A DNA stretch of 64,000 nucleotides from an uncultured Methanosarcinales archaeon. Lineage in GTDB: Archaea; Nanobdellota; Nanobdellia; Woesearchaeales; JACJVW01. This document shows, in pieces, positions 1 through 64,000 of this stretch. A model generated the notes under the pieces. The model worked only from the letters and a program-made list of their open reading frames with translations, was not told the DNA's origin and did no database searches. Numbering within the stretch: position 1 is the first letter of the stretch; each line of letters begins with the position of its first letter. Location of the stretch: positions 1,689 to 65,688 of the forward strand of contig CAYYOI010000001.1 in the NCBI GenBank assembly GCA_964473285.1. The letters are read 5' to 3'. Position numbers and translations under genes: made by a program.

Positions 1-21
1 AACCTCCGACAAGGTTCAAGT

Positions 22-1371
22 ATGGATTTTTCATTGCTACTGCTCATTGGCCGATATGCCCTTTTCATATTAATCATTCTTGGAGTTGTATTCTATAAGT
101 ACAGATGGTCACTCATAAGCAAGATCTCTTGTGTGATAGGATATGCGACTTTCCTTGGCATGATAATGACAATTATCAGTTTTAAGCTAGAAACATCAGT
201 AGTTGTTCGTATTATAATATTAGTACTTACTGGAATATTCGTCCTTCTTATGCCAATGATATTCCTTATAAAGCACATGATAATCAAGCCATTCTATGAC
301 ATGAAAAAGGAGATTGAAGTGCTTGCAAAAAAGGACCTTACCAAAAGCAAGGCAATATCACATACAGAAGATGAGTTCGGATCTATCGGAGCAAGCCTGG
401 AAGAACTAAAGAAAAATCTACGGGAAGTAATAAACAGCATAAAAAAGAATTCATCATCAAATGCAAATATCGCTGAAAACCTTTCATCCTCAAGCCAGGA
501 AGTGACAGCATCAACAGAAGAGGTCTCATCCACCCTCCATAATGTATCTGAGGAAACAAATAAACTTAAAGAGATAACTGAAAAGGATACAGAAGCACTT
601 TCTAAACTAACAAAAAAGGTGGAAGACAGCACAAACCAGCTTAATGAATCACGTGCCCGTCTTAATGACACCAAGGCAAAGACAGAAGAAGGTGCAAATT
701 ATGCAAACGAAGCAATCAAGAAGATTGGTGCAATAACAGATTCCTCCAATAAGACTGTTGATGTAATAAAAACACTGGAGGGAAAGTCAAGCACAATACC
801 AAAGATTGTTGATTCAATAAATGAAATATCCGAACAGACAAATCTTTTAGCACTTAATGCTGCAATCGAGGCTGCAAGAGCAGGAGAGGCAGGAAAGGGC
901 TTTGCAGTTGTTTCGGAAGAGATAAGAAAACTTGCTGAAGAAACCCAAAAATCCACAAAGCAGATATCTTCACTTATCGAAGAGATAGTTTCAAGCACTA
1001 AAGATGCAGTTCAGTCTGTCCAGAATACCAGTGAAGAAGTTGAATCAGGTTCAACTGTAATCAAAGGGGCTTTGCATTCGCTTGAAGAGATAAAAAACCT
1101 TGTGGATGAGGTCATGGGAACATTCAATAATCTTGAGGAAGAGATCCAGGAACAAGGACAACAGCAGAAGGAAGTCTTTGATAACCAAAAAAAGGTACAG
1201 GAATTTGTTACTTCTATCACACAGGCAATAAATGATATATCAACAGCTTCAGCTGAGACATCAACAGCAATGACTTCTGTTTCAGGTGAGGCACAAAAAC
1301 TTGCAGGGACAGCTGAGAACCTTTACGAATCAGTCACTCAATTCAAGACAAGCGTTGAAAAAAGGGATTAA
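22..1371 (+). CDS. Methyl-accepting chemotaxis protein: two N-terminal TM helices, a HAMP-like linker and an MCP signalling domain, with no large ligand-binding domain
   Basis: Highly conserved MCP signalling motif '[34 protein letters not shown]'. Heptad-rich coiled-coil. Hydrophobic N-terminus '[21 protein letters not shown]' plus a second TM. Confidence 0.9.
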
Positions 1372-1917
1372 ATGTTTGACCTTTCCAAGCAACAGGCATT
1401 ATCAAAACTTGACAAGAGCAAGAAAGGCTATATAGACGAGGAGATTCTTCCCCTGATAACTGCCTTGAACAAGAAAAAAAATTTCTATACCACTAGCAGT
1501 TGTGCAGGAAGGATAGTTCTTCTTGAGCTTCGTGGCAAAAAAAAGCATGATGCACACTGGATTTTCTGTTCCCATAAAAAGGCAGAGGGAATTGAATCTG
1601 AGATATCAGAATATCCTGTATGGTTCCGATACGATCCTCCAATAATACACCTGTCATGCAGGACACTCGAAGACGCGAAAATTTTCCTTGAAATAGCAAA
1701 AAATGCAGGTTTCAAGCACACAGGAATAATCTCCCTGGGAAGGATAATGGTTGAGCTTATAGGGTATGACAAGATTGCAACACTAGTCTCAAGGGATGGA
1801 AAGCCTCTTGTGGATAAGGAATATCTCAATATACTCACAGAGCTTGCAAACGAATGCATGGAAAGGAACAGGTTAAGGTTACAGGCACTCTACGAGAGTC
1901 TTGATAGACTTACCTAA
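1372..1917 (+). CDS. taw3: tRNA wybutosine/wyosine-derivative biosynthesis methyltransferase, TYW3/Taw3 family
   Basis: About 180 aa with the family-typical 'TTSSCAGRIVLLE' motif. The start abuts the MCP stop (1371/1372). Confidence 0.7.
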   Translation: MFDLSKQQALSKLDKSKKGYIDEEILPLITALNKKKNFYTTSSCAGRIVLLELRGKKKHDAHWIFCSHKKAEGIESEISEYPVWFRYDPPIIHLSCRTLEDAKIFLEIAKNAGFKHTGIISLGRIMVELIGYDKIATLVSRDGKPLVDKEYLNILTELANECMERNRLRLQALYESLDRLT

Positions 1918-1952
1918 AATCTTATAAATAGATACAGGTTGTATTTCTTCCA

Positions 1953-3866
1953 ATGATTCTAGGAAAGATAACCGGAAGAGTGACAACTTCTGAATTCAAT
2001 TTCCTTGTAGCGGAAAATCCTCAGAAATTTGATTATGTCCAGGTATATCATCGCGAATACGGGTATGTGCTATGCCAGATAATCGAGATTGAAAGGAAAG
2101 AGGGAGAGACTAAAGCAAAATGCACCATTCTTGGATATCTTGACCAGGGAAGGGTAAAGCCAATCAGGACCCCTTTTGAACCAGGATGCGAGGTACTTCC
2201 TGCGGAAGATAGCTTCATACAGGATGTTGTCAAGCTGGATAATGAGACAGGGGCATATCTTGGTTTTCTAGAAGGGAAAAAGATACCTATCCATATGGAC
2301 CTTAACAAACTGCTGACAAAACATGTAGCGATCCTTGCAAAGAGCGGTGCAGGAAAGTCTTACACTGTAGGCGTGTTATTGGAGGAGATTATGGAAAAGA
2401 ATGTCCCACTGCTCCTTATTGATCCCCATGGTGAGCATTCTGCAATGAAATACCCAAATGAAAAGGATGACCTGGAATCATTCGGGATAGTCAAGAAGGG
2501 ATTTCTTGACCAGATAGAGGAATATGGTGATACGAGCATAACACCAGACCTGCGACCACTCAAATTACAGGAGAAGATGAGCACACAGGAGTTATTGCAC
2601 CTGCTTCCGGCAAAACTAAGCGCAAACCAGCAGAATGTTTTGTATGCTGCCCTCAAGAATGTGGAGGAGCCAACTTTTGTCAGCATCCTGCAAGCGCTGG
2701 AGATGGAGGAGAATAATGCAAAATACAGTGTCATCAACATAATAGATTACCTTTACAATCTAGGCATCTTCTCACAGAGCAACACACCTTATGAAGAGCT
2801 TGTACGATCAGGTAGGTGCTCAATAATCAATCTCAAAGGAATAGAACCACAGATGCAGGAGATAATAGCCTCAAAATTGCTTTCTGATCTTTTTGAGTTG
2901 AGAAAAAAAGGGAAGATTCCTCCTTTCTTCACTTTCATTGAAGAGGCACATATATTTGCGCCTGAAAGGTCTTTTGGCGAGACAAAGGCATCCAGGATTC
3001 TCAGGACCATTGCTTCAGAAGGAAGGAAGTTCGGACTAGGCCTGGGTGTGGTCTCTCAGAGGCCTGCAAGGGTAGACAAATCCGTACTTTCACAATGCTC
3101 CACCCAACTTATCCTCAAAGTAACCAATCCAAACGATCTGCGGGCAATTTCAGCTTCAGTTGAGGGGCTTACCCCTGAAAGTGAAAAGGAGATAATCAAT
3201 CTTCCAATAGGGACGGCACTGGTCACAGGAGTTGTTGATGTGCCTCTTTTTGTTAGTGTCAGGCCAAGGAAAAGCAGGCATGGTGGAGAGGCTGTTGATA
3301 TGCTGGGAAATAATTTCCTTGATGAGATGGAAGATTTTGAGAATAAGGAACTGCTTCCTATAATCACTCCAAAGATATCAGGAAAGGAACTGGAGATAAT
3401 CCACGAGAATCCCATAGAAAAGACAAGACTGATACCTGCAGCCCATATAGTATGTAAGGGAGAGAGTGAATTCAAGCTTTTAGTTGACCTGCATAACGGA
3501 GGGATTGTACATGAGGATGCAATCTATTACCTGCCTGATGTTGACTCACTCACAAGGGAAGAACTGGGTTTCCTGAAGAGGGTATTCAGGGAAAAGCGCC
3601 TGCAATCAGAACTTGCCCCAAAAAGCCTCCTTGAGAGGGGATATGTAATCAAAGAGAGAGGTGATTACTTACTCAACCCAAGCTATGTATTCTCGAGACT
3701 TGAAGGAAAAAGAGATTTTCAGGCAGTCGAGTTCCAGGCAATCAAATATGATGAGATTGCAGAAGAGTCTTTTGATATAGGGGAGATGAAAGAAAAGATA
3801 GGCAGGTTCGTGTCAGTTCTAGATGAGCAGAGGTGTTATTATGTTGAATATCATCTTCCAAAATAA
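1953..3866 (+). CDS. HerA/FtsK-superfamily (DUF87-like) ATPase with a ~200-aa C-terminal extension
   Basis: Walker A 'AKSGAGKSYTVGV'. Walker B 'FTFIEEAHIFAP'. 'GLGLGVVSQRPARVDKSVLSQCSTQLILKVTNPND' resembles the HerA/FtsK Q-R motif region. The N-terminal beta-rich region is compatible with a HAS-barrel. Confidence 0.75.
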   Translation: MILGKITGRVTTSEFNFLVAENPQKFDYVQVYHREYGYVLCQIIEIERKEGETKAKCTILGYLDQGRVKPIRTPFEPGCEVLPAEDSFIQDVVKLDNETGAYLGFLEGKKIPIHMDLNKLLTKHVAILAKSGAGKSYTVGVLLEEIMEKNVPLLLIDPHGEHSAMKYPNEKDDLESFGIVKKGFLDQIEEYGDTSITPDLRPLKLQEKMSTQELLHLLPAKLSANQQNVLYAALKNVEEPTFVSILQALEMEENNAKYSVINIIDYLYNLGIFSQSNTPYEELVRSGRCSIINLKGIEPQMQEIIASKLLSDLFELRKKGKIPPFFTFIEEAHIFAPERSFGETKASRILRTIASEGRKFGLGLGVVSQRPARVDKSVLSQCSTQLILKVTNPNDLRAISASVEGLTPESEKEIINLPIGTALVTGVVDVPLFVSVRPRKSRHGGEAVDMLGNNFLDEMEDFENKELLPIITPKISGKELEIIHENPIEKTRLIPAAHIVCKGESEFKLLVDLHNGGIVHEDAIYYLPDVDSLTREELGFLKRVFREKRLQSELAPKSLLERGYVIKERGDYLLNPSYVFSRLEGKRDFQAVEFQAIKYDEIAEESFDIGEMKEKIGRFVSVLDEQRCYYVEYHLPK

Positions 3867-3895
3867 TTATATAGCATCACTAATTCTGTAAAAAT

Positions 3896-4849
3896 ATGAA
3901 CCTTCTTATTGTTGATGATGATAAGAAAACTCTGAATACTCTGGAGGAGGCATTATCAGATTATCCTCTGAGATTTGCCAGGACTTCAAAACAGGCATCA
4001 ACAATCCTGCAAAAAGGAATCATAGATGTTGCTCTTCTTAGCGTATCTATGAAGGATTATCTGGACCTTTTCACTAATACTATCATAAATGGATCATATC
4101 CTTTCGTAATGGTAAGAGAGACAGACGCAAAGGCAACTGTAGAGGCTTTCAGAAATGGTGCAAGTGATGTCATAACAAAACCAATAGATTTTGATTACCT
4201 GAAACAAAGGATTGAAGGTATCGCCTCAAATACAGAGAGCCATGTACTAAGGAATTATGAGAGGATGATGATGTATGAGATGCCTTATGTAATGGGTCAT
4301 CAGAATGAGGCAAGAAACCATGTGAGATGGCTTTGGCATGATGTGGGAAAAGAGTTGTATGATGAATTTTTCGATTCTTATGATGAGGATTTCGAGCGTC
4401 TTAGCCTGCTTGAGGCATGCTCGCTTCATGATATCGGGAAACTATCAATACCTCAGCATATAAGGGACAAAAAAGGCAAACTGACACAAACAGAGAAAGA
4501 TAAGGTACGGGCGCATCCTGTAATTGGATCAAAGATGCTACAGGGAATAAGAGGTTATGAAAGAGCAGCACAAATAATCAGGGAACATCATGAATATTAT
4601 GATGGGAGTGGGTATCCTGAAGGAAAGAAAGGAAAAGATATTGACCCTGGAGCAAGAATACTTTGTCCTGTAGAGACTTTGCTCGGATACATGCATTATA
4701 AGCCGTATCGTGGCAAAGGAATGCCTTTTGAAGAGGCCTGCAATATGTTCTTTCTAGAGCACAGGAAGTATGATCCAAGGGTTGTGGAGGTTTATCACCA
4801 CTACATAGAGAATAACTTTTTAAATAGGAGTGTACTTGCAATAGCATAA
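3896..4849 (+). CDS. Degenerate CheY-like receiver (phospho-acceptor Asp replaced by Ser) fused to an HD-GYP phosphohydrolase domain
   Basis: N-terminus 'LLIVDDDKK...IDVALLSVSM' with Ser where the receiver Asp is expected. 'CSLHDIGKL' is the HD motif. 'HHEYYDGSGYPEG' is the GYP motif. Confidence 0.75.
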   Translation: MNLLIVDDDKKTLNTLEEALSDYPLRFARTSKQASTILQKGIIDVALLSVSMKDYLDLFTNTIINGSYPFVMVRETDAKATVEAFRNGASDVITKPIDFDYLKQRIEGIASNTESHVLRNYERMMMYEMPYVMGHQNEARNHVRWLWHDVGKELYDEFFDSYDEDFERLSLLEACSLHDIGKLSIPQHIRDKKGKLTQTEKDKVRAHPVIGSKMLQGIRGYERAAQIIREHHEYYDGSGYPEGKKGKDIDPGARILCPVETLLGYMHYKPYRGKGMPFEEACNMFFLEHRKYDPRVVEVYHHYIENNFLNRSVLAIA

Positions 4850-4850
4850 A

Positions 4851-7523
4851 ATGAAAATTGTTGGTGCAAATGAGAATGCCCGTCAGCCTCTGGATGACGT
4901 GATTGCTCTGCAGGATCATCTTCTTTCACTTAATGACCTTCCTATTGAACTTCTTGAAAGATACTGTGAAGAGGGGCAGTTTGTTGTTGGATATAATGCA
5001 ATCAAGCAATTCAGGAATGAGCTTGAAAAGAAAGTAGGCTCTGAGATAGAAGGGATGCTTGAATCATACCTGAACCATGCTTTTCCAGGAAAAAAGCTTT
5101 GCCTTGAGCCACAATATGTAGAAAAGGATAATATAACTTTCATGAGATATGAGTTGGGGGATAAAACACCTATAAAAGAGGTGAATATCCGTATAAAAAA
5201 GCGCCTGTTCGAATCACTTCTGAGGAATAATCTGAGGAATGAATCAGTGCTTGACCTGATCGGCATGGAATTCAATATTCATGACCCTTCTTTTGAAGGG
5301 AGCCCTTCAAAAAAACAAAGAGATAAGGAAAAAGGCATGACATATGAGATTGCATCTGACTTCCTTAAATCTTTGACAGGCATGGGAGAAATAAGGCCTT
5401 TTAGCTATATCCAGCATTACAAGACAACTAGTTTCTTCAATGAGCAGTTCAACACTAACTTGGAAGCTTGTGGGCTACACCAGAAGATTGTACATAAGAA
5501 CATAAATTACTACCTGAATATCCTGCATTTCCAGGATGAACAGTTCCAGAAAGTGATCAGTGACTTTTTCCAGGAGTTCCCGAAAGAGAAGAGGGATGTT
5601 GAGGGATTTGATTGTGCTTGGACACATCTGGACGGCGCTTCAAGAGAATGTTTCATAGGCATGAAAGATAATCTCCTGGTTGATATAGAGACAAAACCAA
5701 TCTATCAGAGCTGGCCTTACATGGATGCAATTATAGATAATGTTCTTCCTGTAATAGTGGAGAATCATGAAAGAACCTCTGCTGCACTTGATGAGATTAT
5801 TAATGGAATGTTGCCTAATGGATGGAAGCTGGGAAAGATGATTCCTGTTAGTGGAGAATTCAATGAACACCTTCTTTCAGTCCCAAAAGACAATGAGGTG
5901 AATATATATCATTACAGGGAAGAGGGTGAAAAGCACGTCTCATACAGGATAAGACAGGAAAAACCCAGACGTTTCAAGATGAAGCATACTGATCATGCTT
6001 ACAGGCTTGATGACTTTTATCTTATAAAGAAAGATAATCTTGTCCTGGAGATTCCAGCAGATACAGATAAGGATGCAAGGAGGATTGCAAAGAAACTTGA
6101 TCAATATTCACCAAATATCAACTCTGTCAGGCAGCTAAGGATAAAGAAAGGAACTATACCTCTTGATTTCAGGATACACAATGTGCGCCAGAACAACCGT
6201 TTCCTGAGCAGATATATGATATTTGAGCCTTTTGAAGAACTAAACAACGAGTTCACGATAATAGACAGATATGCAAACCCTAAACAAAAAAAGAATCCAA
6301 AGACGAATAAGACAGATACTTACAAGGATTACCAAGCTCTCGTGGTCACTTCAAAGGGAAGGGTGATAGAATGCCAGTTCAAGGACAGGTGGACTCATAA
6401 GGATAATGAGAAAGGCTGCCTGAACCATAAGGCATATGTAAAGAAACAGCAGAAGGATCTTGAGAACTATCCTGAGATAATGATGTTTTGCAAGGCACTT
6501 CAGACAGGCAAACCTGACCCTGAACTGCTGGGGCTATTCAGAGCATCAAGGTTCAGGAAAAGGTTTGATAACTATATGAACATGATTCAGGCTTGCTCAA
6601 TCGGCGAGATGGTAAATGAGACAGAGAGAATGATTGCCCTTTACAAAGAGATCAAACCTATGGAGGGGCAAGAGGAATCCATTAAAGAGCTTGAGACAAT
6701 GCTTATAGAAACACCTCTCAATTTTATCGCCTCACAGATTGAAAGACCAGATTACATCCCAAGAACCCTTGTTCTGAATCAGGTATTAAAGACCCATGGT
6801 ATAGCTGAATGGGAAGAAGATTTTTTGGTGGATTATGCTTTGAGTGAAGAGATAGAGAGCCTGAAAGGAAGGATCGGGAAGGCATCCTTTACAACTATAC
6901 ATGATGAGATAATAGAAAGGCTTCCTTCTTTTGCAATGAACATGAAAACTTATGTAAAAAATGATTATGATGCACATAGTGAATTATCTTACCTGGCAAT
7001 CAGCTATACAATGTCATCGGTGATGAGAATAAGAGAGACACCTATAACAAAGGTTTTACCATTGATCCTTGATCCTGATTCTACCATGAAGCAAGCCATG
7101 GGTATGATACAGGAAGTAAGCCAAAGTTTCGGAATTGATTATGATATGGAAAATAGCTTACATGAGATAGCTTATGCTGCACAACAACAGATTGCCTCAA
7201 GAGCAAAAGAGGCTTTCCAAGCATGCGCTACATGCAGCAGGACTGAAGGCATATACAGGAGCATGGTAGGGTTTACACTTTATTCTGACCTGAAAAAGAT
7301 TGAGGAAATGCTTCCTTTGAAGTTCTCAGAAGAAATACACAATACAAGTTTCTATTTTGACAGGAACCACCTAGTATATCTTCCAAAAGGGATGCTTTAC
7401 AATGATATACCAAGAGGCAAGAAAACGAACATGAATCTGCTCAAGAAAGTTTCAAAGGAATTCACAGGCGACCCTGATTATGCAGATCATGTGAAAGAAG
7501 TCATGAATAGCCTGAAATACTGA
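4851..7523 (+). CDS. Large hypothetical protein, 890 aa, no recognisable family. Possible PD-(D/E)xK-like 'HLDG...LLVDIETK' segment.
   Basis: Long uninterrupted ORF. It starts 2 nt after the HD-GYP stop, so it is probably co-transcribed. No motifs I can assign confidently. Confidence 0.55.
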   Translation: MKIVGANENARQPLDDVIALQDHLLSLNDLPIELLERYCEEGQFVVGYNAIKQFRNELEKKVGSEIEGMLESYLNHAFPGKKLCLEPQYVEKDNITFMRYELGDKTPIKEVNIRIKKRLFESLLRNNLRNESVLDLIGMEFNIHDPSFEGSPSKKQRDKEKGMTYEIASDFLKSLTGMGEIRPFSYIQHYKTTSFFNEQFNTNLEACGLHQKIVHKNINYYLNILHFQDEQFQKVISDFFQEFPKEKRDVEGFDCAWTHLDGASRECFIGMKDNLLVDIETKPIYQSWPYMDAIIDNVLPVIVENHERTSAALDEIINGMLPNGWKLGKMIPVSGEFNEHLLSVPKDNEVNIYHYREEGEKHVSYRIRQEKPRRFKMKHTDHAYRLDDFYLIKKDNLVLEIPADTDKDARRIAKKLDQYSPNINSVRQLRIKKGTIPLDFRIHNVRQNNRFLSRYMIFEPFEELNNEFTIIDRYANPKQKKNPKTNKTDTYKDYQALVVTSKGRVIECQFKDRWTHKDNEKGCLNHKAYVKKQQKDLENYPEIMMFCKALQTGKPDPELLGLFRASRFRKRFDNYMNMIQACSIGEMVNETERMIALYKEIKPMEGQEESIKELETMLIETPLNFIASQIERPDYIPRTLVLNQVLKTHGIAEWEEDFLVDYALSEEIESLKGRIGKASFTTIHDEIIERLPSFAMNMKTYVKNDYDAHSELSYLAISYTMSSVMRIRETPITKVLPLILDPDSTMKQAMGMIQEVSQSFGIDYDMENSLHEIAYAAQQQIASRAKEAFQACATCSRTEGIYRSMVGFTLYSDLKKIEEMLPLKFSEEIHNTSFYFDRNHLVYLPKGMLYNDIPRGKKTNMNLLKKVSKEFTGDPDYADHVKEVMNSLKY

Positions 7524-8519
7524 TTATTCCCAGTCCTTTCTAAGTTCTCTGTTGTGTTCTTTTATGTTGTCTCCAAGGACTGCATGCCCGCTCATATCAG
7601 GGGAATACCTGCTTGCAGGAACAATCCTTCCCAGTCGCTCGGCCATGGTACGGATGAAATGAGGAGATCCACCGCAGCAGAGACCTATATAGTTGATGCC
7701 AATATCCTTTGCTTCCTTGGCAAAGTCCGCGCATTCCCTGCGATTGAGGAGAAAGTGTTCAAGGTTAACAGGCCAGTCACTTGTCTCATCTTTTAATTTC
7801 TGGAAATTCTTATGCTGTTCATCAGTAGAATATGGGACCGGCAATGCGGCAACATGACCTGATACAGTGTTGCGGATATCTTTTAGCAAGGGCATCATTG
7901 TTGCCGGGCCCCTACCACAATTAAGCCCTACCACGTCTGCTCCTTTCTCTTCAAGAATCCTGCAGGCTTCAGCCCAGGTATGATTGTCTGCTGTCTTTTC
8001 ATGGAAAGGTGCAAGAGTAACAACCGCCAAAAGACCATGGGATCTGATCACTTCAAGGGCGATGAGTGCTTCTCCCAGATAGAAGAAGGTCTCAGCTATC
8101 ACGAAATCAACACCTTCCTCTTTTGCCCATCTTACCTGTTCATCAAAGATTGCGCGTACGCTCTCATGGGTAGATTGGTCGTTTGGATCATAGACCCAGG
8201 TATTGCAGATGTTTCCGGCGCATAGCTTGTCACCTGCAGCAGCCCGTGCAATCCGGAGTGCCTGCCTGTTCAAGCTTTCAAGCTCATCCTCACGACCAAT
8301 GCCTTTGAGCTTGTCACGATGACCATAATATGTGAATGCGACAGATACATCTGAACCGCATGCCATGAATTCTTCATGGAGTTGTTGAAGCGCTTTTGGA
8401 TTGTCAAGGACAACTTCTGGGACAAAAGGGCCTGCCTTGAGGTGGCCTCGTCTTTCAAGTTCAAAGAGATATCCTTCAGCACAGATTATCCCTTTTTCTA
8501 TTTGTTGTTTGAAATCCAT
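7524..8519 (-). CDS. Homocysteine S-methyltransferase family protein, PF02574-like
   Basis: 'VVGLNCGRGP' and C-terminal 'GLCCGGSPHF' Cys cluster typical of the Hcy-binding zinc site. About 330 aa. Confidence 0.65.
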   Translation of the reverse strand: MDFKQQIEKGIICAEGYLFELERRGHLKAGPFVPEVVLDNPKALQQLHEEFMACGSDVSVAFTYYGHRDKLKGIGREDELESLNRQALRIARAAAGDKLCAGNICNTWVYDPNDQSTHESVRAIFDEQVRWAKEEGVDFVIAETFFYLGEALIALEVIRSHGLLAVVTLAPFHEKTADNHTWAEACRILEEKGADVVGLNCGRGPATMMPLLKDIRNTVSGHVAALPVPYSTDEQHKNFQKLKDETSDWPVNLEHFLLNRRECADFAKEAKDIGINYIGLCCGGSPHFIRTMAERLGRIVPASRYSPDMSGHAVLGDNIKEHNRELRKDWE

Positions 8520-9592
8520 CAGAAATCATTCAGATTCTTGTTCTTCTTGCGATGCACGTAAGTTGTGTTGCCGGCGGTTCCTCCACCTGTTTTTGTGGTC
8601 TCTATGAATCTTGCTTTCTCCAGTTTCTCGATCTTACGCTGGAAGGTCTTTGAGGTCTTATCACCACCCTGTTCCTTATAGATCCGGTAAAGATCACCTA
8701 TCCTCTTTCCGGTGTTCTCCTTTATTATGTTAAGTATAAGCTGGGAGTCCTCCTCAAGATCAGTTGATTTTTTTATGGAGAATTCCTCAAGTTTCTTTAT
8801 TGCCTGGGTGGCATGCTCTGAAGTAATCCTGCGGGAAGAGACTTCCTCTGCACAACGACCTGACTCACGGAGAAGATATATTCCCTGGCGGACATCACCA
8901 AGCTCAAAAGCTTTTTCCACTATCAGATCAAATGCCTCATCTTCCCATACGTCCTGGTAGAATGCATACTTGACCCTTTCCTTGAGAATGTCGGTTATCT
9001 CACGGGCACTGTATTTCTCGAACTCAAGGGTATCGGGAGTAAGGCGTGACTTGACCCTGCCGTCAAGATGGATTATCCATTCCTTGTAGTTGGTTATCAA
9101 AAGAAGGGATTTCTTGAATATCTCTTCACTGATCATATAGAGGAAATCATCGTCTTCAAGCTTATCCACCTCGTCAAAGGCAAAAACTGCACTCTTCTTG
9201 TTGTTTATTATACCTTTTGCTACCCTAAAGAGCTCATCTGTCTTCTTGTTCTGGGTAAAACGATAACCCAACTGATCGCATATCTCAACTATGACCTTAT
9301 AGCTTGTATTTTTCTGCCAGCAATTGATATAGATGGGAAAAACGTCCTCTGTCTCATCTTCGAGATCACGAAGGACCCACCTTGTTGCAGCAGTCTTTCC
9401 TATTCCAGGGTCTCCGTATATGAAAAGGTTTTTTCCGTTACGTGACTGGATAAGCGGAGCTATGCATGCAGCAATGTATTTTTGCTTCTCTTCCCTATGG
9501 GGGAGAAGTTTAGGAACAAAATCATAATCAAGAGCAAGCTCATTACTAAATAGGGTCTCATCATCCTTTAACATATCCTTAAAAAGACTCAT
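8519..9592 (-). CDS. Orc1/Cdc6 replication initiator paralog
   Basis: AAA+ Walker A 'YGDPGIGKTAATRWV', Walker B 'FAFDEVDKL', and a C-terminal winged-helix region. 357 aa. Confidence 0.85.
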   Translation of the reverse strand: MSLFKDMLKDDETLFSNELALDYDFVPKLLPHREEKQKYIAACIAPLIQSRNGKNLFIYGDPGIGKTAATRWVLRDLEDETEDVFPIYINCWQKNTSYKVIVEICDQLGYRFTQNKKTDELFRVAKGIINNKKSAVFAFDEVDKLEDDDFLYMISEEIFKKSLLLITNYKEWIIHLDGRVKSRLTPDTLEFEKYSAREITDILKERVKYAFYQDVWEDEAFDLIVEKAFELGDVRQGIYLLRESGRCAEEVSSRRITSEHATQAIKKLEEFSIKKSTDLEEDSQLILNIIKENTGKRIGDLYRIYKEQGGDKTSKTFQRKIEKLEKARFIETTKTGGGTAGNTTYVHRKKNKNLNDF

Positions 9593-9624
9593 GATCTACA
9601 GCAAGGAAGCTTTCTTTAAATAGT

Positions 9625-11130
9625 TTATGGTGGGTTTTTTCTCATATTTTCAGGTCTATAGAACTGATCAGGATTCTGCCGGGATTGCTGATATGGGGAA
9701 GATTGACCAGGGTTTTGAAATGGCTGGCTTTGTGTGGACTGTGCCTGCCGGAATTCCTGACCTGTTTTTGGATTTTGTGGACGCTGGTAGAACTGGGCTG
9801 GAGGTGCCTGTCCTTGCTGGAATTGCTGGTTTTGGGCAGGTTGATTCTGCTGAGGCTGCATTTGTGGGGGGGGGTTTTGCTGCTGGGATTGTTTTCTTCT
9901 TGTGAAGATAAACATCCAGGCTACATTTATCGCTATGAGAACAACTATAAGGATTATAAGGACTGTGTTTCCGTCTGTTTCTTCACTGTCTGCAATCACT
10001 TTTGCAGTAGGAGAAAAGTCTGTGACAATCTCGTTTAATGTTACTGTCGCATTGAAAAGCTTCTCAGTGACCTTTTCTTCATAATTTACCTGTAGTTTTA
10101 TGTCATATTCACCGGGAGAGATATCTTTAGTGTCCCAATAGGCATTAACCTTCTCTACTGAGCCTGGCGCGATGGAAACAGATGATGTCTTGAAATCAGC
10201 ATATTCTTTCCCTTGCTTGTCAAGGACAAACAGATGAGCATAAACATCATTTATAGGCCTGTTCCAGCGATTCATGAGGTCTATCTGGAATTTGGCGATA
10301 TCACCGTGCTTGAAGTCGGGAACATCAACATCAACAACCTCCACCCGCATGCTTCCAACATAGAAATTCTTCTTTACAGTAAAGGATTTGTCATCATAGG
10401 TAACTGTTGCGATGGCATGGTAGAGTCCAGGGCTGACATCTGCCTTCCATCTTGATAGAAGCTTTACTTCATCCTGTACTGAAAGGCTTTCGGATTGGGT
10501 AAGAACTGTTGCGAGCACCTCATTCGTTGGGCCCCGGACCTCAATTGAAGCCTGGATATCCTGGATCTTCTCGCTACCGAAGTTATAGACTGGTAACTTG
10601 AAACCTGCATAGCCCCCAACATCAGCATCCTCAATAAAAAGCTTGCCTTCTGCATACTTATCAGGGTAGGGCACAAACACTGAAAGTTTTGATACAACTG
10701 CAGTTGTTGCCTGAACAACTGTTCCTTTCTCTTCAGACTCAAAGACAACCTGCGAGTCATCTATTACCACCGCTGAGCCTGCATCATCAGGGATATGCAT
10801 GGCAACAAGGTCAATCTCATGAACCCCTGGCTGGTCTATCTTTTCAGGCAGGGTAAGATTGAAATTGATTGTCTTCTCTTTCTCTCCCTGGGAGAAGCTT
10901 ACTATCGATTTTTTGAAACGAATTGTCTCTGCCAGATCTCCCTTGGGATATACGATGGCTTTCATGGGCTTTCCTTCAGGATTTAGGACCCTGATCTTCA
11001 AAGAATCTTCAAGTGAGGGCTGGAATTCCACGCTCTGTTTTGCAGGAGCTATACCAATACCGTAGGCAGAGCCAGCAAAAAGCAATACAAGGAAAACTAA
11101 CATTACTTTCTTATTCACCGGGCTCACCAT
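9625..11130 (-). CDS. Type-I membrane surface protein with Ig-like/CARDB-like beta domains, one TM and a Pro/Gln-rich low-complexity cytoplasmic tail
   Basis: Signal peptide 'MVSPVNKKVMLVFLVLLFAGSAYG'. TM 'VLIILIVVLIAINVAWMFIF'. Tail 'QQQNPPPQMQPQQNQPAQNQQFQQGQAPPAQ...'. Overlaps the giant-gene stop by 20 nt. Confidence 0.7.
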   Translation of the reverse strand: MVSPVNKKVMLVFLVLLFAGSAYGIGIAPAKQSVEFQPSLEDSLKIRVLNPEGKPMKAIVYPKGDLAETIRFKKSIVSFSQGEKEKTINFNLTLPEKIDQPGVHEIDLVAMHIPDDAGSAVVIDDSQVVFESEEKGTVVQATTAVVSKLSVFVPYPDKYAEGKLFIEDADVGGYAGFKLPVYNFGSEKIQDIQASIEVRGPTNEVLATVLTQSESLSVQDEVKLLSRWKADVSPGLYHAIATVTYDDKSFTVKKNFYVGSMRVEVVDVDVPDFKHGDIAKFQIDLMNRWNRPINDVYAHLFVLDKQGKEYADFKTSSVSIAPGSVEKVNAYWDTKDISPGEYDIKLQVNYEEKVTEKLFNATVTLNEIVTDFSPTAKVIADSEETDGNTVLIILIVVLIAINVAWMFIFTRRKQSQQQNPPPQMQPQQNQPAQNQQFQQGQAPPAQFYQRPQNPKTGQEFRQAQSTQSQPFQNPGQSSPYQQSRQNPDQFYRPENMRKNPP

Positions 11131-14100
11131 AAAATATCAATGTTGACTGTTTCTTACCTGGAGGTTCTTCCCAGGGTACTTCGATTTTTACTTCAATCTC
11201 GGCTTCATCTGAATCATCATGATGGAGGAGTTGTCTTATCATGTATGCATTGGAGGAGACATTTGTCCACTCGGTTACTGACTGGTTGTAATCGAATGAT
11301 GCATATTCTGTTGAATTGCCTGCCTTTATCTGGAAAAAACGGGAGGGACTCCTTGCCATAGGGCTTTCCCAGAGGTCATCCTGAGCAGAAATATTATGGA
11401 TATCAATTATTATGTTTCCATCGTTTCTCACTATGAATGGTTGGGGGGTGGAGCTGTTGGAATCATCTGTCGTTTCTATGCTGTCACCTACACGCTGGAC
11501 ACCGAATGATACATTTTCATTAGCTAGGGAAACTATGATCCTAGACTCTATCGAGAAGTTCCATGGCTCTGACCAGTTACTGTGAACAATGCCATCATAG
11601 GCCTGGATCCTCCAGGAATATATGGAATCATAATCGAGATCCTGAAAAGGGGTGAAGTTGAGATTTGTTATGTTTGTCTTGTTTATCTCATGGACAGAAC
11701 ACTGCAATGGTCCACTGCATTCCTCTAACTCAATGAGGAGGTTATATGATAAATTATCTGCATTGGAATCATATGCTTCTTCCCATGAGAATATTGGCCG
11801 ACGCTCAAATACTGTGAAATTATCTTCCTGGGGGGTCAGCCTTACCGGGATCTCAGGAGGTATATTTTCCTGAAGCCCGACTGTGAAAGTGTTCGTTTGT
11901 GAAGTGTTTTGAATCTCTTCATGCCAGCAGGTAACACTCCAGTTGTGTATCCCCTGGGAAAGATTATTTACAACTGTGTGAGTAACATCCCCACTACTTG
12001 TTATTACAGTAGTGTTTATTTCACCATCCAAAGATAAGTTACAAGTAACCTGTTCTCCCAAAACATCTGTTTTAGGTGTCCAGTTAAAATCAATGTTTTG
12101 GCTTTCAATCCTTTGCCCATCACGCGGATGGTGGAGTTCTATAGGAAGATAATTCACTATCTCAATGGTATCAGAGGCCTGGGATTTCATCGGGCGATAA
12201 AAATCAGTACTCTGGATGTTGCATTGGTAATCGTATGAGCCAAGGCTTGAACTGGAAAGGTCTATCTCATAAGAGGCATAGCCATCTGAACCAGAATAGG
12301 ATGAGCCTAGGTATCCTTCAGGCCCGTAATACTGTACAAGATAAGATGAGATAGGATCTGCAGTATCAGCATCAGTAACACTACATGTGAGGTTTGTCAC
12401 GCCTCTTGGTGTTATACCTGAAGGACTGACCCAATCAACCCTACTATTTCCTGTAAGGTTAAAATAGAGATATGGCACGGTATTGTTTATGTTCTTATTG
12501 GAATCATTTGCCCAAAGCTTTATTGCATGCTTTCCTATGGTCCAGGAATTGTTGGTGCATAAAGTAAGGTTCGTCCAGTTAACAGAATATGGCTTAGGGA
12601 TATCTTGTTCAATAAAATCAGAACTATTGTAGATTGCTCTTGCAGTATCAGGTTCTTCGTCCCACTTTCCGTAAAGGTATAAACATTCTCCCCTTGAAAG
12701 CTCAGTGTCATTGATCCCATATTCCTCAAGCTTGGGAGGATATATGTTTGATGTATTGACTACGTTCAATGAGATATTTGCGGAATCTATTGTTGCATTG
12801 TAGTAGAGCTGGTTTGTGATGTTACAAGTCATGGTGTGGAGTCCTAACTCACTGTCATTGAACTGGTATGTTGCCCATCCTGAAGCATTTGTAATATTAT
12901 TACCAAGATAGACCCCATTCCTGTAATAGGTCACATTGTATCCAGCAATCCCTGTATCATTGAGGTCCTGGACAAAGCATCCTGTTGTGGTGTAGTTTCC
13001 AATGCGAACGCTTGATCTTCTTTGGAATGAGTCTGTGATTCCAGAGTATCCCCACACTTCCATTTGTTGGATTGGTGTCTCATTGGAGTTAAGAGATGTA
13101 TCCCTGGCATATTGCTTCCATCCGTACAGCCCTGGATCTGTATCGGTTGGAACAGAATAATCAATATGTGCCCATGTATCATTTGAATCAAGGGAAATAT
13201 TTGTTACATTTGAAAATACTCCAGTTAGATTTAATGATAGAGTTGCATCTTCAAGTATTGCATTATCAGTCCATCTAACAGAGTAGGTTTCTCCCTGTCC
13301 TTTGTATGTCTTAACTGGCCCTGATATCTCCTTGTAACGTGGTGGATCAAATTCTCTTACGAATACAGTCTCATGAGATATATTCCGGTGATCAACCTTA
13401 TAGAGGGATGTTTCTGAGATATTACAGGTGAGATCATAGAGGCCATAGGTTGATGGCTCATAGATATAGGCAATCTCTCCTGCTTCATTGGTTGTTGACT
13501 GGTAGATGGGATAATCATCAGAATACAATGATACGGTATAACCTGGAATGGAGGACTGATTTGTCTCGTCAATTATTGAGCAAGTAATCCTGACTGAATC
13601 ATTTAGATCAATCTCTGTCTGGTTAATGCTCAAGTCATCCACCGTAGCAAGTCCATAGACGTTGAATGATAGATAAGGGAGAGTATCATTCCAAAAGCCG
13701 CTCGGATTATTTGCTTCAATACGCGTGACATGCTTACCAAGCAACCAGTTTGCTGAAGGGTTGAATGTATAATTGGTCCAGTTGTGCGGATTGGATTCAG
13801 AAAGTGTTATTTCATCTGATACCATACCTGGAATGGTTGCATTATAAAATACGTTTGCCTCGCCTATCTCCTGGTCCCAACGTGCAAATATGGTTGTATC
13901 CTGTGAATTCCTTATGACGTCATTTGTTGATAGTCCATAGATTGCTTCATGAAGATGAGGGAAATCATATTGCCTGTTGATAACATGGAAAAGAGATTCA
14001 TCAGATTTGGTGAATAGGCTATCATCTACTGTAAATACAACTGGGTAGTCTCCAGTGGAGGTCATGTTTACTGCATATGAAAGTGTCAATTTTGTATCAA

Positions 14101-17100
14101 CAGGTACTGTTCCTCTTGCATTCCACATGACTGTTCCATTGAAGGTTCCATTGTATTCATTCCCACCATATCCTATCTTATACCAGATGTCCTGGCTTTC
14201 GTTCAAATGCCAGGTTTGGTTGAGCCCGGCATGTGAGAAATCACTCTCAGATATGTTCCAATCCTGTGAATCGAAATGATTCTTCATCTCAATCTCTATC
14301 CGATATGATTCATTTCCAAAAAGTGTGAATGTCTTTGCTAGTCCTGAGTCAATAAGAGTTCCGCTTGAATATCGTGTTGTCTCATTCACTTCATAGATAC
14401 GTATATCCTCTATTGTCACGTATGTTTGCGGACCAAGAATTGTGAACTCATCATATCCTTCGTATACTCCTTCACTTGCTTGGATGGGTTCACCATAAGG
14501 AGTCTGCATATAAGCATATACCCTATAGGTGCCACCTTCAGAATTTTTGGTATCCCAAGGATTCCAAATCTTTTCAAGATCAAAGATGGTATCAGCGTTA
14601 ACTGTTTTTTCAATCCCGTTTATATGGGTATCAATTGTCTGCCATGTGTCATCATATCGCTGGATCTCTGCAAATACCTCACCCCGGAATGTTTCTGTAG
14701 TGCTTAGGGTATCATCTGCAAATGTTTCCTCTTCACCCATCTCATAATCAATCTCTCCGGTAAGAACTATCTTTATATCATCATATGTGTAGATTGGTGC
14801 TCCGTCTGAAGATATGCGTATCTGATCAAGATCTGTAGGATTGTCAGTGAAATCAAGGTCTTGGACAGTTGTTGATTGCCTGTGGTAATCGTACTTGTCA
14901 GCCACATCAAGCCTGTAATCATAATCTCCGGAAACATCCTCTTCTATAATATTGCCTGAGGCAGTGCTTGGATAGCGGGTGATATAATAATCTACAACCA
15001 TCCCTCCCCATGAACTCTCCCTATGAGTATAGATTGCTGGACCTAATCCTGCCACATCATCTGCATCTGTCATTTCTGATGCGTCACCAACACCAATGTG
15101 CTGCCACCAACCATCCCCACTATCAGGAGAGACCATATTGAATGATAAATTGAAAGCTTCCTGTAGCACCGAGAGATTGTGCTTGACACCAGCTGTACCT
15201 TGTACTTGCAGATGATTATTCACAATCTGTGTGTCTGTATCTGTGCCCCATTCTGACCAATTATTTCCAATATCATTCGAATCAGCACGATTGAAATCAT
15301 CGTAGAAATAATAGACTTCTGATTTATCAGAAGGGGCAATACCTGCATCAGGATTATGATAGTAAACGTAATATGAACCATTTCCTCGTGTCTTGAAAAG
15401 TATCCTTGTATTTGAAGAATCAAATGATGAGAGGTTAATCCTTGCAAGCTCAACATTCCCTGTCCCATTGAACCATACAATCCTAAGGTCATTGCCTGAG
15501 GGAAGCATTGAACGGGTATCCATACTTATCTCCATAGTATGACCATCTATGGTATCGTTCAGGATTATTTCCTTTCTTCTCTCGTATGAACCATCCCACC
15601 AGGGCACTGTCTCTATCAAGGTAACGTTCTCATGAAGATCATATGTGGATTCATTCACCTTTACCTGTATACCTCCATCCGCCTTCACTACAAAAGATGA
15701 AAGTGAAGAATGATTAATACTTCCAGAGGTATCTTTTGCAAACACCTGGACATGATAGGTTCCATTAAACCATGTGTCAGAGAACTGTCCTGTAAACAAC
15801 TCACCTGAAGAAAGAGATATATTTGTAGTAGAAGTGTTAGGGTATGTTACCTGGGCCCATGCAGAATCAATGGATGTATCATCTGTTATATTTGCTTGTA
15901 TTGTCTGATTGATGCCATATCCTATCACAGGGTCTATCATAACCTCATGGATGGTTGGCTTAAGTCCCAGATACATCTGTTCATAGCCAACAGAGGGGTT
16001 AGTGTAGTCATCAGGTGAACCCTCATAGGTCGCATTCAATGTGTGTAATCCTAATGAAAGTTCAGGCGTGAAGCTTTTGGTTGCCCACCCCTGCTCATTT
16101 GTGATAGCTGATCCTATTGCCTGATCATCTGTCTCGTCAAAGAAATATATCCTTTCCCCTGAAATTGCGGTGCCATTATCATAAACTAACCTTGCCTGCA
16201 GCTCTATCTCTTCTCCTCTTGATGTATCATTGTCAGAGACAATAAAAGATGAGATCGCTGTTTTTGCGTAAATGTCAATATAGGTATTCTTGAAATCTGA
16301 CTTGACTCCTGATCCAGCTGATTCAGCAGTCACATGTTGCGTACCCAGAGAGGTGGATATGGGAACGTCAAATGTCGCATTATTCCAGAGTACTTCACCA
16401 GCATACAGTAAAGATACATATGAGGAATCTGGTGTTACAAGTCCCCATGAAAGAGGATATGTTGTTATATTGAGATAGGCATCCACAACATCAGAATTGT
16501 TGGAACTCTGTGCAAGATAGCTTATGTCTGCCTGATTTCCACGGGTAATGCTTGATGGCGCGCTGTATTGGGTGATCTCAAATGTTCCCTGTTCACGTAT
16601 CTCTAATTTCTGGTTGAGGATCTCATCCCATACCTTTATCTCTTCACCAGGGTTAATGTACTTGATGGTCACATTCATATCATAGTCTCCAACAGAAGCT
16701 GTTCCTGTACTTATATTATATACTGCAGTAAGGGGACCTGCCAATGTGGCCATATTGCAGTCACTTACACAGGCACAGGATATGTTCTCCGGGCAGTTTA
16801 ATGAGATAGATACATCTGTTAGGTTCCTGCTCCATTCATTTTGCATTGAGAAATTAACGAGTTGTGAGGTGTTGAGATATTGCCGGCTTATATTTGAAAC
16901 AGCAAAATCTTCCCTCAGATTATGAATCAGGATATATTCGCTCCTATTGACACGCAATGGACCATTCAGTAAATCCATCACCACATCCCACTTTAACATG
17001 TAGCTTCCTTCGGCATCCTCAGGGATTGTATAGCCTTCATTCCATTGACGGGTCTTTGTGGTGTTGTATGGGATCTCTCCATAGTGCTTTGTTTCCTGAT

Positions 17101-20100
17101 AGGGCCCAAACCCCACGTAATCCAAAGCGTACTTGTCAAGTAAAGTAAGCGTTACTTCTGAGTCAAGCGCAGTATTATTTGCTGCAAAAAGAGTTATATT
17201 GATCCAATCTATTGTGTCGGTAGTCTCATATTCATCTATTGTATTCTCATGTGTCAGGTTTGCAAGATGCAGATAAGATTGAAGAATATAGAATGTATCA
17301 TAACCTACTATCTGTTCATAATCACTACCAACAATTATCTGATCATCCCTATCAGGATTAGTAGTGTTTCTTACAAGAGAGAACTTCACCCTGTACTTCC
17401 CATGAGGGTATATGCCTGTATTCCAGGGATTATTGTTCCAATCATAGTAATAATCAAGGGTAGTGCCATTGGCAATTGTCTTTATGTCATCTGTTGCAAT
17501 GTCATTTATTGGTACGGGATAAAGGTTTTCCCAATAAAGCCCATTGTAATACTGTATGTTTGCCCACCTGTAACCATTAATTGGTCTATCTCCTGTGTTA
17601 AGTGCCCTGCTTGCTGCCTGGACATCACCATACTCTAGCTGTGTATCATGCAGTTCTCTTAGGGTGAAATTAGTGAGGTAATCGTTACCGTTCATGGCCA
17701 CGCTTACAAACCCTATGGCTGAGGGCTCAAGATCTATATCATAGCTTGCCTGCAATGAGTCATCAACGTACATGGAAAGTGTGCTGGACTCATACCTGAG
17801 CCGGATAGTATGTTTAGACTGTGAATCAATATCTTCTGATGTGGCCTGAAGAAGATTAGGAGTATTGCCTTGTGTCTGAGAGAATATTCCGTCTGTACCT
17901 CCATCGGGAAAATCGTTGCTTATGAGGGCTTCGTAGTAGGTTGAACCTGACTGGACAAAAAGACCAAGCGCGTCATCATCATCACCATGGACTGTCACTT
18001 CAGCTTCAAATTCACTAGGTACTATAGAAGGATAAGCGATCATGTCATCATTGCTGTCATCTATAGTAATACGTTCTTGTGCTGTGTCCCATGTGAAAAG
18101 ACCATTGTTTGCACCACGATCATAGATAACTTCCTCAATATATTCACTTTCCTTATCCTCGCTTACATCATCATAGAAATCAAATACTTCGCTCTTATTC
18201 TCTTGAGTTGGAGGACCATCATAATACATGGTAATTTCGCTTTGGTTTTTGAGCCTGACATATATGCTTGTATTCTTTATCCAGTGGGCCAGTCTTTCGT
18301 TTCCATAGAAAGCAATATCAGAACCATTCGTGTATCTCCAGACTTCAGGATTATCTATCTCAAGTATAACAGTCCTGTTTGTTGCGTTAGTAGTTATGGG
18401 AAGTTTCTTATTCCATTCATAAAAGCGGTCTGATAGATATACATCCTCATGGTTTTGGTAACTATCTTTTTCCAGTTGAGGTGAGACTATAGCAGATCCC
18501 TGGACATCTGCATATACTGTACTCTCTGCCTGTATTCCATCTATGTTCGTAGCAGTAATGTTGAAAGTATAAGTTCCCACATCCCATGTATTACGATATT
18601 CTAAAGAGTCATTGAAGGTAAAAATCTCTTGTGTCCCGTCTGGCCTTGTGAATTTGGTTTCCAGAGAATCTATCCCTCTGGTGTCATTTGCTGAGATATT
18701 CAGATTGATAAGTCCCCCTATTCCTGCATCATTGACTGAAATGTTAGTTATATTTGGTCTTGAGGATATGAACAGATTGCTCTCATCCTCTGAAGGGTTA
18801 AAGTATCTTTCATAGTCTTTTTGGAATATAGTTTTTAAGGTGTGGTTTCCTATTGAGCTCTCCGGCACCTCTATGCTTGCTGAAAATGATCCTTCATCTG
18901 CGATAGCAGAACCGACTTTTGAATCATCAATAAAGATTAGAACTGTACCAGACACATCCTTACCCATATCATCTTTAAGAGTGCCTGAGACCCTGATCTC
19001 ATCTCCAGATGCGGTAACTGGATCAGAGCTTGTATCAAGTACAGTATCCGCAAAAACATAAATTATCTTTTCATTGCTAACGCTGTCTCCTGTAAGGCGC
19101 AATACAAATTTACCATGCTTTTTGGGTGTGACCTGCCATTGAGGTGAACAATCCCCACTGCAGGGATAAGGATTTGATGCAGCAAATACAGTATCACTTT
19201 CACTCATGTTGGTGAAAAACATTGCAAGTGATGTCTTGTAATTGATCGAAATACTATTAAAAATAGGAGTAATTGTCTTGTTGGTCGTTACCATTCGTAC
19301 CTGGTACTGGAGGAAGCGGCGACCATCTGAGGTTATCTGTTGCCCATTGGTTTGTCTTTCCCAGTCGGTCCATGAACTTTTGTCATCTGAGGTTCGTGTA
19401 TAAATACTGAGATTCGTACCTGTAGGTTCATCTGACAGGTATTCAATGGTATCATAATATACAATTGATGCATTTGTATCAAGACTGTCTGAAGTATAAT
19501 TTCCATAAAGGGAAAAACTTACATTTTCATGCTTCCATTTTTGTATTGATACAGGTGTGTTCTCACGGGAAAAGATCCATTCTATCCTCATTTCAGAATC
19601 CCCGTCATTTACCAAATATAATGGACCTGTAGGGGTTTGTGTGGCACTATGTCCCCTGCCCTGGGTTGTATCATTAAACAATGTTGATTCGCTATTTACT
19701 GTTACCATGTAATTATGAAGTCCTTCGTTGTTCCTGGCCTGACCTGATTCACTTAAATCCCCACCCCATCGATTTCGGTCGATAACAAAATCATACTCTG
19801 TAGTCCCGAACCATGTACCTGTTTCATAATGCTCAATGAAATTCCATGAACCAATCCCTATACCTGCTCTCCAGTCATCAGAGTTCCCACGCATTGCAAA
19901 CTCTATTATCTTTGGTTCACTTACGGTATATTCCGAGGTATAGATATATTCAAGTTCAGTGCCTGGCTGACCTACAAACTCACCTCCTGTGATTGAGTAT
20001 GATCCTTCATTGTCAATCCATTTAGAGGTCTCAAGAGATGAGTTCTCAAAATCCTCGAAAAAGTCAAAGACCTTATCACCATCACTGGTATCTTGAGCAC

Positions 20101-23100
20101 CGGGATTCCCGTAATAGACAAATATTGTATCTGTACCTTCCTTTATCTGTGTCCAGAGGATGGCATGATTGCTATCTGATTCCTGGACCCAGTGTGGTAA
20201 GATCTCTTCTTTTTGGGTGGAGGTATTGAGAGAGGTTATCCTGATATCTGAGAAGTCTGTAGCTGAAAAATCAAGGTCATCTGTATCCAGTTCAATCTTT
20301 GCCTGGGATCTGCCAGTAACGTTGAATGACAGACGATGAGGCCATTCCTGATCATACCATGTATTAGTAGATATATCAGGTAGAAGTCTTAGATCATCTG
20401 TTACGCTGATGTTGTTATTCTCAGAATAACTCCTGAATCCATCATATGAATCATCAAGTTCACCTGAACCGCCAATCTTCTTGTACTGGGCGGCAATCTC
20501 ATCAGTACCTGAATATGTACCGTTCATGTGAAAATCAGTGAAAAGGTCATGATAAGGATAATCCGGTTCATCAATAAGCAAGTCTCCTTCATACCAGGAG
20601 ATCGCCCATTCGTTAACTCTGGGGCTGAATGAGGTGTTTGTAGTATTGAGTACTGCTTCTATTGACAAATTATCATAACCAAAAGTGCATCCACTGATGT
20701 CGTATTCAGTTATTTCTTCTGCCACTGGTATCTCGCAGAGGGTGTTTTCACTGAACAGCCGATAAGTAATGTTTGTACTCTCTGGGATATAATGATCTGC
20801 AAAAAAGGTTGTAAAGGAAGCGTTGGAGTCTATGAGTCCTGTAGTAAGGTTTCCAGAGGATTCATACTCGGAAAATTCAGAACTAATATTTACTGTGTGT
20901 GTGTCACTTGTCCTGTTAAGGTAAATGATCCAGTCAAGACCTGCCCTGTTTGCACCATCATTGTCAGAATCACACCATGCCTCTATATAACCATCTGAAT
21001 AAGTATCTGAGGATCCGGTTATCTCATACCCATGATAATCATTGTAGAAACTGAAATAAGTTCCTGAGAATACTCCTTTTGAACGAACCCATAGATCCTG
21101 GGGAAGGAAGTTGTCAAACAGGGAGAGATAATCAAAACCAGGCATGTCCACAATTCCCACATTTTCAGCATCCCTGCTGTCCAGCATGAAAAATGTTCCT
21201 TCAGCCACATCGTCAGTATTAGGTTCCCTTACACCTATAGCCCCATCAAAGTCTCCGTCACTGTCAGGAGTTAGCATACGCCAGTATAGTGTACCATTTG
21301 CAAATGTATCTATGCTTGCAAAGCTTGGATTGTTCTGGTTGTTGAACCATCCGCCACCATCAGTCCAGTATTCTACATATCCTTCACCTTCAGGGAAATT
21401 ATAATGACCGTCGGTCACAACCTGCCATTTGTTGGTATCAAGACTGCCATCATTGAAATCATCGAAAAAAGGAAAGACCTGTTCACCATCGTGATAACTG
21501 CTTTGGCTGGCATCCTGATTTGCATAGTATACCCTGAATGATTCTGTATCATCTATCCTTGGAGCTCTTACCCAGATAGTTGTCTGTGACCTGTTGCAGT
21601 AGCCTTCTTCTATCCAAAAATAGACCTGCTGTTCTGAACCATTTTTCCAGGTGATGCGAAGATCTGAACAATCCCCTTTCATCTTATTCTCATTGATTAG
21701 AGTCCTTGTATCAAGTGTGAATGAGAAAGGATAGTTACCTGGAGACTCTCCTGTAAGAGTTATATCTCTTGAGTGTCTCCAGCATCCGCTCTCCATATAA
21801 TCAAGACAACCTTTCTGAAGTTCTACGCCACCTTTGTGTGTTGCATTGAATATAATATTATGGTGGGAAGAGATGCTTTCATTACTTCTTAGATCATCGT
21901 AATAAGACCTGTTCATATCAACAATTATAGGATCAATTGCTATGAACCAAGGACGAGCTTCATGGAAGGTATTATTTTCATACTCTATCTCTGAAGAGAG
22001 GCTATAGAGATCAGGGGTCTTCAATGGAGGCTGAAGCGTGTAGTTGAGTTGTGCTTCTCCTGAAGATTCCAATGTGATGGTATTGTTATCTATTATTCCT
22101 GTAGAGCTTTCAATTGAGAGGTTGGAAGGGATTTTTTCCTTTAGAGTATATGTACCGTTGTAATATGGCTTTATTGTGATGCTTGCCTTAAATGGGCCCT
22201 GCCAGGGGTCAGTTGTCATAGGAGCATCTCTTATTATCTCAAATGGATAATCCTTTTCCACAAGGAAGGATGAGTGCATGGTGTCATTGATCTTATCAGA
22301 GAGGGCATTTACTTCAAGTCCATACTCTCCTTCTTCTGCTGTATTGTATTCAAATGAATAGATTCCTTTGCTTATCTCTTCTATACTATTAAAAGTTGTA
22401 AGATTTGTGGGACTCTCTATTGTACATGATACATTGGCTGATGAAAGATAACCCTCACTATCAAGAATAACGATTGTTATGTTCGCTTTTTCACCGGGAG
22501 GGTATCTACTCTTGTTGGTGTTTACTGATGCAAGACCTGTCTCGAACTTTTGTGCTGAAAGGTGTGGAACCACCCATCTTATCTCATCATAAAGTCCATT
22601 GGAGTTGGTGTCTACGAAGGAAACATTGTATGAATCCTTGTCTGTTATATCAACCTTAGACCCGTTTATATAATGGTAGAGTCTTGGTTTCAGAATGGGC
22701 TCATCTATCTTTGTTGATGCGCTCACATTGATGTAGTGGAAGGAAGAATTTATGATTATCTCTTTCTTATGTCCCCTCTTTTTCTCTTTCTTGACAGGTG
22801 CGGGGGTAGAATAGGTTACCTTAAGGTCTCCAGTATATTCTGATCGATTTATCTCTCTCTTTTCTAGTCTGATTGTTTTTCCCTGATGAATAAGGCTTAT
22901 GTTGTGGGCTTGTGAAGGTATATCAAGGTTTTCATGTACTAGTTTTTCCCATCTGACTGGTTTTCCTGCTTCTGCCTTTTTTTGCTTTGCTTTTATCTTC
23001 TTTATCAAGATCTCTTCTTTTGTTATGTTTTCTCCTTTTCTTGCGTATATTGTGACGATTGATTCTTGCTCACTACCTGCAGTTACTCTCAAGATGCCAT

Positions 23101-24172
23101 TTGAAACTTTTGTCTCGTAATCCGAGCTTGCAAGATAGGTAACATTCTGTCCCATGTATTCTGAAAGATTCAGTTCTAATGTGTCAGTGATAGTGAATAC
23201 TTTAGGGCCTTGCCAAATAAGTTGTCTTGAAGAGGGTCTGCCTTTCTTTGTTGATGTGTTTGTTCCATTTTGCTTGTATGAGCCTGTTAGATTTTCTGAG
23301 GAATTTGCCTCAGAAGTCGATGGTTCTTCTTGTGTAATGTTTTCAGTGAGATTTTTTGTTGTTTGTGTGAGGTTTTTTGTCTTGTTATTTGTAAGGTTAG
23401 TATCTATATCTGTCAGGTTTCTTTGGTCTACAGTAATATTGCGGGTTTGGTTGTCTGTGAGATTTGTGTTTTTGGTAGTATTTGTTATAGTTTCATTGTT
23501 GATTGTCGTATTTTGTTTTGCTGTTGTGTTGTCTGTGAGGTTGTCTGTGAGGTTGTCTGTGAGGTTGTCTGTAAGGTTGTCTGTAAGGTTGTCTGTCAAG
23601 TTGTCTGTAAGGTTTGTGGGTTTTGTATTGTTGATACCCGCGATTGATTCATTCTCCTCTTTGGTAAAGTTGGACATATTACTCGTTGAACTCTTGTTTA
23701 TTTGCTCTGAAGTTGATCCATTAGTAGACCTGGACCTTATCCATTCTGTCTCTATGAATTCAGCTGATACATTTAGTGGAAGTTCATCTACTGGAATGAG
23801 AATTGTGCCGTTGCAGGTTTGATTGCAGGTCACAGTAGTATTAGAGCTTATTATCCAGCCGCTTTCATTGATGACATAAGATATATTAAGGCCTGATGCC
23901 TCTTCTGGTATGCTTGATTCAAAGCCTGCCATACCTGTATAGGTGGGTTCAAATACGAAAAGCGATACTGCAAAAAGGATTGCAATGGCTGCAAACAAAA
24001 TGAAAGGAAAGGATTTTGGTTCATTCCTGAGCATCTCTTCTTTTTGGTGGTAGTAATCTATCCATTCGTGACATGTTTTCCATTCGTTGTAATCTGAGGT
24101 TTCTCTGAGCCTTTTTTCCATTTGACGGCGATAGGACTGGCACAATCTTATGCGTGAATCTGTGCCTTTCAT
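11111..24172 (-). CDS. Giant (4353 aa) N-terminally membrane-anchored surface/adhesin-like protein. It is extremely rich in N-x-S/T sequons, has repeated LamG/concanavalin-like jelly-roll-like modules and Ig-like domains, and carries an (NLTD)7 repeat.
   Basis: Single 13-kb ORF. N-terminal basic cytoplasmic segment then TM 'FPFILFAAIAILFAVSLFVF'. Recurrent 'V(F/Y)xF(F/Y)DDF...LD(T/S)(S/N)KW' motifs: 'FPFFDDFNDGSLDTNKWQVV', 'FDFFEDFENSSLETSKWIDN', 'FDFYDDVSEDK', 'YYFYDDFNRADSN'. No C-terminal anchor. Confidence 0.85.
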   Translation of the reverse strand: MKGTDSRIRLCQSYRRQMEKRLRETSDYNEWKTCHEWIDYYHQKEEMLRNEPKSFPFILFAAIAILFAVSLFVFEPTYTGMAGFESSIPEEASGLNISYVINESGWIISSNTTVTCNQTCNGTILIPVDELPLNVSAEFIETEWIRSRSTNGSTSEQINKSSTSNMSNFTKEENESIAGINNTKPTNLTDNLTDNLTDNLTDNLTDNLTDNLTDNTTAKQNTTINNETITNTTKNTNLTDNQTRNITVDQRNLTDIDTNLTNNKTKNLTQTTKNLTENITQEEPSTSEANSSENLTGSYKQNGTNTSTKKGRPSSRQLIWQGPKVFTITDTLELNLSEYMGQNVTYLASSDYETKVSNGILRVTAGSEQESIVTIYARKGENITKEEILIKKIKAKQKKAEAGKPVRWEKLVHENLDIPSQAHNISLIHQGKTIRLEKREINRSEYTGDLKVTYSTPAPVKKEKKRGHKKEIIINSSFHYINVSASTKIDEPILKPRLYHYINGSKVDITDKDSYNVSFVDTNSNGLYDEIRWVVPHLSAQKFETGLASVNTNKSRYPPGEKANITIVILDSEGYLSSANVSCTIESPTNLTTFNSIEEISKGIYSFEYNTAEEGEYGLEVNALSDKINDTMHSSFLVEKDYPFEIIRDAPMTTDPWQGPFKASITIKPYYNGTYTLKEKIPSNLSIESSTGIIDNNTITLESSGEAQLNYTLQPPLKTPDLYSLSSEIEYENNTFHEARPWFIAIDPIIVDMNRSYYDDLRSNESISSHHNIIFNATHKGGVELQKGCLDYMESGCWRHSRDITLTGESPGNYPFSFTLDTRTLINENKMKGDCSDLRITWKNGSEQQVYFWIEEGYCNRSQTTIWVRAPRIDDTESFRVYYANQDASQSSYHDGEQVFPFFDDFNDGSLDTNKWQVVTDGHYNFPEGEGYVEYWTDGGGWFNNQNNPSFASIDTFANGTLYWRMLTPDSDGDFDGAIGVREPNTDDVAEGTFFMLDSRDAENVGIVDMPGFDYLSLFDNFLPQDLWVRSKGVFSGTYFSFYNDYHGYEITGSSDTYSDGYIEAWCDSDNDGANRAGLDWIIYLNRTSDTHTVNISSEFSEYESSGNLTTGLIDSNASFTTFFADHYIPESTNITYRLFSENTLCEIPVAEEITEYDISGCTFGYDNLSIEAVLNTTNTSFSPRVNEWAISWYEGDLLIDEPDYPYHDLFTDFHMNGTYSGTDEIAAQYKKIGGSGELDDSYDGFRSYSENNNISVTDDLRLLPDISTNTWYDQEWPHRLSFNVTGRSQAKIELDTDDLDFSATDFSDIRITSLNTSTQKEEILPHWVQESDSNHAILWTQIKEGTDTIFVYYGNPGAQDTSDGDKVFDFFEDFENSSLETSKWIDNEGSYSITGGEFVGQPGTELEYIYTSEYTVSEPKIIEFAMRGNSDDWRAGIGIGSWNFIEHYETGTWFGTTEYDFVIDRNRWGGDLSESGQARNNEGLHNYMVTVNSESTLFNDTTQGRGHSATQTPTGPLYLVNDGDSEMRIEWIFSRENTPVSIQKWKHENVSFSLYGNYTSDSLDTNASIVYYDTIEYLSDEPTGTNLSIYTRTSDDKSSWTDWERQTNGQQITSDGRRFLQYQVRMVTTNKTITPIFNSISINYKTSLAMFFTNMSESDTVFAASNPYPCSGDCSPQWQVTPKKHGKFVLRLTGDSVSNEKIIYVFADTVLDTSSDPVTASGDEIRVSGTLKDDMGKDVSGTVLIFIDDSKVGSAIADEGSFSASIEVPESSIGNHTLKTIFQKDYERYFNPSEDESNLFISSRPNITNISVNDAGIGGLINLNISANDTRGIDSLETKFTRPDGTQEIFTFNDSLEYRNTWDVGTYTFNITATNIDGIQAESTVYADVQGSAIVSPQLEKDSYQNHEDVYLSDRFYEWNKKLPITTNATNRTVILEIDNPEVWRYTNGSDIAFYGNERLAHWIKNTSIYVRLKNQSEITMYYDGPPTQENKSEVFDFYDDVSEDKESEYIEEVIYDRGANNGLFTWDTAQERITIDDSNDDMIAYPSIVPSEFEAEVTVHGDDDDALGLFVQSGSTYYEALISNDFPDGGTDGIFSQTQGNTPNLLQATSEDIDSQSKHTIRLRYESSTLSMYVDDSLQASYDIDLEPSAIGFVSVAMNGNDYLTNFTLRELHDTQLEYGDVQAASRALNTGDRPINGYRWANIQYYNGLYWENLYPVPINDIATDDIKTIANGTTLDYYYDWNNNPWNTGIYPHGKYRVKFSLVRNTTNPDRDDQIIVGSDYEQIVGYDTFYILQSYLHLANLTHENTIDEYETTDTIDWINITLFAANNTALDSEVTLTLLDKYALDYVGFGPYQETKHYGEIPYNTTKTRQWNEGYTIPEDAEGSYMLKWDVVMDLLNGPLRVNRSEYILIHNLREDFAVSNISRQYLNTSQLVNFSMQNEWSRNLTDVSISLNCPENISCACVSDCNMATLAGPLTAVYNISTGTASVGDYDMNVTIKYINPGEEIKVWDEILNQKLEIREQGTFEITQYSAPSSITRGNQADISYLAQSSNNSDVVDAYLNITTYPLSWGLVTPDSSYVSLLYAGEVLWNNATFDVPISTSLGTQHVTAESAGSGVKSDFKNTYIDIYAKTAISSFIVSDNDTSRGEEIELQARLVYDNGTAISGERIYFFDETDDQAIGSAITNEQGWATKSFTPELSLGLHTLNATYEGSPDDYTNPSVGYEQMYLGLKPTIHEVMIDPVIGYGINQTIQANITDDTSIDSAWAQVTYPNTSTTNISLSSGELFTGQFSDTWFNGTYHVQVFAKDTSGSINHSSLSSFVVKADGGIQVKVNESTYDLHENVTLIETVPWWDGSYERRKEIILNDTIDGHTMEISMDTRSMLPSGNDLRIVWFNGTGNVELARINLSSFDSSNTRILFKTRGNGSYYVYYHNPDAGIAPSDKSEVYYFYDDFNRADSNDIGNNWSEWGTDTDTQIVNNHLQVQGTAGVKHNLSVLQEAFNLSFNMVSPDSGDGWWQHIGVGDASEMTDADDVAGLGPAIYTHRESSWGGMVVDYYITRYPSTASGNIIEEDVSGDYDYRLDVADKYDYHRQSTTVQDLDFTDNPTDLDQIRISSDGAPIYTYDDIKIVLTGEIDYEMGEEETFADDTLSTTETFRGEVFAEIQRYDDTWQTIDTHINGIEKTVNADTIFDLEKIWNPWDTKNSEGGTYRVYAYMQTPYGEPIQASEGVYEGYDEFTILGPQTYVTIEDIRIYEVNETTRYSSGTLIDSGLAKTFTLFGNESYRIEIEMKNHFDSQDWNISESDFSHAGLNQTWHLNESQDIWYKIGYGGNEYNGTFNGTVMWNARGTVPVDTKLTLSYAVNMTSTGDYPVVFTVDDSLFTKSDESLFHVINRQYDFPHLHEAIYGLSTNDVIRNSQDTTIFARWDQEIGEANVFYNATIPGMVSDEITLSESNPHNWTNYTFNPSANWLLGKHVTRIEANNPSGFWNDTLPYLSFNVYGLATVDDLSINQTEIDLNDSVRITCSIIDETNQSSIPGYTVSLYSDDYPIYQSTTNEAGEIAYIYEPSTYGLYDLTCNISETSLYKVDHRNISHETVFVREFDPPRYKEISGPVKTYKGQGETYSVRWTDNAILEDATLSLNLTGVFSNVTNISLDSNDTWAHIDYSVPTDTDPGLYGWKQYARDTSLNSNETPIQQMEVWGYSGITDSFQRRSSVRIGNYTTTGCFVQDLNDTGIAGYNVTYYRNGVYLGNNITNASGWATYQFNDSELGLHTMTCNITNQLYYNATIDSANISLNVVNTSNIYPPKLEEYGINDTELSRGECLYLYGKWDEEPDTARAIYNSSDFIEQDIPKPYSVNWTNLTLCTNNSWTIGKHAIKLWANDSNKNINNTVPYLYFNLTGNSRVDWVSPSGITPRGVTNLTCSVTDADTADPISSYLVQYYGPEGYLGSSYSGSDGYASYEIDLSSSSLGSYDYQCNIQSTDFYRPMKSQASDTIEIVNYLPIELHHPRDGQRIESQNIDFNWTPKTDVLGEQVTCNLSLDGEINTTVITSSGDVTHTVVNNLSQGIHNWSVTCWHEEIQNTSQTNTFTVGLQENIPPEIPVRLTPQEDNFTVFERRPIFSWEEAYDSNADNLSYNLLIELEECSGPLQCSVHEINKTNITNLNFTPFQDLDYDSIYSWRIQAYDGIVHSNWSEPWNFSIESRIIVSLANENVSFGVQRVGDSIETTDDSNSSTPQPFIVRNDGNIIIDIHNISAQDDLWESPMARSPSRFFQIKAGNSTEYASFDYNQSVTEWTNVSSNAYMIRQLLHHDDSDEAEIEVKIEVPWEEPPGKKQSTLIFYGEPGE
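23529..23612 (-). repeat. In-frame 12-nt tandem repeat (about 7 units) encoding (NLTD)n near the N-terminus of the giant protein
   Basis: Plus strand reads 'gttgtctgtgag' x3, 'gttgtctgtaag' x2, 'gttgtctgtcaa', 'gttgtctgtaag'. The protein has 'TDNLTDNLTDNLTDNLTDNLTDNLTDNT'. Confidence 0.9.
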
Positions 24173-24660
24173 TTTTGCCTCGCCCTCCTATAGACTGTCC
24201 AGATTGTCCTTTCGTTGCGATTCAGCAGGATTGCGATCTCTGAGTATCTTAGGTTACGCTCGTCCCTCAGATAGCAGACAATACCTTCAAGGATTGTAAG
24301 GTTCTCCCGGATACAGGGTTTGAAAGGTATCTTTTGTGAATGTTCTATTGAAAGGGTGACATCCTGCTTTCTGGCATTATTGTATGTGGACCATATGACC
24401 TGGGAACTACGATTGAGAAGGGTTCCTATGTCCTTATTCTTGTAATTAAGATGGTCGCGAAGGTAAAGCACTGTTGCCTGGAGTGGACTTAGTGCCGAGT
24501 GGAATATAGAAAGAGGAATTTGCAGCTCATCATCAGGGGCCATCGATATGAGCATCTCTACAAGGGTCTCTTTTGGAAGTGCCAGAAGATGATCCTTTAT
24601 TTTAGGAAGAAGAGACTTATCTTTCAAAAGATCCTGCACAAACTTGGATTCCGGGCCCAC
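24169..24660 (-). CDS. Small cytoplasmic protein with two sigma-region-4/HTH-like repeats. Putative regulator at the head of the giant-protein operon, with a GTG start.
   Basis: Internal duplication 'LLNRSSQVIWSTYNNARKQ' / 'LLNRNERTIWTVYRRARQK'. 4-nt ATGA overlap with the giant-gene start. Confidence 0.55.
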   Translation of the reverse strand: MGPESKFVQDLLKDKSLLPKIKDHLLALPKETLVEMLISMAPDDELQIPLSIFHSALSPLQATVLYLRDHLNYKNKDIGTLLNRSSQVIWSTYNNARKQDVTLSIEHSQKIPFKPCIRENLTILEGIVCYLRDERNLRYSEIAILLNRNERTIWTVYRRARQK

Positions 24661-24827
24661 AATTGTACTATTATGTAAGTATTTAGTTTATAAAGGTTTT
24701 TATTTTAGAGAGTTTAAACTTTAATTAATAGTATAAAGGTAATACTATATAAGTTTATTTAGATAATTAGTAATATTATGTAGGTTAAAATTAATATATA
24801 ATAGGTAAATAGAAGAAGAAGAAGAAG
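24661..24827. promoter_or_regulatory. Very AT-rich intergenic region with several TATA-like boxes and a (GAA)5 tract. Likely promoter region for the downstream minus-strand operon.
   Basis: 'tttataaaggtttttattttagagagtttaaactttaattaatagtataaaggtaatactatataag...agaagaagaagaagaag'. Confidence 0.4.
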
Positions 24828-25133
24828 TCATATCTTGAGTCCGCAATATGGGCAAAAGTTAAATGTGGCATGGATAGTCCTGCGGCATCTTGGACAAAAC
24901 CTATGGGCCCCGTTCATCTGTACCTGCTGAGCGTATTGACCGTGATAAGGATTGTGTTGTTGAGGCTTGCTCTTCTTTCTCACCAGCATGACCAAGAGCT
25001 TGAGTATTCCAAAAAGAAGGAGGATGCCCCCTACTATGATAAAAAAGATAAGTTTCTCTTTGTCAAGGTAATAGGAGACAATGGAAACTGCTGCTCCTAC
25101 CATGACATAGACTATACCATGGATAGAGGTCAT
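24828..25133 (-). CDS. Small membrane protein with a C-terminal C4 zinc-ribbon
   Basis: Two TM helices, then 'CPRCRRTIHATFNFCPYCGLKI'. Confidence 0.5.
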   Translation of the reverse strand: MTSIHGIVYVMVGAAVSIVSYYLDKEKLIFFIIVGGILLLFGILKLLVMLVRKKSKPQQHNPYHGQYAQQVQMNGAHRFCPRCRRTIHATFNFCPYCGLKI

Positions 25134-26404
25134 TATCCAATCACTGTTTTTCCACCCATATAAGGTACCAGTGCTTCAGGAACTGTTACTGTACCATCCT
25201 TGTTCTGGTAGTTCTCAAGTATTGCCACCATTGCTCTGGAGGTTGCAATGACAGTATTATTCAAAGTATGCACCATGTACTTCTCTTTACCATCGGTTGC
25301 CTTTATATTTAAACGCCGTGCTTGAGCAGCTTCCATGTTTGTAAGCGAGGTTATCTCAAAGTACTTGTTCTGCCTGGGGGACCAGGCTTCAAGGTCACAG
25401 CTTTTTGCCTTGAGGTCTGCAAGATCACCTGAACAGCATTCCAGTATCCTGAATGGAAGACCAAGACCTTTGAATATGTTCACGGAATGCTCGAGCATCT
25501 CATCGTAAAACTTGTATGAGTTCTCTGGCTCGCAAATCACAATCATCTCCTGCTTATGAAACTGGTGTGTCCTGAAAAGGCCTTTCTCGTCTATACCATG
25601 GCTGCCGATCTCTTTTCGAAAGCATGCACTGTATCCGGTTATCTTGACAGGAAGGTCTTTCTTATCAAGGGTCTTGTTAATATACATACCGATAAGCGGA
25701 TGCTCGGCGGTTGCTATAAGATAAAGGTCCTCGTCTTCGATCTTGTATGCCTGTTCCTCGATCTCTTCATGGGAGTAGACTCCGTCCAGTACTTCCCGCC
25801 TTATCATGAGTGGAGGTTCCACATACTCAAAACCCTGTTTTACCATGTAATCTCTTGCGTAATTGATTAGGGCCATATTGAGGAGGGCAAGGTCACCTTT
25901 CAGGATATAGAACCCTCTGCCTGAGATATCTGTTGCTGTATCAAAGTCAGCAACACCAAGTGATTCTGCCAATTCGGCATGGTTTTTTACCTCAAAATCT
26001 AATTGTCTTGGTTCTCCAAAAGTCTTTATCTCAACATTCTCTGAATCGTCTTTTCCAAGGGGAACTGACTCATGGATTATATTTGGGATGCGAAACAGGT
26101 AACCTTTAATCTCTTCATCAAGCTCCTTTTGTTTCTCTTCGATAGTTTTGATCTCAGCAGGAATATCTTTTGCTTTTTTTATAAGGTCAGAAACATTGGT
26201 CCCGGCTTTTTTTGCCTTGTTGATCTCCTCAGTGATCTCGTTCCTTTCATGGCGAAGCCTTTGGGCCTTTTGCATGAGTTTCCTTCTTTTCTCATCAGCC
26301 TTCAGGAGCTGGTCAACCAGGTCAACCTTTTCTTCCTGATGCTTCTTGCGTATATTCTCTTTCACTAGTTCCGGATTCTCTCGTATAAATTTCAAGTCAA
26401 GCAT
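25133..26404 (-). CDS. serS: Seryl-tRNA synthetase
   Basis: N-terminal coiled-coil arm. Class II core motifs 'FRKEIGSHG', 'RTHQFHKQEM' and 'LNNTVIATSRAMVAILENYQ'. 423 aa. Confidence 0.9.
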   Translation of the reverse strand: MLDLKFIRENPELVKENIRKKHQEEKVDLVDQLLKADEKRRKLMQKAQRLRHERNEITEEINKAKKAGTNVSDLIKKAKDIPAEIKTIEEKQKELDEEIKGYLFRIPNIIHESVPLGKDDSENVEIKTFGEPRQLDFEVKNHAELAESLGVADFDTATDISGRGFYILKGDLALLNMALINYARDYMVKQGFEYVEPPLMIRREVLDGVYSHEEIEEQAYKIEDEDLYLIATAEHPLIGMYINKTLDKKDLPVKITGYSACFRKEIGSHGIDEKGLFRTHQFHKQEMIVICEPENSYKFYDEMLEHSVNIFKGLGLPFRILECCSGDLADLKAKSCDLEAWSPRQNKYFEITSLTNMEAAQARRLNIKATDGKEKYMVHTLNNTVIATSRAMVAILENYQNKDGTVTVPEALVPYMGGKTVIG

Positions 26405-26598
26405 GTACTCACCCTCAGGATTAGTAGGTCAATCTCCTATATAAAAGTTGGGAATAGTATAATTTAAATATCAAATAATCCAGGAGAAATGATATGCGAT
26501 TATTTTTTTTAATACTCCTGATACTTATCAGGGCAGTGAATGCGGATCTTGCACCAAAATCAACGGCGTAGTTCGAGGGGGCAGGACAATTCGCAATC

Positions 26599-27207
26599 AT
26601 GGTCTGCTATCCATGCACTGACGATTGCATGGATTATTGCGATGATAAGCTTTGCAGGGAATTAAGCTTTCATGAAGAATGTTTCTGGACAGTTCACCAG
26701 GTATGCAATGGCAGCTGTCATGTTTCAAGAATGCCTAAATCTTTTCGGGTTGCGATATCCAAGGATATGATTTCTGATGTATTCATGACAGATGGGATGC
26801 AGAACCGTTTTCAGGTCGAGGTTATCGATGGTGAAGTGAATGTCAATAATACTACACCTTTTTTCATGAGAACAATGTTCAAGTCTTTCATCATCGCCTA
26901 TGTCCTTACTTTGCTTATAGAATTGGCAGGTGCAAGCATCTACCGGCTCATAGCCAAAAAGAAAAGGCTTAAGGGCGTGTTCATTGCAAACCTGGTAAGC
27001 CTTCCTGTATTGTGGCCAGTCGTGTGGGCTTTTCCAATCTTACTTATTCTAGGGGAGATTGCCGTGGTATTTTTTGAGGGATGGTTTATCTTATGGTTGC
27101 ATGAGGATTCTTTGAGCTCGTCAATGTTTTTAAGCCTGTTACTGAATCTTGCAAGCCTTTTTTTAGGAGGATTTTTGCTTATTCTGATGCTTATATTCAT
27201 TGCATGA
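26599..27207 (+). CDS. Membrane protein with a Cys-rich N-terminal segment and four predicted TM helices
   Basis: 'CYPCTDDCMDYCDDKLCRELSFHEECFWTVHQVCNGSCH', then hydrophobic helices. Confidence 0.45.
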   Translation: MVCYPCTDDCMDYCDDKLCRELSFHEECFWTVHQVCNGSCHVSRMPKSFRVAISKDMISDVFMTDGMQNRFQVEVIDGEVNVNNTTPFFMRTMFKSFIIAYVLTLLIELAGASIYRLIAKKKRLKGVFIANLVSLPVLWPVVWAFPILLILGEIAVVFFEGWFILWLHEDSLSSSMFLSLLLNLASLFLGGFLLILMLIFIA

Positions 27208-27808
27208 GACTTACGAACACATAATGTTCAGGTGTCTGCTCCTCTTCGATCTTTCCTTCATTATTCCGAAGTATTATCATGGGCCCCTGGATGTGAGGAC
27301 AAATAAGAATTCCCTTATTCCGGAGATTTGATTGGGCAAGTTTTCTGATGTATCTCTTTTCAGAGGGATTTATGCCTGCAGTTATGATTATCTTGTCATA
27401 TCTTTCAGCGATGGGTTTTTTGAATATATTCTGTAATCTTAGCTCAAGATTAGGAACAAGGGAATCCACATTCTGGATATTGTCTCTTGCTTTCTCCAGA
27501 AGAGAAGATATTATATCAAGGCTCAAGACTTTCCCAGGGTAAACTATGTATGCTATGAGGGCTGCGTTCCATCCACTTCCAGTTCCTATCTCCAGGACTT
27601 TGTCTCCTTTCTTAAGCTCTGCAAGCATTAGCATGCGGCCTACTGTTGATGGTTGAGAGATGGTCTGATTGTGGCCGATGGGAATTGCTGTGTCAATGTA
27701 GGGATCAGATACAAAATATTTGCGGTCTATTATATCCATCGCTTCTATAATATGTTCGCTTCCCGGAGACAGGTTCTGTCTTACTTTCTCAAGCAGATCT
27801 TTTTTCAT
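27197..27808 (-). CDS. pcm: Protein-L-isoaspartate O-methyltransferase
   Basis: SAM-binding 'VLEIGTGSGWNAALIA' and PIMT-typical 'GHNQTISQPSTV'. About 200 aa. Confidence 0.85.
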   Translation of the reverse strand: MKKDLLEKVRQNLSPGSEHIIEAMDIIDRKYFVSDPYIDTAIPIGHNQTISQPSTVGRMLMLAELKKGDKVLEIGTGSGWNAALIAYIVYPGKVLSLDIISSLLEKARDNIQNVDSLVPNLELRLQNIFKKPIAERYDKIIITAGINPSEKRYIRKLAQSNLRNKGILICPHIQGPMIILRNNEGKIEEEQTPEHYVFVSLMQ

Positions 27809-28334
27809 ATAACCACCTTACTGCAATACCAAAAGCGATACCAACAAGATTTGCAATCATATCCTCCATAGAATCCTGCCAGGGGCCAAATGCCTGGCTA
27901 TTGTCACCTTCACCAAACATAAGCCAACCGCTTCCATAACCAAGAATCCTGAAGCCAAGATATTCACAGATCTCTATCCCTGCTCCTATACCCATCAATG
28001 AAAGCAATATGATACCATGCCTTGGATAGAAATAAGTAACTCCAAGAGTAAGAAAAAAGAATCCCATGAAATGTGCAAAGACATCATAATGCTCTAATCC
28101 ATAAAGGGTTCCATTGAATGGCAAAGTTCCTATGCTATTGAATAAAATGCTTATGCCAAAAAAACAGACTATGATATTGGGAATATACCAGTTTTTCCTG
28201 CGAATTATAAGAAAAGAAATCAATAAGGCAATGCCAATAAACATGTGTGCAGGATCAATGCCAGTAAAAAGATAGAACAAAGAAAGACTTAGATAGAACA
28301 AGACCCATAATCCAAAGACATCCCTCCAGTCCAT
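27789..28334 (-). CDS. Hypothetical polytopic membrane protein
   Basis: Hydrophobic throughout with about 5 TM segments. No family recognised. Confidence 0.45.
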   Translation of the reverse strand: MDWRDVFGLWVLFYLSLSLFYLFTGIDPAHMFIGIALLISFLIIRRKNWYIPNIIVCFFGISILFNSIGTLPFNGTLYGLEHYDVFAHFMGFFFLTLGVTYFYPRHGIILLSLMGIGAGIEICEYLGFRILGYGSGWLMFGEGDNSQAFGPWQDSMEDMIANLVGIAFGIAVRWLYEKRSA

Positions 28335-29509
28335 CAGGCATTCATCCCAGTTTCATCCTGTACCTCATCAAAAAGTTCATGCTTGACTGGCTTTTCCTGC
28401 TTGTCTGGCTTCCTGTACTTTCCGTGCAACTGGTTCTCCAGTTTGTCGAAACTTTTTCTTATAGCAGTTATAACATCCCAATCCATTGATGCGGCTGTAA
28501 GTGTTGCACCTGGATAGGATAATAAGGCATTTATCTCATACCTGCTTCTTTTTCCTTCCTTTTCCTTTTCTTTCAGGTGAATACGTAGCTCATATACATT
28601 ATTAAAATAGTGCTGGAGTTTTTCTGCCTGGTTACTTGCGATCTTATCCATGCGTGCAAGAAGAGAGGGATGCATCCCATTAGTCCCTTCAAATATGATC
28701 TTACCTATCTTAGGTGTGCTTGCTTCCAGGTACTCGCGCAATACCATCTCTGCAGTGATGATCCCTACAGGACCATCATCATAAACAATCAATAAAGGAC
28801 TCTTGTTATGTGCCATGGCAGCAGCAACTTCTTGTATAGTTGCCTTATTTTTTATGTAGTAAGGATAATCAAGGAAATTATGTATCGGAACTTCCAAGAG
28901 TTTACCTCTTTCATGCTCTTTTGAGGGTGCATTAGGCTGGTATCCGCGTGGACGTTCCTGGATTCGTCCGAGATGATAATTTTCCATAATGCGCTTACTC
29001 GTAAGTATCCCTCTTACCTTTTCATCTTTTCCTACAGGCACTTCTCTGTATTTCTGGTTATGCATGAAATGAAGTGCATCACCCAGAGCAGTATCCTCAT
29101 CAAGCATCTGCAATTGCTCACTATATATCCTAAACTTATCAGTAGTCTGGCTAAGGACATCCATAACTCCATAGATATCTACGATCTTGCTCCAGTCTTT
29201 CTGATATACTGGCAGTAAGCGGGTTTCTGTATCAAGGAGATGCTTTGCTACCTCCAGGATGTCTGCCTCAGCATGAACCCTTGTGGCAGGAACAGTAAAA
29301 TTCCTGATCTTGCTTTCAGCCAAATCGGTTCGAGATTTTAGCATGTTAAAATGAGAGAAGAGACCATGCAGACGATTACCATCGTATACCAGGCATTCTT
29401 CTGCCTTATTTTTTATCATCTTACCAATCAGTTGTGAAACTGTCTGATTGACCTGCATACTAACAGTTGTTTTACTTGGGGCAATATCAATTGCTTTCAT
29501 GGTTTTCAC
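28334..29509 (-). CDS. CBS-domain-containing protein
   Basis: Repeated CBS-like beta-alpha-beta segments, for example 'ECLVYDGNRLHGLFSHFNML' and 'PLLIVYDDGPVGIITAEMVL'. Confidence 0.5.
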   Translation of the reverse strand: MKTMKAIDIAPSKTTVSMQVNQTVSQLIGKMIKNKAEECLVYDGNRLHGLFSHFNMLKSRTDLAESKIRNFTVPATRVHAEADILEVAKHLLDTETRLLPVYQKDWSKIVDIYGVMDVLSQTTDKFRIYSEQLQMLDEDTALGDALHFMHNQKYREVPVGKDEKVRGILTSKRIMENYHLGRIQERPRGYQPNAPSKEHERGKLLEVPIHNFLDYPYYIKNKATIQEVAAAMAHNKSPLLIVYDDGPVGIITAEMVLREYLEASTPKIGKIIFEGTNGMHPSLLARMDKIASNQAEKLQHYFNNVYELRIHLKEKEKEGKRSRYEINALLSYPGATLTAASMDWDVITAIRKSFDKLENQLHGKYRKPDKQEKPVKHELFDEVQDETGMNA

Positions 29510-29559
29510 CTCTTAGCTTTATCGGGAACAAAAGTAAGACAACTAGCCTGGATGAATCA

Positions 29560-29997
29560 TTATATTCCACTTCTTCGGGAATATGTCCCCCTGAGCTCTC
29601 CTATAGCAAGGATATGTTTCTTCATTGCAAATTCTAACTCTTGTCTGGTTGCACCTTTCTTTGTATCCAACTTACAGTCAAGGCCGTATATCCAGAAAAA
29701 ATACCTATGAATTCCTGAAGGAGGGCAGGGACCGCCATAGCCTATCCTTCCAAAATCATTGGTTCCTTCAGTTCCCGGAGCGCTGTTCTCTTCTATACTG
29801 CCAGGAGGGATATTCCACATCAGCCAGTGGGTGAACGTTCCAACCGGAGCGTCAGGATCATCCATTATCAGAACCAGACTTTCCACTTCGGAGGGGATAC
29901 CTGTAATAGTCAATGGTGGATTAATATCTTCACCATCACACGTGTATTTTGGTGGTATCTCCTTTTTATGTTCAAAAACAGGGCTTTTTATTTCCAT
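29560..29997 (-). CDS. PEBP/YbhB/YbcL family (Raf-kinase-inhibitor-like) protein
   Basis: 'DDPDAPVGTFTHWLMWNIP' and 'GPCPPSGIHRYFFWIYGLD', which are the PEBP signatures. Confidence 0.75.
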   Translation of the reverse strand: MEIKSPVFEHKKEIPPKYTCDGEDINPPLTITGIPSEVESLVLIMDDPDAPVGTFTHWLMWNIPPGSIEENSAPGTEGTNDFGRIGYGGPCPPSGIHRYFFWIYGLDCKLDTKKGATRQELEFAMKKHILAIGELRGTYSRRSGI

Positions 29998-30177
29998 CTT
30001 AAACTACCTCAAAGGTCAAGCCATGAACACTGGTGAGCACTATACTGCCTAACAAACCAACTGTGCGCAACCAGTAGGGATACTTATGACAGGCTTGCCA
30101 GAATCCATTCCTAACCAAGATTGGCTGTTAGCTATATCTAATAAAATGAATATAAAATATAAATATTTTGTATACAC

Positions 30178-30525
30178 TCAAAAACTCAGGAATTTTTCAG
30201 CATACTCTCCTATGATAGGTATTGGCTTATTCTCTCCCTGGATTGCCTTGATAAGGCCAATCATCCACAGGACAAAAATACCCAGTTGTAGCAAAGAGCC
30301 TGCAAACATGATGATCCATCCTATAAAAGGTGCTGATGCGAGTATGCCAATAGCAATAGATATAACCAAGCTTACCAACAGGAGAAATAGCGCCTGCTTG
30401 GCATGGAATTTTGCAGACTTATCTTTCTTCATCTCTTCATCAACAAAGTACCAGATTATGCCTACCAAAAAATATGATAAGATTGCACATAATTTGCTTT
30501 TTTCCTTCTTTTTCATTTGTTCCAC
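30178..30525 (-). CDS. Small DUF4870-like membrane protein
   Basis: 115 aa with 'ILSYFLVGIIWY', 'HAKQALFL' and two or three TM helices. Confidence 0.5.
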   Translation of the reverse strand: MEQMKKKEKSKLCAILSYFLVGIIWYFVDEEMKKDKSAKFHAKQALFLLLVSLVISIAIGILASAPFIGWIIMFAGSLLQLGIFVLWMIGLIKAIQGENKPIPIIGEYAEKFLSF

Positions 30526-30850
30526 CCCAATAAGTGTAATAAGATATCACAAGTTTAAAAAGTTTGCTGCCTATTTGATTCATATAGATAGATTTATATA
30601 TTCGTCTTAGTCAAAAAAGATTATGAGTAATGAATTGTTCTTGGCAATACTTTACCTTGAGATGGTAGTAAGCTCATTTTTCCTTTTGTACTTCTGCATA
30701 AGGATAATAAAGATAACAAAAGGATCCAACAAGGGATAGCTTTTTTATGGACTTTTTAGTGTCCTGAATGGTATTGTCTCAATTGCAGGGATATTTCCGA
30801 GAGTTGCAACAGATCCTACTGTTGTTAATGTAGCTTATGGAATACAAAGC

Positions 30851-31354
30851 TTGTTGCTTTTCATAGAGACCTTCCTTATAATCATTGGAATAACTATACT
30901 TGCAGAGGTATTCGGGCTGGAATCAAAGGTTTTCTCAAGGAGAAACGTACTTGTTGTGATGGTGCTCAGTTTCTTTACGATCCTTGGTCTAGCAGGAAGC
31001 ATCTCTCCGCTTAAGATGTATTCTATCGTTTCCATGGTCCTTGTCATAGGACTGGCACTTACCATGCTTCCGGTATGGAATATAATGAAAACAACAAAGA
31101 AACTTCCATGGAAACTGCTTGTTGCATCGCATATAATGTCTATGATCTCAGTGTACTTGATTTTTACAGCCCTTGGCTGCTGCGCAGTACCAATAGATGA
31201 CCCGGCATGCCACTCAGGAGATTATCTTGTTATTCCTGCACCTTGTAGCGGGACATTCGTGACTGGTTTTTTTATATTTCTGATGGGACTTTTGATAGGA
31301 ACATGGCTTTTGACCGGATCATTCTATTACCTCTATAAAGGCCTTAAGATATGA
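30851..31354 (+). CDS. Hypothetical membrane protein, about 5 TM helices
   Basis: Hydrophobic ORF. No recognised motifs. Confidence 0.4.
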   Translation: MLLFIETFLIIIGITILAEVFGLESKVFSRRNVLVVMVLSFFTILGLAGSISPLKMYSIVSMVLVIGLALTMLPVWNIMKTTKKLPWKLLVASHIMSMISVYLIFTALGCCAVPIDDPACHSGDYLVIPAPCSGTFVTGFFIFLMGLLIGTWLLTGSFYYLYKGLKI

Positions 31355-31485
31355 GATGAAAAAGAAGGCCAAAAAAATACAGACACAAAGTAAAGAGAAT
31401 CAGGAAGAATAGAAGTAAATCTGACTTGAAAAATCTTCAAAAATCCAACAGTATACCATATTAATTCTGCGAGAACACAAAAGAT

Positions 31486-31557
31486 ATGTTCCATGAGATT
31501 CTCCTCGCATTATTGGTCGGTGTGGCTTCCGGGGTAATTACAGGTTTCTGGTTCTAA
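31486..31557 (+). pseudogene. 23-codon relic N-terminal fragment homologous to the start of the TctA-like gene at 47106. Putative displaced target-gene 5' end at the element junction.
   Basis: Translation 'MFHEILLALLVGVASGVITGFWF*' versus 'MFFEILLAIIIGVNAGIITGLTP' at 47106. About 65% nt identity over 66 nt. Confidence 0.5.
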
Positions 31558-31582
31558 GATTTTCTTGATTAATTCTAAATAG

Positions 31583-32098
31583 TTGAAATGTGGACACATC
31601 AAGGCTACAAGCCATATATGTATGTTTGGATATCAAAGAAATAAGATGGTATCCAAAATAAGAGATAAAGGGCAACTTGTCAGCATTTTTGATAAAGTTC
31701 AAAGGATCGAAAAGGATCTGAACCAGCTTTTGCCAGAAATGGATCGATCCAGGTTGATCAAAGCAATGTCTAAATGCAGACAGCATTACGAAGGTAAATT
31801 GTACTATGGCAGAAGAACATATGATCCTGAAGAGATCAAGAAAAGACCAAAATTAGAATTATCCGAGATTGAAAAGATCATCTATCATTATTTGATTGAG
31901 AACGACTTAAATCCTTCCACAACGTACAGATGGTTCTTAGCTACACGATTACCTTCAGATATCAAAGAACGTCTTTCTAATAGAGAAATACCTGTAAAGT
32001 TAGCCATGAGTATAGCTGCAAATAGAAGAAGGATCAGAGTTTCGAATCAAGGGCTTCTCATGATGGATGAGATGGTCAATATCATTGGAGGACTATAA
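31583..32098 (+). CDS. Hypothetical protein immediately upstream of, and overlapping, the integrase. The start is uncertain.
   Basis: ORF only. Basic, and its position is like an excisionase/regulator slot. Confidence 0.35.
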   Translation: MKCGHIKATSHICMFGYQRNKMVSKIRDKGQLVSIFDKVQRIEKDLNQLLPEMDRSRLIKAMSKCRQHYEGKLYYGRRTYDPEEIKKRPKLELSEIEKIIYHYLIENDLNPSTTYRWFLATRLPSDIKERLSNREIPVKLAMSIAANRRRIRVSNQGLLMMDEMVNIIGGL

Positions 32099-33137
32099 GA
32101 TGGATCATGAAATAATCAAAGAAGTGTTAGACATCACTAAAGAAGAAAGGATGTCTCGGAAAGCAATTTATGAGCAATTGCTATCAAGAGGATCTCTTAA
32201 GCCAGGAGAAGAAGAACTCTTTAACATAGTCATTGACAGAGCATTAGAAAACGAATTAATCCCTTCAAATAGAATTAGGATTTACAAAAAAGCAAGAGGT
32301 AAATTGCCAACGGTTTTCACAACAGAGCAATTAGGCTTTATTTTTGAGAATTGTAATAGACCTAAACTTGCAGTTGTCATGTGGTTTGGTTTCTTCTGTG
32401 GTTTAAGAATAAGAGAGGTCTGTAATCTTAAAATTTCAGATGTAGATTTAGATAGGAGAAAATTATTTGTCAGAGACAGTAAGAACCCACTTAGAGGAAA
32501 ACAAGGATATGGGAAAGATCGAGTGGTCAGCATCCCTCAAGTAGCAATAACTCCATTAAAGAGATGGATGGATGTCATCAAAGGAGGAGAATGGTTTATT
32601 CCAAGCATGCAAGATCCAAACAGACCTATACGAACAAAGACAATTCATGAACAGTTTAGATTTTTACTCAAAAAAGTAGGCTTGTCTGAAAAAGAGTATG
32701 AAAAAGGTTTTGTGCAAAAGAATCATGGAAAGCATAAACCAATGGTTAAATCTGTTTACAAATACAGGTTTCACACTCTTAGACACACTTATGCGACCTA
32801 CCTTCTTGAAAAAGGAGTTCCAATAGAGAATATTCAAAGATCATTAGGGCATAAAGACCTTGATACAACATTAATCTACGCACGTATTTCTGATAAGAAA
32901 ACTACTGAATATATCGATGATGCATTCAACAGACCACTCAAATTAGTCAATAAGGAAAGCATTCTCAATGAGAATAAACCAGTACAACAGACTAATTACA
33001 ACATCAACAACACAGCCAATGTTTTGGCTGTCAATAATAACACTCCTATATCAATATTGCAGAAAAGACTTGCAATGGGAGAAATAGATCTCGTAACATA
33101 CGAGCATCTATGTAAAACACTAAACGGAGGAAAATAA
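32067..33137 (+). CDS. Tyrosine site-specific recombinase (phage-integrase family)
   Basis: Catalytic residues in 'FFCGLRIREV' (Arg), 'HTLRHTYATYL' (HxxR) and 'LGHKDLDTTLIYARI' (His...Tyr). Confidence 0.85.
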   Translation: MRWSISLEDYKMDHEIIKEVLDITKEERMSRKAIYEQLLSRGSLKPGEEELFNIVIDRALENELIPSNRIRIYKKARGKLPTVFTTEQLGFIFENCNRPKLAVVMWFGFFCGLRIREVCNLKISDVDLDRRKLFVRDSKNPLRGKQGYGKDRVVSIPQVAITPLKRWMDVIKGGEWFIPSMQDPNRPIRTKTIHEQFRFLLKKVGLSEKEYEKGFVQKNHGKHKPMVKSVYKYRFHTLRHTYATYLLEKGVPIENIQRSLGHKDLDTTLIYARISDKKTTEYIDDAFNRPLKLVNKESILNENKPVQQTNYNINNTANVLAVNNNTPISILQKRLAMGEIDLVTYEHLCKTLNGGK

Positions 33138-33141
33138 GAAA

Positions 33142-33459
33142 ATGGAAACAAAACAAGAATTAGAACAAAATGTTACAACAAACGACTTAATCAACATGTG
33201 TGAATTAATCATACAGTTGGCAAAGAGGGAAGATGCAAAGACAAATGCTAAGAATATCCTGGCAGAGAAAGTTTATGAAGGCTGTCAAGATCTCTTTAAG
33301 CTTGCTTGTCCTAACTGTGGCAATGTGCAGAAGTCCCCTCTTGATTTTAGAGCATTTACTGAGGACTTAACTCTTGAAGATGAAGATAAACTTTCATGTC
33401 CTAAGTGCAATAAGGATCTTGGTGTTAAGTTAAAATATTCTGTTTATACGAGTTGTTAA
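33142..33459 (+). CDS. Small zinc-ribbon protein
   Basis: 'CPNCGNVQKSP...CPKCNKDL'. Confidence 0.45.
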   Translation: METKQELEQNVTTNDLINMCELIIQLAKREDAKTNAKNILAEKVYEGCQDLFKLACPNCGNVQKSPLDFRAFTEDLTLEDEDKLSCPKCNKDLGVKLKYSVYTSC

Positions 33460-33470
33460 AACTCGTACTT

Positions 33471-36400
33471 TTATTTTTTCTTCTTTCTTTGACTGTCTTT
33501 TCTATTGAGAATAAAGTAAGTTGCTGCTGCAATTATTAGAATAAATACCCCTATTCCTATGATATAAGGTATTATTGGTATTTTCTTTTGTGATGCATCA
33601 AGAGATTGATTTATTTCTTTGTTTTCTTCAGTTGTGTTCTTAATTTGCTCTTCCTGAATCATTAGTTCTTGTTTTGTAATATTCTCTTCAATTGCTTTGT
33701 CTTCTGTTATGTCTTCTTTTTCTTCTTCTCCTGTTATTGCAAAGTAACTGAATCCTGGCGTGTTTGCTGTGTACGTTGTGATTTTTGTGTTTGAACTCTT
33801 TAGTGTTGTTTCTAATTCAGTCCATGTGTTGTTTGTATATCTGAGCAATAAGATTGTGTTTTTGTTGATTTTGTTCTCTTTTATCCATGTGTTGTTGATT
33901 GTGAATTCTATTTCTGCTCCTTCTATTTCGTCATCATTGATATTTTTGGGATTGATCTCTAAGAATTGATACGTTTTCTTGTTGATTTTCTTTGTTGTCG
34001 GAGGCTCTTTGATGTTTTTAACTTCTATTCCTACACTTGATTTGTTTTCTTTTGCTGTAAGTCTTATCTTGCTTATGCTGATATTTTCTCTTGCTATTTC
34101 AAAATCTGATGGGCTTCCTGCTTTGATTTGGCTCACATACTTTGTTTGTGAGTTTTGATCAACTGTTGGAATGTATCCTCCAGTGCTTGATGAACTGCTT
34201 CCCCCTGATGATCCTCCATTGTTATCAGGTGGTGCTGTATAGGTCAATGATTTATTATTGTGATTATTGCTTAATGAGAGGTTCTTGTTTCCTGCTTCAT
34301 CTATGCTTGTGATGGCAAAATAGTATGTTTTTGAGCTGGTTATTGTGAATGTCGTGCTGTTTGTCGTTGTATTCTTTAAGAATGTCAGTGTTTCATTGAC
34401 ATAATCCTTGCTTGTATTGATGCTGTTTGCATACCATACCTGGTAAGTTGTTATTGTGTCAGTCATGTTATCTATGTCTTTTGTGATGTTTTCCCATTGG
34501 ATTGTTGCTGTATTGCCTGATTGAGTGATAACTATGTTTGATGGATTTTGAGGTTTTACTGTATCATTTGCAGTTATGTTATGAACTTCTGAATTGTTTT
34601 GATAATTGTAGTTTCCGAGTTGATCAACTGCAATTATAGAATACCAATAAGTCGTGTCATGCTCTACTTCTGCATCAAAATAATGGTTGTTTGTAGTGTT
34701 TGCAATCCATAAATTGCTCTTGATCTCAGTAAAGTTTGAAGTATTCTTGAATATCATGTATTTGTTTGCATCATTTACTTCTGACCATGTTATGTTTATG
34801 AATCCGTTTGGAGTTGCAGTCAAGTTATTTGCTGTGAATACTGGAGGAATAGGTGCTGTTGTGTCTATTATGAAGAAAAGTGTTGTTGAAGTTGTGCTGT
34901 CCTGGTTAATACTGTTTTCACAAGCAATACTCCAATTATGAGTTCCATCAGTTAAGTTATTGATTGATCTATTGGTTTCTTCTTCGCTATTGATGAGTAT
35001 ATTTGTTTGGTTTGTGGTTGCATCCAGGTTTAATGAGCAGTTTAAAGTGTCGTTGTTTTGATCAGTTGAGCTAAATGTAAATTGTATTGTATTATTTGAT
35101 GAGTTTGTGTTGTTTCCTGGTGCATTTAGAGTGATTATCGGAGAGCAGTATTGTCCCCATGAACCTTCATAATAATAATTACCTATTCCATTCTCGCAAA
35201 AGCTTATTCCTGTCAATGCTCCTCCGCTGGAATCTTTATTTAGATCAATTGATGGATTGTAAAATGAGTTATTGTATAGTTTCACATTACTTCCTATTGA
35301 GTTGTCGTTTATTGTCAAATTATTGTATAACTTGTTGTTGTAGATGCTAACGTTGTTTCTTGGATAGATCGTATAGCTTGGCATCATATCTGCATTGTCT
35401 TTTGAAGAATAAAGAGTGTTATCTTTTATCGTGATGTTTTCATGAATTGCATCTGATCCCATATTTCCCCAATAAATTAAGTCTCCTGAAACATTGAAGA
35501 TGTTATTGATGAGTTCGAAGTTTCTTGACAGCCTGTATATTCCTGTGATTGTTGGTCTTGCAGGGAAATGTGAATAGAATGAGTTGTTTTCTATTTGTAC
35601 CTGGAAGCCTGGCATGAAAGTTCCTGAAGATACTGCTTCTCCATAACTGATCCCTCTTGTGAAGTTTGTGAAGTTGTTATTTAGTATGTTCACTTCTTCT
35701 GTACCTTTGTCAATGTATAACGCTACATCAAAATTATAGGCATTACAGTTCCTAATAGTGACATTTGAAACAGTGTTTGAATATCCTATGTATGCAAAGG
35801 TTTTCCCATTATCTATATGTCCTGGATCTATGATTTTATTGTTACAATCAAGAAACACATTGCTTGTTGAAATGTTAAACAGTATTGTTTCTGCTCCTGT
35901 GAAGTTATACGTGCATAAACTATCTAATGTTAGTGATTTTGTCAGATCATATCCATTTGATAAATCAATGCAATCAATATTTAGAGGTCTTTGTTCTGAA
36001 AATCCTGTGTTACCAAGTGAATCAGTACAGCTGATACTCCAGTTATAGTTTCCTAAAGCGATATTAACTGTGATATTTGTCTCTTCTCCTGTATTTGCAG
36101 TAATTCCTGTTTGATTTACCAGGTTATTTATTGAGAGGTTGCAGGTTGTTGTTTGATCAAGGTCTTGTGTTTGAAAAGAGAATGTGACTGATTGGTTTAG
36201 TTGATAATGATCATGTCCAGGACTTAGTAAAGTGATTACTGGTTTTGCTTCATCTGTAATTGAATACAATGTTTGTCCTACTGTGAAAAGGATTGATCCA
36301 TTGATGATTGAGATGTCTGAAGGATTATATGATCCTCCAAAAGAGTACTCTCTTTCTATTGATCCATTGCTTGCATTGATCATGTACAGCTTCTTATTTC

Positions 36401-37448
36401 CTCCAATTAAGACATATTCTCCTGCTATTGAAGGATTGCTTGATGCAGAATTATCAACTGAAAGATTCCAAATCTTTACTCCTGATGAAGAATTTAGAGC
36501 ATAAAGCATGCCATCCCCACTTACATAAACAATGTTGTCCTTTGCGACTGCTGAAGATGAAAAGCCTCCAAAACCATTCGTTACAGTATAATTCCAAATC
36601 TTTGCTCCAGTATTTAAATTAAGTGCATGAAATGATTCAGTAAGACTTCCAGATCCTCCGATGCCAACAAAGATCTTACTATCATAATACAGTGGAGATG
36701 AGTAAGATATTGCTCCATTAAGTGTGGTATTCCATATTTCTGTCCCATCTGATATGTTTACTGCGTATGTTGTGTTATCTGCACTTGAAAAATAAATGAT
36801 TCCTTCATGAAGAGCTGGAGCAGTTGAAATATAGTTGTTTGCTGAAAAGTTCCAAATCATTGATCCGTCAGTATCATTTAAGGCATAAAGATATGATTCT
36901 TTTTGATCAGGCGTTCCTCTATAAACTCCTGTACCAAAGATCACATAATCATCATAGATTAAAGGAGCAGAATACATCATAGTAAATCCACTCGAATTAT
37001 AGTAAGGTGTGAAGTTCCATCTTTGACTTTGATCTGAAGCTTGTATAGAAATCAGATAAGGAATGTTTCCATCTACTGGAATGTAAAGATTTCCTTGTGA
37101 ATATGCCGGGTTAGAAACTATTTGATTGGGAGTATCATAAGTCCAAAGTATTGATCCATTTGAAGTATTGATTGCATAGACCTTGCTGTTTTCTGTTCCT
37201 AAATAAGCTATTCCTTGATTAATCAAAGGAGAAGTAAACGTTCCAGTAATCCCATCTAATGTGGTAAGGTTCTCTAAGCCATAATCTGAAAGATTAATCT
37301 CTCCTGGATAAACTCTGTTGTTATCAAGTGTTCTTCCCCACATGATCCATTCATCTGAAGAAGTGCTGTTTGAGTCTGCAAGAACAAATGTGCAGTTGAT
37401 CAGCAAGAAAATTGCTAAAGCTATGAATTTATATTTTAAAACCCCCAT
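33471..37448 (-). CDS. Large secreted, C-terminally anchored surface protein. It has PQQ-like beta-propeller repeats, a right-handed beta-helix (pectin-lyase-like) region and Fn3/Ig-like domains, and is rich in N-glycosylation sequons.
   Basis: Signal peptide. PQQ repeats 'YAINTSNGSILWTYDT', 'YALNDTDGSMIWNFS', 'YAVNISDGTEIWNTT', 'YALNSSSGVKIWNLS'. 'IRNCNAYNFDVALYIDKGTEEVNILNNNF' is beta-helix-like. C-terminal TM plus 'RKDSQRKKKK'. Confidence 0.75.
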   Translation of the reverse strand: MGVLKYKFIALAIFLLINCTFVLADSNSTSSDEWIMWGRTLDNNRVYPGEINLSDYGLENLTTLDGITGTFTSPLINQGIAYLGTENSKVYAINTSNGSILWTYDTPNQIVSNPAYSQGNLYIPVDGNIPYLISIQASDQSQRWNFTPYYNSSGFTMMYSAPLIYDDYVIFGTGVYRGTPDQKESYLYALNDTDGSMIWNFSANNYISTAPALHEGIIYFSSADNTTYAVNISDGTEIWNTTLNGAISYSSPLYYDSKIFVGIGGSGSLTESFHALNLNTGAKIWNYTVTNGFGGFSSSAVAKDNIVYVSGDGMLYALNSSSGVKIWNLSVDNSASSNPSIAGEYVLIGGNKKLYMINASNGSIEREYSFGGSYNPSDISIINGSILFTVGQTLYSITDEAKPVITLLSPGHDHYQLNQSVTFSFQTQDLDQTTTCNLSINNLVNQTGITANTGEETNITVNIALGNYNWSISCTDSLGNTGFSEQRPLNIDCIDLSNGYDLTKSLTLDSLCTYNFTGAETILFNISTSNVFLDCNNKIIDPGHIDNGKTFAYIGYSNTVSNVTIRNCNAYNFDVALYIDKGTEEVNILNNNFTNFTRGISYGEAVSSGTFMPGFQVQIENNSFYSHFPARPTITGIYRLSRNFELINNIFNVSGDLIYWGNMGSDAIHENITIKDNTLYSSKDNADMMPSYTIYPRNNVSIYNNKLYNNLTINDNSIGSNVKLYNNSFYNPSIDLNKDSSGGALTGISFCENGIGNYYYEGSWGQYCSPIITLNAPGNNTNSSNNTIQFTFSSTDQNNDTLNCSLNLDATTNQTNILINSEEETNRSINNLTDGTHNWSIACENSINQDSTTSTTLFFIIDTTAPIPPVFTANNLTATPNGFINITWSEVNDANKYMIFKNTSNFTEIKSNLWIANTTNNHYFDAEVEHDTTYWYSIIAVDQLGNYNYQNNSEVHNITANDTVKPQNPSNIVITQSGNTATIQWENITKDIDNMTDTITTYQVWYANSINTSKDYVNETLTFLKNTTTNSTTFTITSSKTYYFAITSIDEAGNKNLSLSNNHNNKSLTYTAPPDNNGGSSGGSSSSSTGGYIPTVDQNSQTKYVSQIKAGSPSDFEIARENISISKIRLTAKENKSSVGIEVKNIKEPPTTKKINKKTYQFLEINPKNINDDEIEGAEIEFTINNTWIKENKINKNTILLLRYTNNTWTELETTLKSSNTKITTYTANTPGFSYFAITGEEEKEDITEDKAIEENITKQELMIQEEQIKNTTEENKEINQSLDASQKKIPIIPYIIGIGVFILIIAAATYFILNRKDSQRKKKK

Positions 37449-37681
37449 AATTTAATTAAATTATTAAGCACACATATAAATTTTACTAGAAATAGCCTGA
37501 AAATACCAAATTCTCCACTGAAATCAATATCCTTTCAAAAATTCTAACAAAAAAGCCAGGCTATTTGATGCAAATATCTGTTACAAAAACATAGGTTCAA
37601 AATCAAGCCTTCTTTTTTAAAGAATTTTGTATGATCTTCTTGTTACAAAAAGACCTGTTTTAGAAACATTTAATAAAATCT

Positions 37682-38950
37682 ATGATTACTCAAAAAAATA
37701 TGTATTCCGAAATTCCAATTTCCAAAGAAGAATTTGATCTTGTTGAAAAAACTTTAAGACAATTTGCAACAATCAGCGAATTTTACTTATCCAAATTTAC
37801 TAAACTCTACTCAAAGGAGCAACTTGCACGAAGCCATCCCTTAGTTGCTACAATATTAATAAGCGATGGACATAAAGAAGATGATCCTAACGAATTTTTA
37901 ATTTACCTGGAGGAACTTTTGAAGTTTCATAAACAAAGAAACACTCCTGGTTTGAAAAAAGTTATTGAAGAATCAAATAATAACAATGGCGGCACTCAGA
38001 ATTTTAATCATTCTCTTTCAGAACTTGAAATTTGCAAATTTATCATAGATAATGGTAATGAATGTAAATTCGATGATGATTTACTCATCAAACTTGATGG
38101 TGAAGAGTTTTGTGTGGAATTAAAAACTTACTCGGATTTTGCACAATTATCTCATGCCATGAATTCAGTCAGAGAGATTGAATCTAATTATTGGATTGAA
38201 ATAGAATTTTTGAATGGTTTGTTTAAAGATAAAATTGAAAAAATTGAATCTACTGTGAAAGAAATACTGCTTAATCCTTCTAAAAATGATTTATCTCAAC
38301 AAATAGAAATTAGACTTAATGATGAATCTCCAGTCTATGCGTGGGTTAGGTTTAATGAAAAAGACAAAACTCATAATTATAAGACAACTGGAGTTATTTC
38401 TTCAACTAAAGAAGCTATTGGTGTTGATCATGAGACTGCAAGAGAACAAATAATGAATTCTCTCGAAAAAGCAAGATATCAACTAACATCAAAATCTAAG
38501 TTCAATGGAAAGAAGAAATTGATTTTTATTGATTTAAAGAATTCTATTAATGATCTTTCTGTTTTTAAGAGAAAAAGAGATTTTATTCAAATTCTATATG
38601 GTAAAAGTTGTGTTATGGGAAAAACAAAATATCATAAGACTTTTGATGAATATAAAGAGTGGGCTTTGAAAGGATTTTTAGACAGTTCTATTGATCCAAC
38701 TGATAAAAAATATTTTGTTTCTGATTTTCCGAATACGTGTAAAAAATATTTCTTAGTATCTAACAAAGATCGAATAAAGACTGAAGCATTGACTTTTCTT
38801 TCAGAAAAAGGGTTATTCTTTAATGATGATTTCAACTTAATTAATGGTGTTGTTCTTTTTGAGAAAAAAGAGATTTCGTTATTTTTGAATCCTTTTGTAG
38901 ATGAGAGTTTACTTATCCCTGAGAGTAAATTCCCAATAAGATTATTCTAA
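37682..38950 (+). CDS. Hypothetical protein, very AT-rich coding sequence
   Basis: ORF only. Lys/Asn/Ile-rich. Confidence 0.4.
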   Translation: MITQKNMYSEIPISKEEFDLVEKTLRQFATISEFYLSKFTKLYSKEQLARSHPLVATILISDGHKEDDPNEFLIYLEELLKFHKQRNTPGLKKVIEESNNNNGGTQNFNHSLSELEICKFIIDNGNECKFDDDLLIKLDGEEFCVELKTYSDFAQLSHAMNSVREIESNYWIEIEFLNGLFKDKIEKIESTVKEILLNPSKNDLSQQIEIRLNDESPVYAWVRFNEKDKTHNYKTTGVISSTKEAIGVDHETAREQIMNSLEKARYQLTSKSKFNGKKKLIFIDLKNSINDLSVFKRKRDFIQILYGKSCVMGKTKYHKTFDEYKEWALKGFLDSSIDPTDKKYFVSDFPNTCKKYFLVSNKDRIKTEALTFLSEKGLFFNDDFNLINGVVLFEKKEISLFLNPFVDESLLIPESKFPIRLF

Positions 38951-39634
38951 ATAGTTTTGATTTTTCTTTACTATTCTTTGAACTGATATGTAGCTTATTT
39001 TGAATCCTTCTTTTTTGAGTATCTTCTCAGCTTCTCGATAACTTCCTCCTTTTTGATATGCTTTAAGCACATCAAACTTGTTGATTTTTGTTGTAATCTT
39101 TGGTCTTCCTCCTGAGTATATTCCTTTGTCTTTCTTGTTTCTGATTCCTGATTTGATGCTTTGTGATAGGTTTTTGCTGTAATTGTGGCTTTGCCAAACC
39201 ATGATTTGTCTTACTACGTTCCATTTGATGTCATCATCGCTGTCTATGTTGTCATTTAGGCTTATGAATCTGCATCCGTATTTATGCACTATTCGATCCA
39301 GTTCTTCGTTTGCTATGTGTGGTTGTTGTCTTGAGAATCTTGACAGATCATAAACGATCATTACTGTGTATTGTTTCTTTCTGATTTTCTCTAGGAGAGT
39401 TTCAAACTTAGGTCTTTTTATTTGTTTGAATCCTGAAAGGTATTCATAGACTATTTCAAAGTTCCAATTAGAGTTCTGGCAGTATGTCTTGCACTCTTTG
39501 ATTTGTTTATCGACATCCTGTCGGTCTTCATCTGTACTGCATCTTGCATAGATGATTGCTTTTGTCTTATTTTTTGTCTTATTCATTGTCTTATGGGGTG
39601 TCGGTAAAGGTGTCGAGATCCTTTTTTTCGGCAT
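38942..39634 (-). CDS. Small serine recombinase (resolvase/invertase family) with a C-terminal HTH
   Basis: 'AIIYARCSTDEDRQDVDKQ' is the YARxST...Q catalytic Ser motif. 'VMIVYDLSRFSRQ'. C-terminal 'GGSYREAEKILKKEGFKISYISVQRIV' HTH. Confidence 0.75.
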   Translation of the reverse strand: MPKKRISTPLPTPHKTMNKTKNKTKAIIYARCSTDEDRQDVDKQIKECKTYCQNSNWNFEIVYEYLSGFKQIKRPKFETLLEKIRKKQYTVMIVYDLSRFSRQQPHIANEELDRIVHKYGCRFISLNDNIDSDDDIKWNVVRQIMVWQSHNYSKNLSQSIKSGIRNKKDKGIYSGGRPKITTKINKFDVLKAYQKGGSYREAEKILKKEGFKISYISVQRIVKKNQNYLE

Positions 39635-39843
39635 GTCGATTTCGACATTTTCGACATAAGTGAGTCACACTTATTTTTCATTGTTGAGCCACCTATAAGT
39701 GATTCTTTAAACGCTTCAACTATTAGAGTTACACTCTTCTCCCTACGGGAGAAGCCCATCCAATAATCTTTCAAAATCAAGCTTATTTTCTTCATTTTTT
39801 GCCTTTTTTCTCATCCCTACACACGCACACATATCGGCACAAA

Positions 39844-40272
39844 TCAAGTCTTCCTTAAGTGTGCAGATTTTTTGTTTTTGATGCCTGGAGTATTTTTTTG
39901 ATCTTCAAGCATTTTCTGAAGTTTCTTCTTGTCTTCAGCAAACATATTTACCAGGTACACGTTGTTTCTTGGTTTGCCTCCTGGCGTTATGTCTGTTTCG
40001 AACTTGTAAGGTTGTGTTTTTAGCATAGCAAAGCACCACAATGCGTAAGTTACTTGATGAGGATCTATCTTTGTCGCTTTTGAAATTCTGTTTGGACTGT
40101 ACCCTTGAGGTTTCTTGTTGTTCAATCTTGCTTCAATGTATTTCTCTTTAAGAAAGTCATAGACTGCAAAAGCATTTTTCTTTGATTTCTCTTGTACCCA
40201 CCAGTGACTTTCATTGAAGTAGAAAGGCACTTTGTTTGGAAGTTTTTCTTTGTTTTTGATGCTGAAACTCAT
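39844..40272 (-). CDS. Hypothetical protein
   Basis: ORF only. Confidence 0.35.
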   Translation of the reverse strand: MSFSIKNKEKLPNKVPFYFNESHWWVQEKSKKNAFAVYDFLKEKYIEARLNNKKPQGYSPNRISKATKIDPHQVTYALWCFAMLKTQPYKFETDITPGGKPRNNVYLVNMFAEDKKKLQKMLEDQKNTPGIKNKKSAHLRKT

Positions 40273-40274
40273 CT

Positions 40275-40739
40275 TTATGCCTCCAATACTTCTCTTACAA
40301 ATTCTTTGTTTAGTGCGATTAGTCTTCTTTTGCCAAATTTGTGAAGCTTGATTATTTCGCTGTCTTGCAATCCTTGAATTGCTCGTTCAAGAATTTGATC
40401 AGTCTTCAATAGTGGAAGTTTCTTTAAGAACTCTTCTTCAAACAGTATTCCTTCGTTTGCTAAGAGTTCTTTAAACAAGATCCATTCGTATTGATCATAA
40501 ATTGTGAGCATGTCATCAGGTTTGAAATGATTCAGAACCACTTCTGAAATGATCTGACGTTGTGCAATCACATCTAATTCTATCAAGAATGATTCGAACT
40601 CATCAGGAACTTCTCGCTCCCATTCAATCTCTTTTCCATCAAGGTACTCTGGCTTTGTCAATCCCATAAAAGTTTTGAATGTTTCAATTAGTTGCATTAT
40701 TATCATCCTCCTTTTCATCCTTAATAGTGTTAGATTCAA
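40275..40739 (-). CDS. Hypothetical protein
   Basis: ORF only. Confidence 0.35.
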   Translation of the reverse strand: MNLTLLRMKRRMIIMQLIETFKTFMGLTKPEYLDGKEIEWEREVPDEFESFLIELDVIAQRQIISEVVLNHFKPDDMLTIYDQYEWILFKELLANEGILFEEEFLKKLPLLKTDQILERAIQGLQDSEIIKLHKFGKRRLIALNKEFVREVLEA

Positions 40740-40921
40740 GTACGATAATGTTTACTTTTGCATCAGTTAATGCAGCTAATCTCGCATTCCTCACACTATA
40801 ATCAACAAAGAACTTAGTAACAACTCCTTCAATTCCTAAAGCTTCAGCTATTTCAGAGATCCTGACTTCATGTCTGACTTCTTGAGTTGCTCTCGTATTC
40901 ATTTTTGTTCTAACACTTTAT

Positions 40922-41146
40922 TTATACTGCCTCTTCTGAGACAGTTTCTTCAGTCACTGTTGATGTTGCTTTCTTCTTGTTCTTCCATAAAACGCCAACA
41001 TCACGTAACTTATCATTGATGTTCACAAATACTTTGAAGTGTGGTTGATTGCCTTCTCTGTTTTCATTTGGTAAAATCAAAATCTCTTTTTCTCCCAAAA
41101 CTCCAAAGTTCATGTTTCCTTTCAGATACTCTTCTCCTTCTTGCAT
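40922..41146 (-). CDS. Small hypothetical protein
   Basis: ORF only. It sits upstream of the primase-MCM gene in the same orientation. Confidence 0.3.
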   Translation of the reverse strand: MQEGEEYLKGNMNFGVLGEKEILILPNENREGNQPHFKVFVNINDKLRDVGVLWKNKKKATSTVTEETVSEEAV

Positions 41147-41182
41147 GTTTATCTCCTCCTTCCTTTTTGATTAAGGAATATA

Positions 41183-44100
41183 TCATTTCAAAACCTTCCA
41201 TTTTCCATGCTTAGGCTCAAAGATTTTTCCAATTTTAGATAATCTTGAGATCTCTCTTTCTACCTCTTCTTCGTTCATCTGACTTTTTTCTACAATTACT
41301 TCAAAAGGAGTGCCATCTCCAGGATCGTTTTTATTAATTATATCTGAAAAATCAAAAACACATTCTTCCTCAATAATTGCAAAACCCCTATCATTTATAC
41401 ATCTTAAAATCAATGCTTTTGCTTCATTCACATCCAATAAACTAGGTTTCTCTGCCAATCTTAACTTAGCACTTGCTTCTGTAAGTCTTATTACAGAAAG
41501 AATAAATCGAGAGAAGCTTTGTATGTGATTATGTTCAATAAAACTTCTTTGATTTTTACAAAACTGTCTTATTGAATTTTCTACATCTTCAGGTGTGGGT
41601 TTAAGCTCGTGCTTATTCAAAACATAATAAATATACTTTCTAAGAAAATCTTTATTTCCAATATTTTCTCCTTTATAATTATCGAGTATTTTGGAAATTA
41701 TTTTATCATCTTGTGGTTTTTCAGCCTTAAGTATTAAATCAAATCTATCAAATATGTGTTTATTTATGCCTAATGACTTATGATCTACTCGATCTCTTTC
41801 TTCTTTTATGTTTCCAGCACACAAAATCTTTGCGGGTGCTTTCATTTGTTGCTGTATGTTTGCTTTGCTTATCGTAACTGTCTTCTTTTCAAGAGGTTCT
41901 CCTAATTTATCTATGTCATCCTCTTTTGCTTTGTCTACTTCATCTATGAAACACAATCCTTGACCTGCTAAGACTACTGCTCCTGCATCTAGTGCCCACC
42001 CACCTAGAAATTCATCTCTTACTACAGATGCAGTTATTCCTACTGCTGAACTTTTTGTGGATTCAACAAATACTGATTTTGGTGCAATATCGCATGCTTC
42101 TAGTGCTAAATGAGATTTGCCAAGTCCCCAACCTCCAAATATGTAAATATTTAATGATTTTCTAGTGTTAATATTTTTATTGATGTTTTCATTAGTTACC
42201 AACTGCAATAATAATGCTTTTTTAATGTGAATATTTCCCTCAACGTGTGGTGCAAATATATTTGATAAATTGGTCAATACATCATTATTTTTTGAAAATG
42301 AAAAAATATCTTCCGTATCCTTTATCGAGAGATTAATTCTTCTATCGTCTATGGGGTATATGTTGTTTATGTCTAGAATAATTTCACTTTTTGTCAGCCT
42401 TTGTCCTGTTCTTGAAAATATTGGATCTTCTTTTATTATACCTATTGATCTAACTCTATTTCCTGCTTGTAATATTATTTGATCATTACATAGATTTCCT
42501 CTAATTAAAGCATGTATTTTTTTTACTTCTATTAGATTAGTATTAGATGAGATGTCTTCAATAATTAATGACTGTACATCAATCATCTCTTTATTTATTA
42601 AATGAAATTTTCCTTTTCTTCCACAAGCACACATAGATGGTTCTTTGAATTTCTTATCTAATTGAAGTACATTTATTATGTTGCCACAACTAGGACATTC
42701 AAATTTGGCAGAGGTTGTTTGTGGTCTTACATCTGATTTTTGCCTGATTGTACCATCTATATAGCACAATTTTCCAATATGTTTAGTTCGGATGTTGCCG
42801 ATAAAGAGTTCAGAGGAATTAGGCAAATCACTAAATCTAAAAGGAATATCCTTTCTCTCTTTATCTATTAATTCTACAGACATTTGAAATATCTTTAACA
42901 TCTCTTCAGGATTATCTAATAAGGCATCTGCTAATTCAGGACTATATCTATAAAAATCCTTAAAATTAATTATAACAGAATCTTCTTTTTTTCCATTATA
43001 AAGAAGATTGTTTTCTTCCAAAAACTCTTTTATAAGATTAATTCTTTCTCCAATCTCATAATGTTTATATTTGGTTTTTTGTTCTTGTTCTTCTTTTTGT
43101 TTTAAATCAGAAATTATTATATTTACCTCTTTCTCCCCTTCATTTGTTAAACCCCAAATATCAACATTATTAACTCCTTGAGATTTAATTTCTATTAATT
43201 CTTCAGAAGAAAGACCTGTGGATCGACCATTTCTTTTCCTTTCTATAGCTCTTGAAATAGTATTAAGTGGAAGATTTAATTTTTTTGAAATATCAGATAT
43301 TGATAATTCTGATTCATATAAACATAATAATATTTTTTCTTTAGTGGGTAAGTTGGGTAAGTTGGGTAAGTTGGGTAAGTTGGGTAAGTTGGGTAAGTTG
43401 GTAAGTGGGTAAGTATGTTTTAATTTATGGGTAACTTGCATATTTCCTGTTCTATCCTCAGAATTAGCCCGATTTGAAACATCAGGATACCCAAGATACC
43501 CATTTTTTGATTTTAATACATACTTTTTTTCTTTGAATATTTTTTCAATTTCTATTTTTTCAATTTTGGTTTTTTCATGGATATTTTGGATATAACTTTG
43601 TGAAGTTAATTCATCAGCATAAACTAGTAAATCAAGAATTTCTTTTATCTTAGAAGTTTTTTCAATTGGATCTGATGGAATTCTCTCGATTAATAAGTCA
43701 ATCAAATGTTTAGAATTAGTTAATAATTGATTCACTAATTCTTTTGCCTCATCAACACTTTTTTTTGCCACATATTCATTAATATCTATTTTGTCTTTAT
43801 TTTCTTCTTTTGGAAGTTCACATAAACGAATATTAGTCACTTTGTTTGTGAATAAGAATTTTGCAGTTTCTAAAGCACCTTCTTCTCCTGCTTTGTTGTC
43901 TTCGTTGTCGTTGATGATATAGACTTTTTTTAGGTTTTTAACTAGTTGTAATAGTTTTGCATGATCTTTTTTTCTAAATTGAACAGTGACTGGACTTATT
44001 GAGCTGAATCCTGATTGTATTAGGCTAATGCAGTCCGTAACTCCTTCTGTAATAATAGTATAATCTTTATTTAAGGTGTCTTCTCCATAGAAGTATTTGT

Positions 44101-44881
44101 TTTCAACAACTTTACTTATGTAAGGTCTTTTTTCATTTGGGCTGAATTGTTTTTTATACTTACTTTCTTCATATTTGTTATTTGGTGTGTTTTCTGTTTT
44201 TCTTGCAATAAACCTAACTACTTTGTTGTGTTTTAGGTAAGGATATATGATTCTACCTTTAAAAATAGGAATTATTGTATCTTGATATGCTGTAAAAAGT
44301 CCTGTTTTTAGTATATCTTCTCTTTGGTACTTGTTCAACAAATATGGGATTATTCTATTTTCCGTATCTGCATAGCCTATTAGAAGTCTATCAACTGTTT
44401 CATCAGTAAACCCTCTGATTCCTTTTTCAAACTCACGAATTGTATTACTTTTTATTTTATATTCATCAATATGTTTATGATAGAACTCTGCTATGTCTTT
44501 TTGAATATTAAAAACAAGCATTTCTTCTTCTTTTTCTTTTTTTAGTTCAGCAATCTTTTCCTTGCTTAGTTTTTTGAGTGGAACACCTGTCTTTTCAGAT
44601 AATATGTTTAAAGCTGTTGGGAAATCACAATTCTCACTAATCATGACAAGGTCAAAAATATCTCCTCCTTTACTTGCAGGACATCCTGCACTAAAACAAA
44701 TAAAGCCTTGATTGTCATAAGAAATGAAGCTATTTTTGTTCTTACTATTGTGAAACTTACACTCTCCTTGATATCGATCACCTAAGTGTTTCAGATGTAT
44801 TCCATAATCTGAAGCAAGATCTGAAATCTTTATCTTACTCTTGATTTCATTCTTTATCACTTCAAAATCAAAAGATTCCAT
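41183..44881 (-). CDS. Replication protein: a DnaG-type primase (zf-CHC2 + TOPRIM) fused through an (LPN)n linker and an HTH to an MCM-family AAA+ helicase
   Basis: zf-CHC2 'CKFHNSKNKNSFISYDNQGFICFSAGCPASKGGDIFDLV'. TOPRIM 'YTIITEGVTDCISL' and 'YIINDNEDNKAGEEG'. MCM zinc finger 'CPSCGN...CACGRKGKF'. Walker A 'IFGGWGLGKSH'. Walker B 'CFIDEVDKA'. MCM arginine-finger 'IFDRFDLIL'. Confidence 0.75.
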   Translation of the reverse strand: MESFDFEVIKNEIKSKIKISDLASDYGIHLKHLGDRYQGECKFHNSKNKNSFISYDNQGFICFSAGCPASKGGDIFDLVMISENCDFPTALNILSEKTGVPLKKLSKEKIAELKKEKEEEMLVFNIQKDIAEFYHKHIDEYKIKSNTIREFEKGIRGFTDETVDRLLIGYADTENRIIPYLLNKYQREDILKTGLFTAYQDTIIPIFKGRIIYPYLKHNKVVRFIARKTENTPNNKYEESKYKKQFSPNEKRPYISKVVENKYFYGEDTLNKDYTIITEGVTDCISLIQSGFSSISPVTVQFRKKDHAKLLQLVKNLKKVYIINDNEDNKAGEEGALETAKFLFTNKVTNIRLCELPKEENKDKIDINEYVAKKSVDEAKELVNQLLTNSKHLIDLLIERIPSDPIEKTSKIKEILDLLVYADELTSQSYIQNIHEKTKIEKIEIEKIFKEKKYVLKSKNGYLGYPDVSNRANSEDRTGNMQVTHKLKHTYPLTNLPNLPNLPNLPNLPNLPTKEKILLCLYESELSISDISKKLNLPLNTISRAIERKRNGRSTGLSSEELIEIKSQGVNNVDIWGLTNEGEKEVNIIISDLKQKEEQEQKTKYKHYEIGERINLIKEFLEENNLLYNGKKEDSVIINFKDFYRYSPELADALLDNPEEMLKIFQMSVELIDKERKDIPFRFSDLPNSSELFIGNIRTKHIGKLCYIDGTIRQKSDVRPQTTSAKFECPSCGNIINVLQLDKKFKEPSMCACGRKGKFHLINKEMIDVQSLIIEDISSNTNLIEVKKIHALIRGNLCNDQIILQAGNRVRSIGIIKEDPIFSRTGQRLTKSEIILDINNIYPIDDRRINLSIKDTEDIFSFSKNNDVLTNLSNIFAPHVEGNIHIKKALLLQLVTNENINKNINTRKSLNIYIFGGWGLGKSHLALEACDIAPKSVFVESTKSSAVGITASVVRDEFLGGWALDAGAVVLAGQGLCFIDEVDKAKEDDIDKLGEPLEKKTVTISKANIQQQMKAPAKILCAGNIKEERDRVDHKSLGINKHIFDRFDLILKAEKPQDDKIISKILDNYKGENIGNKDFLRKYIYYVLNKHELKPTPEDVENSIRQFCKNQRSFIEHNHIQSFSRFILSVIRLTEASAKLRLAEKPSLLDVNEAKALILRCINDRGFAIIEEECVFDFSDIINKNDPGDGTPFEVIVEKSQMNEEEVEREISRLSKIGKIFEPKHGKWKVLK
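43346..43414 (-). repeat. In-frame 9-nt tandem repeat encoding (LPN)n in the linker of the primase-MCM protein
   Basis: Plus strand 'gggtaagtt' x6 followed by degenerate units. Protein 'LTNLPNLPNLPNLPNLPNLPT'. Confidence 0.85.
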
Positions 44882-45081
44882 CAGAACTCACCTCTAATAG
44901 GATTTATAGTTAAGATTCCAGAAATAGATATGAGAATTTCTTGATCGAATTTATCTTTAATTGTTATTGACTCTTCAGAAATACTAATGATCATGCCAGT
45001 GTATCTGATCCTTGCATCTGGTTTTAGAAAGATTTTGACCTTAGTTCTTTCATTCATGTATTGTTTAAGTGTTTCTTTCAT
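44881..45081 (-). CDS. Small hypothetical protein
   Basis: ORF only. Its stop overlaps the primase-MCM start. Confidence 0.3.
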   Translation of the reverse strand: MKETLKQYMNERTKVKIFLKPDARIRYTGMIISISEESITIKDKFDQEILISISGILTINPIRGEF

Positions 45082-45111
45082 TCTTTCAATCGCCCCTTTT
45101 CAAATTGTTGT

Positions 45112-45339
45112 TTAACTTCCTAATGTTCTCAATCTATACTGATTGAGGTTGTGCTTGAAAGTTGCAGTCAGAGTATCTAATTCTCTAAGTAGCATACTTA
45201 AGCGTTCAAAATCATCGAATTTAGTGTGATCGCTTGTATTCTGCATTCTCCAAAGTAGTTTTCTCATCTCCTCATGCTTGTTTTTGCATGCGGTCGAGTA
45301 GTACCTGGATGCATCGTTATGATCTCTGAATTCTTTCAT
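45112..45339 (-). CDS. Small hypothetical protein
   Basis: ORF only. Confidence 0.3.
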   Translation of the reverse strand: MKEFRDHNDASRYYSTACKNKHEEMRKLLWRMQNTSDHTKFDDFERLSMLLRELDTLTATFKHNLNQYRLRTLGS

Positions 45340-45625
45340 TTTGATTTCTCTTTGATTTGATTAAATGGAGATTTGCCTGGAAATGAGGATTGCAACCCCA
45401 GGTAATCTCCAAATAACAACAAAAACAATGAAAATGAGTTTTGCCTACAATGGCTATTTTCTCACGACACCTTTGAGCCAATTCTTTGCAGTTCTGTTTG
45501 ATTCTGGTCGATTTTCTATGTCCCAGTGCCTCTTCCTACAAAGATCGCTACAAAATCTTGCAGAAGCGTAATAATGCTCTGATATTTTTCCTCCACAAAA
45601 CCTGCATTTGTTAATGTTTGTCAAA

Positions 45626-45766
45626 TTATTTGACCTCCAATACTAATTTTGATCCTGATCTTTGGATGATCACACTCCTAGCATCACCCACCCAATCCAA
45701 AGGTAATTTTACGAATTTTGAATAACTACCGATTGTTTGGATTTTCTCGATAATTTCTTCATTCAT
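45626..45766 (-). CDS. 46-aa AbrB/MazE/SpoVT-like small protein. It is below the ORF-track size cutoff and was found by manual translation.
   Basis: Translation 'MNEEIIEKIQTIGSYSKFVKLPLDWVGDARSVIIQRSGSKLVLEVK'. The ATG overlaps the stop of the RHH gene (ATGA-type coupling). Confidence 0.4.
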   Translation of the reverse strand: MNEEIIEKIQTIGSYSKFVKLPLDWVGDARSVIIQRSGSKLVLEVK

Positions 45767-45962
45767 GATTTGCAACCTCTTTTCTTTCGAGCAAATCTTT
45801 AATCTCGTTTAATCTTTGAATTACCAGGAGTTGATTGTCTAGAAGCCTTGATCTGGAAAAATCTGAGACTGAACCATATCCGAGCATACCAGCTATTTGC
45901 TCAATTTTTTCCTTTTCTTCTTTGCTCACTCGAATCCGAATGAGATGATTTTTAGGCTTCAT
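45759..45962 (-). CDS. Ribbon-helix-helix (CopG/Arc/MetJ-like) protein
   Basis: 'IRIRVSKEEKEKIEQIAGMLGYGSVSDFSRSRLLD'. Confidence 0.6.
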   Translation of the reverse strand: MKPKNHLIRIRVSKEEKEKIEQIAGMLGYGSVSDFSRSRLLDNQLLVIQRLNEIKDLLERKEVANHE

Positions 45963-46173
45963 TTTGGCTCAAGTATCGTGTTAGGGCTTGACGACAGATT
46001 GTAGCTTGAGAGGTAAGACTAGCTTTTGCTAAAAGCTCTAATTTTTCTTTACAATTCTCATCAACTACAAACGTAATCACACGATTTTTATTCATAATAA
46101 ATAATTTCGAATAAGAGCATATAAAAAAATCGAGAAGAGAAAAAATAGATAGAACAAAAATACTCCAAACCAT
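45952..46173 (-). CDS. Ribbon-helix-helix-like small DNA-binding protein
   Basis: 'RVITFVVDENCKEKLELLAKASLTSQATICRQALTRYL'. Confidence 0.5.
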   Translation of the reverse strand: MVWSIFVLSIFSLLDFFICSYSKLFIMNKNRVITFVVDENCKEKLELLAKASLTSQATICRQALTRYLSQNEA

Positions 46174-46259
46174 TTCATAGAAAAAATATTATTCAGAAAT
46201 TACTTAAATCTTACAAAATATTACAAACATTTATATATGGGTGTATATCTAAACTAATT

Positions 46260-46877
46260 ATGAAAGATAAATACTTACCTTTACTTAGTATAGATGTTGC
46301 AATTATGTGTGGTGTTCTATCTTCTATAAATTCATCAGTATCTTCAGCCGGATGTAAAAGAGCAACTGTGATAAAATGGCTTCAGGAAGATGAAAATTTT
46401 AAATCTGTTTATCTTGATAGCAAAAAAACGAGACAGTCGCAAAAGAAAATTAAAGATGACTCATTTAGAGTGTATCTTTATGATAAAATAAATGCCTTTA
46501 TCAAAAATAATAAGGAATACTTTGAATTTCTTGACGATCAAATTCTTCCTAATTACCAAAATCTTTATGCAATATGTTTTGAAGATAAAAGAAAAAAAAC
46601 TAAGAAAACAATTGAGGAGTTGGAGAAACCAATTAGAGAACGGATGATAAAACTTTTGGAAAAACAGTTTGGTAACGAAGAACTAAGAAAAAAAGGCGAA
46701 CTAAAATATTATTCAAATAAACAAAATAAAGATTTTAACAACTACATATCATTTATAGACCGACAAAAATGTATTAGAAACTTAAAGAAGCTTAGACTAC
46801 TTCATGTGAAGGATCAAGAAGGGGTGGAGATAATAAAACAGACAATCAAGCTATTATCACCCAAACAGACAAAATAA
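46260..46877 (+). CDS. Hypothetical Lys-rich protein
   Basis: ORF only. Confidence 0.35.
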   Translation: MKDKYLPLLSIDVAIMCGVLSSINSSVSSAGCKRATVIKWLQEDENFKSVYLDSKKTRQSQKKIKDDSFRVYLYDKINAFIKNNKEYFEFLDDQILPNYQNLYAICFEDKRKKTKKTIEELEKPIRERMIKLLEKQFGNEELRKKGELKYYSNKQNKDFNNYISFIDRQKCIRNLKKLRLLHVKDQEGVEIIKQTIKLLSPKQTK

Positions 46878-47105
46878 AGGTAAATTTATTCCGGGTGTTC
46901 AACTAAACAAAGAAAATTATATAAAGAACCTACCACATAACAAAAAATAAGCATCCAAACAGAATACTGGTTTGGTGTCTTGATAACGTTCCGGGAATGC
47001 ATTAAATTTTCGGCATGTGTTTATAAAAAAACCTTTCAGAATTGATCGGAAATCTTTCGAACGAGAAGGCGTGAAACTTATAAATTTCGAGGATATAAGC
47101 GTTTT

Positions 47106-48287
47106 ATGTTCTTTGAAATTTTACTGGCAATCATCATCGGGGTGAATGCCGGGATAATCACAGGTCTTACACCGGGTATTCATGTGAACCTGGTTGCAAT
47201 TGTCTTGGTAGGGATGGTCCCAACACTTGGATTAGTTCCAGTAAATGCAGCAATGATAATCATCAGCTGCGCACTTACTCATACATTTATCGATTCAATC
47301 CCGTCAATCTACCTGGGAGCGCCTGATGCAGACCAGGCACTAGGTGCGTTGCCAGGCCACAGGCTTCTTTTACAAGGGCTGGGACACCATGCAGTGCTTT
47401 GCACAATATATGGAAGCTTATCTACCCTTATATTATCAGTTTTATTCTTTCCTTTCTTTGTCCAGAGTATGAGATTCATCTATCCTATAATTGAAGAACA
47501 TATAGAATACATACTGATGGCAGTTCTTGTTTTCATGGTCATGCGGGAGAAACATAAGATAAAGGTAATCAGCCTGATACTTGCTGCAGGACTTACAGGG
47601 ATGCTGGTCTTTGAGCTGCCGCTTGCAAATCCTTTGTTCCACATGCTAAGTGGGCTTTTCGGGGTAAGCATACTTGCTGTGAGCCTGGCAGAAAAGGCAA
47701 AGATACCTTTGCAGTCAGAGGAGGAATTTTATCTTGAGAAAGGGAAAAAGGCTGTAACTGCTGCAACAGGTGTGGGTTTCTGCGCTGCATTTCTTCCAGG
47801 CCTTGGTTCAAGCCAGGCGGCAATAATGGCACAGAACATAGTAGGGGATATTGGGGACAAAGGTTTTTTGACTTTGGTTGGAGGGATAAACACAGCCAAC
47901 ATGGTCCTATCACTCTCCTCTGCTTATGTACTTGACAAGGCCAGAAACGGAGCGATAATAGGTGTGAGAGAATTGATAGGACAGGTCTCCTTTGAATACC
48001 TGTTATTATTCCTTTCCGTAATTCTTATTGTTGGGGGAATGGCTGCTATACTTGCTTCATACTTATCAAAGGTTTTCTCTTATCTAATACAGAAAATAGA
48101 TTATGCTACTGTTGTTATAGGTGTGATCACTATAATCTTAACATTATCATGGTGGTTTGATGGCCTATTGGGACTGATTGTGCTTTTGCATGGAACTGCA
48201 TTAGGAATTCTTGCAACAAAAGAAGAAATAGGGAAGCATCACCTTATGGGATGCCTCCTTATACCTGTAATATTCTATTTATCATGA
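47106..48287 (+). CDS. Polytopic membrane protein, possibly tripartite tricarboxylate transporter TctA-like (DUF112)
   Basis: About 10 TM helices. Gly/Pro motifs 'GIITGLTPGIH' and 'AFLPGLGSSQAAIMAQN'. Confidence 0.4.
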   Translation: MFFEILLAIIIGVNAGIITGLTPGIHVNLVAIVLVGMVPTLGLVPVNAAMIIISCALTHTFIDSIPSIYLGAPDADQALGALPGHRLLLQGLGHHAVLCTIYGSLSTLILSVLFFPFFVQSMRFIYPIIEEHIEYILMAVLVFMVMREKHKIKVISLILAAGLTGMLVFELPLANPLFHMLSGLFGVSILAVSLAEKAKIPLQSEEEFYLEKGKKAVTAATGVGFCAAFLPGLGSSQAAIMAQNIVGDIGDKGFLTLVGGINTANMVLSLSSAYVLDKARNGAIIGVRELIGQVSFEYLLLFLSVILIVGGMAAILASYLSKVFSYLIQKIDYATVVIGVITIILTLSWWFDGLLGLIVLLHGTALGILATKEEIGKHHLMGCLLIPVIFYLS

Positions 48288-49509
48288 ATAAGATCATCTG
48301 CTTTGATTTGATTGAAATCAGAAAAATCTTGTGGATCCTTTTTCCTGATACTATCAGGGATATTGGAAAGAAGACTTTTCCAGCTGGATTCATCAAGACC
48401 GTCCACTAAACTGCTGAATGAATCTCCCTCTTCATTCCTGTGGCAGTAATGCTTATACATCCTTGATACTGCCTTTAGCATTGCAAGATAGGCATCCTTA
48501 TTTGTCTCATCAGATACAGTCTTAGTTGTCGAAAGAGATTCACTGTCTATCCAGGCTACTGGTACTTTTGCTATGCATTCACTACGAATATGCTGGGCCT
48601 TTAGCATGAGTTCCAAGTCGAAAGCAAATTTTTTTTCTATCGTATCCTGAATAATATCAGTTGCAATATCGGCTTTAAATGCCTTAAATCCGCATTGAGA
48701 ATCAGTTATGTATCCTATCTCAGGAAGCATCCTTTTCCATAGATATATGAAAAGCTTACCTCGGTCATTTCTTTTTCCCTGTTTGAGAACTACAGAATCA
48801 TATTCCCTTCTTGATCCAATTGCCACATGGAAATTGTTATTATAGAACTTATCAACCAACAACCCAGTCTGTCCAAGATCGGTTGACAAGTCTGCATCAG
48901 TATATATTAGATAGTGATTCTCCTTTCTTTTTTGTAAGGCATACCACATGCCATAATGAATAGATCCCCCTTTATTGCTCTCATTGGTTCCAGCGAGGGT
49001 TTCGGTTGTGGGTTTTTTTCTCTTATAGCTTCTTCAAGATATAATACCTTAATGTTATCATAGCCCTTTTGATCAATAATCTTTTGGGCTAAACTCCCAC
49101 TGCCTCTTGGACAGCCATCATCTACCATAAGCAATTCCCATTGAACTTTATTATTTGAGTCAAATAGCCATTTTAACTGGTCATTTTTTACATTGATAAA
49201 ATCTTCCCCATCAGGATGCTCTTGCTTGCTTTTCATCCTGACATCCTCATGATACATGGCATGGATTACTGAGACGTGTATAGGGTTATCAATTCGTTTT
49301 ATTTTCTCCTTGGATTCTGCAAGTTTCATAGCAACATGAAAGAATAATGGGAAACCCTGATTATTAACATACTGTTTTATATCTGCTAAGGAATCAGTTT
49401 CAAGTATGTAATCCGCAAGTTTTCTTATGTTTGTCAATGTTGGTTCACAATGTATCATAGAGTCACTTGAACCTTTGTAGAATTCCTTTGCCCTTATATC
49501 CTCGACCAA
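48275..49509 (-). pseudogene. Family-2 glycosyltransferase (DPM1/GtrB-like) split into two frames by a 1-nt frameshift at an A7 homopolymer (plus-strand T7 at 49013-49019)
   Basis: Upstream frame '...MVDDGCPRGSG...LYLEEAIREKNPQP'. Downstream frame 'ESNKGGSIHYGMWYALQKRKENHYLIYTDADL...DSQCGFKAF'. Adding one A restores '...IREKKPTTETLAGTNESNKGG...'. Confidence 0.7.
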
Positions 49510-49729
49510 TTAAGTCGTTGAGCTATAAAATATATTGGCTTCAAACATAATTCTAGATTGTGAAAGAGTAGTTTATAAAACTATCTCATTAAATAACAAA
49601 TTCGATTATTAATTGACCCACCAGTTCTAGAATAGGTATTAGAGATGTATTGTTCGGATTTGTCAAAGGTTATTTTCAAAAAAAAATAGAAAAGCATCAT
49701 ATGATGCCTTCTTATACATTTTGTTGTAA

Positions 49730-50071
49730 TTATCTTTTCTTCCTTCGGAAGATAGATGTAAGTGTTGCACCGAATGCTGCGCCAACACCTGCTGCAACAA
49801 GTGCTGCCCTTTCAGGATTCTTCTTGACATTAGCTCTTGCTTTCTTCAGCTCTTCGTTTGTCTTCTCTTTTAGTTTTTGCATCTCTTTTTTAGCCTTTTC
49901 CTGAGCTTTAGCTATCTCTTTTCTTGCTTTTTCCTGAGCAGCCTGTACCCTTTTCTTTTCTGCTTCAGTCTTGCTAGCTTTCTTTGTTGCGGTTTTCTTA
50001 GTTGCCGCTTTCTTTGTTGCAGTTTTTTTGGTTTTAGCCTTTGGGCTAACTTTTGTTTTTTTTGCTACCAT
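49730..50071 (-). CDS. Lys/Ala-rich tail-anchored protein, DUF883/ElaB-YqjD-like
   Basis: N-terminal 'KKTATKKAATKKTATKKASK' and coiled-coil. A single C-terminal TM 'AALVAAGVGAAFGATLTSIF' then 'RRKKR'. Confidence 0.45.
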   Translation of the reverse strand: MVAKKTKVSPKAKTKKTATKKAATKKTATKKASKTEAEKKRVQAAQEKARKEIAKAQEKAKKEMQKLKEKTNEELKKARANVKKNPERAALVAAGVGAAFGATLTSIFRRKKR

Positions 50072-50075
50072 AAAA

Positions 50076-50414
50076 TCACCTCGATTTTTGTTTGAACAAC
50101 AGCACTGCTACCAGTGCCAGTAATCCAATAAACATGAATGACCAACCAAGGGTCAGGATTGTATAATCTGAAAGCAACAATACGAATGCAATAAGGATGA
50201 ATATTGTTGCAACAGTGAAGATCGTACCTGCATATAAGGTATTCAGAATCCTGTCTTCAGTGTCAAATATTGCCTGGCGAACCTGAGCAACAAAATCCTG
50301 CATCGAGTCCTTGAAAAGATTCAGGACAATCCCTGACCAGAAATCATGCTTTTCTTCTTTGGCTTTCTTTGCCATTTGTATAATCTTATTTCCCATATTT
50401 ATAAACATTTTCAT
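50076..50414 (-). CDS. Two-TM small membrane protein, YqjE/holin-X (DUF1469)-like
   Basis: 112 aa with an amphipathic N-terminus and two long hydrophobic helices. It is adjacent to the DUF883-like gene, as in the bacterial yqjD-yqjE arrangement. Confidence 0.4.
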   Translation of the reverse strand: MKMFINMGNKIIQMAKKAKEEKHDFWSGIVLNLFKDSMQDFVAQVRQAIFDTEDRILNTLYAGTIFTVATIFILIAFVLLLSDYTILTLGWSFMFIGLLALVAVLLFKQKSR

Positions 50415-50448
50415 TAAGCTTAAATAAAATCCATGAATCTAAGGTATT

Positions 50449-51549
50449 ATGTTCGTAAAGATAACAGAAAAAAAAGATTCATCATATATCCTGTTCGATG
50501 GATACAGAACAAGAAAAGCATCATGTGATGCTGATCTTTCCAAGGGAGAGATTGTATTCTTGGAAGGAAAGAAAGCAATAGACCTTGATTCAGCTATAAA
50601 GGCACGGATAATGGATATACCGGGGATGCATGAGGTATGCAAGACTCTCATAAAAGCTATGCTTGAAGGTAAACAGATCTTTCTTAGGCATCATGCAGAT
50701 GCTGATGGGATCTGCGGGGCATTATCTTTAGAAAGGGTTCTTCCGGTCAAGATGAGACTACAGTCAAGAAGACCTGCTTATGACGATTCAGTATTAAGAG
50801 AGATGGGCATGATGCAGAATGGGCTTGTTGTCCTTATTGATCATGGATCAACTCCTGACAGCCTATTTGCCCTTCAGGTGCTTGAAGAGGCAGGCATAGA
50901 TTACTGTATCATAGACCATCATAGGCCTGTTGCAAGGGAACTTTCACAACAGGTGAATTCCGAGGAGTACACTGCAGGCATGCTGGCTTTTGAGATTGCA
51001 CAGGTAATAAACCCAACAGAGGATTATACGCTGCCTGCGATATCAGGTATAGGAGATAAGTCTCCTGTGAGAATCTATGCTGATAAATGCGGCAAAAATG
51101 ATGAAGAGCTCAAGCAATATGCACTTGCCCTTGATTTCATGGCGTTCATGGGGGGAAAAAGCTACCTGCAGATAATACGAAACAAAGGGCTTGCAAGAAC
51201 AATGGCCCTTGAAGCTGAAGACAGGATAAATGTATTCCTTGCCTCCGCAGAGATAAAAGAGGAAAAGATAGGAGATGTCACAGCCGTAAAGGTAGATCTT
51301 CAAGGTCTTGAGAGGAGGTTCCCTAATGCAGGCAAGATAGTTGGTCATCTTCTTACACGTTATGAGGAAGCTTTTGTCATGGGGGTGCTTGAGGACCATA
51401 TAATAATAAGGTCAAATGCAGGACCAGATATACAGGCGATAGTCGAAAAACTTGAGTTAAATGGGGGAGGCCACGCAAGGGCAGGAACAATACATTTTGA
51501 ATCAGGCAGGAGTGAATTGATTATAAAAAGAATAAAGGGATTATTCTAG
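50449..51549 (+). CDS. DHH/DHHA1 phosphoesterase (NrnA/RecJ-like)
   Basis: 'HHADADGICGA', 'IDHHRP' (DHH) and 'NGGGHARAG' (the DHHA1 GGGH motif). Confidence 0.8.
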   Translation: MFVKITEKKDSSYILFDGYRTRKASCDADLSKGEIVFLEGKKAIDLDSAIKARIMDIPGMHEVCKTLIKAMLEGKQIFLRHHADADGICGALSLERVLPVKMRLQSRRPAYDDSVLREMGMMQNGLVVLIDHGSTPDSLFALQVLEEAGIDYCIIDHHRPVARELSQQVNSEEYTAGMLAFEIAQVINPTEDYTLPAISGIGDKSPVRIYADKCGKNDEELKQYALALDFMAFMGGKSYLQIIRNKGLARTMALEAEDRINVFLASAEIKEEKIGDVTAVKVDLQGLERRFPNAGKIVGHLLTRYEEAFVMGVLEDHIIIRSNAGPDIQAIVEKLELNGGGHARAGTIHFESGRSELIIKRIKGLF

Positions 51550-54141
51550 GTAAGGCCTGAGCTTTTGGCGGTATAACAAGGGATAATTTTTCAAGACTCT
51601 TGATACTGCTTCTTTTAGCAGATGTTTTGGATAATGGCGCATAGATAGTATTTTCATTACAACCTCTGGTTTGCGAAGGTCAAACTGCGATATTATTGCC
51701 ACCAACTGGCTTATGTAAAATTCGTCAACTTTTCTTTGGGCTTCTTCAAAGGATTTCTCAACAATCTTTTCTTTCCAACCGCTTTGCAGCATCTGGGACT
51801 TTATCCGGGAGGGGTCATATCCTTGCATCAGGTTCTGCTGGATATACCCTACCAACCGGAGATTTGCCTGAGGAGGGCTTACTAAGCCTATCTTCTCCAG
51901 ATATGGTTCTATGTAAGGCTCATCGCGCATATAATATAGCGCACCTCCACCAACAAGCAATACCACGATTATTATTCCAATAATCAAGAATGAGCCTAAG
52001 TTGCCTGGCTCTTCTATTTCTGGTTCTGTTTCACAAGGGTCACAGGGACCCCCGCAATCAACATCTTCTTCGCCCTGGTTCTGGACATCATCATAACAGG
52101 AGGGTTCTTCTTCGCAAGGGTCACAGGGACCCCCGCAATCAACACCTTCTTCGCCCTGGTTCTGGACATCATCATGACAGGAGGGTTCTTCTTCGCAAGG
52201 GTCACAAGGGCCACCGCAATCAACATCTTCCTCGTCTGAATCCTGGATACCATTATCACAGGAATCACATGACCTTTCCTCATCCGGTCTGGCATTGTTA
52301 CACCCATTAAGATCTGTGCATTCCCTATACTGTGTGCTTGCTTCACATTCTGACCATTCAGTGCAATTCCAGTCCGGTTCGCAGGTGCATTGACCGCAGT
52401 CATCAGGGCAAGTGCTGCAATTCTCGATGGAATCACAGGTCCCATCCCCACAGAAGAAATTATATTCAACTTCTATCTCCCCTGAATAATTATAAGGCTC
52501 GAGATCCAGTGTAGTGTTACAGGTGATGTTATAGGAAAAATTTCCGGTCTCATTGAATGTGTGTGAGTGATAGAATGTATCATCAGTCTCCATCCTGAAT
52601 GTCTTATTGCCAAGAGTGAAATGGCATGAGCCGTTGTAATCGGAAAATAGCTTATCATAATAGCGATAATCTGCAAAAAATAAGATCGGTTCTTGTGCAT
52701 ATGCACTATCGTTTACTGTTATGTTAAAAGAAGTCTTTTCAACAAGCTCATATTCTGTCAGGTACTTTGCCCTGAACCTGAAATCCTCACCTTCTTCCTC
52801 TATAAGAACCTGGTTCATACATTCACCTATACATGGCTCATCTTCTCTTAGAAGACCAGGATCATCAAAATCATTGCTATAGAATGTTATCTCAGGCCAT
52901 GGTTCAAGATCATGAAGCCTTTCGATTGTTACATCAAGATAATGCTTTTCAAGTGTTATTCCTTCATCAAGATTCAAACCTGTGAAATTGATGCATATAT
53001 TGGTAAGGTTTATCATGCCTATACCTGTTATCTCAAGAAGGGCATCGCATTCATTGGAAGCATCCCAATAAGTCAGGTTTGTTGTAGAACCATTGAATTT
53101 ATTGTAGATAGGATCATTATCTTTTTCTTTACTTGATGTCTGAATATCAAAATAAACCTCAGGTGAATTCATTACGACATCAAAGCAATATACAGGGATA
53201 TTATAATCGCTTTGAGGTGATAATCCTGTTATTGTTACCAGGTGGGTCTTTCCCATTTTAAGGATGTCAGTGAAATTTGATCCAGAAACAAATTTATAAT
53301 GCTCATAAGCATCCTGAAAATCCATATCCGGTACATCTTCCTGACTATAGCCTGGCCTTATCTCATATATATTCTGCTTAAGACGTCCATAGCAAGGCTC
53401 ATCTGTCCTGAAACGGAGTGTCACATTGGTTGGGTTAGTCTCATAGGTTTCAAGGTTTGTTATCTCTGGTTCTTTCTTATCGATTATGCTAATATTTACA
53501 TCCTTCTTTATCTCTTCGTATTGATTTGAAGCAGTTATTGTTGTAACGAAATGACTTATAGTCTTTGTATAATCATCGGGAGGTGTCCATGTCCCAGGTC
53601 TCTGAAAAGGACTGTCAAAAGAAAGGGTGGCATTACCTGAAAAATTATATGAAAGCACCAATTCCTCTCCTTCATATCCATACACATGTTTCCTTACTGA
53701 AAGATTTATGGGATAAGGAGACTCAACAGTAACATCCATGTAGGTTTGGTTGGAAAGGCCCTGCGGGTCTGTAACAGTAAAGACTATTGTCTCTGTTCCA
53801 ACCCATTCGGGTGCTGTGATTGTTGCATTGTTCCCATTCATCTCCAGTTCAAGGTTCTGAGTTTCTGCATCCCACATGAGGTCTGAATCAGGGGATTGGG
53901 AATCATAGACATAATCATCCAGATCAATTGTTACTGACTCTCCAAAAGAGAGGGTTGCTCCGGTTATGTTGATGACCTTAGGTGCCGTATTATTAGTGGA
54001 GTTTTGGACTGCAAAACCAGTAGGATGGGTTACAGATTGTAATGAAAGAACGAATATGAAGAGTCCTGCAAGTATTATAACTACTGAGAACAGGGTGAAT
54101 GGGTCCCTTTTCTGTTCCACAAGTTCTTCTAGGCTAGCCAT
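51541..54141 (-). CDS. Bitopic/ditopic membrane protein with a large extracytoplasmic region ending in tandem Cys-rich 27-aa repeats, a second TM and a ~150-aa cytoplasmic C-terminal domain
   Basis: N-terminal TM 'LFSVVIILAGLFIFVLSL'. Repeats 'CGGPCDPCEEEPSC(H/Y)DDVQNQGEE(G/D)VD'. TM 'FLIIGIIIVVLLVGGGALYY'. Confidence 0.65.
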   Translation of the reverse strand: MASLEELVEQKRDPFTLFSVVIILAGLFIFVLSLQSVTHPTGFAVQNSTNNTAPKVINITGATLSFGESVTIDLDDYVYDSQSPDSDLMWDAETQNLELEMNGNNATITAPEWVGTETIVFTVTDPQGLSNQTYMDVTVESPYPINLSVRKHVYGYEGEELVLSYNFSGNATLSFDSPFQRPGTWTPPDDYTKTISHFVTTITASNQYEEIKKDVNISIIDKKEPEITNLETYETNPTNVTLRFRTDEPCYGRLKQNIYEIRPGYSQEDVPDMDFQDAYEHYKFVSGSNFTDILKMGKTHLVTITGLSPQSDYNIPVYCFDVVMNSPEVYFDIQTSSKEKDNDPIYNKFNGSTTNLTYWDASNECDALLEITGIGMINLTNICINFTGLNLDEGITLEKHYLDVTIERLHDLEPWPEITFYSNDFDDPGLLREDEPCIGECMNQVLIEEEGEDFRFRAKYLTEYELVEKTSFNITVNDSAYAQEPILFFADYRYYDKLFSDYNGSCHFTLGNKTFRMETDDTFYHSHTFNETGNFSYNITCNTTLDLEPYNYSGEIEVEYNFFCGDGTCDSIENCSTCPDDCGQCTCEPDWNCTEWSECEASTQYRECTDLNGCNNARPDEERSCDSCDNGIQDSDEEDVDCGGPCDPCEEEPSCHDDVQNQGEEGVDCGGPCDPCEEEPSCYDDVQNQGEEDVDCGGPCDPCETEPEIEEPGNLGSFLIIGIIIVVLLVGGGALYYMRDEPYIEPYLEKIGLVSPPQANLRLVGYIQQNLMQGYDPSRIKSQMLQSGWKEKIVEKSFEEAQRKVDEFYISQLVAIISQFDLRKPEVVMKILSMRHYPKHLLKEAVSRVLKNYPLLYRQKLRPYLE
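52034..52250 (-). repeat. Near-identical 81-nt tandem repeat (about 2.5 units) encoding the Cys-rich 27-aa module
   Basis: Units start at about 52034, 52115 and 52196, with only a few mismatches between the first two. Confidence 0.85.
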
Positions 54142-54517
54142 TTAGTATCATATCAACCTTCAGATCGTCTGCTTTTGCTCTAAGATTATTTGCAAGGTCA
54201 TTGAGTTCTTTCTTGCCTTTACATTGCACAAAAAGGATAAGATTGTAGTCACCTGTGGTCTCGAGTTTCCGGATAATGGATGGATGAGATATCGATTGAG
54301 AGGCCTTAAGATATATTATAGCTTCAAGAAGACCAAGTTTTTCAGTATCGATGAGTGTTGTATATCCTTTGATGATGTTTTCCTTTTCAAGACGCTTGAT
54401 GCGATTCAGTATGGTGACGCTTGAGACTCCAAGGTGGGATGCGATCTCCTTGTAGGTTAGACGGCCGTTAGCCTGCAATAATTCCAGAATTTGTTCATCC
54501 ACAGTATCAGGAGCCAT
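54134..54517 (-). CDS. Lrp/AsnC-family transcriptional regulator
   Basis: HTH 'LTYKEIASHLGVSSVTILNRIKRLEKENII' plus a C-terminal RAM domain. Confidence 0.85.
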   Translation of the reverse strand: MAPDTVDEQILELLQANGRLTYKEIASHLGVSSVTILNRIKRLEKENIIKGYTTLIDTEKLGLLEAIIYLKASQSISHPSIIRKLETTGDYNLILFVQCKGKKELNDLANNLRAKADDLKVDMILNG

Positions 54518-54721
54518 GATTTAGGATTGATTTGCATTTAGAACTTTATAAATCTTACTGTCTCTGATTAATTTAATTAATTATTTCCTTTTTATTATTA
54601 TCTAAGTTAATTTTTTAATTTAATTTTTAATTTTATTAATTTTTAGAAGAATTTAGTTAATAATAACAAGTATTAATGAATAAAATAGAAAGATAATTAA
54701 GTCCAGAGAGAGAGATTCGAT
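54518..54721. promoter_or_regulatory. Extremely AT-rich spacer of about 200 bp between the ABC permease and the Lrp gene. Likely Lrp promoter/operator region.
   Basis: 'ttaattaattatttcctttttattattatctaagttaattttttaatttaatttttaattttattaatttttag...'. Confidence 0.35.
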
Positions 54722-55513
54722 TTAAAGGCGTTCAACTATCAGGTTTCCAGACTCGTACCTTCGTAAACCATAGTTGAATAAGGATATTGATACGACTAAG
54801 AAGACCAGCACTACAGTAATTAGCATCATGAACCAGAAAAGGTCAAAAGAGGCAATTAATTCAACAGGGATGCCTGTGACAAAGCCTGCAGGGATGATTG
54901 TCAAGAGAATCAATTTGGCAAAGCCTCCGAAAATGGAAAGAGGGTAGGTTGTAAATGTGATTAATCCCATCACCATGTTTCTTTCAAGAGAACGGGAAGA
55001 CCCGAGAAAGAAACCCATGGAACCGACCAGTATACAGAAACTTAATGTGAGGATCGCACCCAGTACTGTTACCAGCAGGAAAAGAGGGACATCATTCAGG
55101 TCGATTGCAAAAAAGGCAAGGATTATTCCAAAAATAAGGTCACCTAATGCTCCTAGTGGAAACCGACTGACCAGAGCATGCAATAAGGGATTAACTGGAA
55201 TGGCAAGGTAAAAATCCAGAGCTCCCTGTTCTATCATTGTTGCAAGATGACCGCGGTTTCCAAAAAAGATACCGCTCAGCCCCCATGAGATAGTGGCGAC
55301 AGCATACAATTGCAGGATGTTGTGAAAGTTCCATCCCTGGATACTGTCAAATTTTGTTAGGATGATGTACCAAAAGAAGATCCATACTACATTATTGACC
55401 ATCATCCCAACTACAGCTATGAAAAAGTTGGTCCGGTATTCAAGGGCACTGGAAAGGTTATTCTTGAAATACCACCAGACTACCTGTGCATTCTTTATTA
55501 TGTCAGCCGCCAT
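54722..55513 (-). CDS. ABC-2-type transporter permease
   Basis: Six TM helices. Start and stop are coupled with the neighbouring permease. Confidence 0.65.
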   Translation of the reverse strand: MAADIIKNAQVVWWYFKNNLSSALEYRTNFFIAVVGMMVNNVVWIFFWYIILTKFDSIQGWNFHNILQLYAVATISWGLSGIFFGNRGHLATMIEQGALDFYLAIPVNPLLHALVSRFPLGALGDLIFGIILAFFAIDLNDVPLFLLVTVLGAILTLSFCILVGSMGFFLGSSRSLERNMVMGLITFTTYPLSIFGGFAKLILLTIIPAGFVTGIPVELIASFDLFWFMMLITVVLVFLVVSISLFNYGLRRYESGNLIVERL

Positions 55514-56300
55514 GTATCTGTACCTTTTTTGAGGCCTTTACATAGATCAAGGTTATGATAAGTATGAGTATGCACCCCCAGAAAAACTGGAGGATCAAGG
55601 CTTTTGTGAATAGATCTGCAGTGAAGTTGACGAAAAGACGAGCTGGGAAATACGGGACTGTTGCAAAGGGAAGGCTAAGAGATAGTTTTTCAAGCCAGCC
55701 GGGATAGAATTCAAGAGGGATCAGCATGCCTCCAAGAGTAAATATTATTTTTGAATATATCAACTGGAAGCTTTTAGTATCCTCAAACCAAAAGGCAAGC
55801 AGCCCGATTATAACAAAGAAAAGAAAATTCAGGGATATGGCTGCAAGAATAATTATAGGCACCAGGATCGTTGCTGGTGAAAGGTTTATTGGTCCGACAA
55901 AGAGAAGAGTGATGATTGCTCCAGTTAGGAATGCCACAAAAAAACGCATGAAAGCCCTTCCAATATACTGGGAATACTTGAACAGGACATAATTATAGGG
56001 TTTATTCAGACTATAGGCAAGATGCCCGCTCTTGACTTCCTGAGATATCTCGTCAGCCACCCTTGAATCTGAGAATATTATAGATTCTGACATGACAAGA
56101 TACCATATCATCATGGGAAGGGTGAAGCCGTCTATGACTGAGCCACCTCCATAGATAGTGGTCCATAGACTGATGAATACAAACATGAGAATTGCCATGA
56201 AAAAAGAAGAGCCTACAAAATCCATAACATAGGCAAGGCTGTTCATCCAGGTGGTCCTGACCACATAGCAATACTTAGTTAGTTCCATAAATATCCTCAA
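55503..56300 (-). CDS. ABC-2-type transporter permease
   Basis: Six TM helices. Confidence 0.65.
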   Translation of the reverse strand: MRIFMELTKYCYVVRTTWMNSLAYVMDFVGSSFFMAILMFVFISLWTTIYGGGSVIDGFTLPMMIWYLVMSESIIFSDSRVADEISQEVKSGHLAYSLNKPYNYVLFKYSQYIGRAFMRFFVAFLTGAIITLLFVGPINLSPATILVPIIILAAISLNFLFFVIIGLLAFWFEDTKSFQLIYSKIIFTLGGMLIPLEFYPGWLEKLSLSLPFATVPYFPARLFVNFTADLFTKALILQFFWGCILILIITLIYVKASKKVQIHGG

Positions 56301-57252
56301 TGATATCCTCTATTGGAGGATTTGCAATGTTGAGATCTATTATTGAGAATTTCTCTGTCAGGTCCTGCAGCAGGGACTTTATTGTGCGCTTGCTTGTGTC
56401 AAGCTCTAGTTTGAAGGAAAACTTTGCTTTCTTGAGTATCCTTGTGTGCTTAAGCTTCACAGAACTAACCGCGTGATCACAAAGAACTGATATTATCTTC
56501 CTGTTGAGGTAGTTCTGGCGCATATCCTTGATTGAACCTTCATAAACAATCTTACCGTGATTTATGATGAATATGCGTTTGCAGATCTTGTCAATATCCT
56601 GCATGTCATGACTGGTTAATATTATACTCAATTTCTCTTTCTTGTTGATATCTTTTATGAAAGAACGGATCCTTTTCTTTGTGGTTATGTCAAGACCAAT
56701 ACTGGGTTCGTCCAGAAACAGTATTCGAGGCTTATGGAGAAGAGATGCAACTATCTCTGCGCGCATTCTTTGACCCAAAGAAAGCTTTCTGACAGAAGTA
56801 TGCAAGAATTCCTCCAGTTGGAAGTATGACACCAGTTCTTTTAGCCTTTTATGATATTCTTTCTGATCCAGCTCATAGATGCGGGAAAACAGGTCAAATG
56901 TGTCGATAGCAGGAAGATGATACCATAACTGAGGCTTTTGTCCGAAAACAGTCCCTACCTGGAATGCCAGTTTCTTTCGTTCCTTTGCAGGATTAAGGCC
57001 GTTAACCCTCAATGTACCCTTATCACTATGGAGAATTCCGGTGAGCATCTTAAGCGTGGTGGACTTCCCGGCGCCATTTGGGCCTATGAGGGCTACCAGT
57101 TCTCCTTCCTTTATCGAGAAGGAGATGTTGTCAACAGCTTTGACGTGATTGTATTGTGGCTTTACAAAGGATTTAACGCTGCCCAGTAGACCCGGTGCCT
57201 TCTGCTTGGCACGGAAATGCTTAGTCAATCCATCTACATGAATGCCTTTCAT
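56275..57252 (-). CDS. ABC transporter ATP-binding protein
   Basis: Walker A 'LIGPNGAGKSTT', signature 'LSLGQRMRAEIV', Walker B 'ILFLDEPSIGLD'. Confidence 0.9.
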   Translation of the reverse strand: MKGIHVDGLTKHFRAKQKAPGLLGSVKSFVKPQYNHVKAVDNISFSIKEGELVALIGPNGAGKSTTLKMLTGILHSDKGTLRVNGLNPAKERKKLAFQVGTVFGQKPQLWYHLPAIDTFDLFSRIYELDQKEYHKRLKELVSYFQLEEFLHTSVRKLSLGQRMRAEIVASLLHKPRILFLDEPSIGLDITTKKRIRSFIKDINKKEKLSIILTSHDMQDIDKICKRIFIINHGKIVYEGSIKDMRQNYLNRKIISVLCDHAVSSVKLKHTRILKKAKFSFKLELDTSKRTIKSLLQDLTEKFSIIDLNIANPPIEDIIEDIYGTN

Positions 57253-57321
57253 GGAAATCGAATAGGAGTTGGAGATTTAAAAAGCTTTTTAAGAGAATCT
57301 GAAAGATCTCCGCACTTATGA

Positions 57322-59157
57322 GTGTCGATTCATAAGATTTATAAAAAATATGGGTTTCCGGATAGTGGAGGGGTATTAATGAGTAAAAAGAAATCAAATG
57401 TTAAACTTAAAAGGAAAAAAAACGACAACAATATCTGGATTTTTACAAGCGCAATATTAGGAGTGCTGCTTCTAGCATCAATATTTACTTCCGGTTTTGG
57501 AACTTGCCCAACCGCAGGAGTTATCGCTGAAGTGGACCATATGGTGGGACAGGCAAATGATACCACACTTACTCAATCATGGCAGACGGTTAAAGAGGGT
57601 GTAATGACTATGGAAAAGGAACCAGTTGAGAGTTCCGGAGAACAAGTATCCTTACAGATGTATGTGATGAGCCAGTGTCCTTATGGAACACAGGTTGTTG
57701 ATGCAATCGCACCTGTAAAAGAAAAACTTGGAGATTCACTTGATCTTTCTATCGATTACATAACATATCCTACTGAGATGTATCCTGAAAAGGAAGACGA
57801 GTTCTGTGTCAGCGGAATGTGCTCAATGCACGGAACAAGTGAGGTCAAAGGAAATATTGTACAACTATGTGCAATGGAACATAATCCTGAGAAATACCTT
57901 GATATGCTTACATGCATGAACGAGAACATGAATGCTATACCTGACAACTGGGAAGCCTGTGCTGAAGGGCTTAATGTTGAAGAGATCAGGTCATGCTATG
58001 AAGGGGATGAAGGAAAAATGCTCCTGAATAACAGTGCTGCAAAAGCGCTTAACGCTGAGGCGAGCGGAAGCCCTACAATATTTCTGGAAGGCGAAAAATA
58101 CAGTGGCGAACGATCAGAGATGGATTTCATGAGATCAGTCTGCAACTCTTTTGAAGAAAGGCCTGCTGCATGCGCTGATGTTCCGGAACCTACAAAGGTG
58201 CCTATGACAATTGTAAATGCAGAGGACTGTGAGAACTGTGATTCTTCACAACTTATTGGTGTGATAAAGGGATTGTTCCCTGGTGTTGAGGTCAATGAGG
58301 TTGAAGCAACCTCTGATGAAGGGAAGGCACTCATCGAACAATACAATATTGAGGTTGCGCCATCATTCCTTTTTGAAACATCCCTGGATGAGACTGAAGC
58401 ATGGGGACAGAGGCAAGACCTGGCTCGCGCTTTTGAAAAGATTGATGACAAGTACAAGCTAAGGGATGACCAGACAGGAGCCACCTATTTCATTGATGAA
58501 GAAAAGCGAAAAGAACAAGAAGAGATGATGGAGAACTATCCACAACAGAATCTTGAAGTGCTTGGATATGATTCAGAGAAACCAAGGCTTGACTATTTTG
58601 TGATGGCTTTTTGTCCATATGGGAATCCTGCGGACGAGGCAGCAGCAGAACTACATGATGCTTTTGGTGACAAGGTAGAGATTGTACCACACTATATCCT
58701 TGGTGTTTCAGGAGATTCAATAGAGTCACTGCATGGAGAGCAGGAAGGAGACCAAGGAATACGTGAACTATGCGTACTTGAGGAATTTGGAGAAGAAGAG
58801 TATTATGAATTTACTCTTGCAGCAAATGAGCAGTGTACATCGCAGAATGCTAACTCATGCTGGGAGGATGTAGCTGCATCTGTCGGGCTTGATACAGAGC
58901 CAATCAAGAACTGCATGGAGGATAAGCTGACCTTGGCACAAGAACAAGCAGATCTCAATAGCCAGATAGTTACCCTACAGCAGGGTCAACTGGTACCTCC
59001 TTCAGCATCCCCTACATTCCTTGTCAATGGTGCTGCATACAGCGGCGGCAGGGATGCTGAGAGTCTCAAGGCAGCATTGTGTGCTGAATTTGAGAATGCT
59101 CCTGCAGTTTGTGATGAAACATTATCACAGGATACTGAAGCAGCAGGCACCTGTTAA
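57322..59157 (+). CDS. Membrane-anchored extracytoplasmic Cys-rich protein with two tandem GILT-like (gamma-interferon-inducible thiol reductase-like) domains. The start is possibly at 57379.
   Basis: Repeat 1 has 'YVMSQCPYG...YITYPTE...EFCVSGMCSMHGTSEVKGNIVQLCA'. Repeat 2 has 'YFVMAFCPYG...EIVPHYI...SLHGEQEGDQGIRELC'. These resemble the GILT 'YYEALCxxC...LVPYGNA...CQHGxxEC' layout. Confidence 0.5.
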   Translation: MSIHKIYKKYGFPDSGGVLMSKKKSNVKLKRKKNDNNIWIFTSAILGVLLLASIFTSGFGTCPTAGVIAEVDHMVGQANDTTLTQSWQTVKEGVMTMEKEPVESSGEQVSLQMYVMSQCPYGTQVVDAIAPVKEKLGDSLDLSIDYITYPTEMYPEKEDEFCVSGMCSMHGTSEVKGNIVQLCAMEHNPEKYLDMLTCMNENMNAIPDNWEACAEGLNVEEIRSCYEGDEGKMLLNNSAAKALNAEASGSPTIFLEGEKYSGERSEMDFMRSVCNSFEERPAACADVPEPTKVPMTIVNAEDCENCDSSQLIGVIKGLFPGVEVNEVEATSDEGKALIEQYNIEVAPSFLFETSLDETEAWGQRQDLARAFEKIDDKYKLRDDQTGATYFIDEEKRKEQEEMMENYPQQNLEVLGYDSEKPRLDYFVMAFCPYGNPADEAAAELHDAFGDKVEIVPHYILGVSGDSIESLHGEQEGDQGIRELCVLEEFGEEEYYEFTLAANEQCTSQNANSCWEDVAASVGLDTEPIKNCMEDKLTLAQEQADLNSQIVTLQQGQLVPPSASPTFLVNGAAYSGGRDAESLKAALCAEFENAPAVCDETLSQDTEAAGTC

Positions 59158-59172
59158 TTTTTTATTTTTTAT

Positions 59173-59823
59173 TTGGAGGTTCTAATGATCAAAAGATTCA
59201 TGGGAAAACTTGTGGGAAAAACTTTATTCTATCCAGGCTGTATTACAAGTACTGAAATTAAAGAGAACTATCTGAAGATACTTGAATACCTGGGTTATGA
59301 TGTGGTTGAGATAACTGAACTTAACTGCTGTGGAGGGCCTGTTATTTCTGCAGGATATGACTCTGATTTCTATGATCTTGCACAGAAAAATAAAGAAAAG
59401 TTGCAGGGTATCAAGAGGATAATAACTAACTGTCCGGAATGTGCTTTCATGTTCAATACATATTACAAGATACCTACAGAACATATCTCTGATATACTCT
59501 ATAAACACAAGGACAGGTTTGATAAGACTCATGAAGAGCCCATCTCTTATCATAGGCCTTGTCACCTGAGAAAAGCGGGGATTGATGCGCCAGAGAAACT
59601 GCTTTCCCATATAGGCTATGAGGTTGTCCCATTACCTGACCAATGTTGCGGGGCAGGAGGAGGGCTGAAAAGAAACAAGCCGGAGATTGCAAACAAGGCA
59701 GCCAAGGCCAGGCTATCCCAATGCAGGACAAACAAGATCATAACCTCATGCCCATTATGCTATCAACACCTTAAGGAGAATGCAAGCATCAAGGTCATGG
59801 AACTCTCGGAGGTCCTGAAATGA
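59173..59823 (+). CDS. Two-CCG-domain (Cys-rich) protein, HdrB/GlcF-C-terminal/GlpC-like
   Basis: 'PGCITS...ELNCCGGP...NCPECAF' and 'RPCHL...DQCCGAGGG...SCPLCYQHL'. Confidence 0.7.
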   Translation: MEVLMIKRFMGKLVGKTLFYPGCITSTEIKENYLKILEYLGYDVVEITELNCCGGPVISAGYDSDFYDLAQKNKEKLQGIKRIITNCPECAFMFNTYYKIPTEHISDILYKHKDRFDKTHEEPISYHRPCHLRKAGIDAPEKLLSHIGYEVVPLPDQCCGAGGGLKRNKPEIANKAAKARLSQCRTNKIITSCPLCYQHLKENASIKVMELSEVLK

Positions 59824-60965
59824 GGAAACTGATTGAACTATTCAAGGAGGATATCTCTTTTGATACTGACGAATTCATGGCTTATTCTACTGATGCATCA
59901 CAGATAAAAGGAGAGCCTATAGCAATAGTGTGGCCAAGAAATGTAGAACAGATCCAAAAGCTTGTACAGATTGCATTAAGGAACAAGCATACACTGGTTC
60001 CAAGAGGTGCAGGGACAGGCCTTGCAGGAGGATGTGTTCCACAGAAAGCTATCGTTGTTGATATGTCAAAGATGAACAAGATCGAGTCAATCAATGTGAG
60101 GGATAACAAAGTTACTGTGCAACCAGGAGTGGTCATATCTGATCTCAACGAGAAGCTTGACAGTTATGACTTGTTCTTTCCTGTGATACCTGCAAGCCAT
60201 ACTGCATGCCAGATAGGAGGTATAATCTCAACCAACGCTGTAGGGACAAGGGCGTTAAGGTTTGGCAGGACCTGTGACTGGGTTCATGAAGTAAGGATTG
60301 TTGACGGGGGAGGTAAGCTTCTGAAGGTCAGGCCTTCTGACATATGCGGAACAGAGGGGATCCTGGGGATAATAGTTGAGGCAACACTTAAGGTAACCGA
60401 GCCTTTACCACAAACAACCCTTACAATAAGAAAATACGACCATGTGGATGAGATTGATTTCGGTGAGTTCTCTGATGCGATTGCACTTGAGTTCATAGAT
60501 AAGCTCTCTGCTGAAATGCTTGACCTTGAGCCTGCATATTACCTCTTTTCAGAATATGAAGAGAAGGGTGAAATAACAGATCCGGAAAGAATAAAGGAAT
60601 TATGGGGACTAAGGAAGAGACTTGGACCCCTGCTCACAACAAAGCGTTACAAGATCAAGGAAGATCCTAAGATTCCTTTAGAAAACATGGGAAAATTCAT
60701 CAGGTGGGTAACAAACAATAAGATTCCGGCTTTCGGACATATAGGGGTGGGAATACTACACCTTAGATTCAGGAAAGAGCAGGAAAAACTGATCAGACAG
60801 ATGTTTGAAAAGGTTATAGAACTTGGTGGTTCAGCAAGTGGAGAGCATGGAATCGGACTTGCAAAAAAACAGTATGTTGATCAGAAACGTATACGGGAGC
60901 TTACTGCATTGAAGGAGAGATTTGATCCTGAAAAGGTATTCAATAGAGGTAAGATATATGACTGA
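59820..60965 (+). CDS. FAD-linked oxidase (GlcD/D-lactate dehydrogenase-like), PCMH-type FAD-binding domain
   Basis: 'PRGAGTGLAGG' and 'GHIGVGILH' in the C-terminal domain. The stop and start overlap the flanking genes. Confidence 0.8.
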   Translation: MRKLIELFKEDISFDTDEFMAYSTDASQIKGEPIAIVWPRNVEQIQKLVQIALRNKHTLVPRGAGTGLAGGCVPQKAIVVDMSKMNKIESINVRDNKVTVQPGVVISDLNEKLDSYDLFFPVIPASHTACQIGGIISTNAVGTRALRFGRTCDWVHEVRIVDGGGKLLKVRPSDICGTEGILGIIVEATLKVTEPLPQTTLTIRKYDHVDEIDFGEFSDAIALEFIDKLSAEMLDLEPAYYLFSEYEEKGEITDPERIKELWGLRKRLGPLLTTKRYKIKEDPKIPLENMGKFIRWVTNNKIPAFGHIGVGILHLRFRKEQEKLIRQMFEKVIELGGSASGEHGIGLAKKQYVDQKRIRELTALKERFDPEKVFNRGKIYD

Positions 60966-61263
60966 TGCCCATAAATGTGTAATGTGCGGGATGTGCAAGG
61001 CTAGATGCCCTGTTTTCCGGGCGACGCATAATGAATTATATTCTCCAAGGGGAAAGGCTATGCTTCTTAAGGAAGAGAAGGAATCTGCAACGTTCTACAT
61101 GTGTACCTTATGTGGAGCATGCACAGAGATCTGCGCGTCTGATGTTGATTTTGAGGTGCAAAAAGTGCGCAGGGAACTTGTCAGAAAAGGGATAGAGACT
61201 GAAGCAAACAAGAAGATGATCGAGAACGTGAGAAAGTATGGGAACCCTTTTGGAAAAGAATAA
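60922..61263 (+). CDS. 2x[4Fe-4S] ferredoxin-like protein, GlcF N-terminal-like
   Basis: 'CVMCGMCKARCPV' and 'CTLCGACTEICAS'. Confidence 0.75.
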   Translation: MILKRYSIEVRYMTDAHKCVMCGMCKARCPVFRATHNELYSPRGKAMLLKEEKESATFYMCTLCGACTEICASDVDFEVQKVRRELVRKGIETEANKKMIENVRKYGNPFGKE

Positions 61264-61792
61264 AGATGTGTTAGCATTAGTTATTGCCGGAGTCCTGGTC
61301 ATTGGGATAATCACACTTTCAATCGTTATTTCTGTCGACTCGCCAGTAATCGAAGAGGCGCTTGCAAGGGTGCAGACAAACCACTCTGATGTGGTGGTCA
61401 CTGCTTTTATAGATTATGATTGTCCTGCCTGCGCAGAGACTTTTGATCTTTTACGCCAACTTGCATATGATTATCCGGAAATAGTGGTAGAGATCAAACA
61501 ATTCCCGATATCATCAGGGGGCTTTGAAAAGGCAGTCGTTGCTGAATGCGCAAGGGATGAGGGAAGATTCACAAAGGTGTCAGAAAAGCTTTTTGATGGA
61601 GAAGAGATTGATATAAATACTAGTGATTGCGGGGAAGAAAGAGTCAAAAGACACATGATTGAGGGGGATGAAAGGCTTGTGAGCGGGACACCTACCCTTT
61701 TTATAAATGGTGTTGAGATGCAGGGTTTAAAGGATTATTCGATAATCAAGCAGGAGGTTAAACATGCTATCAGAGATTCAGGCAACAATTGA
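61238..61792 (+). CDS. Membrane-anchored thioredoxin-fold DsbA-like thiol-disulfide oxidoreductase
   Basis: N-terminal TM, then 'FIDYDCPACAETF' with a CxxC motif. Confidence 0.55.
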   Translation: MGTLLEKNKDVLALVIAGVLVIGIITLSIVISVDSPVIEEALARVQTNHSDVVVTAFIDYDCPACAETFDLLRQLAYDYPEIVVEIKQFPISSGGFEKAVVAECARDEGRFTKVSEKLFDGEEIDINTSDCGEERVKRHMIEGDERLVSGTPTLFINGVEMQGLKDYSIIKQEVKHAIRDSGNN

Positions 61793-62540
61793 TACATTAA
61801 AAAAACAAGGCATCAGATTAAGCGCACCGGTACTTGTTGACCTGGTAGGCCTTATCATATTCATATTCGTGAATTCAATCTATATAAAAAAGATAGTTGC
61901 TGCTCTGACCTCATTCAATGTGCATGTCTCAAGGAACATGGAAGCGATCATGGGAGATTTGCTCACAACAAAGGATATATTCAGCATCATGTCAAAATAT
62001 CCTTTGATTGCCAATGATCTTTCAACTGTATTTTTCCTCACATTTCTCATGTTTGTGAGTTGCTTTATCATCTACTGTGTTTTCCAAAGCGTGAGCTGGT
62101 TTTTTGCTTATCGGTTTACAGGGCATAAAGTGTCTTTGTCCCGGTTCATGCTAAGGTTTAGTGTTGTAAACATTCCATGGGTCTTATTGCTTTTATTGGG
62201 AAGCTTTATTTCTCTTATATTTGATATACGGGCAGCACTTTCAACAAGCCCGGTATCATTCAATAATATCTTTACTAGCATTCTAATGTTCTTTTTAGTC
62301 TACATAGCTCTTGTCTCATACACCCGGCTCGATAAAAAGAATCCGTTTAAGGCACTGAAAAGCATTGCAAGAAAGAGATTATTCCTGGGTTACGTTGGCG
62401 GTTTTGCATTATTCTTTGGAACAGTATTCTTGTTCAGCCTGGTACCGATCCATGCTATCCAGCTTATACTGGAAGTATTATTCTTACTTCCCCTTCTTAC
62501 CGGACTTCGTGTCTTTTTCCTTAAACTTTCCAAGAACTGA
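61764..62540 (+). CDS. Hypothetical polytopic membrane protein
   Basis: Six TM helices. No family recognised. Confidence 0.4.
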   Translation: MLSEIQATIDTLKKQGIRLSAPVLVDLVGLIIFIFVNSIYIKKIVAALTSFNVHVSRNMEAIMGDLLTTKDIFSIMSKYPLIANDLSTVFFLTFLMFVSCFIIYCVFQSVSWFFAYRFTGHKVSLSRFMLRFSVVNIPWVLLLLLGSFISLIFDIRAALSTSPVSFNNIFTSILMFFLVYIALVSYTRLDKKNPFKALKSIARKRLFLGYVGGFALFFGTVFLFSLVPIHAIQLILEVLFLLPLLTGLRVFFLKLSKN

Positions 62541-63137
62541 TTCCCCTGCCCGGACACGTTGGCCTTTCTCTACTGTGAGAGGGATCTTGCCAGGCAGTAT
62601 GACAATAAGCTGGCTTCCTAGATTTATCAGGCCATATCGTTCTCCGGTATTGTAAGTGTCACCTTTCTTGGCATGGCATACAATCCTTCTGGCAATGATT
62701 CCTGCAACCTGGATAACCTTTATCTTACCAAAGGAAGCCTGAAGGGTGAGCTCAACTTTCTCGTTCTGCAGGCCTGCTTCAACCGAATTTACTGGCTTGA
62801 ATGAACCTTTTTTGTGGATTACAGAAAGGACCTTACCTCTGACAGGCATCCTGTTGATGTGAACATCAAGGGGGGACATGAATATTGATATAACCTTACA
62901 TGAAGAAGAGATATCGGAACATAATGTTTTGATCTTTCCCATGTATCTTTTTGGTATAATAAGCTCTTTGTCCTTGGTGTCTATAATATCCAGTATGATT
63001 CCATCTGCAGGGGATACAATCACGTTGCCTTCAGGGATGTTCCTATGAGGATCTCTTAGGAAGTAGAATCTCCAGAAAACAAGAAATCCAATGATTACCG
63101 CACCAAGAAAACCACTTATCCATAATAGCACTGTCAT
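62484..63137 (-). CDS. Phosphatidylserine (archaetidylserine) decarboxylase proenzyme, small Asd-type
   Basis: 'GERYGLINLGSQL' matches the GERFGxIxFGSR autocleavage (G-S) motif. N-terminal TM. About 217 aa. Confidence 0.65.
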   Translation of the reverse strand: MTVLLWISGFLGAVIIGFLVFWRFYFLRDPHRNIPEGNVIVSPADGIILDIIDTKDKELIIPKRYMGKIKTLCSDISSSCKVISIFMSPLDVHINRMPVRGKVLSVIHKKGSFKPVNSVEAGLQNEKVELTLQASFGKIKVIQVAGIIARRIVCHAKKGDTYNTGERYGLINLGSQLIVILPGKIPLTVEKGQRVRAGESVLGKFKEKDTKSGKKGK

Positions 63138-63296
63138 ATATTATGAATGATGGCATGGCTTAAAAATATTTCGAGCATCAAGCCATCAGTGGATGGTCAA
63201 GGGCGATATGAAACTATCTAACGTTTTTTTTGAAGAAAATCAAAAAGAGGGTTATCTAGAGGATGATTTAAATATGAGGGGAAGGTCTTTTTACGC

Positions 63297-64000
63297 ATGA
63301 AAGAAGAAGAAAGAAGGATTCTTGAAAGTAAGCATGGTACACTTCTTCCTACAGACCATAATGAGCACCCTGTATATGAAGCAAGGGAAGATAGTGATAT
63401 GCTCAAGAGGCATATAAAAAATTATGCGAAGGGCAAGATACTTGACATGGGGACAGGGTCAGGAGTGCTTGCAAAAGAGGCTTTAAAATATGGCAAAGTT
63501 ACTGCTGTGGACAAGAACCCAAAAGCTGTACAATATGTAAGGGAGACCTTGGATATTGAGTCCTTTGAGAGTGACCTTTTCAGTGAGATTGATGATAGAT
63601 TTGACCTGATAATATTCAATCCGCCATATCTTCCGCAGGACCCGGGCGTTGAGGACATGGCACTTTTCGGCGGGAAGAAAGGTTATGAGGTCAGTGTTGA
63701 TTTTCTTGACCAGGCCGCAGACTACTTAAAAAAAGAAGGAAAGATACTGTTCCTTTTCTCAAGCCTTACAAAAAAAGATAAGATAGAAGAAGCACTGGTC
63801 CATAATATGTTCACCTGGAAAGAGGTTGAAAAGAAGCATATTTTCTTTGAGGATATCTATGTTTATATTATAGAGAAGACAAGCACACGAAAGGAGATAG
63901 AACCTTACGTGAGTGATATAAAGTACCTGGCAAAGGGAAAGAGGGGAATCGCTTATACAGGAAGATACAAGGGAGAGAAAGTCACCATAAAGACCAAGAG
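63297..64000 (+). CDS. SAM-dependent methyltransferase, HemK/Mtq2-like (N5-glutamine MTase family). 3'-partial, running off the window.
   Basis: 'ILDMGTGSGVLAKEA' (motif I) and 'LIIFNPPYLP' (NPPY). Confidence 0.65.
   Translation, partial: MKEEERRILESKHGTLLPTDHNEHPVYEAREDSDMLKRHIKNYAKGKILDMGTGSGVLAKEALKYGKVTAVDKNPKAVQYVRETLDIESFESDLFSEIDDRFDLIIFNPPYLPQDPGVEDMALFGGKKGYEVSVDFLDQAADYLKKEGKILFLFSSLTKKDKIEEALVHNMFTWKEVEKKHIFFEDIYVYIIEKTSTRKEIEPYVSDIKYLAKGKRGIAYTGRYKGEKVTIKTK

What the first reader, a model, noticed from the sequence alone, without database searches (positions are those of the whole stretch)
31486..47105. About 15.6-kb AT-rich integrated element carrying two recombinases, its own replicase and a surface-protein cargo
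A contiguous block contains a tyrosine integrase, a small serine recombinase and a primase-MCM replicase. It also holds RHH and AbrB-like small regulators and many orphan ORFs. Its base composition is visibly more AT-rich than the flanking housekeeping genes, and gene 37682..38950 is especially AT-rich. The combination looks like an integrated archaeal plasmid or provirus. Having both a Tyr and a Ser recombinase suggests either a composite, nested insertion or a resolvase/invertase function inside the element.
Basis: partly seen in the sequence, partly recalled or inferred. Interest (0 to 1): 0.6.

Follow-up and report, generated by a model that had tools for sequence, protein, structure and literature searches.

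The report
Integrated archaeal plasmid inside tctA
A 15.6-kb plasmid-like mobile element sits in the start of a transporter gene (tctA) of a Woesearchaeota (DPANN) archaeon; it keeps that gene whole by supplying its own copy of the gene's start, and it encodes an unusual replication protein that joins a bacterial-type (DnaG) primase to an archaeal-type MCM helicase.

Summary
Window ~31,545-47,164 is a 15.6-kb block of 32.5% GC in a 40.8% GC Woesearchaeota chromosome. It encodes a tyrosine integrase, a small serine recombinase, a DnaG-type primase::MCM fusion, two RHH proteins, a 1,325-aa surface protein and several orphan ORFs.

A related Woesearchaeota genome (L002, ~86% nt identity in the flanks) has the empty site. 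The ends are a 61-nt imperfect direct repeat of the tctA 5' end. Two other Woesearchaeota genomes (L013, L014) carry 85-93% identical integrases, preceded by the same conserved 150-aa gene, at the same tctA position. Their cargo differs, and L013 has a different replicase.

The element is therefore a site-specific integrative element, most likely plasmid-like. It replaces the tctA promoter and first 19 codons with its own copy.

No protein in 1.84 billion representatives, or in the plasmid and phage collections, joins the two halves of the replicase. The closest primase relatives carry an SF3 helicase instead of MCM. The fusion is therefore probably a helicase-module swap, though one of its junctions rests on this assembly alone.

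The role of the serine recombinase is unresolved. I found no invertible segment and no nested att sites. An AbrB-like regulator was not confirmed.

The parts
31485..31545 (+). attL: the left copy of the 61-nt imperfect direct repeat. It is the host's original tctA start; the crossover core is about 31537-31546 (TTACAGGTTT).
   Evidence: Local alignment with 47105-47165 scores 37, against 20.3+-2.5 (maximum 30) for shuffles. The sequence to the right of ACAGGYTTCT is conserved in L013 and L014. The sequence to the left is host-specific.
31487..31558 (+). Displaced host tctA stub: 23 codons (MFHEILLALLVGVASGVITGFWF*), preceded by the host promoter region. It now points into the orf150-int genes.
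   Evidence: Read directly from the sequence. Equivalent stubs occur in L013 (MLNILIAIIIGILAGVITGFYP*) and L014 (MFLEIIVAIACGVASGVFTGFWF*).
31646..32098 (+). orf150: a conserved partner of the integrase (the mechanical ORF starts at 31583). It is all-helical and may be a DNA-binding or directionality factor.
   Evidence: 85-88% identical and in the same position in L013 and L014. No family hit. AF2 single-sequence model pLDDT 67, helical; no Foldseek match better than E=2.
32100..33137 (+). Tyrosine integrase (Xer-like), intact. The mechanical ORF starts at 32067.
   Evidence: PF00589 3e-25. Best NCBIfam hit is XerA_Arch, below its cut-off. R114, H236-x-x-R239, H262 and Y271 are present. The NCBI protein MFP4423642.1 is 345 aa.
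33142..33459 (+). 105-aa zinc-ribbon protein, part of the integration module in the window and in L014.
   Evidence: Weak zinc-ribbon hits. 77% identical homologue directly after the integrase in L014.
33471..37448 (-). Cargo: a 1,325-aa secreted, membrane-anchored surface protein (signal peptide, PQQ-like beta-propeller, Ig-like repeats, PGF-pre-PGF domain, C-terminal TM helix).
   Evidence: PQQ_2 4e-30. PGF_pre_PGF 1.3e-27. 67 N-glycosylation sequons. The C-terminal 540 aa are 75% identical to a 1,245-aa protein in L014, which has a different N-terminal part and the opposite orientation.
37682..38950 (+). orf422: an orphan gene with GC 28% and unknown function.
   Evidence: Only a self-hit in 5.8 billion clusters. 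No Pfam, PHROG, PADLOC or NCBIfam hit. AF2 pLDDT 37, unusable.
38942..39634 (-). Small serine recombinase with N-terminal catalytic domain and C-terminal HTH (resolvase/invertase layout). The likely start is 39586.
   Evidence: PF00239 1.2e-26 over aa 26-171. The catalytic-site motif YARCST is at aa 29-34. The Logan gene call is 214 aa.
39844..40739 (-). orf142 and orf154: conserved accessory genes of the replication module.
   Evidence: Homologues (29-33% identity) lie in the same order downstream of the primase-SF3 helicase gene in L008.
40684..41146 (-). orf72 and orf74: small ORFs between the replicase gene and orf154.
   Evidence: Called as genes on the independent Logan contig L007. No significant family hit.
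41183..44881 (-). Replicase of 1,232 aa. DnaG-type primase (aa 1-457; 43511-44881), NLP tripeptide-repeat linker (aa 495-512; 9-bp repeat at 43345-43407), then wHTH + MCM helicase (aa ~513-1232).
   Evidence: Domain hits. Primase Toprim residues conserved among relatives: E279, D325, E327. MCM Zn finger, Walker A/B, sensors and Arg finger intact. GC3 is uniform across the three parts at 0.18-0.21. No other protein covers both halves.
44881..45339 (-). orf66 and orf75: small ORFs upstream of the replicase gene.
   Evidence: Called as genes on Logan contig L001. No family hit.
45759..46173 (-). Two ribbon-helix-helix regulators (one NikA-like, one CopG-like) at the head of the leftward replication operon.
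   Evidence: PF21983 2.2e-7 and PF01402 0.0025. A 48% identical NikA-like homologue lies in the L013 element.
46260..46877 (+). orf205: an orphan gene with GC 28.5%.
   Evidence: No family hit. Called as a gene on L001.
46878..47165 (+). Element P arm and attR. It holds an element-borne upstream region with a TATA-like TTATAAAT at 47078-47085, plus the first 19 tctA-like codons. The repeat is 47105-47165 and the core is about 47157-47166.
   Evidence: Homology to the empty-site genome L002 starts only at 47160. Alignment of the three att sequences. The independent contig L001 spans this junction at 100% identity. The promoter assignment is inference.
47106..48287 (+). Hybrid tctA gene: codons 1-19 from the element, the rest from the host. 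The reading frame is intact.
   Evidence: PF01970 4.5e-45 over aa 6-381. 89% identical to L002 TctA over aa 3-392. The geometry of conservative site-specific recombination assigns the 5' part to the element (inference).

Best explanation
Window ~31,545-47,164 is an integrated, probably still mobile, plasmid-like element of a Woesearchaeota (DPANN) archaeon.

Integration. The Xer-like tyrosine integrase, always found with a conserved 150-aa helical protein, recombined a circular form of the element with the 5' end of the host tctA gene. The core is about 8-10 bp (ACAGGTYT, codons 18-20). The element carries its own tctA-like first 19 codons and upstream region on one arm of attP. Insertion therefore leaves a complete tctA that now starts with element DNA.

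Promoter swap (inferred). The host's original promoter and first 19 codons are displaced 15.6 kb to the left. There they form a 23-codon stub that reads into orf150-int. In the circular form the element's own tctA-like leader would sit in front of orf150-int.

Replication (inferred from domains). Episomal replication is driven by one polypeptide that joins a DnaG-type primase to a wHTH-MCM helicase. It is flanked by RHH regulators and by conserved accessory genes (orf154, orf142). This protein most likely arose when an MGE-type wHTH-MCM replaced the SF3 helicase module of a DnaG-primase-SF3 replicase.

Other genes (inferred). The small serine recombinase most likely resolves multimers. The 1,325-aa surface protein and the orphan orf422 are cargo.
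For: Shown:
- An abrupt GC drop, with no overlap of 1-kb windows between element and flanks.
- An empty site in L002, with synteny on both sides. Homology ends at 31354 and resumes at 47160.
- A 61-nt imperfect direct repeat of the tctA start at both ends, about 6.8 SD above shuffles.
- Three independent attL junctions (window, L013, L014). Each has host-specific tctA codons to the left of ACAGGYTTCT and a conserved element arm, orf150 and integrase (85-93% identity) to the right. Cargo differs downstream; L013 has an AEP prim-pol-like replicase, and L014's contig ends before any replicase.
- Intact integrase catalytic residues.
- The right junction and the cargo block are reproduced at 100% identity by independent Logan contigs L001 and L007.
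- L008 carries a 65% identical primase domain fused to an SF3 helicase, followed by orf154 and orf142 homologues.
- Stand-alone wHTH-MCM relatives sit in MGE-like contexts. They share a tripeptide tandem repeat just before the wHTH, as the window protein does.
- All MCM and Toprim motifs are intact and GC3 is uniform across the fusion.
- No capsid, terminase or conjugation gene was detected.
Against: - No circular or excised form and no attP were observed. No reads were available.
- The two repeat copies are only ~70% identical, so the exact crossover is inferred from where conservation switches.
- No second attR was seen; the right ends of the L013 and L014 elements lie outside the fetched DNA. 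The element origin of the 5' tctA codons therefore rests on recombination geometry and on the loss of L002 homology at 47160.
- L002's own first 19 codons match neither copy well.
- The orf74-to-MCM junction (41172/41173) exists only in this assembly. The Logan contigs of sample SRR11308339 break at 33150, 41172 and 43371, which are module boundaries. The exact 1,232-aa protein is absent from the 15-billion-protein collection, although its neighbours from the same NCBI contig are present.
- Many small ORFs are orphans, so virion proteins could be hidden among them.
- No res site or other substrate was found for the serine recombinase.
Confidence: 0.7

Rival explanations
1. It is a provirus. 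The large membrane-anchored glycoprotein would be a virion spike or receptor-binding protein, and some of the orphan ORFs would be unrecognised capsid or membrane proteins.
For: About half of the ORFs have no detectable family. MCM is a common sole replication protein of small archaeal viruses (PMC4889955). MCM-half relatives include virus records such as an Altiarchaeum virus and haloarchaeal tailed viruses. The surface protein keeps its C-terminal anchor region but has a different N-terminal part in L014, as receptor-binding proteins often do.
Against: No capsid, portal, terminase, packaging ATPase or other virion hallmark in Pfam, PHROGs or NCBIfam. No relative in IMG/VR for the integrase or the replicase. 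The sister element in L013 carries defence-type genes (RloB, AAA_15, DUF3800) in place of the surface protein, so that protein is not a conserved structural gene.
Confidence: 0.15
2. It is a composite. The serine recombinase, with or without orf422 and the surface-protein gene, is a separately acquired or nested mobile cassette, or a DNA invertase that flips the cargo segment. On this reading it is not a backbone resolvase.
For: GC3 is mosaic: orf422, the primase-MCM gene and orf205 are at ~0.2, while the int module, surface protein, serine recombinase and orf142/154 are at 0.29-0.39. No serine recombinase homologue was found in L008, L013 or L014. The surface-protein gene has the opposite orientation relative to int-zn105 in L014. 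The best NCBIfam hit of the catalytic domain is the IS607 transposase, but it is below the cut-off.
Against: No inverted repeats bound 33460-38950 or any sub-segment. The best pair was 13/16 nt, which is chance level for AT-rich DNA. No direct repeats bracket the recombinase or orf422. The recombinase has the resolvase layout, without the N-terminal MerR-type HTH of IS607 TnpA. It is co-oriented with the replication operon and close to it. The fetched parts of L013 and L014 are incomplete, so its absence there is weak evidence.
Confidence: 0.2
3. The primase::MCM fusion, and perhaps other module joins, is an assembly chimera of co-occurring related elements. In reality the primase would continue into an SF3 helicase or another domain.
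For: Independent Logan contigs of the same sample stop exactly at both sides of the MCM segment (41172 and 43371) and at the int-module boundary (33150). The fused protein is a singleton in every database searched. At least two >=90% identical integrase variants exist in Logan assemblies.
Against: - The break at 43371/43372 is explained by the 57-nt perfect 9-bp repeat, which is longer than a typical assembly k-mer (k=31 assumed here, not given by any output). L001 starts at the first 31-mer (43372-43402) that extends beyond that repeat.
- L001 carries the primase ORF open through the first 3.5 NLP units. Such tripeptide repeats mark the N-termini of the wHTH-MCM family and not the primase-SF3 proteins.
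- The reading frame is kept for 1,232 codons.
- GC3 of the primase, linker and MCM parts is the same (0.18-0.21), unlike the neighbouring genes at 0.35-0.41.
- The order helicase, small ORFs, orf154, orf142 matches L008.
Confidence: 0.15
4. The element is a fixed, decaying relic that no longer excises.
For: The repeats are only ~70% identical. The sister integrase in L013 appears frameshifted. Degenerate tctA stubs in L003 and L014 show that elements at this site do decay.
Against: All long ORFs here are open, and the catalytic motifs of the integrase, serine recombinase, primase and MCM are intact. The element is absent from a genome whose flanks are ~86% identical. The low repeat identity is expected if the element carries a foreign tctA-like arm.
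Confidence: 0.2

Closest known systems
Cryptic integrated elements and integrative plasmids of archaea. Examples are the thaumarchaeal CIEs (PMC6563490) and the MCM-encoding integrated elements of Methanococcales and Thermococcales (Krupovic et al. 2010, cited in PMC4889955; my own knowledge for the details).
   Same: A tyrosine-integrase-mediated, site-specific insertion bounded by direct repeats. It has plasmid-type replication genes including MCM, no virion or conjugation genes, many orphan genes and lower GC than the host.
   Different: The host is a DPANN (Woesearchaeota) archaeon. The target is the 5' end of a protein-coding gene; all 14 thaumarchaeal gene targets were 3'-distal (PMC6563490). 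The replicase is a DnaG-primase::MCM fusion rather than a stand-alone MCM or primpol-SF3. There is no detectable sequence relative in PLSDB or GenBank phage records beyond the MCM domain at 23-30% identity.
SXT/R391 integrative conjugative elements, which insert into the 5' end of prfC (Hochhut and Waldor 1999; my own knowledge, not checked here).
   Same: Integration into the 5' coding end of a host gene, with the element providing a new promoter and new N-terminal codons so that the gene stays functional.
   Different: SXT/R391 are bacterial, conjugative and ~100 kb, with an unrelated integrase. Here there are no conjugation genes, and the promoter function of the P arm is only inferred.
Primase-helicase fusion replicases: T7 gp4 (DnaG-like primase + DnaB-type SF4), DnaG-primase + D5_N/SF3 'P4-family' proteins (e.g. 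P0001, P0040, P0074), and the Bacillus cereus prophage BcMCM (AEP primase + MCM; PMC3273815).
   Same: One polypeptide combines primer synthesis with a hexameric replicative helicase, with the primase N-terminal. The primase domain is 65% identical to that of a DnaG-SF3 protein (P0001). SF3 and MCM are both AAA+ 3'-5' helicases, so the swap keeps the polarity (established knowledge).
   Different: I did not find the combination of a DnaG/Toprim primase with MCM (SF6) anywhere else. The 2016 survey of dsDNA-virus replication proteins reports SF6 helicases fused to AEP primases and states that DnaG-like primases are confined to bacteriophages (PMC4889955).

Membership tests
Site-specific integrated mobile element (integrase-mediated) | Element present in one genome and precisely absent from a syntenic relative (empty site) | tested here: met
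   L002 has the DUF4870 gene, the 243-aa gene and tctA adjacent. The window-only segment is 31355-47159.
Site-specific integrated mobile element (integrase-mediated) | Direct repeats (attL/attR) at the two ends derived from the target | tested here: met
   A 61-nt repeat of the tctA 5' end, ~70% identical, with score 37 against a shuffle maximum of 30. The identical core is only ~6-10 nt.
Site-specific integrated mobile element (integrase-mediated) | The same integrase family uses the same target in independent genomes | tested here: met
   L013 (integrase 85% identical) and L014 (93%) have tctA stubs joined to the same element arm at ACAGGYTTCT.
Site-specific integrated mobile element (integrase-mediated) | Excised circular form / attP detectable | not testable with these tools
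   No read data. Pattern scans for the element arm in IMG/VR and JGI metagenomes gave only chance matches.
Tyrosine recombinase (Phage_integrase, Xer-like) | Catalytic domain with R..HxxR..H/W..Y | tested here: met
   PF00589 3e-25 covering profile positions 5-170 of 172. R114, H236, R239, H262 and Y271 are present.
SSV-type (type I) archaeal integrase | attP lies inside the int gene, so int is split on integration | tested here: not met
   The int gene is intact (345/356 aa) and lies ~550 nt inside the element. The att core is upstream of orf150.
Cellular XerA (NF040815) | Score above the curated equivalog cut-off | tested here: not met
   105.6 bits against a cut-off of 220. The gene lies within the mobile block.
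Small serine recombinase (resolvase/invertase) | N-terminal catalytic domain with the active-site serine motif, plus a C-terminal HTH | tested here: met
   PF00239 1.2e-26 over aa 26-171. The YARCST motif is at aa 29-34 and a ~55-aa basic C-terminal tail follows. The HTH itself is inferred, not hit by a model.
Small serine recombinase (resolvase/invertase) | Cognate res site or inverted crossover sites flanking an invertible segment | tested here: not met
   No inverted repeat above chance level around 33.4-39.9 kb. res sites are too degenerate to rule out.
IS607-family transposase | N-terminal MerR-like HTH before the catalytic domain, and a score above the cut-off | tested here: not met
   65 bits against a cut-off of 110. 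The match covers only profile positions 48-179, with no N-terminal HTH.
MCM (SF6 AAA+) helicase | MCM_N/OB with Zn finger, Walker A/B, sensor 1, Arg finger, sensor 2 and lid | tested here: met
   PF00493 4e-46, plus MCM_OB, MCM_lid and MCM_N. All motifs align with 11 relatives. Helicase activity was not tested.
DnaG-type (Toprim) primase | CHC2 zinc ribbon, DnaG_N catalytic core and Toprim acidic residues | tested here: met
   PF01807 3.7e-13, PF08275 5.7e-9, PF13155 3.7e-5, and TIGR01391 3.7e-47, which is below its cut-off. E279, D283, D325 and E327 are invariant among the four closest relatives.
Provirus | Capsid, packaging or other virion hallmark genes | tested here: not met
   None in Pfam, PHROGs or NCBIfam. 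Sensitivity for archaeal virus proteins is low, so this is weak negative evidence.
Integrative conjugative element | VirB4/TraG-type ATPases, a relaxase or mating-pore genes | tested here: not met
   Only a NikA-like RHH protein was found. There is no relaxase or ATPase.

The most novel reading that the evidence does not exclude
The 1,232-aa protein is a genuine, functional one-polypeptide replicase of a combination not described before: a bacterial-type DnaG/Toprim primase fused through a tripeptide-repeat linker to an archaeal-type wHTH-MCM helicase. It would have been created by swapping the SF3 helicase of a DnaG-SF3 replicase for an MGE-borne MCM. It belongs to a modular family of Woesearchaeota integrative elements that share one integration module. 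That module targets codons 18-20 of tctA and exchanges promoters and N-terminal codons with the host gene at each integration. As a result the tctA 5' end is a recombination hot spot used by at least two element families.
Probability: 0.55. Interest if true: 0.6.

Novelty: new variant of a known kind. Interest (0 to 1): 0.5.

Why it matters
Mobile elements of DPANN archaea are barely charted. This locus gives a defined family with an empty site, three occupied sites, a mapped ~10-bp core and exchangeable replication modules.

The 5'-end target with replacement of the gene's start is unusual for archaeal elements. It offers a simple PCR and read-mapping assay for excision.

If the DnaG::MCM fusion is real, it shows that primase and helicase modules from the 'bacterial' and 'archaeal' replication toolkits can be recombined freely in mobile elements. 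It would also give a compact enzyme for studying how a DnaG primase works with a 3'-5' AAA+ helicase.

The element-borne, domain-swapped giant surface proteins could affect how these episymbiotic cells attach to partner cells. This last point is speculative.

Tried and rejected
- tRNA target: no tRNA or tmRNA gene in the window and no Rfam family. The element does not use a tRNA gene.
- Long exact att repeats: none found with seed 10. The repeat is imperfect and was found by reading the sequence and aligning it.
- Invertible-segment idea, prompted by the opposite orientation of the surface gene in L014: no bounding inverted repeats.
- Horizontally transferred tctA 5' end, judged from 28/29 identical residues with L003: rejected as evidence. 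The N-terminus is conserved across the family and the DNA is only 73% identical.
- Close relatives in IMG/VR (integrase, replicase): none. JGI metagenome scan with a primase alignment: none.
- attP-arm pattern scans: 1 viral and 37 metagenome matches. None has integrase or orf150 homologues, so they are chance matches.
- Look-ups of the MCM-side partial gene product, to find the missing Logan contig: not found. This is uninformative, because the known partial product of L001 is also absent from the collection.
- Exact look-ups of orf154 and the serine recombinase failed because the called starts differ.
- AF2 on orf422: pLDDT 37, unusable. orf150 model: no structural match.
- PADLOC: no defence system. 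Only the primase domain hits DnaG-like parts of DRT models.
- Iterons or an origin: no convincing repeat array outside the coding 9-bp repeat.
- AbrB-like regulator: not detected.

Full report
**1. Observation**

The window averages about 41% GC, but from ~31.4 to 47.1 kb it drops to about 32%. Taking the element as 31549-47159, its GC is 32.45% and the remaining 48.4 kb is 40.76%. The fifteen 1-kb windows inside the element (maximum 0.359) do not overlap the 47 outside (minimum 0.360; Mann-Whitney p=7e-9). The lowest-GC 15.6-kb block of the whole window starts at 31401.

- A tyrosine integrase (PF00589, 3e-25).
- A small serine recombinase (PF00239, 1.2e-26).
- A 1,232-aa protein with a DnaG zinc ribbon, DnaG_N and Toprim, followed by a winged helix and a complete MCM (N, OB, P-loop, lid).
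- A NikA-like RHH protein and a CopG-like RHH protein.
- A 1,325-aa protein with a PQQ-like beta-propeller and a PGF-pre-PGF domain. It has a signal-peptide-like N-terminus, 67 N-X-S/T sequons and a C-terminal membrane anchor.

Three points need correction. The primase is of the bacterial DnaG type. No AbrB-like protein was detected. orf422 (GC 28%) is not uniquely AT-rich, because the replicase gene and orf205 are the same.

**2. Host and empty site**

The window's own proteins are in NCBI as a 'Candidatus Woesearchaeota archaeon' MAG on a 77,232-bp contig (integrase MFP4423642.1, orf422 MFP4423639.1, TctA MFP4423628.1).

A scan of species-representative genomes with TctA found L002 (JAWOGQ010000017.1, Ca. 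Woesearchaeota), whose TctA is 89% identical. blastn shows synteny at 83-88% identity for window 19031-31354 and 47160-54582. In L002 the DUF4870 gene, a 243-aa membrane-protein gene and tctA are directly adjacent. Window 31355-47159 takes the place of 114 bp in L002.

The flanks hold ordinary chromosomal genes, such as seryl-tRNA synthetase and a HerA-like ATPase.

**3. Ends of the element**

At 31487 there is a 23-codon ORF, MFHEILLALLVGVASGVITGFWF*, that copies the start of TctA (MFFEILLAIIIGVNAGIITGLTPG...). The two copies, 31485-31545 and 47105-47165, align over 61 nt at about 70% identity. The score is 37, against 20.3+-2.5 and a maximum of 30 for shuffles. The copies diverge immediately after ACAGGT(T/C)T.

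The integrase has close relatives. I read the contigs of the 93% (L014, JAIPJP010000033.1) and 85% (L013, JBMXIL010000004.1) relatives, both from Woesearchaeota MAGs. In each, a host-specific tctA stub (MLNILIAIIIGILAGVITGFYP* and MFLEIIVAIACGVASGVFTGFWF*) runs into the same sequence: ACAGGYTTCT....CTRAGATTTTCTTRATTARTTCT. An 85-88% identical orf150 and the integrase follow.

So in three genomes the sequence left of the core varies with the host and the sequence right of it is conserved with the element. This is what attL = B-O-P' predicts. It places the crossover at about 31537-31546 and 47157-47166, in codons 18-20 of tctA.

By the geometry of conservative site-specific recombination, the sequence left of the core at attR must come from the element. 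That is 46878-47164, including a TATA-like TTATAAAT at 47078-47085 and the first 19 codons. Consistent with this, homology to L002 begins only at 47160. tctA is thus a hybrid gene with an intact frame (PF01970 over aa 6-381).

The displaced host promoter and stub now read towards orf150-int. In a circular form the element's tctA-like leader would occupy that place. This 'promoter swap' is inferred, not shown.

**4. A modular family**

L014 shares orf150, the integrase and the zinc-ribbon gene. It also shares the C-terminal 540 aa (75% identity) of a large surface protein, but with a different N-terminal part and the opposite orientation.

L013 shares orf150, the integrase and a NikA-like RHH protein (48% identity). 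It carries RloB, AAA_15 and DUF3800 genes and an AEP prim-pol-like replicase with PF27228 instead.

L008 (Logan, another sample) has a 65% identical DnaG-primase domain fused to a D5_N/DUF5906 SF3 helicase. Homologues of orf154 and orf142 follow it in the same order as in the window. Integration, replication and cargo modules are therefore exchanged among these elements.

Within the window element GC3 is mosaic. It is ~0.2 for orf422, the replicase gene, orf205 and one RHH gene, and 0.29-0.41 for the rest.

**5. The replicase**

A word-indexed search of 5.8 billion clusters found no protein covering both halves. So did an exhaustive phmmer search of 1.84 billion representatives, run with aa 1-1199. 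The top hits cover either aa 1-457 (P0001 65%, P0002 60%, P0121 47%) or aa ~450/484-1170 (P0122 43%, P0123 38%, P0124 36%). A fused relative, even one weakly similar in both halves, should have ranked among the 150 listed (all >=244 bits).

In PLSDB and the GenBank phage collection only the MCM half matches, at 23-30% identity, to archaeal plasmid and virus MCMs. The 2016 survey of dsDNA-virus replication proteins describes SF6 helicases fused to AEP primases and states that DnaG-like primases are confined to bacteriophages (PMC4889955). The known primase-MCM fusion, BcMCM, has an AEP primase (PMC3273815).

All catalytic motifs are present:
- The primase Toprim residues E279, D283, D325 and E327 are invariant among its relatives.
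- The MCM part has the Zn finger, Walker A (GGWGLGKS, aa 916), Walker B (IDEVDK, aa 979), sensor 1, the Arg finger (DRFDL, aa 1045) and sensor 2.

Stand-alone relatives of the MCM half lie in MGE-like contexts, with an integrase, RHH proteins or ParB nearby. They carry a tripeptide tandem repeat (SPK, TLT, LTQ, LPK and others) just before the winged helix. The window protein has NLPx6 at aa 495-512 in the same place. The primase-SF3 proteins lack such a repeat.

The most economical history is that a wHTH-MCM module, with its repeat, replaced the SF3 helicase of a DnaG-SF3 replicase. The junction would lie within aa ~457-494. Both helicases are AAA+ 3'-5' translocases (established knowledge), so the swap is mechanistically conservative.

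**6. Is the fusion an assembly artefact?**

Logan contigs of sample SRR11308339 match the window at 100% identity. L007 covers 33151-41172 and L001 covers 43372-52125. They confirm the cargo block, the right half and the attR junction.

They also stop at both sides of the MCM segment and at the end of the int module. The 43371/43372 break is explained by the 57-nt perfect 9-bp repeat (43345-43401). L001 begins at the first 31-mer that reaches beyond that repeat, as expected if the assembly k-mer is 31 (assumed, not given by any output). The breaks at 33150 and 41172 have no in-window repeat. They probably reflect co-occurring variants; other >=90% identical integrases exist in Logan assemblies.

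Four points favour the fusion:
- L001 carries the primase ORF open into the first 3.5 NLP units, a feature of the MCM family.
- The frame is kept for 1,232 codons.
- GC3 is uniform across the primase, linker and MCM parts (0.206, 0.182, 0.191) and differs from the neighbouring genes.
- The gene order after the helicase matches L008.

Against it, the orf74-to-MCM join is seen only in this assembly. The exact protein is also not in the 15-billion-sequence collection, although its neighbours are. I put the chimera at about 15%.

**7. The two recombinases**

The tyrosine integrase is clearly the integration enzyme, because the same module sits at the same target in three genomes.

The serine recombinase has the resolvase/invertase layout. 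Its catalytic domain covers aa 26-171, it has the YARCST motif and it ends in a basic C-terminal tail. It lacks the N-terminal HTH of IS607 transposases, its best but sub-threshold NCBIfam hit. It is co-oriented with the replication operon and close to it.

I found no inverted repeats that could bound an invertible segment, and no second pair of direct repeats. It has no homologue in the fetched parts of L008, L013 or L014.

Multimer resolution is the default inference. A separately acquired module remains possible.

**8. Plasmid or virus**

No capsid, portal, terminase, packaging ATPase or conjugation gene was detected. Nothing related is in IMG/VR. The large surface protein is replaced by defence-type genes in L013. 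I therefore class the element with the 'cryptic integrated elements' and integrative plasmids of archaea (PMC6563490). The usual caveat applies: archaeal virion proteins are hard to recognise.

In that thaumarchaeal survey all 14 protein-gene targets were 3'-distal. A 5'-end target with replacement of the gene's start is closer in logic to SXT/R391 at prfC (my own knowledge).

**9. Verdict**

It is a site-specific integrative, plasmid-like element of a Woesearchaeota archaeon, inserted in the 5' end of tctA.

As a kind of thing it is known. The new elements are the host group, the target and the way the gene is repaired, the demonstrable modularity of the family and, if the assembly holds, a DnaG::MCM replicase not found anywhere else. 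I rate it a new variant of a known kind, with interest 0.5.

Noticed in passing
L003:8597-10001 (CAYMIF010000008.1, labelled Methanosarcinales MAG): A second tctA 5' stub (MLLEILIAITIGIFAGIITGLTQGISVKL...) lies 1.3 kb upstream of the intact tctA. Two ORFs separate them: a 201-aa HTH/nucleotidyltransferase-like ORF and a 196-aa ORF with a weak HEPN hit. It looks like the remnant of another tctA-targeting insertion, or a very small one.
   Followed up: partly
L014:2250-2310: A degenerate, frameshifted tctA stub lies 300 bp upstream of the functional attL. Its continuation (..CAAAGGATTAGCGTAAAA..) resembles the L003 stub rather than the window element's arm. This suggests successive integrations by a second element family at the same site.
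   Followed up: partly
window:28339-30177: A 1.84-kb segment is present in the window but absent from the syntenic L002. It carries a 391-aa ORF and a 145-aa ORF; neither was scanned against any family library, and CBS-domain-like and PEBP-like are only my reading of their sequences. GC is host-like (0.41-0.44).
   Followed up: no
window:48275-49509: Two overlapping ORFs (224 and 200 aa) immediately downstream of tctA are absent from L002. By eye they look like a glycosyltransferase-2-type gene split by a frameshift (DxD-like motifs). There is no Pfam or NCBIfam hit. GC is 0.36-0.37.
   Followed up: partly
window:30624-31354 (stop at ~30738): The homologue of the 243-aa membrane-protein gene of L002 has TAG where L002 has TGG. 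Only a 167-aa ORF from 30851 remains, so the gene is either a pseudogene or affected by a sequence error.
   Followed up: no
window:11111-24172 (- strand): A single 4,353-aa ORF with two DUF2341 domains, a giant surface-type protein typical of DPANN genomes. Part of it is syntenic with L002.
   Followed up: no
P0123, P0124, P0125, P0136, P0186, P0210, P0212, P0233, P0246 (N-terminal 25-110 aa): Mobile-element wHTH-MCM proteins share a short tripeptide tandem repeat (SPK, TLT, LTQ, LPK, NTN, PTV and others) just upstream of the winged helix. The repeat sequence varies but its position is conserved. Its function is unknown.
   Followed up: partly
window:33150/33151, 41172/41173, 43371/43372: Independent Logan contigs of SRR11308339 end at module boundaries of the element (end of the int module, and both sides of the MCM segment). 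This hints that several related elements sharing modules coexist in that sample.
   Followed up: partly
L023, L029, L030, L039 (JGI Ga0315274/289/285/291): The 20-nt arm pattern occurs twice, exactly 4,973 bp apart, in four contigs from related samples. These contigs have no integrase or orf150 homologues, so this is an unrelated ~5-kb direct repeat or tandem element.
   Followed up: no
L013:9931-10978: The 85% identical integrase of the L013 element aligns in two frames (aa 12-52 and aa 51-355). This is an apparent frameshift, so that copy may be inactive or the contig may carry an error.
   Followed up: no

Follow-up and report, generated by a model that had tools for sequence, protein, structure and literature searches.

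The window analysed here, the whole stretch of 64,000 nucleotides from an uncultured woesearchaeal archaeon, carries at positions 47106-48287 (+) a gene for a 393-aa protein of the TctA family (PF01970, E 4.5e-45, 154.5 bits vs a gathering cut-off of 28.9). The translated ORF covers positions 1-422 of the 423 positions of the profile, and the protein is identical to one annotated in a Candidatus Woesearchaeota genome. Upstream of the body of this gene lies an interval of low GC content (32.5%, vs 40.8% in the rest of the window), and at the far side of that interval stands a short ORF, 31486-31557 (DNA ATGTTCCATGAG...ACAGGTTTCTGGTTCTAA, translation MFHEILLALLVGVASGVITGFWF*), which resembles the beginning of the TctA gene now in use (MFFEILLAIIIGVNAGIITGLTPG). 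The features of the locus are collected in Table 1.

Table 1. Features of the TctA locus and of the interval that interrupts it. L001 is a contig of another woesearchaeal genome, L010 a contig with a related integrase; positions are those of the window.
Feature	Position	Strand	Remark
Left host flank	30178..31354		blastn: L001 8755-9937, 86%; match extends up to the stop codon of the gene upstream
TATA-like box CATATTAA	31457..31464	+	22-29 nt upstream of the stranded ATG
Stranded TctA 5' end, 20 codons, MFHEILLALLVGVASGVITG	31486..31545	+	host-side half of attL
attL core ACAGGT, most likely exchange region	31540..31545		longest identical block where similarity ends
Integrated element, 15,620 bp counting one core copy	31546..47165		low GC, absent from L001
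Element-derived tail TTC TGG TTC TAA (FWF*)	31546..31557	+	closes the stranded ORF
Conserved 150-aa ORF preceding the integrase	31646..32098	+	candidate recombination accessory protein
Tyrosine integrase, intact	32067..33137	+	PF00589, E 3e-25
Cargo, 1325-aa secreted or anchored protein, PQQ-like beta-propeller	33471..37448	-	PF13360, E 4e-30
Small serine recombinase, resolvase/invertase type, 230 aa	38942..39634	-	PF00239, E 1.2e-26
Replication protein, DnaG-type primase fused to MCM helicase	41183..44881	-	Pfam and NCBIfam
NikA-like ribbon-helix-helix protein	45759..45962	-	PF21983, E 2e-7
Right arm of the element	46880..47041	+	homology with the final 160 nt of contig L010
TATA-like box TTATAAAT	47078..47085	+	21-28 nt upstream of the in-use ATG; read from sequence
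Element-supplied first 20 codons of TctA now in use, MFFEILLAIIIGVNAGIITG	47106..47165	+	element-side half of attR, ends in ACAGGT 47160-47165
Host-derived remainder of the TctA gene	47166..48287	+	85.5% nt identity to L001 10052-11177

The tyrosine integrase probably starts at the ATG near 32100, and its six catalytic residues, R114, K139, H236, R239, H262 and Y271, do not vary among 20 homologues. Among named proteins it comes closest to XerA-like recombinases; an assignment as an orthologue of XerA, the archaeal chromosome-dimer resolvase, was rejected, because the protein reaches 105.6 bits against the NCBIfam equivalog NF040815, below the cut-off of 220, and is therefore a relative only. 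The 150-aa ORF stands upstream of the integrase also in L003, L004, L005, L009, L010, L135, L137, L143 and L144, with 95, 85, 75, 54 and 52% identity in five aligned relatives, and its conservation equals or exceeds that of the integrase. It has no match in Pfam, PHROG or PDB, and only 74 homologous clusters make up its small family in a set of 1.84 billion representative proteins. The serine recombinase scores below the cut-offs of the IS607 and resolvase families.

The domains recognised in the replication protein are Zn_ribbon_DnaG, DNAG_N, Toprim, MCM_N, MCM_OB, MCM and MCM_lid in Pfam, and dnaG and MCM in NCBIfam. The fusion is 1232 aa long; its primase half is of the bacterial type, a CHC2 zinc ribbon followed by Toprim, and between the primase and MCM halves a 9-nt tandem repeat occurs five times (43345-43398) and encodes LPN repeats. 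The PF21983 family of the NikA-like protein is present also in the elements of L003 and L010, and the element of the window has further ribbon-helix-helix proteins. The beta-propeller gene has a counterpart in L004 (7314-8605) with 88% nt identity, which, relative to the integrase, points the other way. Neither virion genes (capsid, portal, terminase, packaging) nor conjugation genes were found in the element with Pfam or PHROGs, and many of its small ORFs have no match. Since virion genes were not detected, the interval looks like an integrative plasmid-like element; it may alternatively be an unknown kind of virus.

The two TctA 5' ends match each other without gaps and in frame from the ATG onwards, 31486-31545 against 47106-47165, at 43 of 60 nt (72%) and 13 of 20 aa. 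Over a span of 21 codons, 44 of 63 nt are identical and, counted by hand, 13 of 21 residues, five of the eight mismatches being L/I or V/I; the sequence-only reading had drawn attention to this resemblance, which stands, and had counted 14 of 21, which is one too many. Identity at codon positions 1, 2 and 3 is 12/20, 18/20 and 13/20, respectively, and that the second position is best kept is expected of two diverged coding copies. The similarity begins at the base before the ATG and ends right after ACAGGT, and outside that span, on either side, no similarity between the two copies was seen. When the 63-mer was compared with both strands of the 64-kb window, the next-best gapless match amounted to 34/63, which places 44/63 far outside chance. 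In addition, a profile was built from the N-terminal 20 residues of 120 TctA homologues: the stranded fragment scored 34.6 bits (E 5e-8), and the in-use N-terminus, whose sequence is included in the profile, scored 30.0 bits. The stranded fragment thus groups with TctA homologues outside the window, whereas the sequence-only reading had still allowed for a chance similarity that no third homologue would share.

Both starts are preceded by a TATA-like box. The one at 31457-31464 is the putative promoter of the stranded start, and the one at 47078-47085 has a geometry that would fit an archaeal promoter for a leaderless mRNA. The short tail that closes the stranded ORF (TTCTGGTTCTAAGATTTTCTTGATTA) occurs in the elements of the window and of L004, and a diverged form of it in that of L003. 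Joining 31486-31545 in silico to the sequence from 47166 onward restores an intact in-frame TctA start, MFHEILLALLVGVASGVITGLTPGIHVN.

The closest TctA homologue (P0002, 89% aa identity) is borne by L001, which comes from another Woesearchaeota genome. There the upstream gene and TctA adjoin and the flanks are joined without the element, which makes the locus an empty site. Both junctions were aligned with this unoccupied relative, as the sequence-only reading had proposed: the homology ends on the left at 31354 and resumes on the right at 47160, the A of ACAGGT, which is where the two copies of the window stop resembling each other (L001 10052-11177 matches window 47160-48285 at 85.5% in blastn). 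The earlier claim that an element is integrated in the 5' end of a protein gene, between two copies of that end, is borne out by this empty site, by the drop in GC content, by the intact integrase and by the seven recurrences described below. The right junction is confirmed by an independent Logan contig (L218, SRR11308339), in which element genes are contiguous with TctA. When the last element gene was looked up by exact protein sequence, this attR junction was the only result; the 150-aa ORF gave none.

Between these limits L001 is of less help. Its intergenic region and 19-codon N-terminus are 8/20 identical in aa to each of the window copies, and neither local DNA alignments nor the overall in-register identity with the two copies were significant. 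The octamer CATATTAA, however, is found also upstream of the L001 TctA ATG at the same distance (offset by 1 nt), with p ~0.01 in an in-register shuffle. The N-terminus of TctA in L001 (9938-10057) is atypical in its own right, being one residue shorter (MFGIIASILAGVLLGVVTG) with the rest of the protein 91% identical, and the TctA 5' end of L001 may itself have been replaced or have diverged unusually fast. No conspecific empty site was found for the element of the window.

Within the TctA family, the in-use N-terminus is 8/20 identical to the sister protein P0002, though the two are 91% identical over the rest, and 17/20 identical to P0040 and P0109, though these are only 51-54% identical over the rest. 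As judged from these identities, the N-terminus now in use is in phylogenetic conflict with the remainder of the protein. The first 20 residues of TctA diverge faster than the rest in general, with a mean identity of 0.83 in pairs at least 90% identical elsewhere, and the 8/20 of the pair P0001/P0002 (0.40) is the lowest N-terminal identity among the 51 such pairs. Two further interpretations were dropped. P0007 and P0008 (L215/L216) are near-identical proteins with different N-termini, whose loci show ordinary, gradual DNA divergence and no element, so that widespread N-terminal swapping among TctA genes is not claimed. P0109 was considered as a source or remnant of the element-supplied N-terminus and was rejected, as its locus is an empty site and its homology is limited to the coding sequence.

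Perfect identity between attL and attR extends over 6 nt only, ACAGGT at 31540-31545 and 47160-47165, a short core within or next to which the overlap region would lie. Conservative recombination needs the same core at both junctions, and only ACAGGT fits the boundary data on the left as well as on the right. The sequence-only reading had named both ACAGGT and ATGTTC as candidate cores. The former agrees with the resumption of L001 homology at 47160 and with the fragments that end at Thr-Gly codons, and the latter is at odds with the L001 boundary, with L009 and with L135; the aligned sequences therefore support a crossover at or next to ACAGGT. The junction borders on the N-terminal block that is best conserved in the TctA family (TG-x-x-PG-x-H-x-NL); integrases that target tRNA genes likewise use a conserved sequence. 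The recombinant junctions predicted from the joined sequence are GGTGTGGCTTCCGGGGTAATTACAGGTCTTACACCGGGTATTCATGTG for attB and GGGGTGAATGCCGGGATAATCACAGGTTTCTGGTTCTAAGATTTTCTTG for attP. No convincing inverted-repeat core sites were seen by eye around the window junction, nor were repeated arm-type motifs found in the reconstructed attP. Viral contigs were scanned with the integrase, with a degenerate att pattern and by integrase alignment, and exact-protein look-ups were made, yet an attP or circular form of the window element was not found. The scans of viral contigs yielded no close match, and their sole att-pattern hit (L002) was discarded, as it falls within a phage gene of high GC content that is unrelated.

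The contigs of collected integrase homologues were examined for a TctA fragment directly upstream of the module of 150-aa ORF and integrase. Besides the window, seven loci with integrases 39-93% identical to its own have such a 5' fragment, 19-20 codons long, which brings the total to eight; the seven stem from six or more independent samples or genome assemblies. In all seven the fragment ends at Thr-Gly codons, passes at once into element DNA and meets a stop within one to seven codons. Ordered by the identity of their integrases to that of the window, these are L004 (93%, two tandem fragments), L003 (85%), L010 (67%, a partial fragment, as the contig starts inside it), L009 (52%, a whole element with both junctions), L005/L056 (51%, a fragment with a GTG start), L144 (41%) and L143 (39%). 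Beside integrases of 37% identity or less, no TctA fragment was detected. From locus to locus the fragments vary, and so does the DNA upstream, and the DNA directly to the right of the fragments is conserved among related elements; the host flanks of L004 and L003 have no blastn match to the window. At the other end, the right arm of the window element aligns with L010 (z = 16 in local alignment, blastn E 4e-9). Three Logan contigs from different runs (L010, L011 and L012) have one and the same starting point, 30 nt to the left of the junction, which suggests that the assembly graph branches and that alternative left flanks coexist in those samples, for example attL together with attP, or several hosts.

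The most complete of these loci, L009, holds an entire 9-kb element, with the left fragment at 713-772, the integrase at 1324-2358 and the host-derived part of TctA from 9862. A small serine recombinase is present there too. The right copy in L009 has no start codon (it reads EISFKLYAWIFTG, followed by ITPGIH), and the block common to both junctions is GGCATAAC, which lies 3 nt further right than ACAGGT; the overlap region may accordingly differ between lineages or reach slightly beyond the Gly codon. Compared with the N-termini of the eight closest relatives of the L009 TctA, which are 74-82% identical to it over the rest of the protein, the left fragment, MFIELLSFTLIGILLGVITG, has 12-15 of 20 residues in common (14-15 of 20 with seven of them), and this match lies at or near the top of the distribution for 235 homologues, the mode of which is 8-10/20. 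As the left fragment matches the N-termini of the host clade, the displaced fragment in L009 is the host's own start.

In L135 the two ends of such an element are joined. Positions 717-860 are homologous to the right arm of L009 (9702-9845; 73% over 148 nt, E 3e-16), directly followed by a homologue of the left end of L009 (L135 975-2448 vs L009 871-2330), and the switch from right-arm to left-end homology occurs at the Thr-Gly codons (within L135 717-1010). From this order, L135 would represent the attP-like form of an L009-type element that our model predicts, although the junction of a tandem array could look the same. The layout of L137 (~625-890) is the same as that of L135. The TctA-like stubs of L135 and L137, M*AQNITG and ..YP*LVTG, have no usable start, and together with that of L009 they indicate that rescue of the target gene is not general in the element family.

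From these results, a mechanism may be proposed that, in our judgement, is very probably correct as a whole: a 15.6-kb element of a woesearchaeote (DPANN) inserted itself in codons 19-20 of TctA and replaced the start of the gene. The attP of the element would carry a TATA-like box, an ATG and 20 TctA-like codons that end in the core. The element's own tyrosine integrase would recombine this attP with codons 19-20 of the host TctA in a conservative site-specific exchange, possibly assisted by the 150-aa protein; that this integrase is the catalyst, and the exact positions of cleavage, we infer from the arrangement of the locus. The body of the host gene (47166 onward) would then be read from the element-supplied promoter and first helix (47106-47165), with the full-length ORF kept, and the pre-integration 5' end with its own TATA-like box (31457-31545) would be left at the opposite junction, where it runs into element DNA and ends in FWF*. 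According to this model, an element-free TctA behind 31355-31485 would begin MFHEILLALLVGVASGVITGLTPG and not MFFEILLAIIIG. The boxes presumably act as promoters and the chimeric protein presumably works, and the element may still be able to excise. The sequence-only reading had proposed just such a replacement N-terminus with displacement of the old start. This describes the window well, but that the window fragment is the ancestral start is no more than probable: since the L001 N-terminus is unlike both copies, the ancestry of the fragment rests on the shared octamer (p ~0.01) and on the analogy with L009.

It is for this reason that a refinement of the proposed mechanism, rather than a true rival to it, deserves attention, namely that the site is a hot spot of serial integration and that the stranded fragment is a start delivered by an earlier, mostly lost element of the same family. 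L004 displays such a layout directly: between 2252 and 2604 a frameshifted fragment (~2252-2305) is followed, after 240 bp, by an intact one (2545-2604) that has its own TATA-like box, and the 3' end of the spacer resembles the promoter region upstream of the L003 fragment (z = 4.6), so the tandem fragments look like serial integration with decay of the earlier element. Directly left of the junction, moreover, the window and L004 share 25 of 27 nt despite the unmatched host flank of L004, which may point to serial integrations or to an exchange of a more complex kind. The spacer between the upstream gene and the TctA start is also longer in the window than in L001 (131 nt vs 63 nt), and neither the spacer nor the fragment aligns with L001. 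Against this stand the octamer that the promoter regions of the window and L001 share in register, the lack of resemblance between 31355-31485 and any known right arm of the family, and the left fragment of L009, which is clearly of the host type. Taken together, we consider an earlier element as the source of the window fragment possible, but rather less likely than a displaced host start.

The polarity of the exchange could in principle be reversed, with the fragment derived from the element and the whole right-hand gene (start MFFEILLAIIIGVNAG) native; recombination would then have occurred at the ATGTTC edge or upstream of it, and attP would carry the left copy, MFHEILLALLVG. A block of 7 identical nt, TATGTTC, does lie at the 5' edge, and the L001 N-terminus, which matches neither copy, does not speak against such an arrangement. 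However, L001 homology starts at 47160 and not at the ATG, the fragments vary with the flanking genes but are followed on the right by DNA that related elements conserve, the right copy of L009 lacks the ATG region and its left fragment matches the host clade, and L135 switches homology at the Thr-Gly codons. These observations largely refute a native right-hand start, which we regard as very improbable. We take much the same view of integration by the serine recombinase (38942-39634), or by some other route, with the tyrosine integrase as a passenger. While a small serine recombinase occurs in both the window element and L009, no Resolvase family was found among the genes called in the fetched parts of L003, L005 and L010, and in all eight loci the fragment is tied to the module of 150-aa ORF and tyrosine integrase. 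With 230 aa the protein also belongs to the small resolvase/invertase size class, which usually resolves multimers or inverts segments and does not integrate elements. Finally, short hydrophobic peptides can look alike by chance, and the window stems from a metagenome-assembled genome, in which chimeras might occur. The 44/63 nt against a window-wide maximum of 34/63, the profile E-value of 5e-8, the recurrence of the arrangement in independent samples and assemblies and the right junction in an independent Logan assembly refute a chance resemblance or an assembly chimera for practical purposes, and its likelihood appears negligible to us.

The proposed mechanism, in which the element replaces the start of its target gene, has its closest parallel in bacteria. 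In SXT/R391, attP is recombined by a tyrosine integrase with an attB within a conserved protein gene of the chromosome, in its 5' end (PMC2791158). As at prfC, the attB of the window element is in the 5' coding region, and the ATG and TATA-like box lie in element DNA, leaving a hybrid ORF of 393 aa. Hochhut and Waldor reportedly found in 1999 that SXT supplies a new promoter and 5' coding sequence and that the hybrid gene stays functional. SXT/R391 elements are bacterial, ~100 kb long and conjugative, with nearly identical attP and attB, whereas the element described here is archaeal (DPANN), 15.6 kb long and without conjugation genes, and its 60-nt duplication, in TctA, is 72% identical with 6 nt identical at the junction. 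Membership among the SXT/R391 ICEs was rejected, since the XerA-like integrase is unrelated to Int-SXT and TctA is not prfC; the likeness is one of analogy only.

Among archaea, integrated elements of Thaumarchaeota have been surveyed by comparison of occupied and empty loci; they use tyrosine integrases, protein-gene targets and short att sites, and all 14 of their protein-gene insertions are in 3'-distal regions (PMC6563490). The window element, in contrast, targets the 5' end and brings a promoter and a start codon with it. A diverged copy of the displaced segment is also carried by phage 21 and e14, which integrate at the 3' end of icd in E. coli, keep the gene intact and leave a homeologous relic at the far junction. 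They share with the window element the diverged copy and the relic, but it is the 3' end that is replaced, so a promoter is not needed, and their host is a bacterium. Archaeal integrases of the SSV type, called 'suicidal', have the attP inside the integrase ORF, and the gene is split on integration (PMC7253208, PMC8371274). The integrase of the window element is likewise an archaeal tyrosine recombinase of a mobile element; it is intact (32067-33137) with the att core ~500 nt upstream (31540-31545), and it is therefore of the non-suicidal kind and not SSV-type. Krupovic et al. are said to have described MCM-encoding integrated plasmids and proviruses of archaea in 2010. The window element resembles these in being small and integrative with a replication module built on an MCM helicase, and differs from them in the fusion of MCM to a bacterial-type DnaG, in its DPANN host and in having a protein gene and not a tRNA gene as the target.

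In the papers searched, neither a TctA attachment site nor this element family is described. As far as we found, the strategy of replacing a 5' start is well known in bacteria and has no prior description for a TctA gene or for this archaeal group. Notable features are the DPANN host, the 5' protein-gene target and the conserved partner of the integrase. For the family as a whole, we lean towards the view that these are undescribed small plasmid-like integrative elements of Woesearchaeota/Nanoarchaeota, with a XerA-like integrase, an obligatory 150-aa partner and the 5' end of TctA as att site; that some lineages carry a spare promoter and first transmembrane helix, which would keep the target alive; and that repeated integration and decay at this hot spot would pass different first helices of TctA from one DPANN lineage to another.

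The mobile elements of DPANN archaea are poorly charted, and with a defined att site, the limits of such elements can readily be located in DPANN genomes. A module of integrase and partner with a predictable target is a possible recombination tool. The general understanding of site-specific integration is unchanged by the finding, which adds an archaeal parallel to SXT/prfC, where the element repairs the gene it has broken.

Apart from the element, three other stretches of the window, 26479-27167, 28338-30178 and 48286-49677, are absent from L001 as well. One of the stretches missing from L001 encodes, as read from the translations, CBS-domain-like and PEBP-like proteins. In the one just downstream of TctA, two overlapping ORFs without a Pfam match, 48275-48949 and 48907-49509, may be a single gene split by a frameshift.

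What the first reader, a model, noticed from the sequence alone, without database searches (positions are those of the whole stretch)
41183..44881. Bacterial-style DnaG primase (zf-CHC2 + TOPRIM) fused to an archaeo-eukaryotic MCM helicase in one 1232-aa protein
Archaeal plasmid and virus replicases usually fuse an AEP/PrimPol primase to MCM or SF3 helicases. Here the primase half carries a clear DnaG zinc-binding domain and TOPRIM fold. The helicase half has MCM hallmarks: a C4 zinc finger, Walker A/B motifs and the 'RFDL' arginine-finger region. The two are separated by an (LPN)n spacer and an HTH. The architecture is like T7 gp4 but with an MCM motor, a potentially uncharacterised primase-helicase arrangement.
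Basis: partly seen in the sequence, partly recalled or inferred. Interest (0 to 1): 0.65.

Follow-up and report, generated by a model that had tools for sequence, protein, structure and literature searches.

The report
DnaG primase fused to self-targeting MCM
A mobile element integrated in a tiny (DPANN) archaeon encodes one 1232-residue protein joining a bacterial-type primase, a DNA-binding domain and an archaeal MCM helicase, and the DNA sites that domain probably binds (a likely replication origin) lie inside the gene itself, which makes it a candidate one-gene replication module.

Summary
Window 41183..44881 (-) is one uninterrupted 1232-aa ORF. Residues 1-449 form a DnaG-type primase (CHC2 zinc ribbon, DnaG_N, Toprim) with its catalytic residues intact. 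Residues 513-578 form a winged helix. Residues ~624-1232 are a complete MCM.

No other protein matching both halves appeared among the best 150 hits of an exhaustive search of 1.84 billion representatives, nor in phage or plasmid records. The primase half is 65% identical to DnaG-SF3 (P4-alpha-like) replicases of a syntenic element. The rest is 49% identical to a stand-alone 802-aa wHTH-MCM. So an MCM module has taken the place an SF3 helicase holds in the closest relative.

The '(LPN)n spacer' is better explained as a DNA element. It is an array of the 9-mer CTTACCCAA plus inverted copies, flanked by AT-rich tracts. Related 9-mers recur at the same place in related wHTH-MCM genes, in different reading frames and on both strands. 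They change in concert between relatives, and their sequence tracks the wHTH, not the helicase core.

Best reading: a primase, origin-binding and helicase replicase of an integrated plasmid-like element in a Woesearchaeote, probably self-loading at iterons inside its own gene.

Nothing has been tested biochemically. The fusion is a singleton, and no reads were available to verify the junction.

The parts
41183..44881 (-). Whole ORF, 1232 aa: DnaG primase, linker, wHTH and MCM.
   Evidence: ORF; domain scans
43535..44881 (-). DnaG-type primase module, aa 1-449. Zinc ribbon at 44570-44851, DnaG_N at 44141-44446, Toprim at 43760-44059. It has no DnaB-binding C-terminal domain.
   Evidence: It is 65% identical over aa 1-449 to P0001, a DnaG-SF3 fusion.
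43508..43594 (-). AT-rich tract (80-88% A+T, five A6-A7 runs, a 15-nt tandem repeat). It coincides with the junction between primase homology and MCM-module homology and is a candidate unwinding element.
43486..43503 (-). Two degenerate inverted copies of the 9-mer (ATGGGTATC TTGGGTATC on the coding strand, peptide NGYLGYP). They sit at the same relative position as the inverted copies in P0244.
43344..43435 (-). Direct array of the 9-mer CTTACCCAA on the coding strand. It has 5 exact copies (43353-43397) plus CTTACCCAC (two copies), CTTACCAAC and GTTACCCAT, and the copies lie in all three reading frames. It encodes the (LPN)5 peptide.
   Evidence: There is no other exact copy in the 64 kb window.
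43148..43345 (-). Winged helix-turn-helix, aa 513-578. It is the predicted reader of the 9-mer sites.
   Evidence: Pfam HTH_24 is weak. AlphaFold pLDDT is 81-91. Nearest folds are MarR/ArsR-type at TM 0.72-0.75. Its sequence covaries with the 9-mer.
43013..43144 (-). Long connector helix, aa 580-623.
41186..43012 (-). Complete MCM. Helical subdomain A at 42812-43012, OB fold with C4 zinc finger at 42431-42796, AAA+ at 41681-42316, lid at 41399-41650, C-terminal winged helix at 41186-41350.
   Evidence: It is 49% identical to the stand-alone wHTH-MCM P0388.
39844..40739 (-). Two small genes downstream of the replicase (154 aa and 142 aa). They are homologous to the two genes downstream of the DnaG-SF3 replicase in locus L002.
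   Evidence: tblastx: 39% over 82 aa and 32% over 59 aa
32067..33137 (+). Tyrosine integrase of the low-GC island.
   Evidence: GC profile
38942..39634 (-). Serine recombinase (resolvase/invertase) in the island.
45759..46173 (-). Two ribbon-helix-helix genes (NikA-like and CopG-like) upstream of the replicase operon.

Best explanation
This is the replication protein of a plasmid-like element, about 15-17 kb long, integrated in the genome of a Woesearchaeota (DPANN) archaeon.

The single polypeptide carries three functions:
- an N-terminal bacterial-type DnaG primase
- a central winged helix that recognises 9-bp sites (CTTACCCAA)
- a complete archaeal-type MCM helicase

It is a mosaic. A P4-alpha-like DnaG-SF3 type replicase supplied the primase module. 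Where its closest relative has an SF3 helicase, this protein has an entire wHTH-MCM module from a family of stand-alone, element-borne MCMs.

That module brought its own cis sites with it. The array of direct and inverted 9-mers, flanked by AT-rich DNA, lies inside the gene and encodes a disordered linker.

Inferred mechanism:
1. The winged helices of the subunits dock on the roughly six tandem sites.
2. This nucleates an MCM ring at the adjacent AT-rich DNA without Orc1/Cdc6.
3. The ring translocates 3'-5' on the leading-strand template.
4. The primase, tethered at the N-terminal tier that faces the fork, primes the excluded strand.

Shown here: the domain content and intact motifs, the mosaic origin, the DNA-level conservation and covariation of the sites, and the element context. 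Inferred: binding, origin function, self-loading, and primase and helicase activity.
For: Architecture and motifs.

Mosaic origin:
- aa 1-449 are 65% identical to the DnaG-SF3 protein P0001 and 60% to P0002.
- aa 527-1230 are 49% identical to the stand-alone 802-aa wHTH-MCM P0388.
- The two genes downstream are shared with the P0001 locus.
- The two halves share composition and codon usage (cosine 0.92, against 0.80-0.82 with host genes).

Element and host:
- The island is low in GC.
- It carries an integrase, a resolvase and RHH genes, and no virion or Orc1/Cdc6 genes were found.
- The flanking SerRS is 95% identical to that of a Woesearchaeota MAG.

Sites are DNA-level:
- The same 9-mer CTTACCCAA occurs in P0244, which is about 36% identical as protein, but it is read as LTQ instead of LPN, with inverted copies upstream.
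- Copies lie in all three frames in the query and in P0242.
- P0122 and P0123 keep an identical 9-site layout on both strands, while all nine sites switch from GTCTCCCAA to GTTCACCAA.
- The layout of direct plus inverted copies is general across the loci.
- Site sequence tracks the wHTH (Mantel rho -0.57, p = 0.016) and not the MCM core (rho -0.04, p = 0.41).
- Such arrays are absent from 115 standard MCMs and nearly absent from 689 kb of cellular MCM loci.
- The encoded peptide is predicted disordered.

Precedent: SaPI Rep and PriRep, self-loading helicases with a winged helix plus iterons around an AT-rich centre (PMC9371898; PMC7581432).
Against: - The fusion is a singleton. No reads were available to verify the junction, which is full of A6-A7 runs. 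A stand-alone primase (P0241) ends at the equivalent position.
- No biochemical data exist.
- Both halves score below NCBIfam equivalog cut-offs (161 against 283.6; 270 against 940).
- Walker A is atypical (GGWGLGKS), and the Toprim DxD motif reads D-N-E-D.
- The inverted copies in the query are degenerate (2-3 mismatches).
- The covariation test rests on 9 loci with the site register chosen by eye.
- The exhaustive search lists only the best 150 hits (at least 244 bits), so an independent, distant DnaG-MCM fusion could be missed.
- No att sites or exact island borders were found.
Confidence: 0.68

Rival explanations
1. Sequencing or assembly artefact. The true locus has two adjacent genes: a stand-alone DnaG-type primase ending near aa 451, and a wHTH-MCM gene starting at M481. 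A one-base error in an A-run merged them.
For: There are five A6-A7 runs at aa 436-458. After the A7 run, frame +1 reaches a stop within 3 codons. An in-frame ATG lies at aa 481 with an AGGA just upstream. The stand-alone primase P0241 ends at the equivalent residue. The fusion has no second example.
Against: As assembled, frame 0 is open and the other two frames are closed. The window has 48 A/T runs of 6 or more in 19 other long ORFs, including a 13-kb ORF, plus 17 more elsewhere in this gene, and none is frameshifted. So the indel error rate is low. In relatives the inverted copies lie inside the ORF, which a start at M481 would not allow. Even if this rival were true, a DnaG primase gene directly coupled to an MCM gene would still be unique among the loci examined.
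Confidence: 0.1
2. The repeat is only a slippage-prone flexible peptide linker, and its DNA has no function of its own. The wHTH serves something else, such as protein contacts or general DNA affinity.
For: The five central units are identical, as recent slippage would give. The peptide is predicted disordered. Peptide units follow a loose hydrophobic / small / polar pattern. In P0242 the variable positions are third codon positions.
Against: Slippage does not make inverted copies or dispersed copies 170-250 bp away. It also does not change nine sites on two strands in concert. The identical 9-mer is kept in a different reading frame at about 36% protein identity. The site sequence covaries with the wHTH.
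Confidence: 0.08
3. The 9-mer sites are real binding sites but not the origin. They could act as an operator or roadblock for autoregulation of the replicase, as copy-number 'handcuffing' sites, or as a partition (centromere-like) locus.
For: Sites inside the gene would block its own transcription when occupied. Iteron plasmids use the same sites for control (PMC4980987, listed). The pNOB8 centromere-binding protein is among the fold neighbours of the wHTH. One relative's locus encodes ParB.
Against: The reader domain is part of a helicase. Direct plus inverted sites next to AT-rich DNA is the typical layout for initiator-helicases. The motif forms no other cluster elsewhere in the window or in the related loci that could serve as an origin. 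These roles do not exclude an origin function.
Confidence: 0.2
4. One half is a decaying relic, for example an inactive primase domain kept as an N-terminal appendage, so the protein is functionally just an MCM, or just a primase.
For: The Toprim motif has a variant (DNED), Walker A is atypical, and both halves score below NCBIfam equivalog cut-offs.
Against: All metal-binding, catalytic and ATPase residues align with those of solved enzymes. P0001 carries the same variant zinc motif, and P0121/P0388 carry a close Walker A variant (GDWGLGKS). The ORF runs 3.7 kb through AT-rich DNA without a stop.
Confidence: 0.06

Closest known systems
Phage P4 gp-alpha and the 'phage/plasmid primase, P4 family' DnaG-SF3 fusions
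   Same: Both have an N-terminal DnaG-type primase (zinc ribbon plus Toprim), a C-terminal AAA+ 3'-5' hexameric helicase and a winged-helix origin binder in one polypeptide of a mobile element (PMC4889955). The primase half here is 65% identical to such a protein (P0001), and the flanking genes are shared.
   Different: The helicase here is a complete MCM (SF6, with OB/zinc-finger N-tier) instead of an SF3/D5 helicase. The winged helix lies between primase and helicase, not at the C-terminus. The candidate origin lies inside the gene.
SaPI Rep / PriRep5 and SCCmec Cch/Cch2 self-loading initiator-helicases
   Same: The helicase itself recognises 6-12 short iterons through a winged helix. The iterons lie in both orientations around an AT-rich centre. 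The primase is adjacent or fused, and no separate loader is known (PMC9371898; PMC7581432).
   Different: Those are bacterial elements. Their winged helix is C-terminal, and their origin is intergenic, next to the gene. PriRep5 is SF3. The MCM-like members (Rep2, Cch) were not described with a fused DnaG.
BcMCM (Bacillus cereus prophage primase-MCM)
   Same: It is a primase domain fused N-terminally to an MCM-type AAA+ motor in a mobile element (PMC2715239 and PMC3273815, abstracts).
   Different: [quoted passage not shown] That primase is, to my knowledge, AEP-like. Here the primase is DnaG-type and the MCM is complete.
T7 gp4
   Same: It is a DnaG-type primase fused N-terminally to a hexameric replicative helicase.
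   Different: gp4 uses a DnaB-family (SF4, RecA-fold) 5'-3' helicase that tracks the lagging-strand template, so the primase acts on the strand passing through the ring. MCM has the opposite polarity (established knowledge). There is no sequence relationship beyond the primase fold.
Stand-alone MCMs of archaeal viruses and plasmids
   Same: These are MCMs captured by mobile elements, often as their sole replication protein (bioRxiv 10.1101/2025.02.15.638363; viral and plasmid hits).
   Different: The hits examined start at the MCM N-domain (query residue 604 or later). I found no description of an N-terminal wHTH with intragenic site arrays, or of a fused primase.
Phage lambda O protein / ori-lambda
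   Same: The origin iterons lie inside the initiator's own gene, in DNA that encodes an inter-domain linker (my own knowledge, not checked here).
   Different: Lambda O is not a helicase or primase, and its iterons are ~19 bp.

Membership tests
DnaG-type (Toprim) primase | CHC2 zinc-binding domain | tested here: met
   Pfam Zn_ribbon_DnaG scores 49.6 bits against a cut-off of 24.9. C41, H44, C62 and C67 align with 2au3 and 1d0q. The last pair is spaced C-x4-C instead of C-x2-C, as in P0001.
DnaG-type (Toprim) primase | RNA-polymerase core: DnaG_N subdomain plus Toprim with a conserved Glu and an acidic DxD cluster | tested here: met
   DNAG_N scores 36.6 against 26, and Toprim_2 24.5 against 22.1. 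E279 and D283 (EGVTD) and D325, E327 and D328 align with Aquifex DnaG EGYFD and DGDD. The motif reads D-N-E-D.
DnaG-type (Toprim) primase | Cellular DnaG equivalog: C-terminal DnaB-binding domain and the TIGR01391 cut-off | tested here: not met
   TIGR01391 scores 161 bits against a cut-off of 283.6. No DnaB-binding domain was found. So it is a mobile-element primase of the P4-alpha kind, not a cellular DnaG orthologue.
DnaG-type (Toprim) primase | Primer synthesis on ssDNA | not testable with these tools
   This needs a biochemical assay.
MCM helicase (SF6) | N-terminal tier: helical subdomain A and an OB fold with a zinc finger | tested here: met
   MCM_N scores 27.7 against 24.9, and MCM_OB 49.7 against 24.8. 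The C4 finger is C729, C732, C751 and C753.
MCM helicase (SF6) | AAA+ core with Walker A/B, PS1 hairpin, sensor 1, arginine finger, sensor 2, lid and C-terminal WH | tested here: met
   MCM scores 157 bits against 23.3, and the lid 36.9 against 27.4. K922/S923, D980/E981, K1006, N1024, R1046 and R1125 align to 8x7t and 4r7y. Foldseek gives E = 3.6e-45 to 8x7t. The WH is weak in Pfam (13.7 against 26.1) but aligns to the 8x7t WH.
MCM helicase (SF6) | Cellular archaeal MCM equivalog (NF040949 cut-off) | tested here: not met
   It scores 270 bits against a cut-off of 940. In a rough NJ tree it falls with element-borne MCMs (P0121, P0122, P0123, P0243), outside the tight DPANN cellular clade.
MCM helicase (SF6) | Hexamer formation and 3'-5' unwinding | not testable with these tools
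   This needs biochemistry or cryo-EM.
Primase-helicase fusion replicases of mobile elements | Primase N-terminal to a hexameric helicase in one ORF, in a mobile-element context | tested here: met
   It is a single ORF. The island has an integrase, a resolvase and RHH genes. It is syntenic with a DnaG-SF3 element.
Iteron-type origin with a self-loading initiator-helicase (SaPI Rep-like) | Multiple short direct repeats plus oppositely oriented copies next to AT-rich DNA, close to the helicase gene | tested here: met
   There are 9 direct and 2 degenerate inverted copies, flanked by tracts of 80-88% AT. The same layout occurs in 9 related loci.
Iteron-type origin with a self-loading initiator-helicase (SaPI Rep-like) | Sequence-specific recognition of the repeats by the helicase's own winged helix | tested here: inconclusive
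   Only indirect support is available. There is a concerted switch of all nine sites between P0122 and P0123. The Mantel test gives rho -0.57, p = 0.016 for the wHTH against rho -0.04 for the MCM core. The fold is MarR/ArsR-like. No binding data exist.
Iteron-type origin with a self-loading initiator-helicase (SaPI Rep-like) | Replication starts there, without a separate loader | not testable with these tools
   No Orc1/Cdc6 gene was detected in the island, but host factors cannot be excluded.

The most novel reading that the evidence does not exclude
A one-gene replicon. An MCM helicase loads itself, without Orc1/Cdc6, at an origin written into the coding sequence of its own linker. In this element it has also captured a bacterial-type primase. 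Origin, initiator, helicase and primase would then travel together as one 3.7-kb cassette. The wider wHTH-MCM family would be a previously unrecognised class of self-loading MCMs in elements that appear to belong to DPANN archaea.
Probability: 0.4. Interest if true: 0.82.

Novelty: new variant of a known kind. Interest (0 to 1): 0.68.

Why it matters
Primase-helicase fusions and iteron-reading, self-loading helicases are known. In every described case I could find, the MCM-type motors were stand-alone, fused to archaeo-eukaryotic primases, or only distantly MCM-like.

Here a full MCM is joined to a bacterial-type primase, so the two 'domain-specific' replication toolkits combine in one enzyme. 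It shows that helicase modules of equal polarity (SF3 and MCM) can be exchanged within one element family.

The family-wide arrays of binding sites inside the gene suggest a simple, defined system in which an MCM ring is recruited to a known DNA sequence by its own domain. That could make loader-independent MCM loading and origin melting directly testable with one protein and one short DNA. It would also explain how such replicase genes move between elements without losing their origin.

Tried and rejected
- Element borders: there are no tRNA genes. No convincing direct repeats link the integrase side to the TctA side; only 15-nt matches inside coding regions were found. Borders therefore rest on GC content and gene content only.
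- Rfam: no family reached gathering score in the window.
- Metagenome-contig scan: with an alignment of the MCM module it returned almost only cellular DPANN MCMs starting at the MCM N-domain. A first attempt failed for lack of conserved columns. The viral-contig scan gave 3 loci, one of them useful (L033).
- Junction-only homology search (aa 330-640): no significant hit. This is uninformative, because the query is short and of low complexity.
- Retained ancestral tail: the C-terminal tail is 41% identical to the tail of P0002, which suggested the idea. I set it aside because the tail also aligns with the winged helix of solved MCMs.
- T7 gp4 as closest analogue: rejected on helicase family and polarity.
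- A shared cross-family 9-mer consensus: visible by eye ([CG]T[TC]A[CA]C[CA]AA), but I did not establish it statistically beyond the identical 9-mer shared by the query and P0244.

Full report
**1. The observation**

Window 41183..44881 (minus strand) is one uninterrupted ORF of 1232 aa.

Pfam places the following, all above gathering score:
- a DnaG zinc ribbon (aa 11-104)
- the DnaG catalytic-core N-subdomain (aa 146-247)
- a Toprim domain (aa 276-370)
- MCM_N (aa 631-670)
- the MCM OB fold (aa 696-817)
- the MCM P-loop domain (aa 856-1067, E = 4.3e-46)
- the MCM lid (aa 1078-1161)

NCBIfam matches dnaG over aa 10-437 (3.7e-47) and MCM over aa 631-1196 (3.4e-80). PHROGs calls the halves 'DNA primase' and 'DNA helicase'.

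Alignment to solved proteins shows the functional residues in place (numbering):
- zinc ligands C41, H44, C62, C67
- Toprim E279, D283 and D325, E327, D328
- the MCM C4 finger C729, C732, C751, C753
- Walker A K922-S923, Walker B D980-E981
- PS1 lysine K1006, sensor-1 N1024, arginine finger R1046, sensor-2 R1125
- an MCM-type C-terminal winged helix

An AlphaFold model of aa 450-1232 (pLDDT 79) matches archaeal MCM 8x7t at Foldseek E = 3.6e-45.

**2. Context**

The gene lies in a low-GC island (0.28-0.36 against 0.40-0.43). The island carries:
- a tyrosine integrase (32067..33137)
- a serine recombinase (38942..39634)
- two ribbon-helix-helix genes
- many small ORFs of unknown function

It has no recognisable virion genes and no Orc1/Cdc6. 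Flanking genes are cellular. The seryl-tRNA synthetase is 95% identical to that of a Woesearchaeota MAG, so the host is a DPANN archaeon. I could not define att sites.

**3. Uniqueness of the fusion**

- Word-indexed searches of 5.8 billion clusters, with the whole protein and with the MCM half, found no hit covering both halves.
- An exhaustive phmmer search of 1.84 billion representatives had the DnaG-only protein P0001 as its best hit. Every multi-segment hit was an MCM starting at residue 2-40, meaning an intein-bearing MCM.
- tblastn against 50,697 phage and 72,556 plasmid records found no place covering both halves.
- The exact protein is not on record.
- Caveat: only the best 150 hits (at least 244 bits) are listed, so a distant, independent DnaG-MCM fusion could escape.
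- In the literature I could search, reviews of viral replicases list DnaG-DnaB, DnaG-SF3, DnaG-SF2 and AEP-MCM-like fusions, plus DUF3987 (distant SF6) proteins associated with either primase type, as fusions or as adjacent genes. None lists DnaG fused to a bona fide MCM (PMC4889955).

**4. Where the parts come from**

- Residues 1-449 are 65% identical to P0001 and 60% to P0002. Both are ~1000-aa proteins in which the same primase is followed by another helicase: SF3/D5-type in P0001.
- The two genes downstream of the replicase are homologous between the window and the P0001 locus. These are relatives of one element family.
- Residues 527-1230 are 49% identical to P0388, a stand-alone 802-aa protein with its own start codon, a tripeptide repeat, a wHTH and an MCM. 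Its shorter cluster mate P0121 is a truncated gene call.
- Many further 720-880-aa MCMs match the query from residue ~450-513 onwards. The 'repeat, wHTH and MCM' unit therefore pre-existed.
- The two halves of the query share GC, GC3 and codon usage (cosine 0.92) and differ from host genes (0.80-0.82).
- A rough NJ tree puts the MCM part with element-borne MCMs, outside the compact clade of cellular DPANN MCMs.

Conclusion: an MCM module occupies the place that an SF3 helicase holds in the closest relative. Both motors are AAA+ helicases of 3'-5' polarity (established knowledge), so the swap is like for like. For the same reason P4 alpha is a better analogue than T7 gp4.

**5. The '(LPN)n spacer' is a DNA element**

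On the coding strand the unit is CTTACCCAA: five exact copies flanked by CTTACCCAC, CTTACCAAC and GTTACCCAT (window 43344-43435). Copies occur in all three reading frames. Two degenerate inverted copies lie ~50 bp upstream (43486-43503). Tracts of 80-88% A+T lie on both sides. No other exact copy exists in the 64 kb window.

Nearly every wHTH-MCM relative has a tripeptide repeat at the same place, but with a different peptide: SPK, TLT, LTQ, LDQ, LPK, VSQ, VHQ, GSQ, NTN and others. For ten genes I obtained DNA. The findings:

- P0244 is about 36% identical as protein. It carries the identical 9-mer but reads it as L-T-Q. It has reverse-complement copies just upstream and another copy in a third frame.
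- P0242 reads its unit in three frames.
- P0122 and P0123 share one layout of nine sites: one inverted plus four direct copies, ~170 bp encoding the HTH, then one direct plus three inverted copies. All nine sites differ in concert, GTCTCCCAA against GTTCACCAA.
- A uniform scan shows 4-8 direct plus 1-3 inverted copies in almost all loci.
- Site similarity between loci tracks wHTH similarity (Mantel rho -0.57, p = 0.016) and not MCM-core similarity (rho -0.04, p = 0.41).
- Controls: 0 of 115 standard MCMs have such a peptide repeat. There is one period-9 array in 689 kb of 79 cellular MCM loci, against five of nine wHTH-MCM loci, always at the same gene position.
- The encoded peptide is predicted disordered (pLDDT ~30). 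The following 66 residues form a confident winged helix (pLDDT 91) whose nearest folds are sequence-specific MarR/ArsR-type DNA binders.

Peptide selection or replication slippage cannot produce inverted, dispersed, frame-independent and concertedly changing copies. Specific protein-binding sites can.

**6. Mechanism**

This section is inference. The layout is that of origins read by self-loading initiator-helicases: short iterons in both orientations, AT-rich DNA beside them, a winged helix in the helicase itself, and a primase adjacent or fused. It is described for SaPI Rep/PriRep and SCCmec Cch2 (PMC9371898; PMC7581432) and, from my own knowledge, for SV40 T-antigen, papillomavirus E1 and P4 alpha. 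An origin inside the initiator gene has a precedent in lambda O (own knowledge).

I propose the following:
1. The winged helices of the subunits bind the tandem sites. About six sites would serve six subunits.
2. A ring assembles at the adjacent AT-rich DNA.
3. The primase, tethered by a ~140-residue linker to the N-terminal tier, primes the excluded strand.

Occupied sites inside the gene could also throttle its own transcription. Because the sites sit inside the module, the helicase swap would have carried the origin along with it.

**7. Rivals**

- **Homopolymer indel error fusing two genes.** This cannot be excluded without reads. The junction has five A6-A7 runs, a +1 shift gives a stop after three codons, and an ATG lies at aa 481. 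It is unlikely, because 65 other such runs in long ORFs of this window are intact, and because in relatives the inverted copies lie inside the ORF.
- **The sites are operators or partition sites rather than the origin.** This remains possible and is not exclusive of an origin role.
- **Pure linker, or relic domain.** These readings are poorly supported (see the rival entries).

**8. Verdict**

The finding is real and its interpretation is essentially right. It is a new variant of a known kind (primase-helicase replicases, self-loading initiator-helicases), and so far a singleton. The added value is the family-wide array of binding sites inside wHTH-MCM genes, which I did not find described. 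Everything functional remains to be tested.

Noticed in passing
L003 6709-6972 (P0122) and L116 285-556 (P0123): In these two element-borne MCMs the repeat and HTH segment is inserted after MCM subdomain A, whereas in the query it comes before it (a domain permutation). Nine element-specific 9-mers flank the HTH-coding DNA in an identical layout but with different sequence in the two genes.
   Followed up: partly
window 41192-41371 (aa 1171-1231) vs P0002 986-1046: The C-terminal winged-helix tail is 41% identical (E = 4.7e-10) to the tail of P0002, a DnaG-helicase fusion whose helicase is not an MCM. The tail may be a shared or exchangeable module among these replicases.
   Followed up: partly
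P0121 / P0388: The closest MCM relative in the database, P0121 (660 aa), is an N-terminally truncated gene call. Its 90%-cluster mate P0388 (802 aa) carries the repeat and wHTH. Automatic gene calls may often miss this N-terminal part.
   Followed up: yes
window 11111-24172 (-): This is a single ORF of 4353 aa next to a WxL-interacting-like protein (9625-11130). It is presumably a giant surface protein of the host.
   Followed up: no
window 33471-37448 (-): A 1325-aa protein with PQQ/BamB-like beta-propeller repeats lies inside the low-GC island, between the integrase and the recombinase. It is unusual cargo for a small plasmid-like element. It contains 41-nt internal repeats (family D2).
   Followed up: no
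window ~23543-33180 vs Logan contig SRR11308339_31954 (L001): An independent assembly carries the identical SerRS gene on a 9.6-kb contig. By coordinate arithmetic it would end ~43 nt after the integrase gene, which may mark a variable boundary or an assembly break within the island. Only 4.9 kb of that contig was read.
   Followed up: partly
L120 3602-3610 (-): One further exact copy of CTTACCCAA lies 1.25 kb downstream of the P0244 gene, inside another ORF. The chance expectation is about 0.04 for this locus, so it could be a second site or a coincidence.
   Followed up: no
window 43538-43577: A 15-nt tandem repeat (2.7 copies; GAAATTGAAAAAATA on the coding strand, peptide KIEKIEIEKI) lies exactly at the primase/MCM-module junction, within the AT-rich tract.
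   Followed up: no
window 47106-48287 (+): A TctA-family transporter gene with intermediate GC (0.36) lies at the right edge of the island. It is unclear whether it is host DNA or cargo. A 15-nt exact match links it to 30922-30936.
   Followed up: partly
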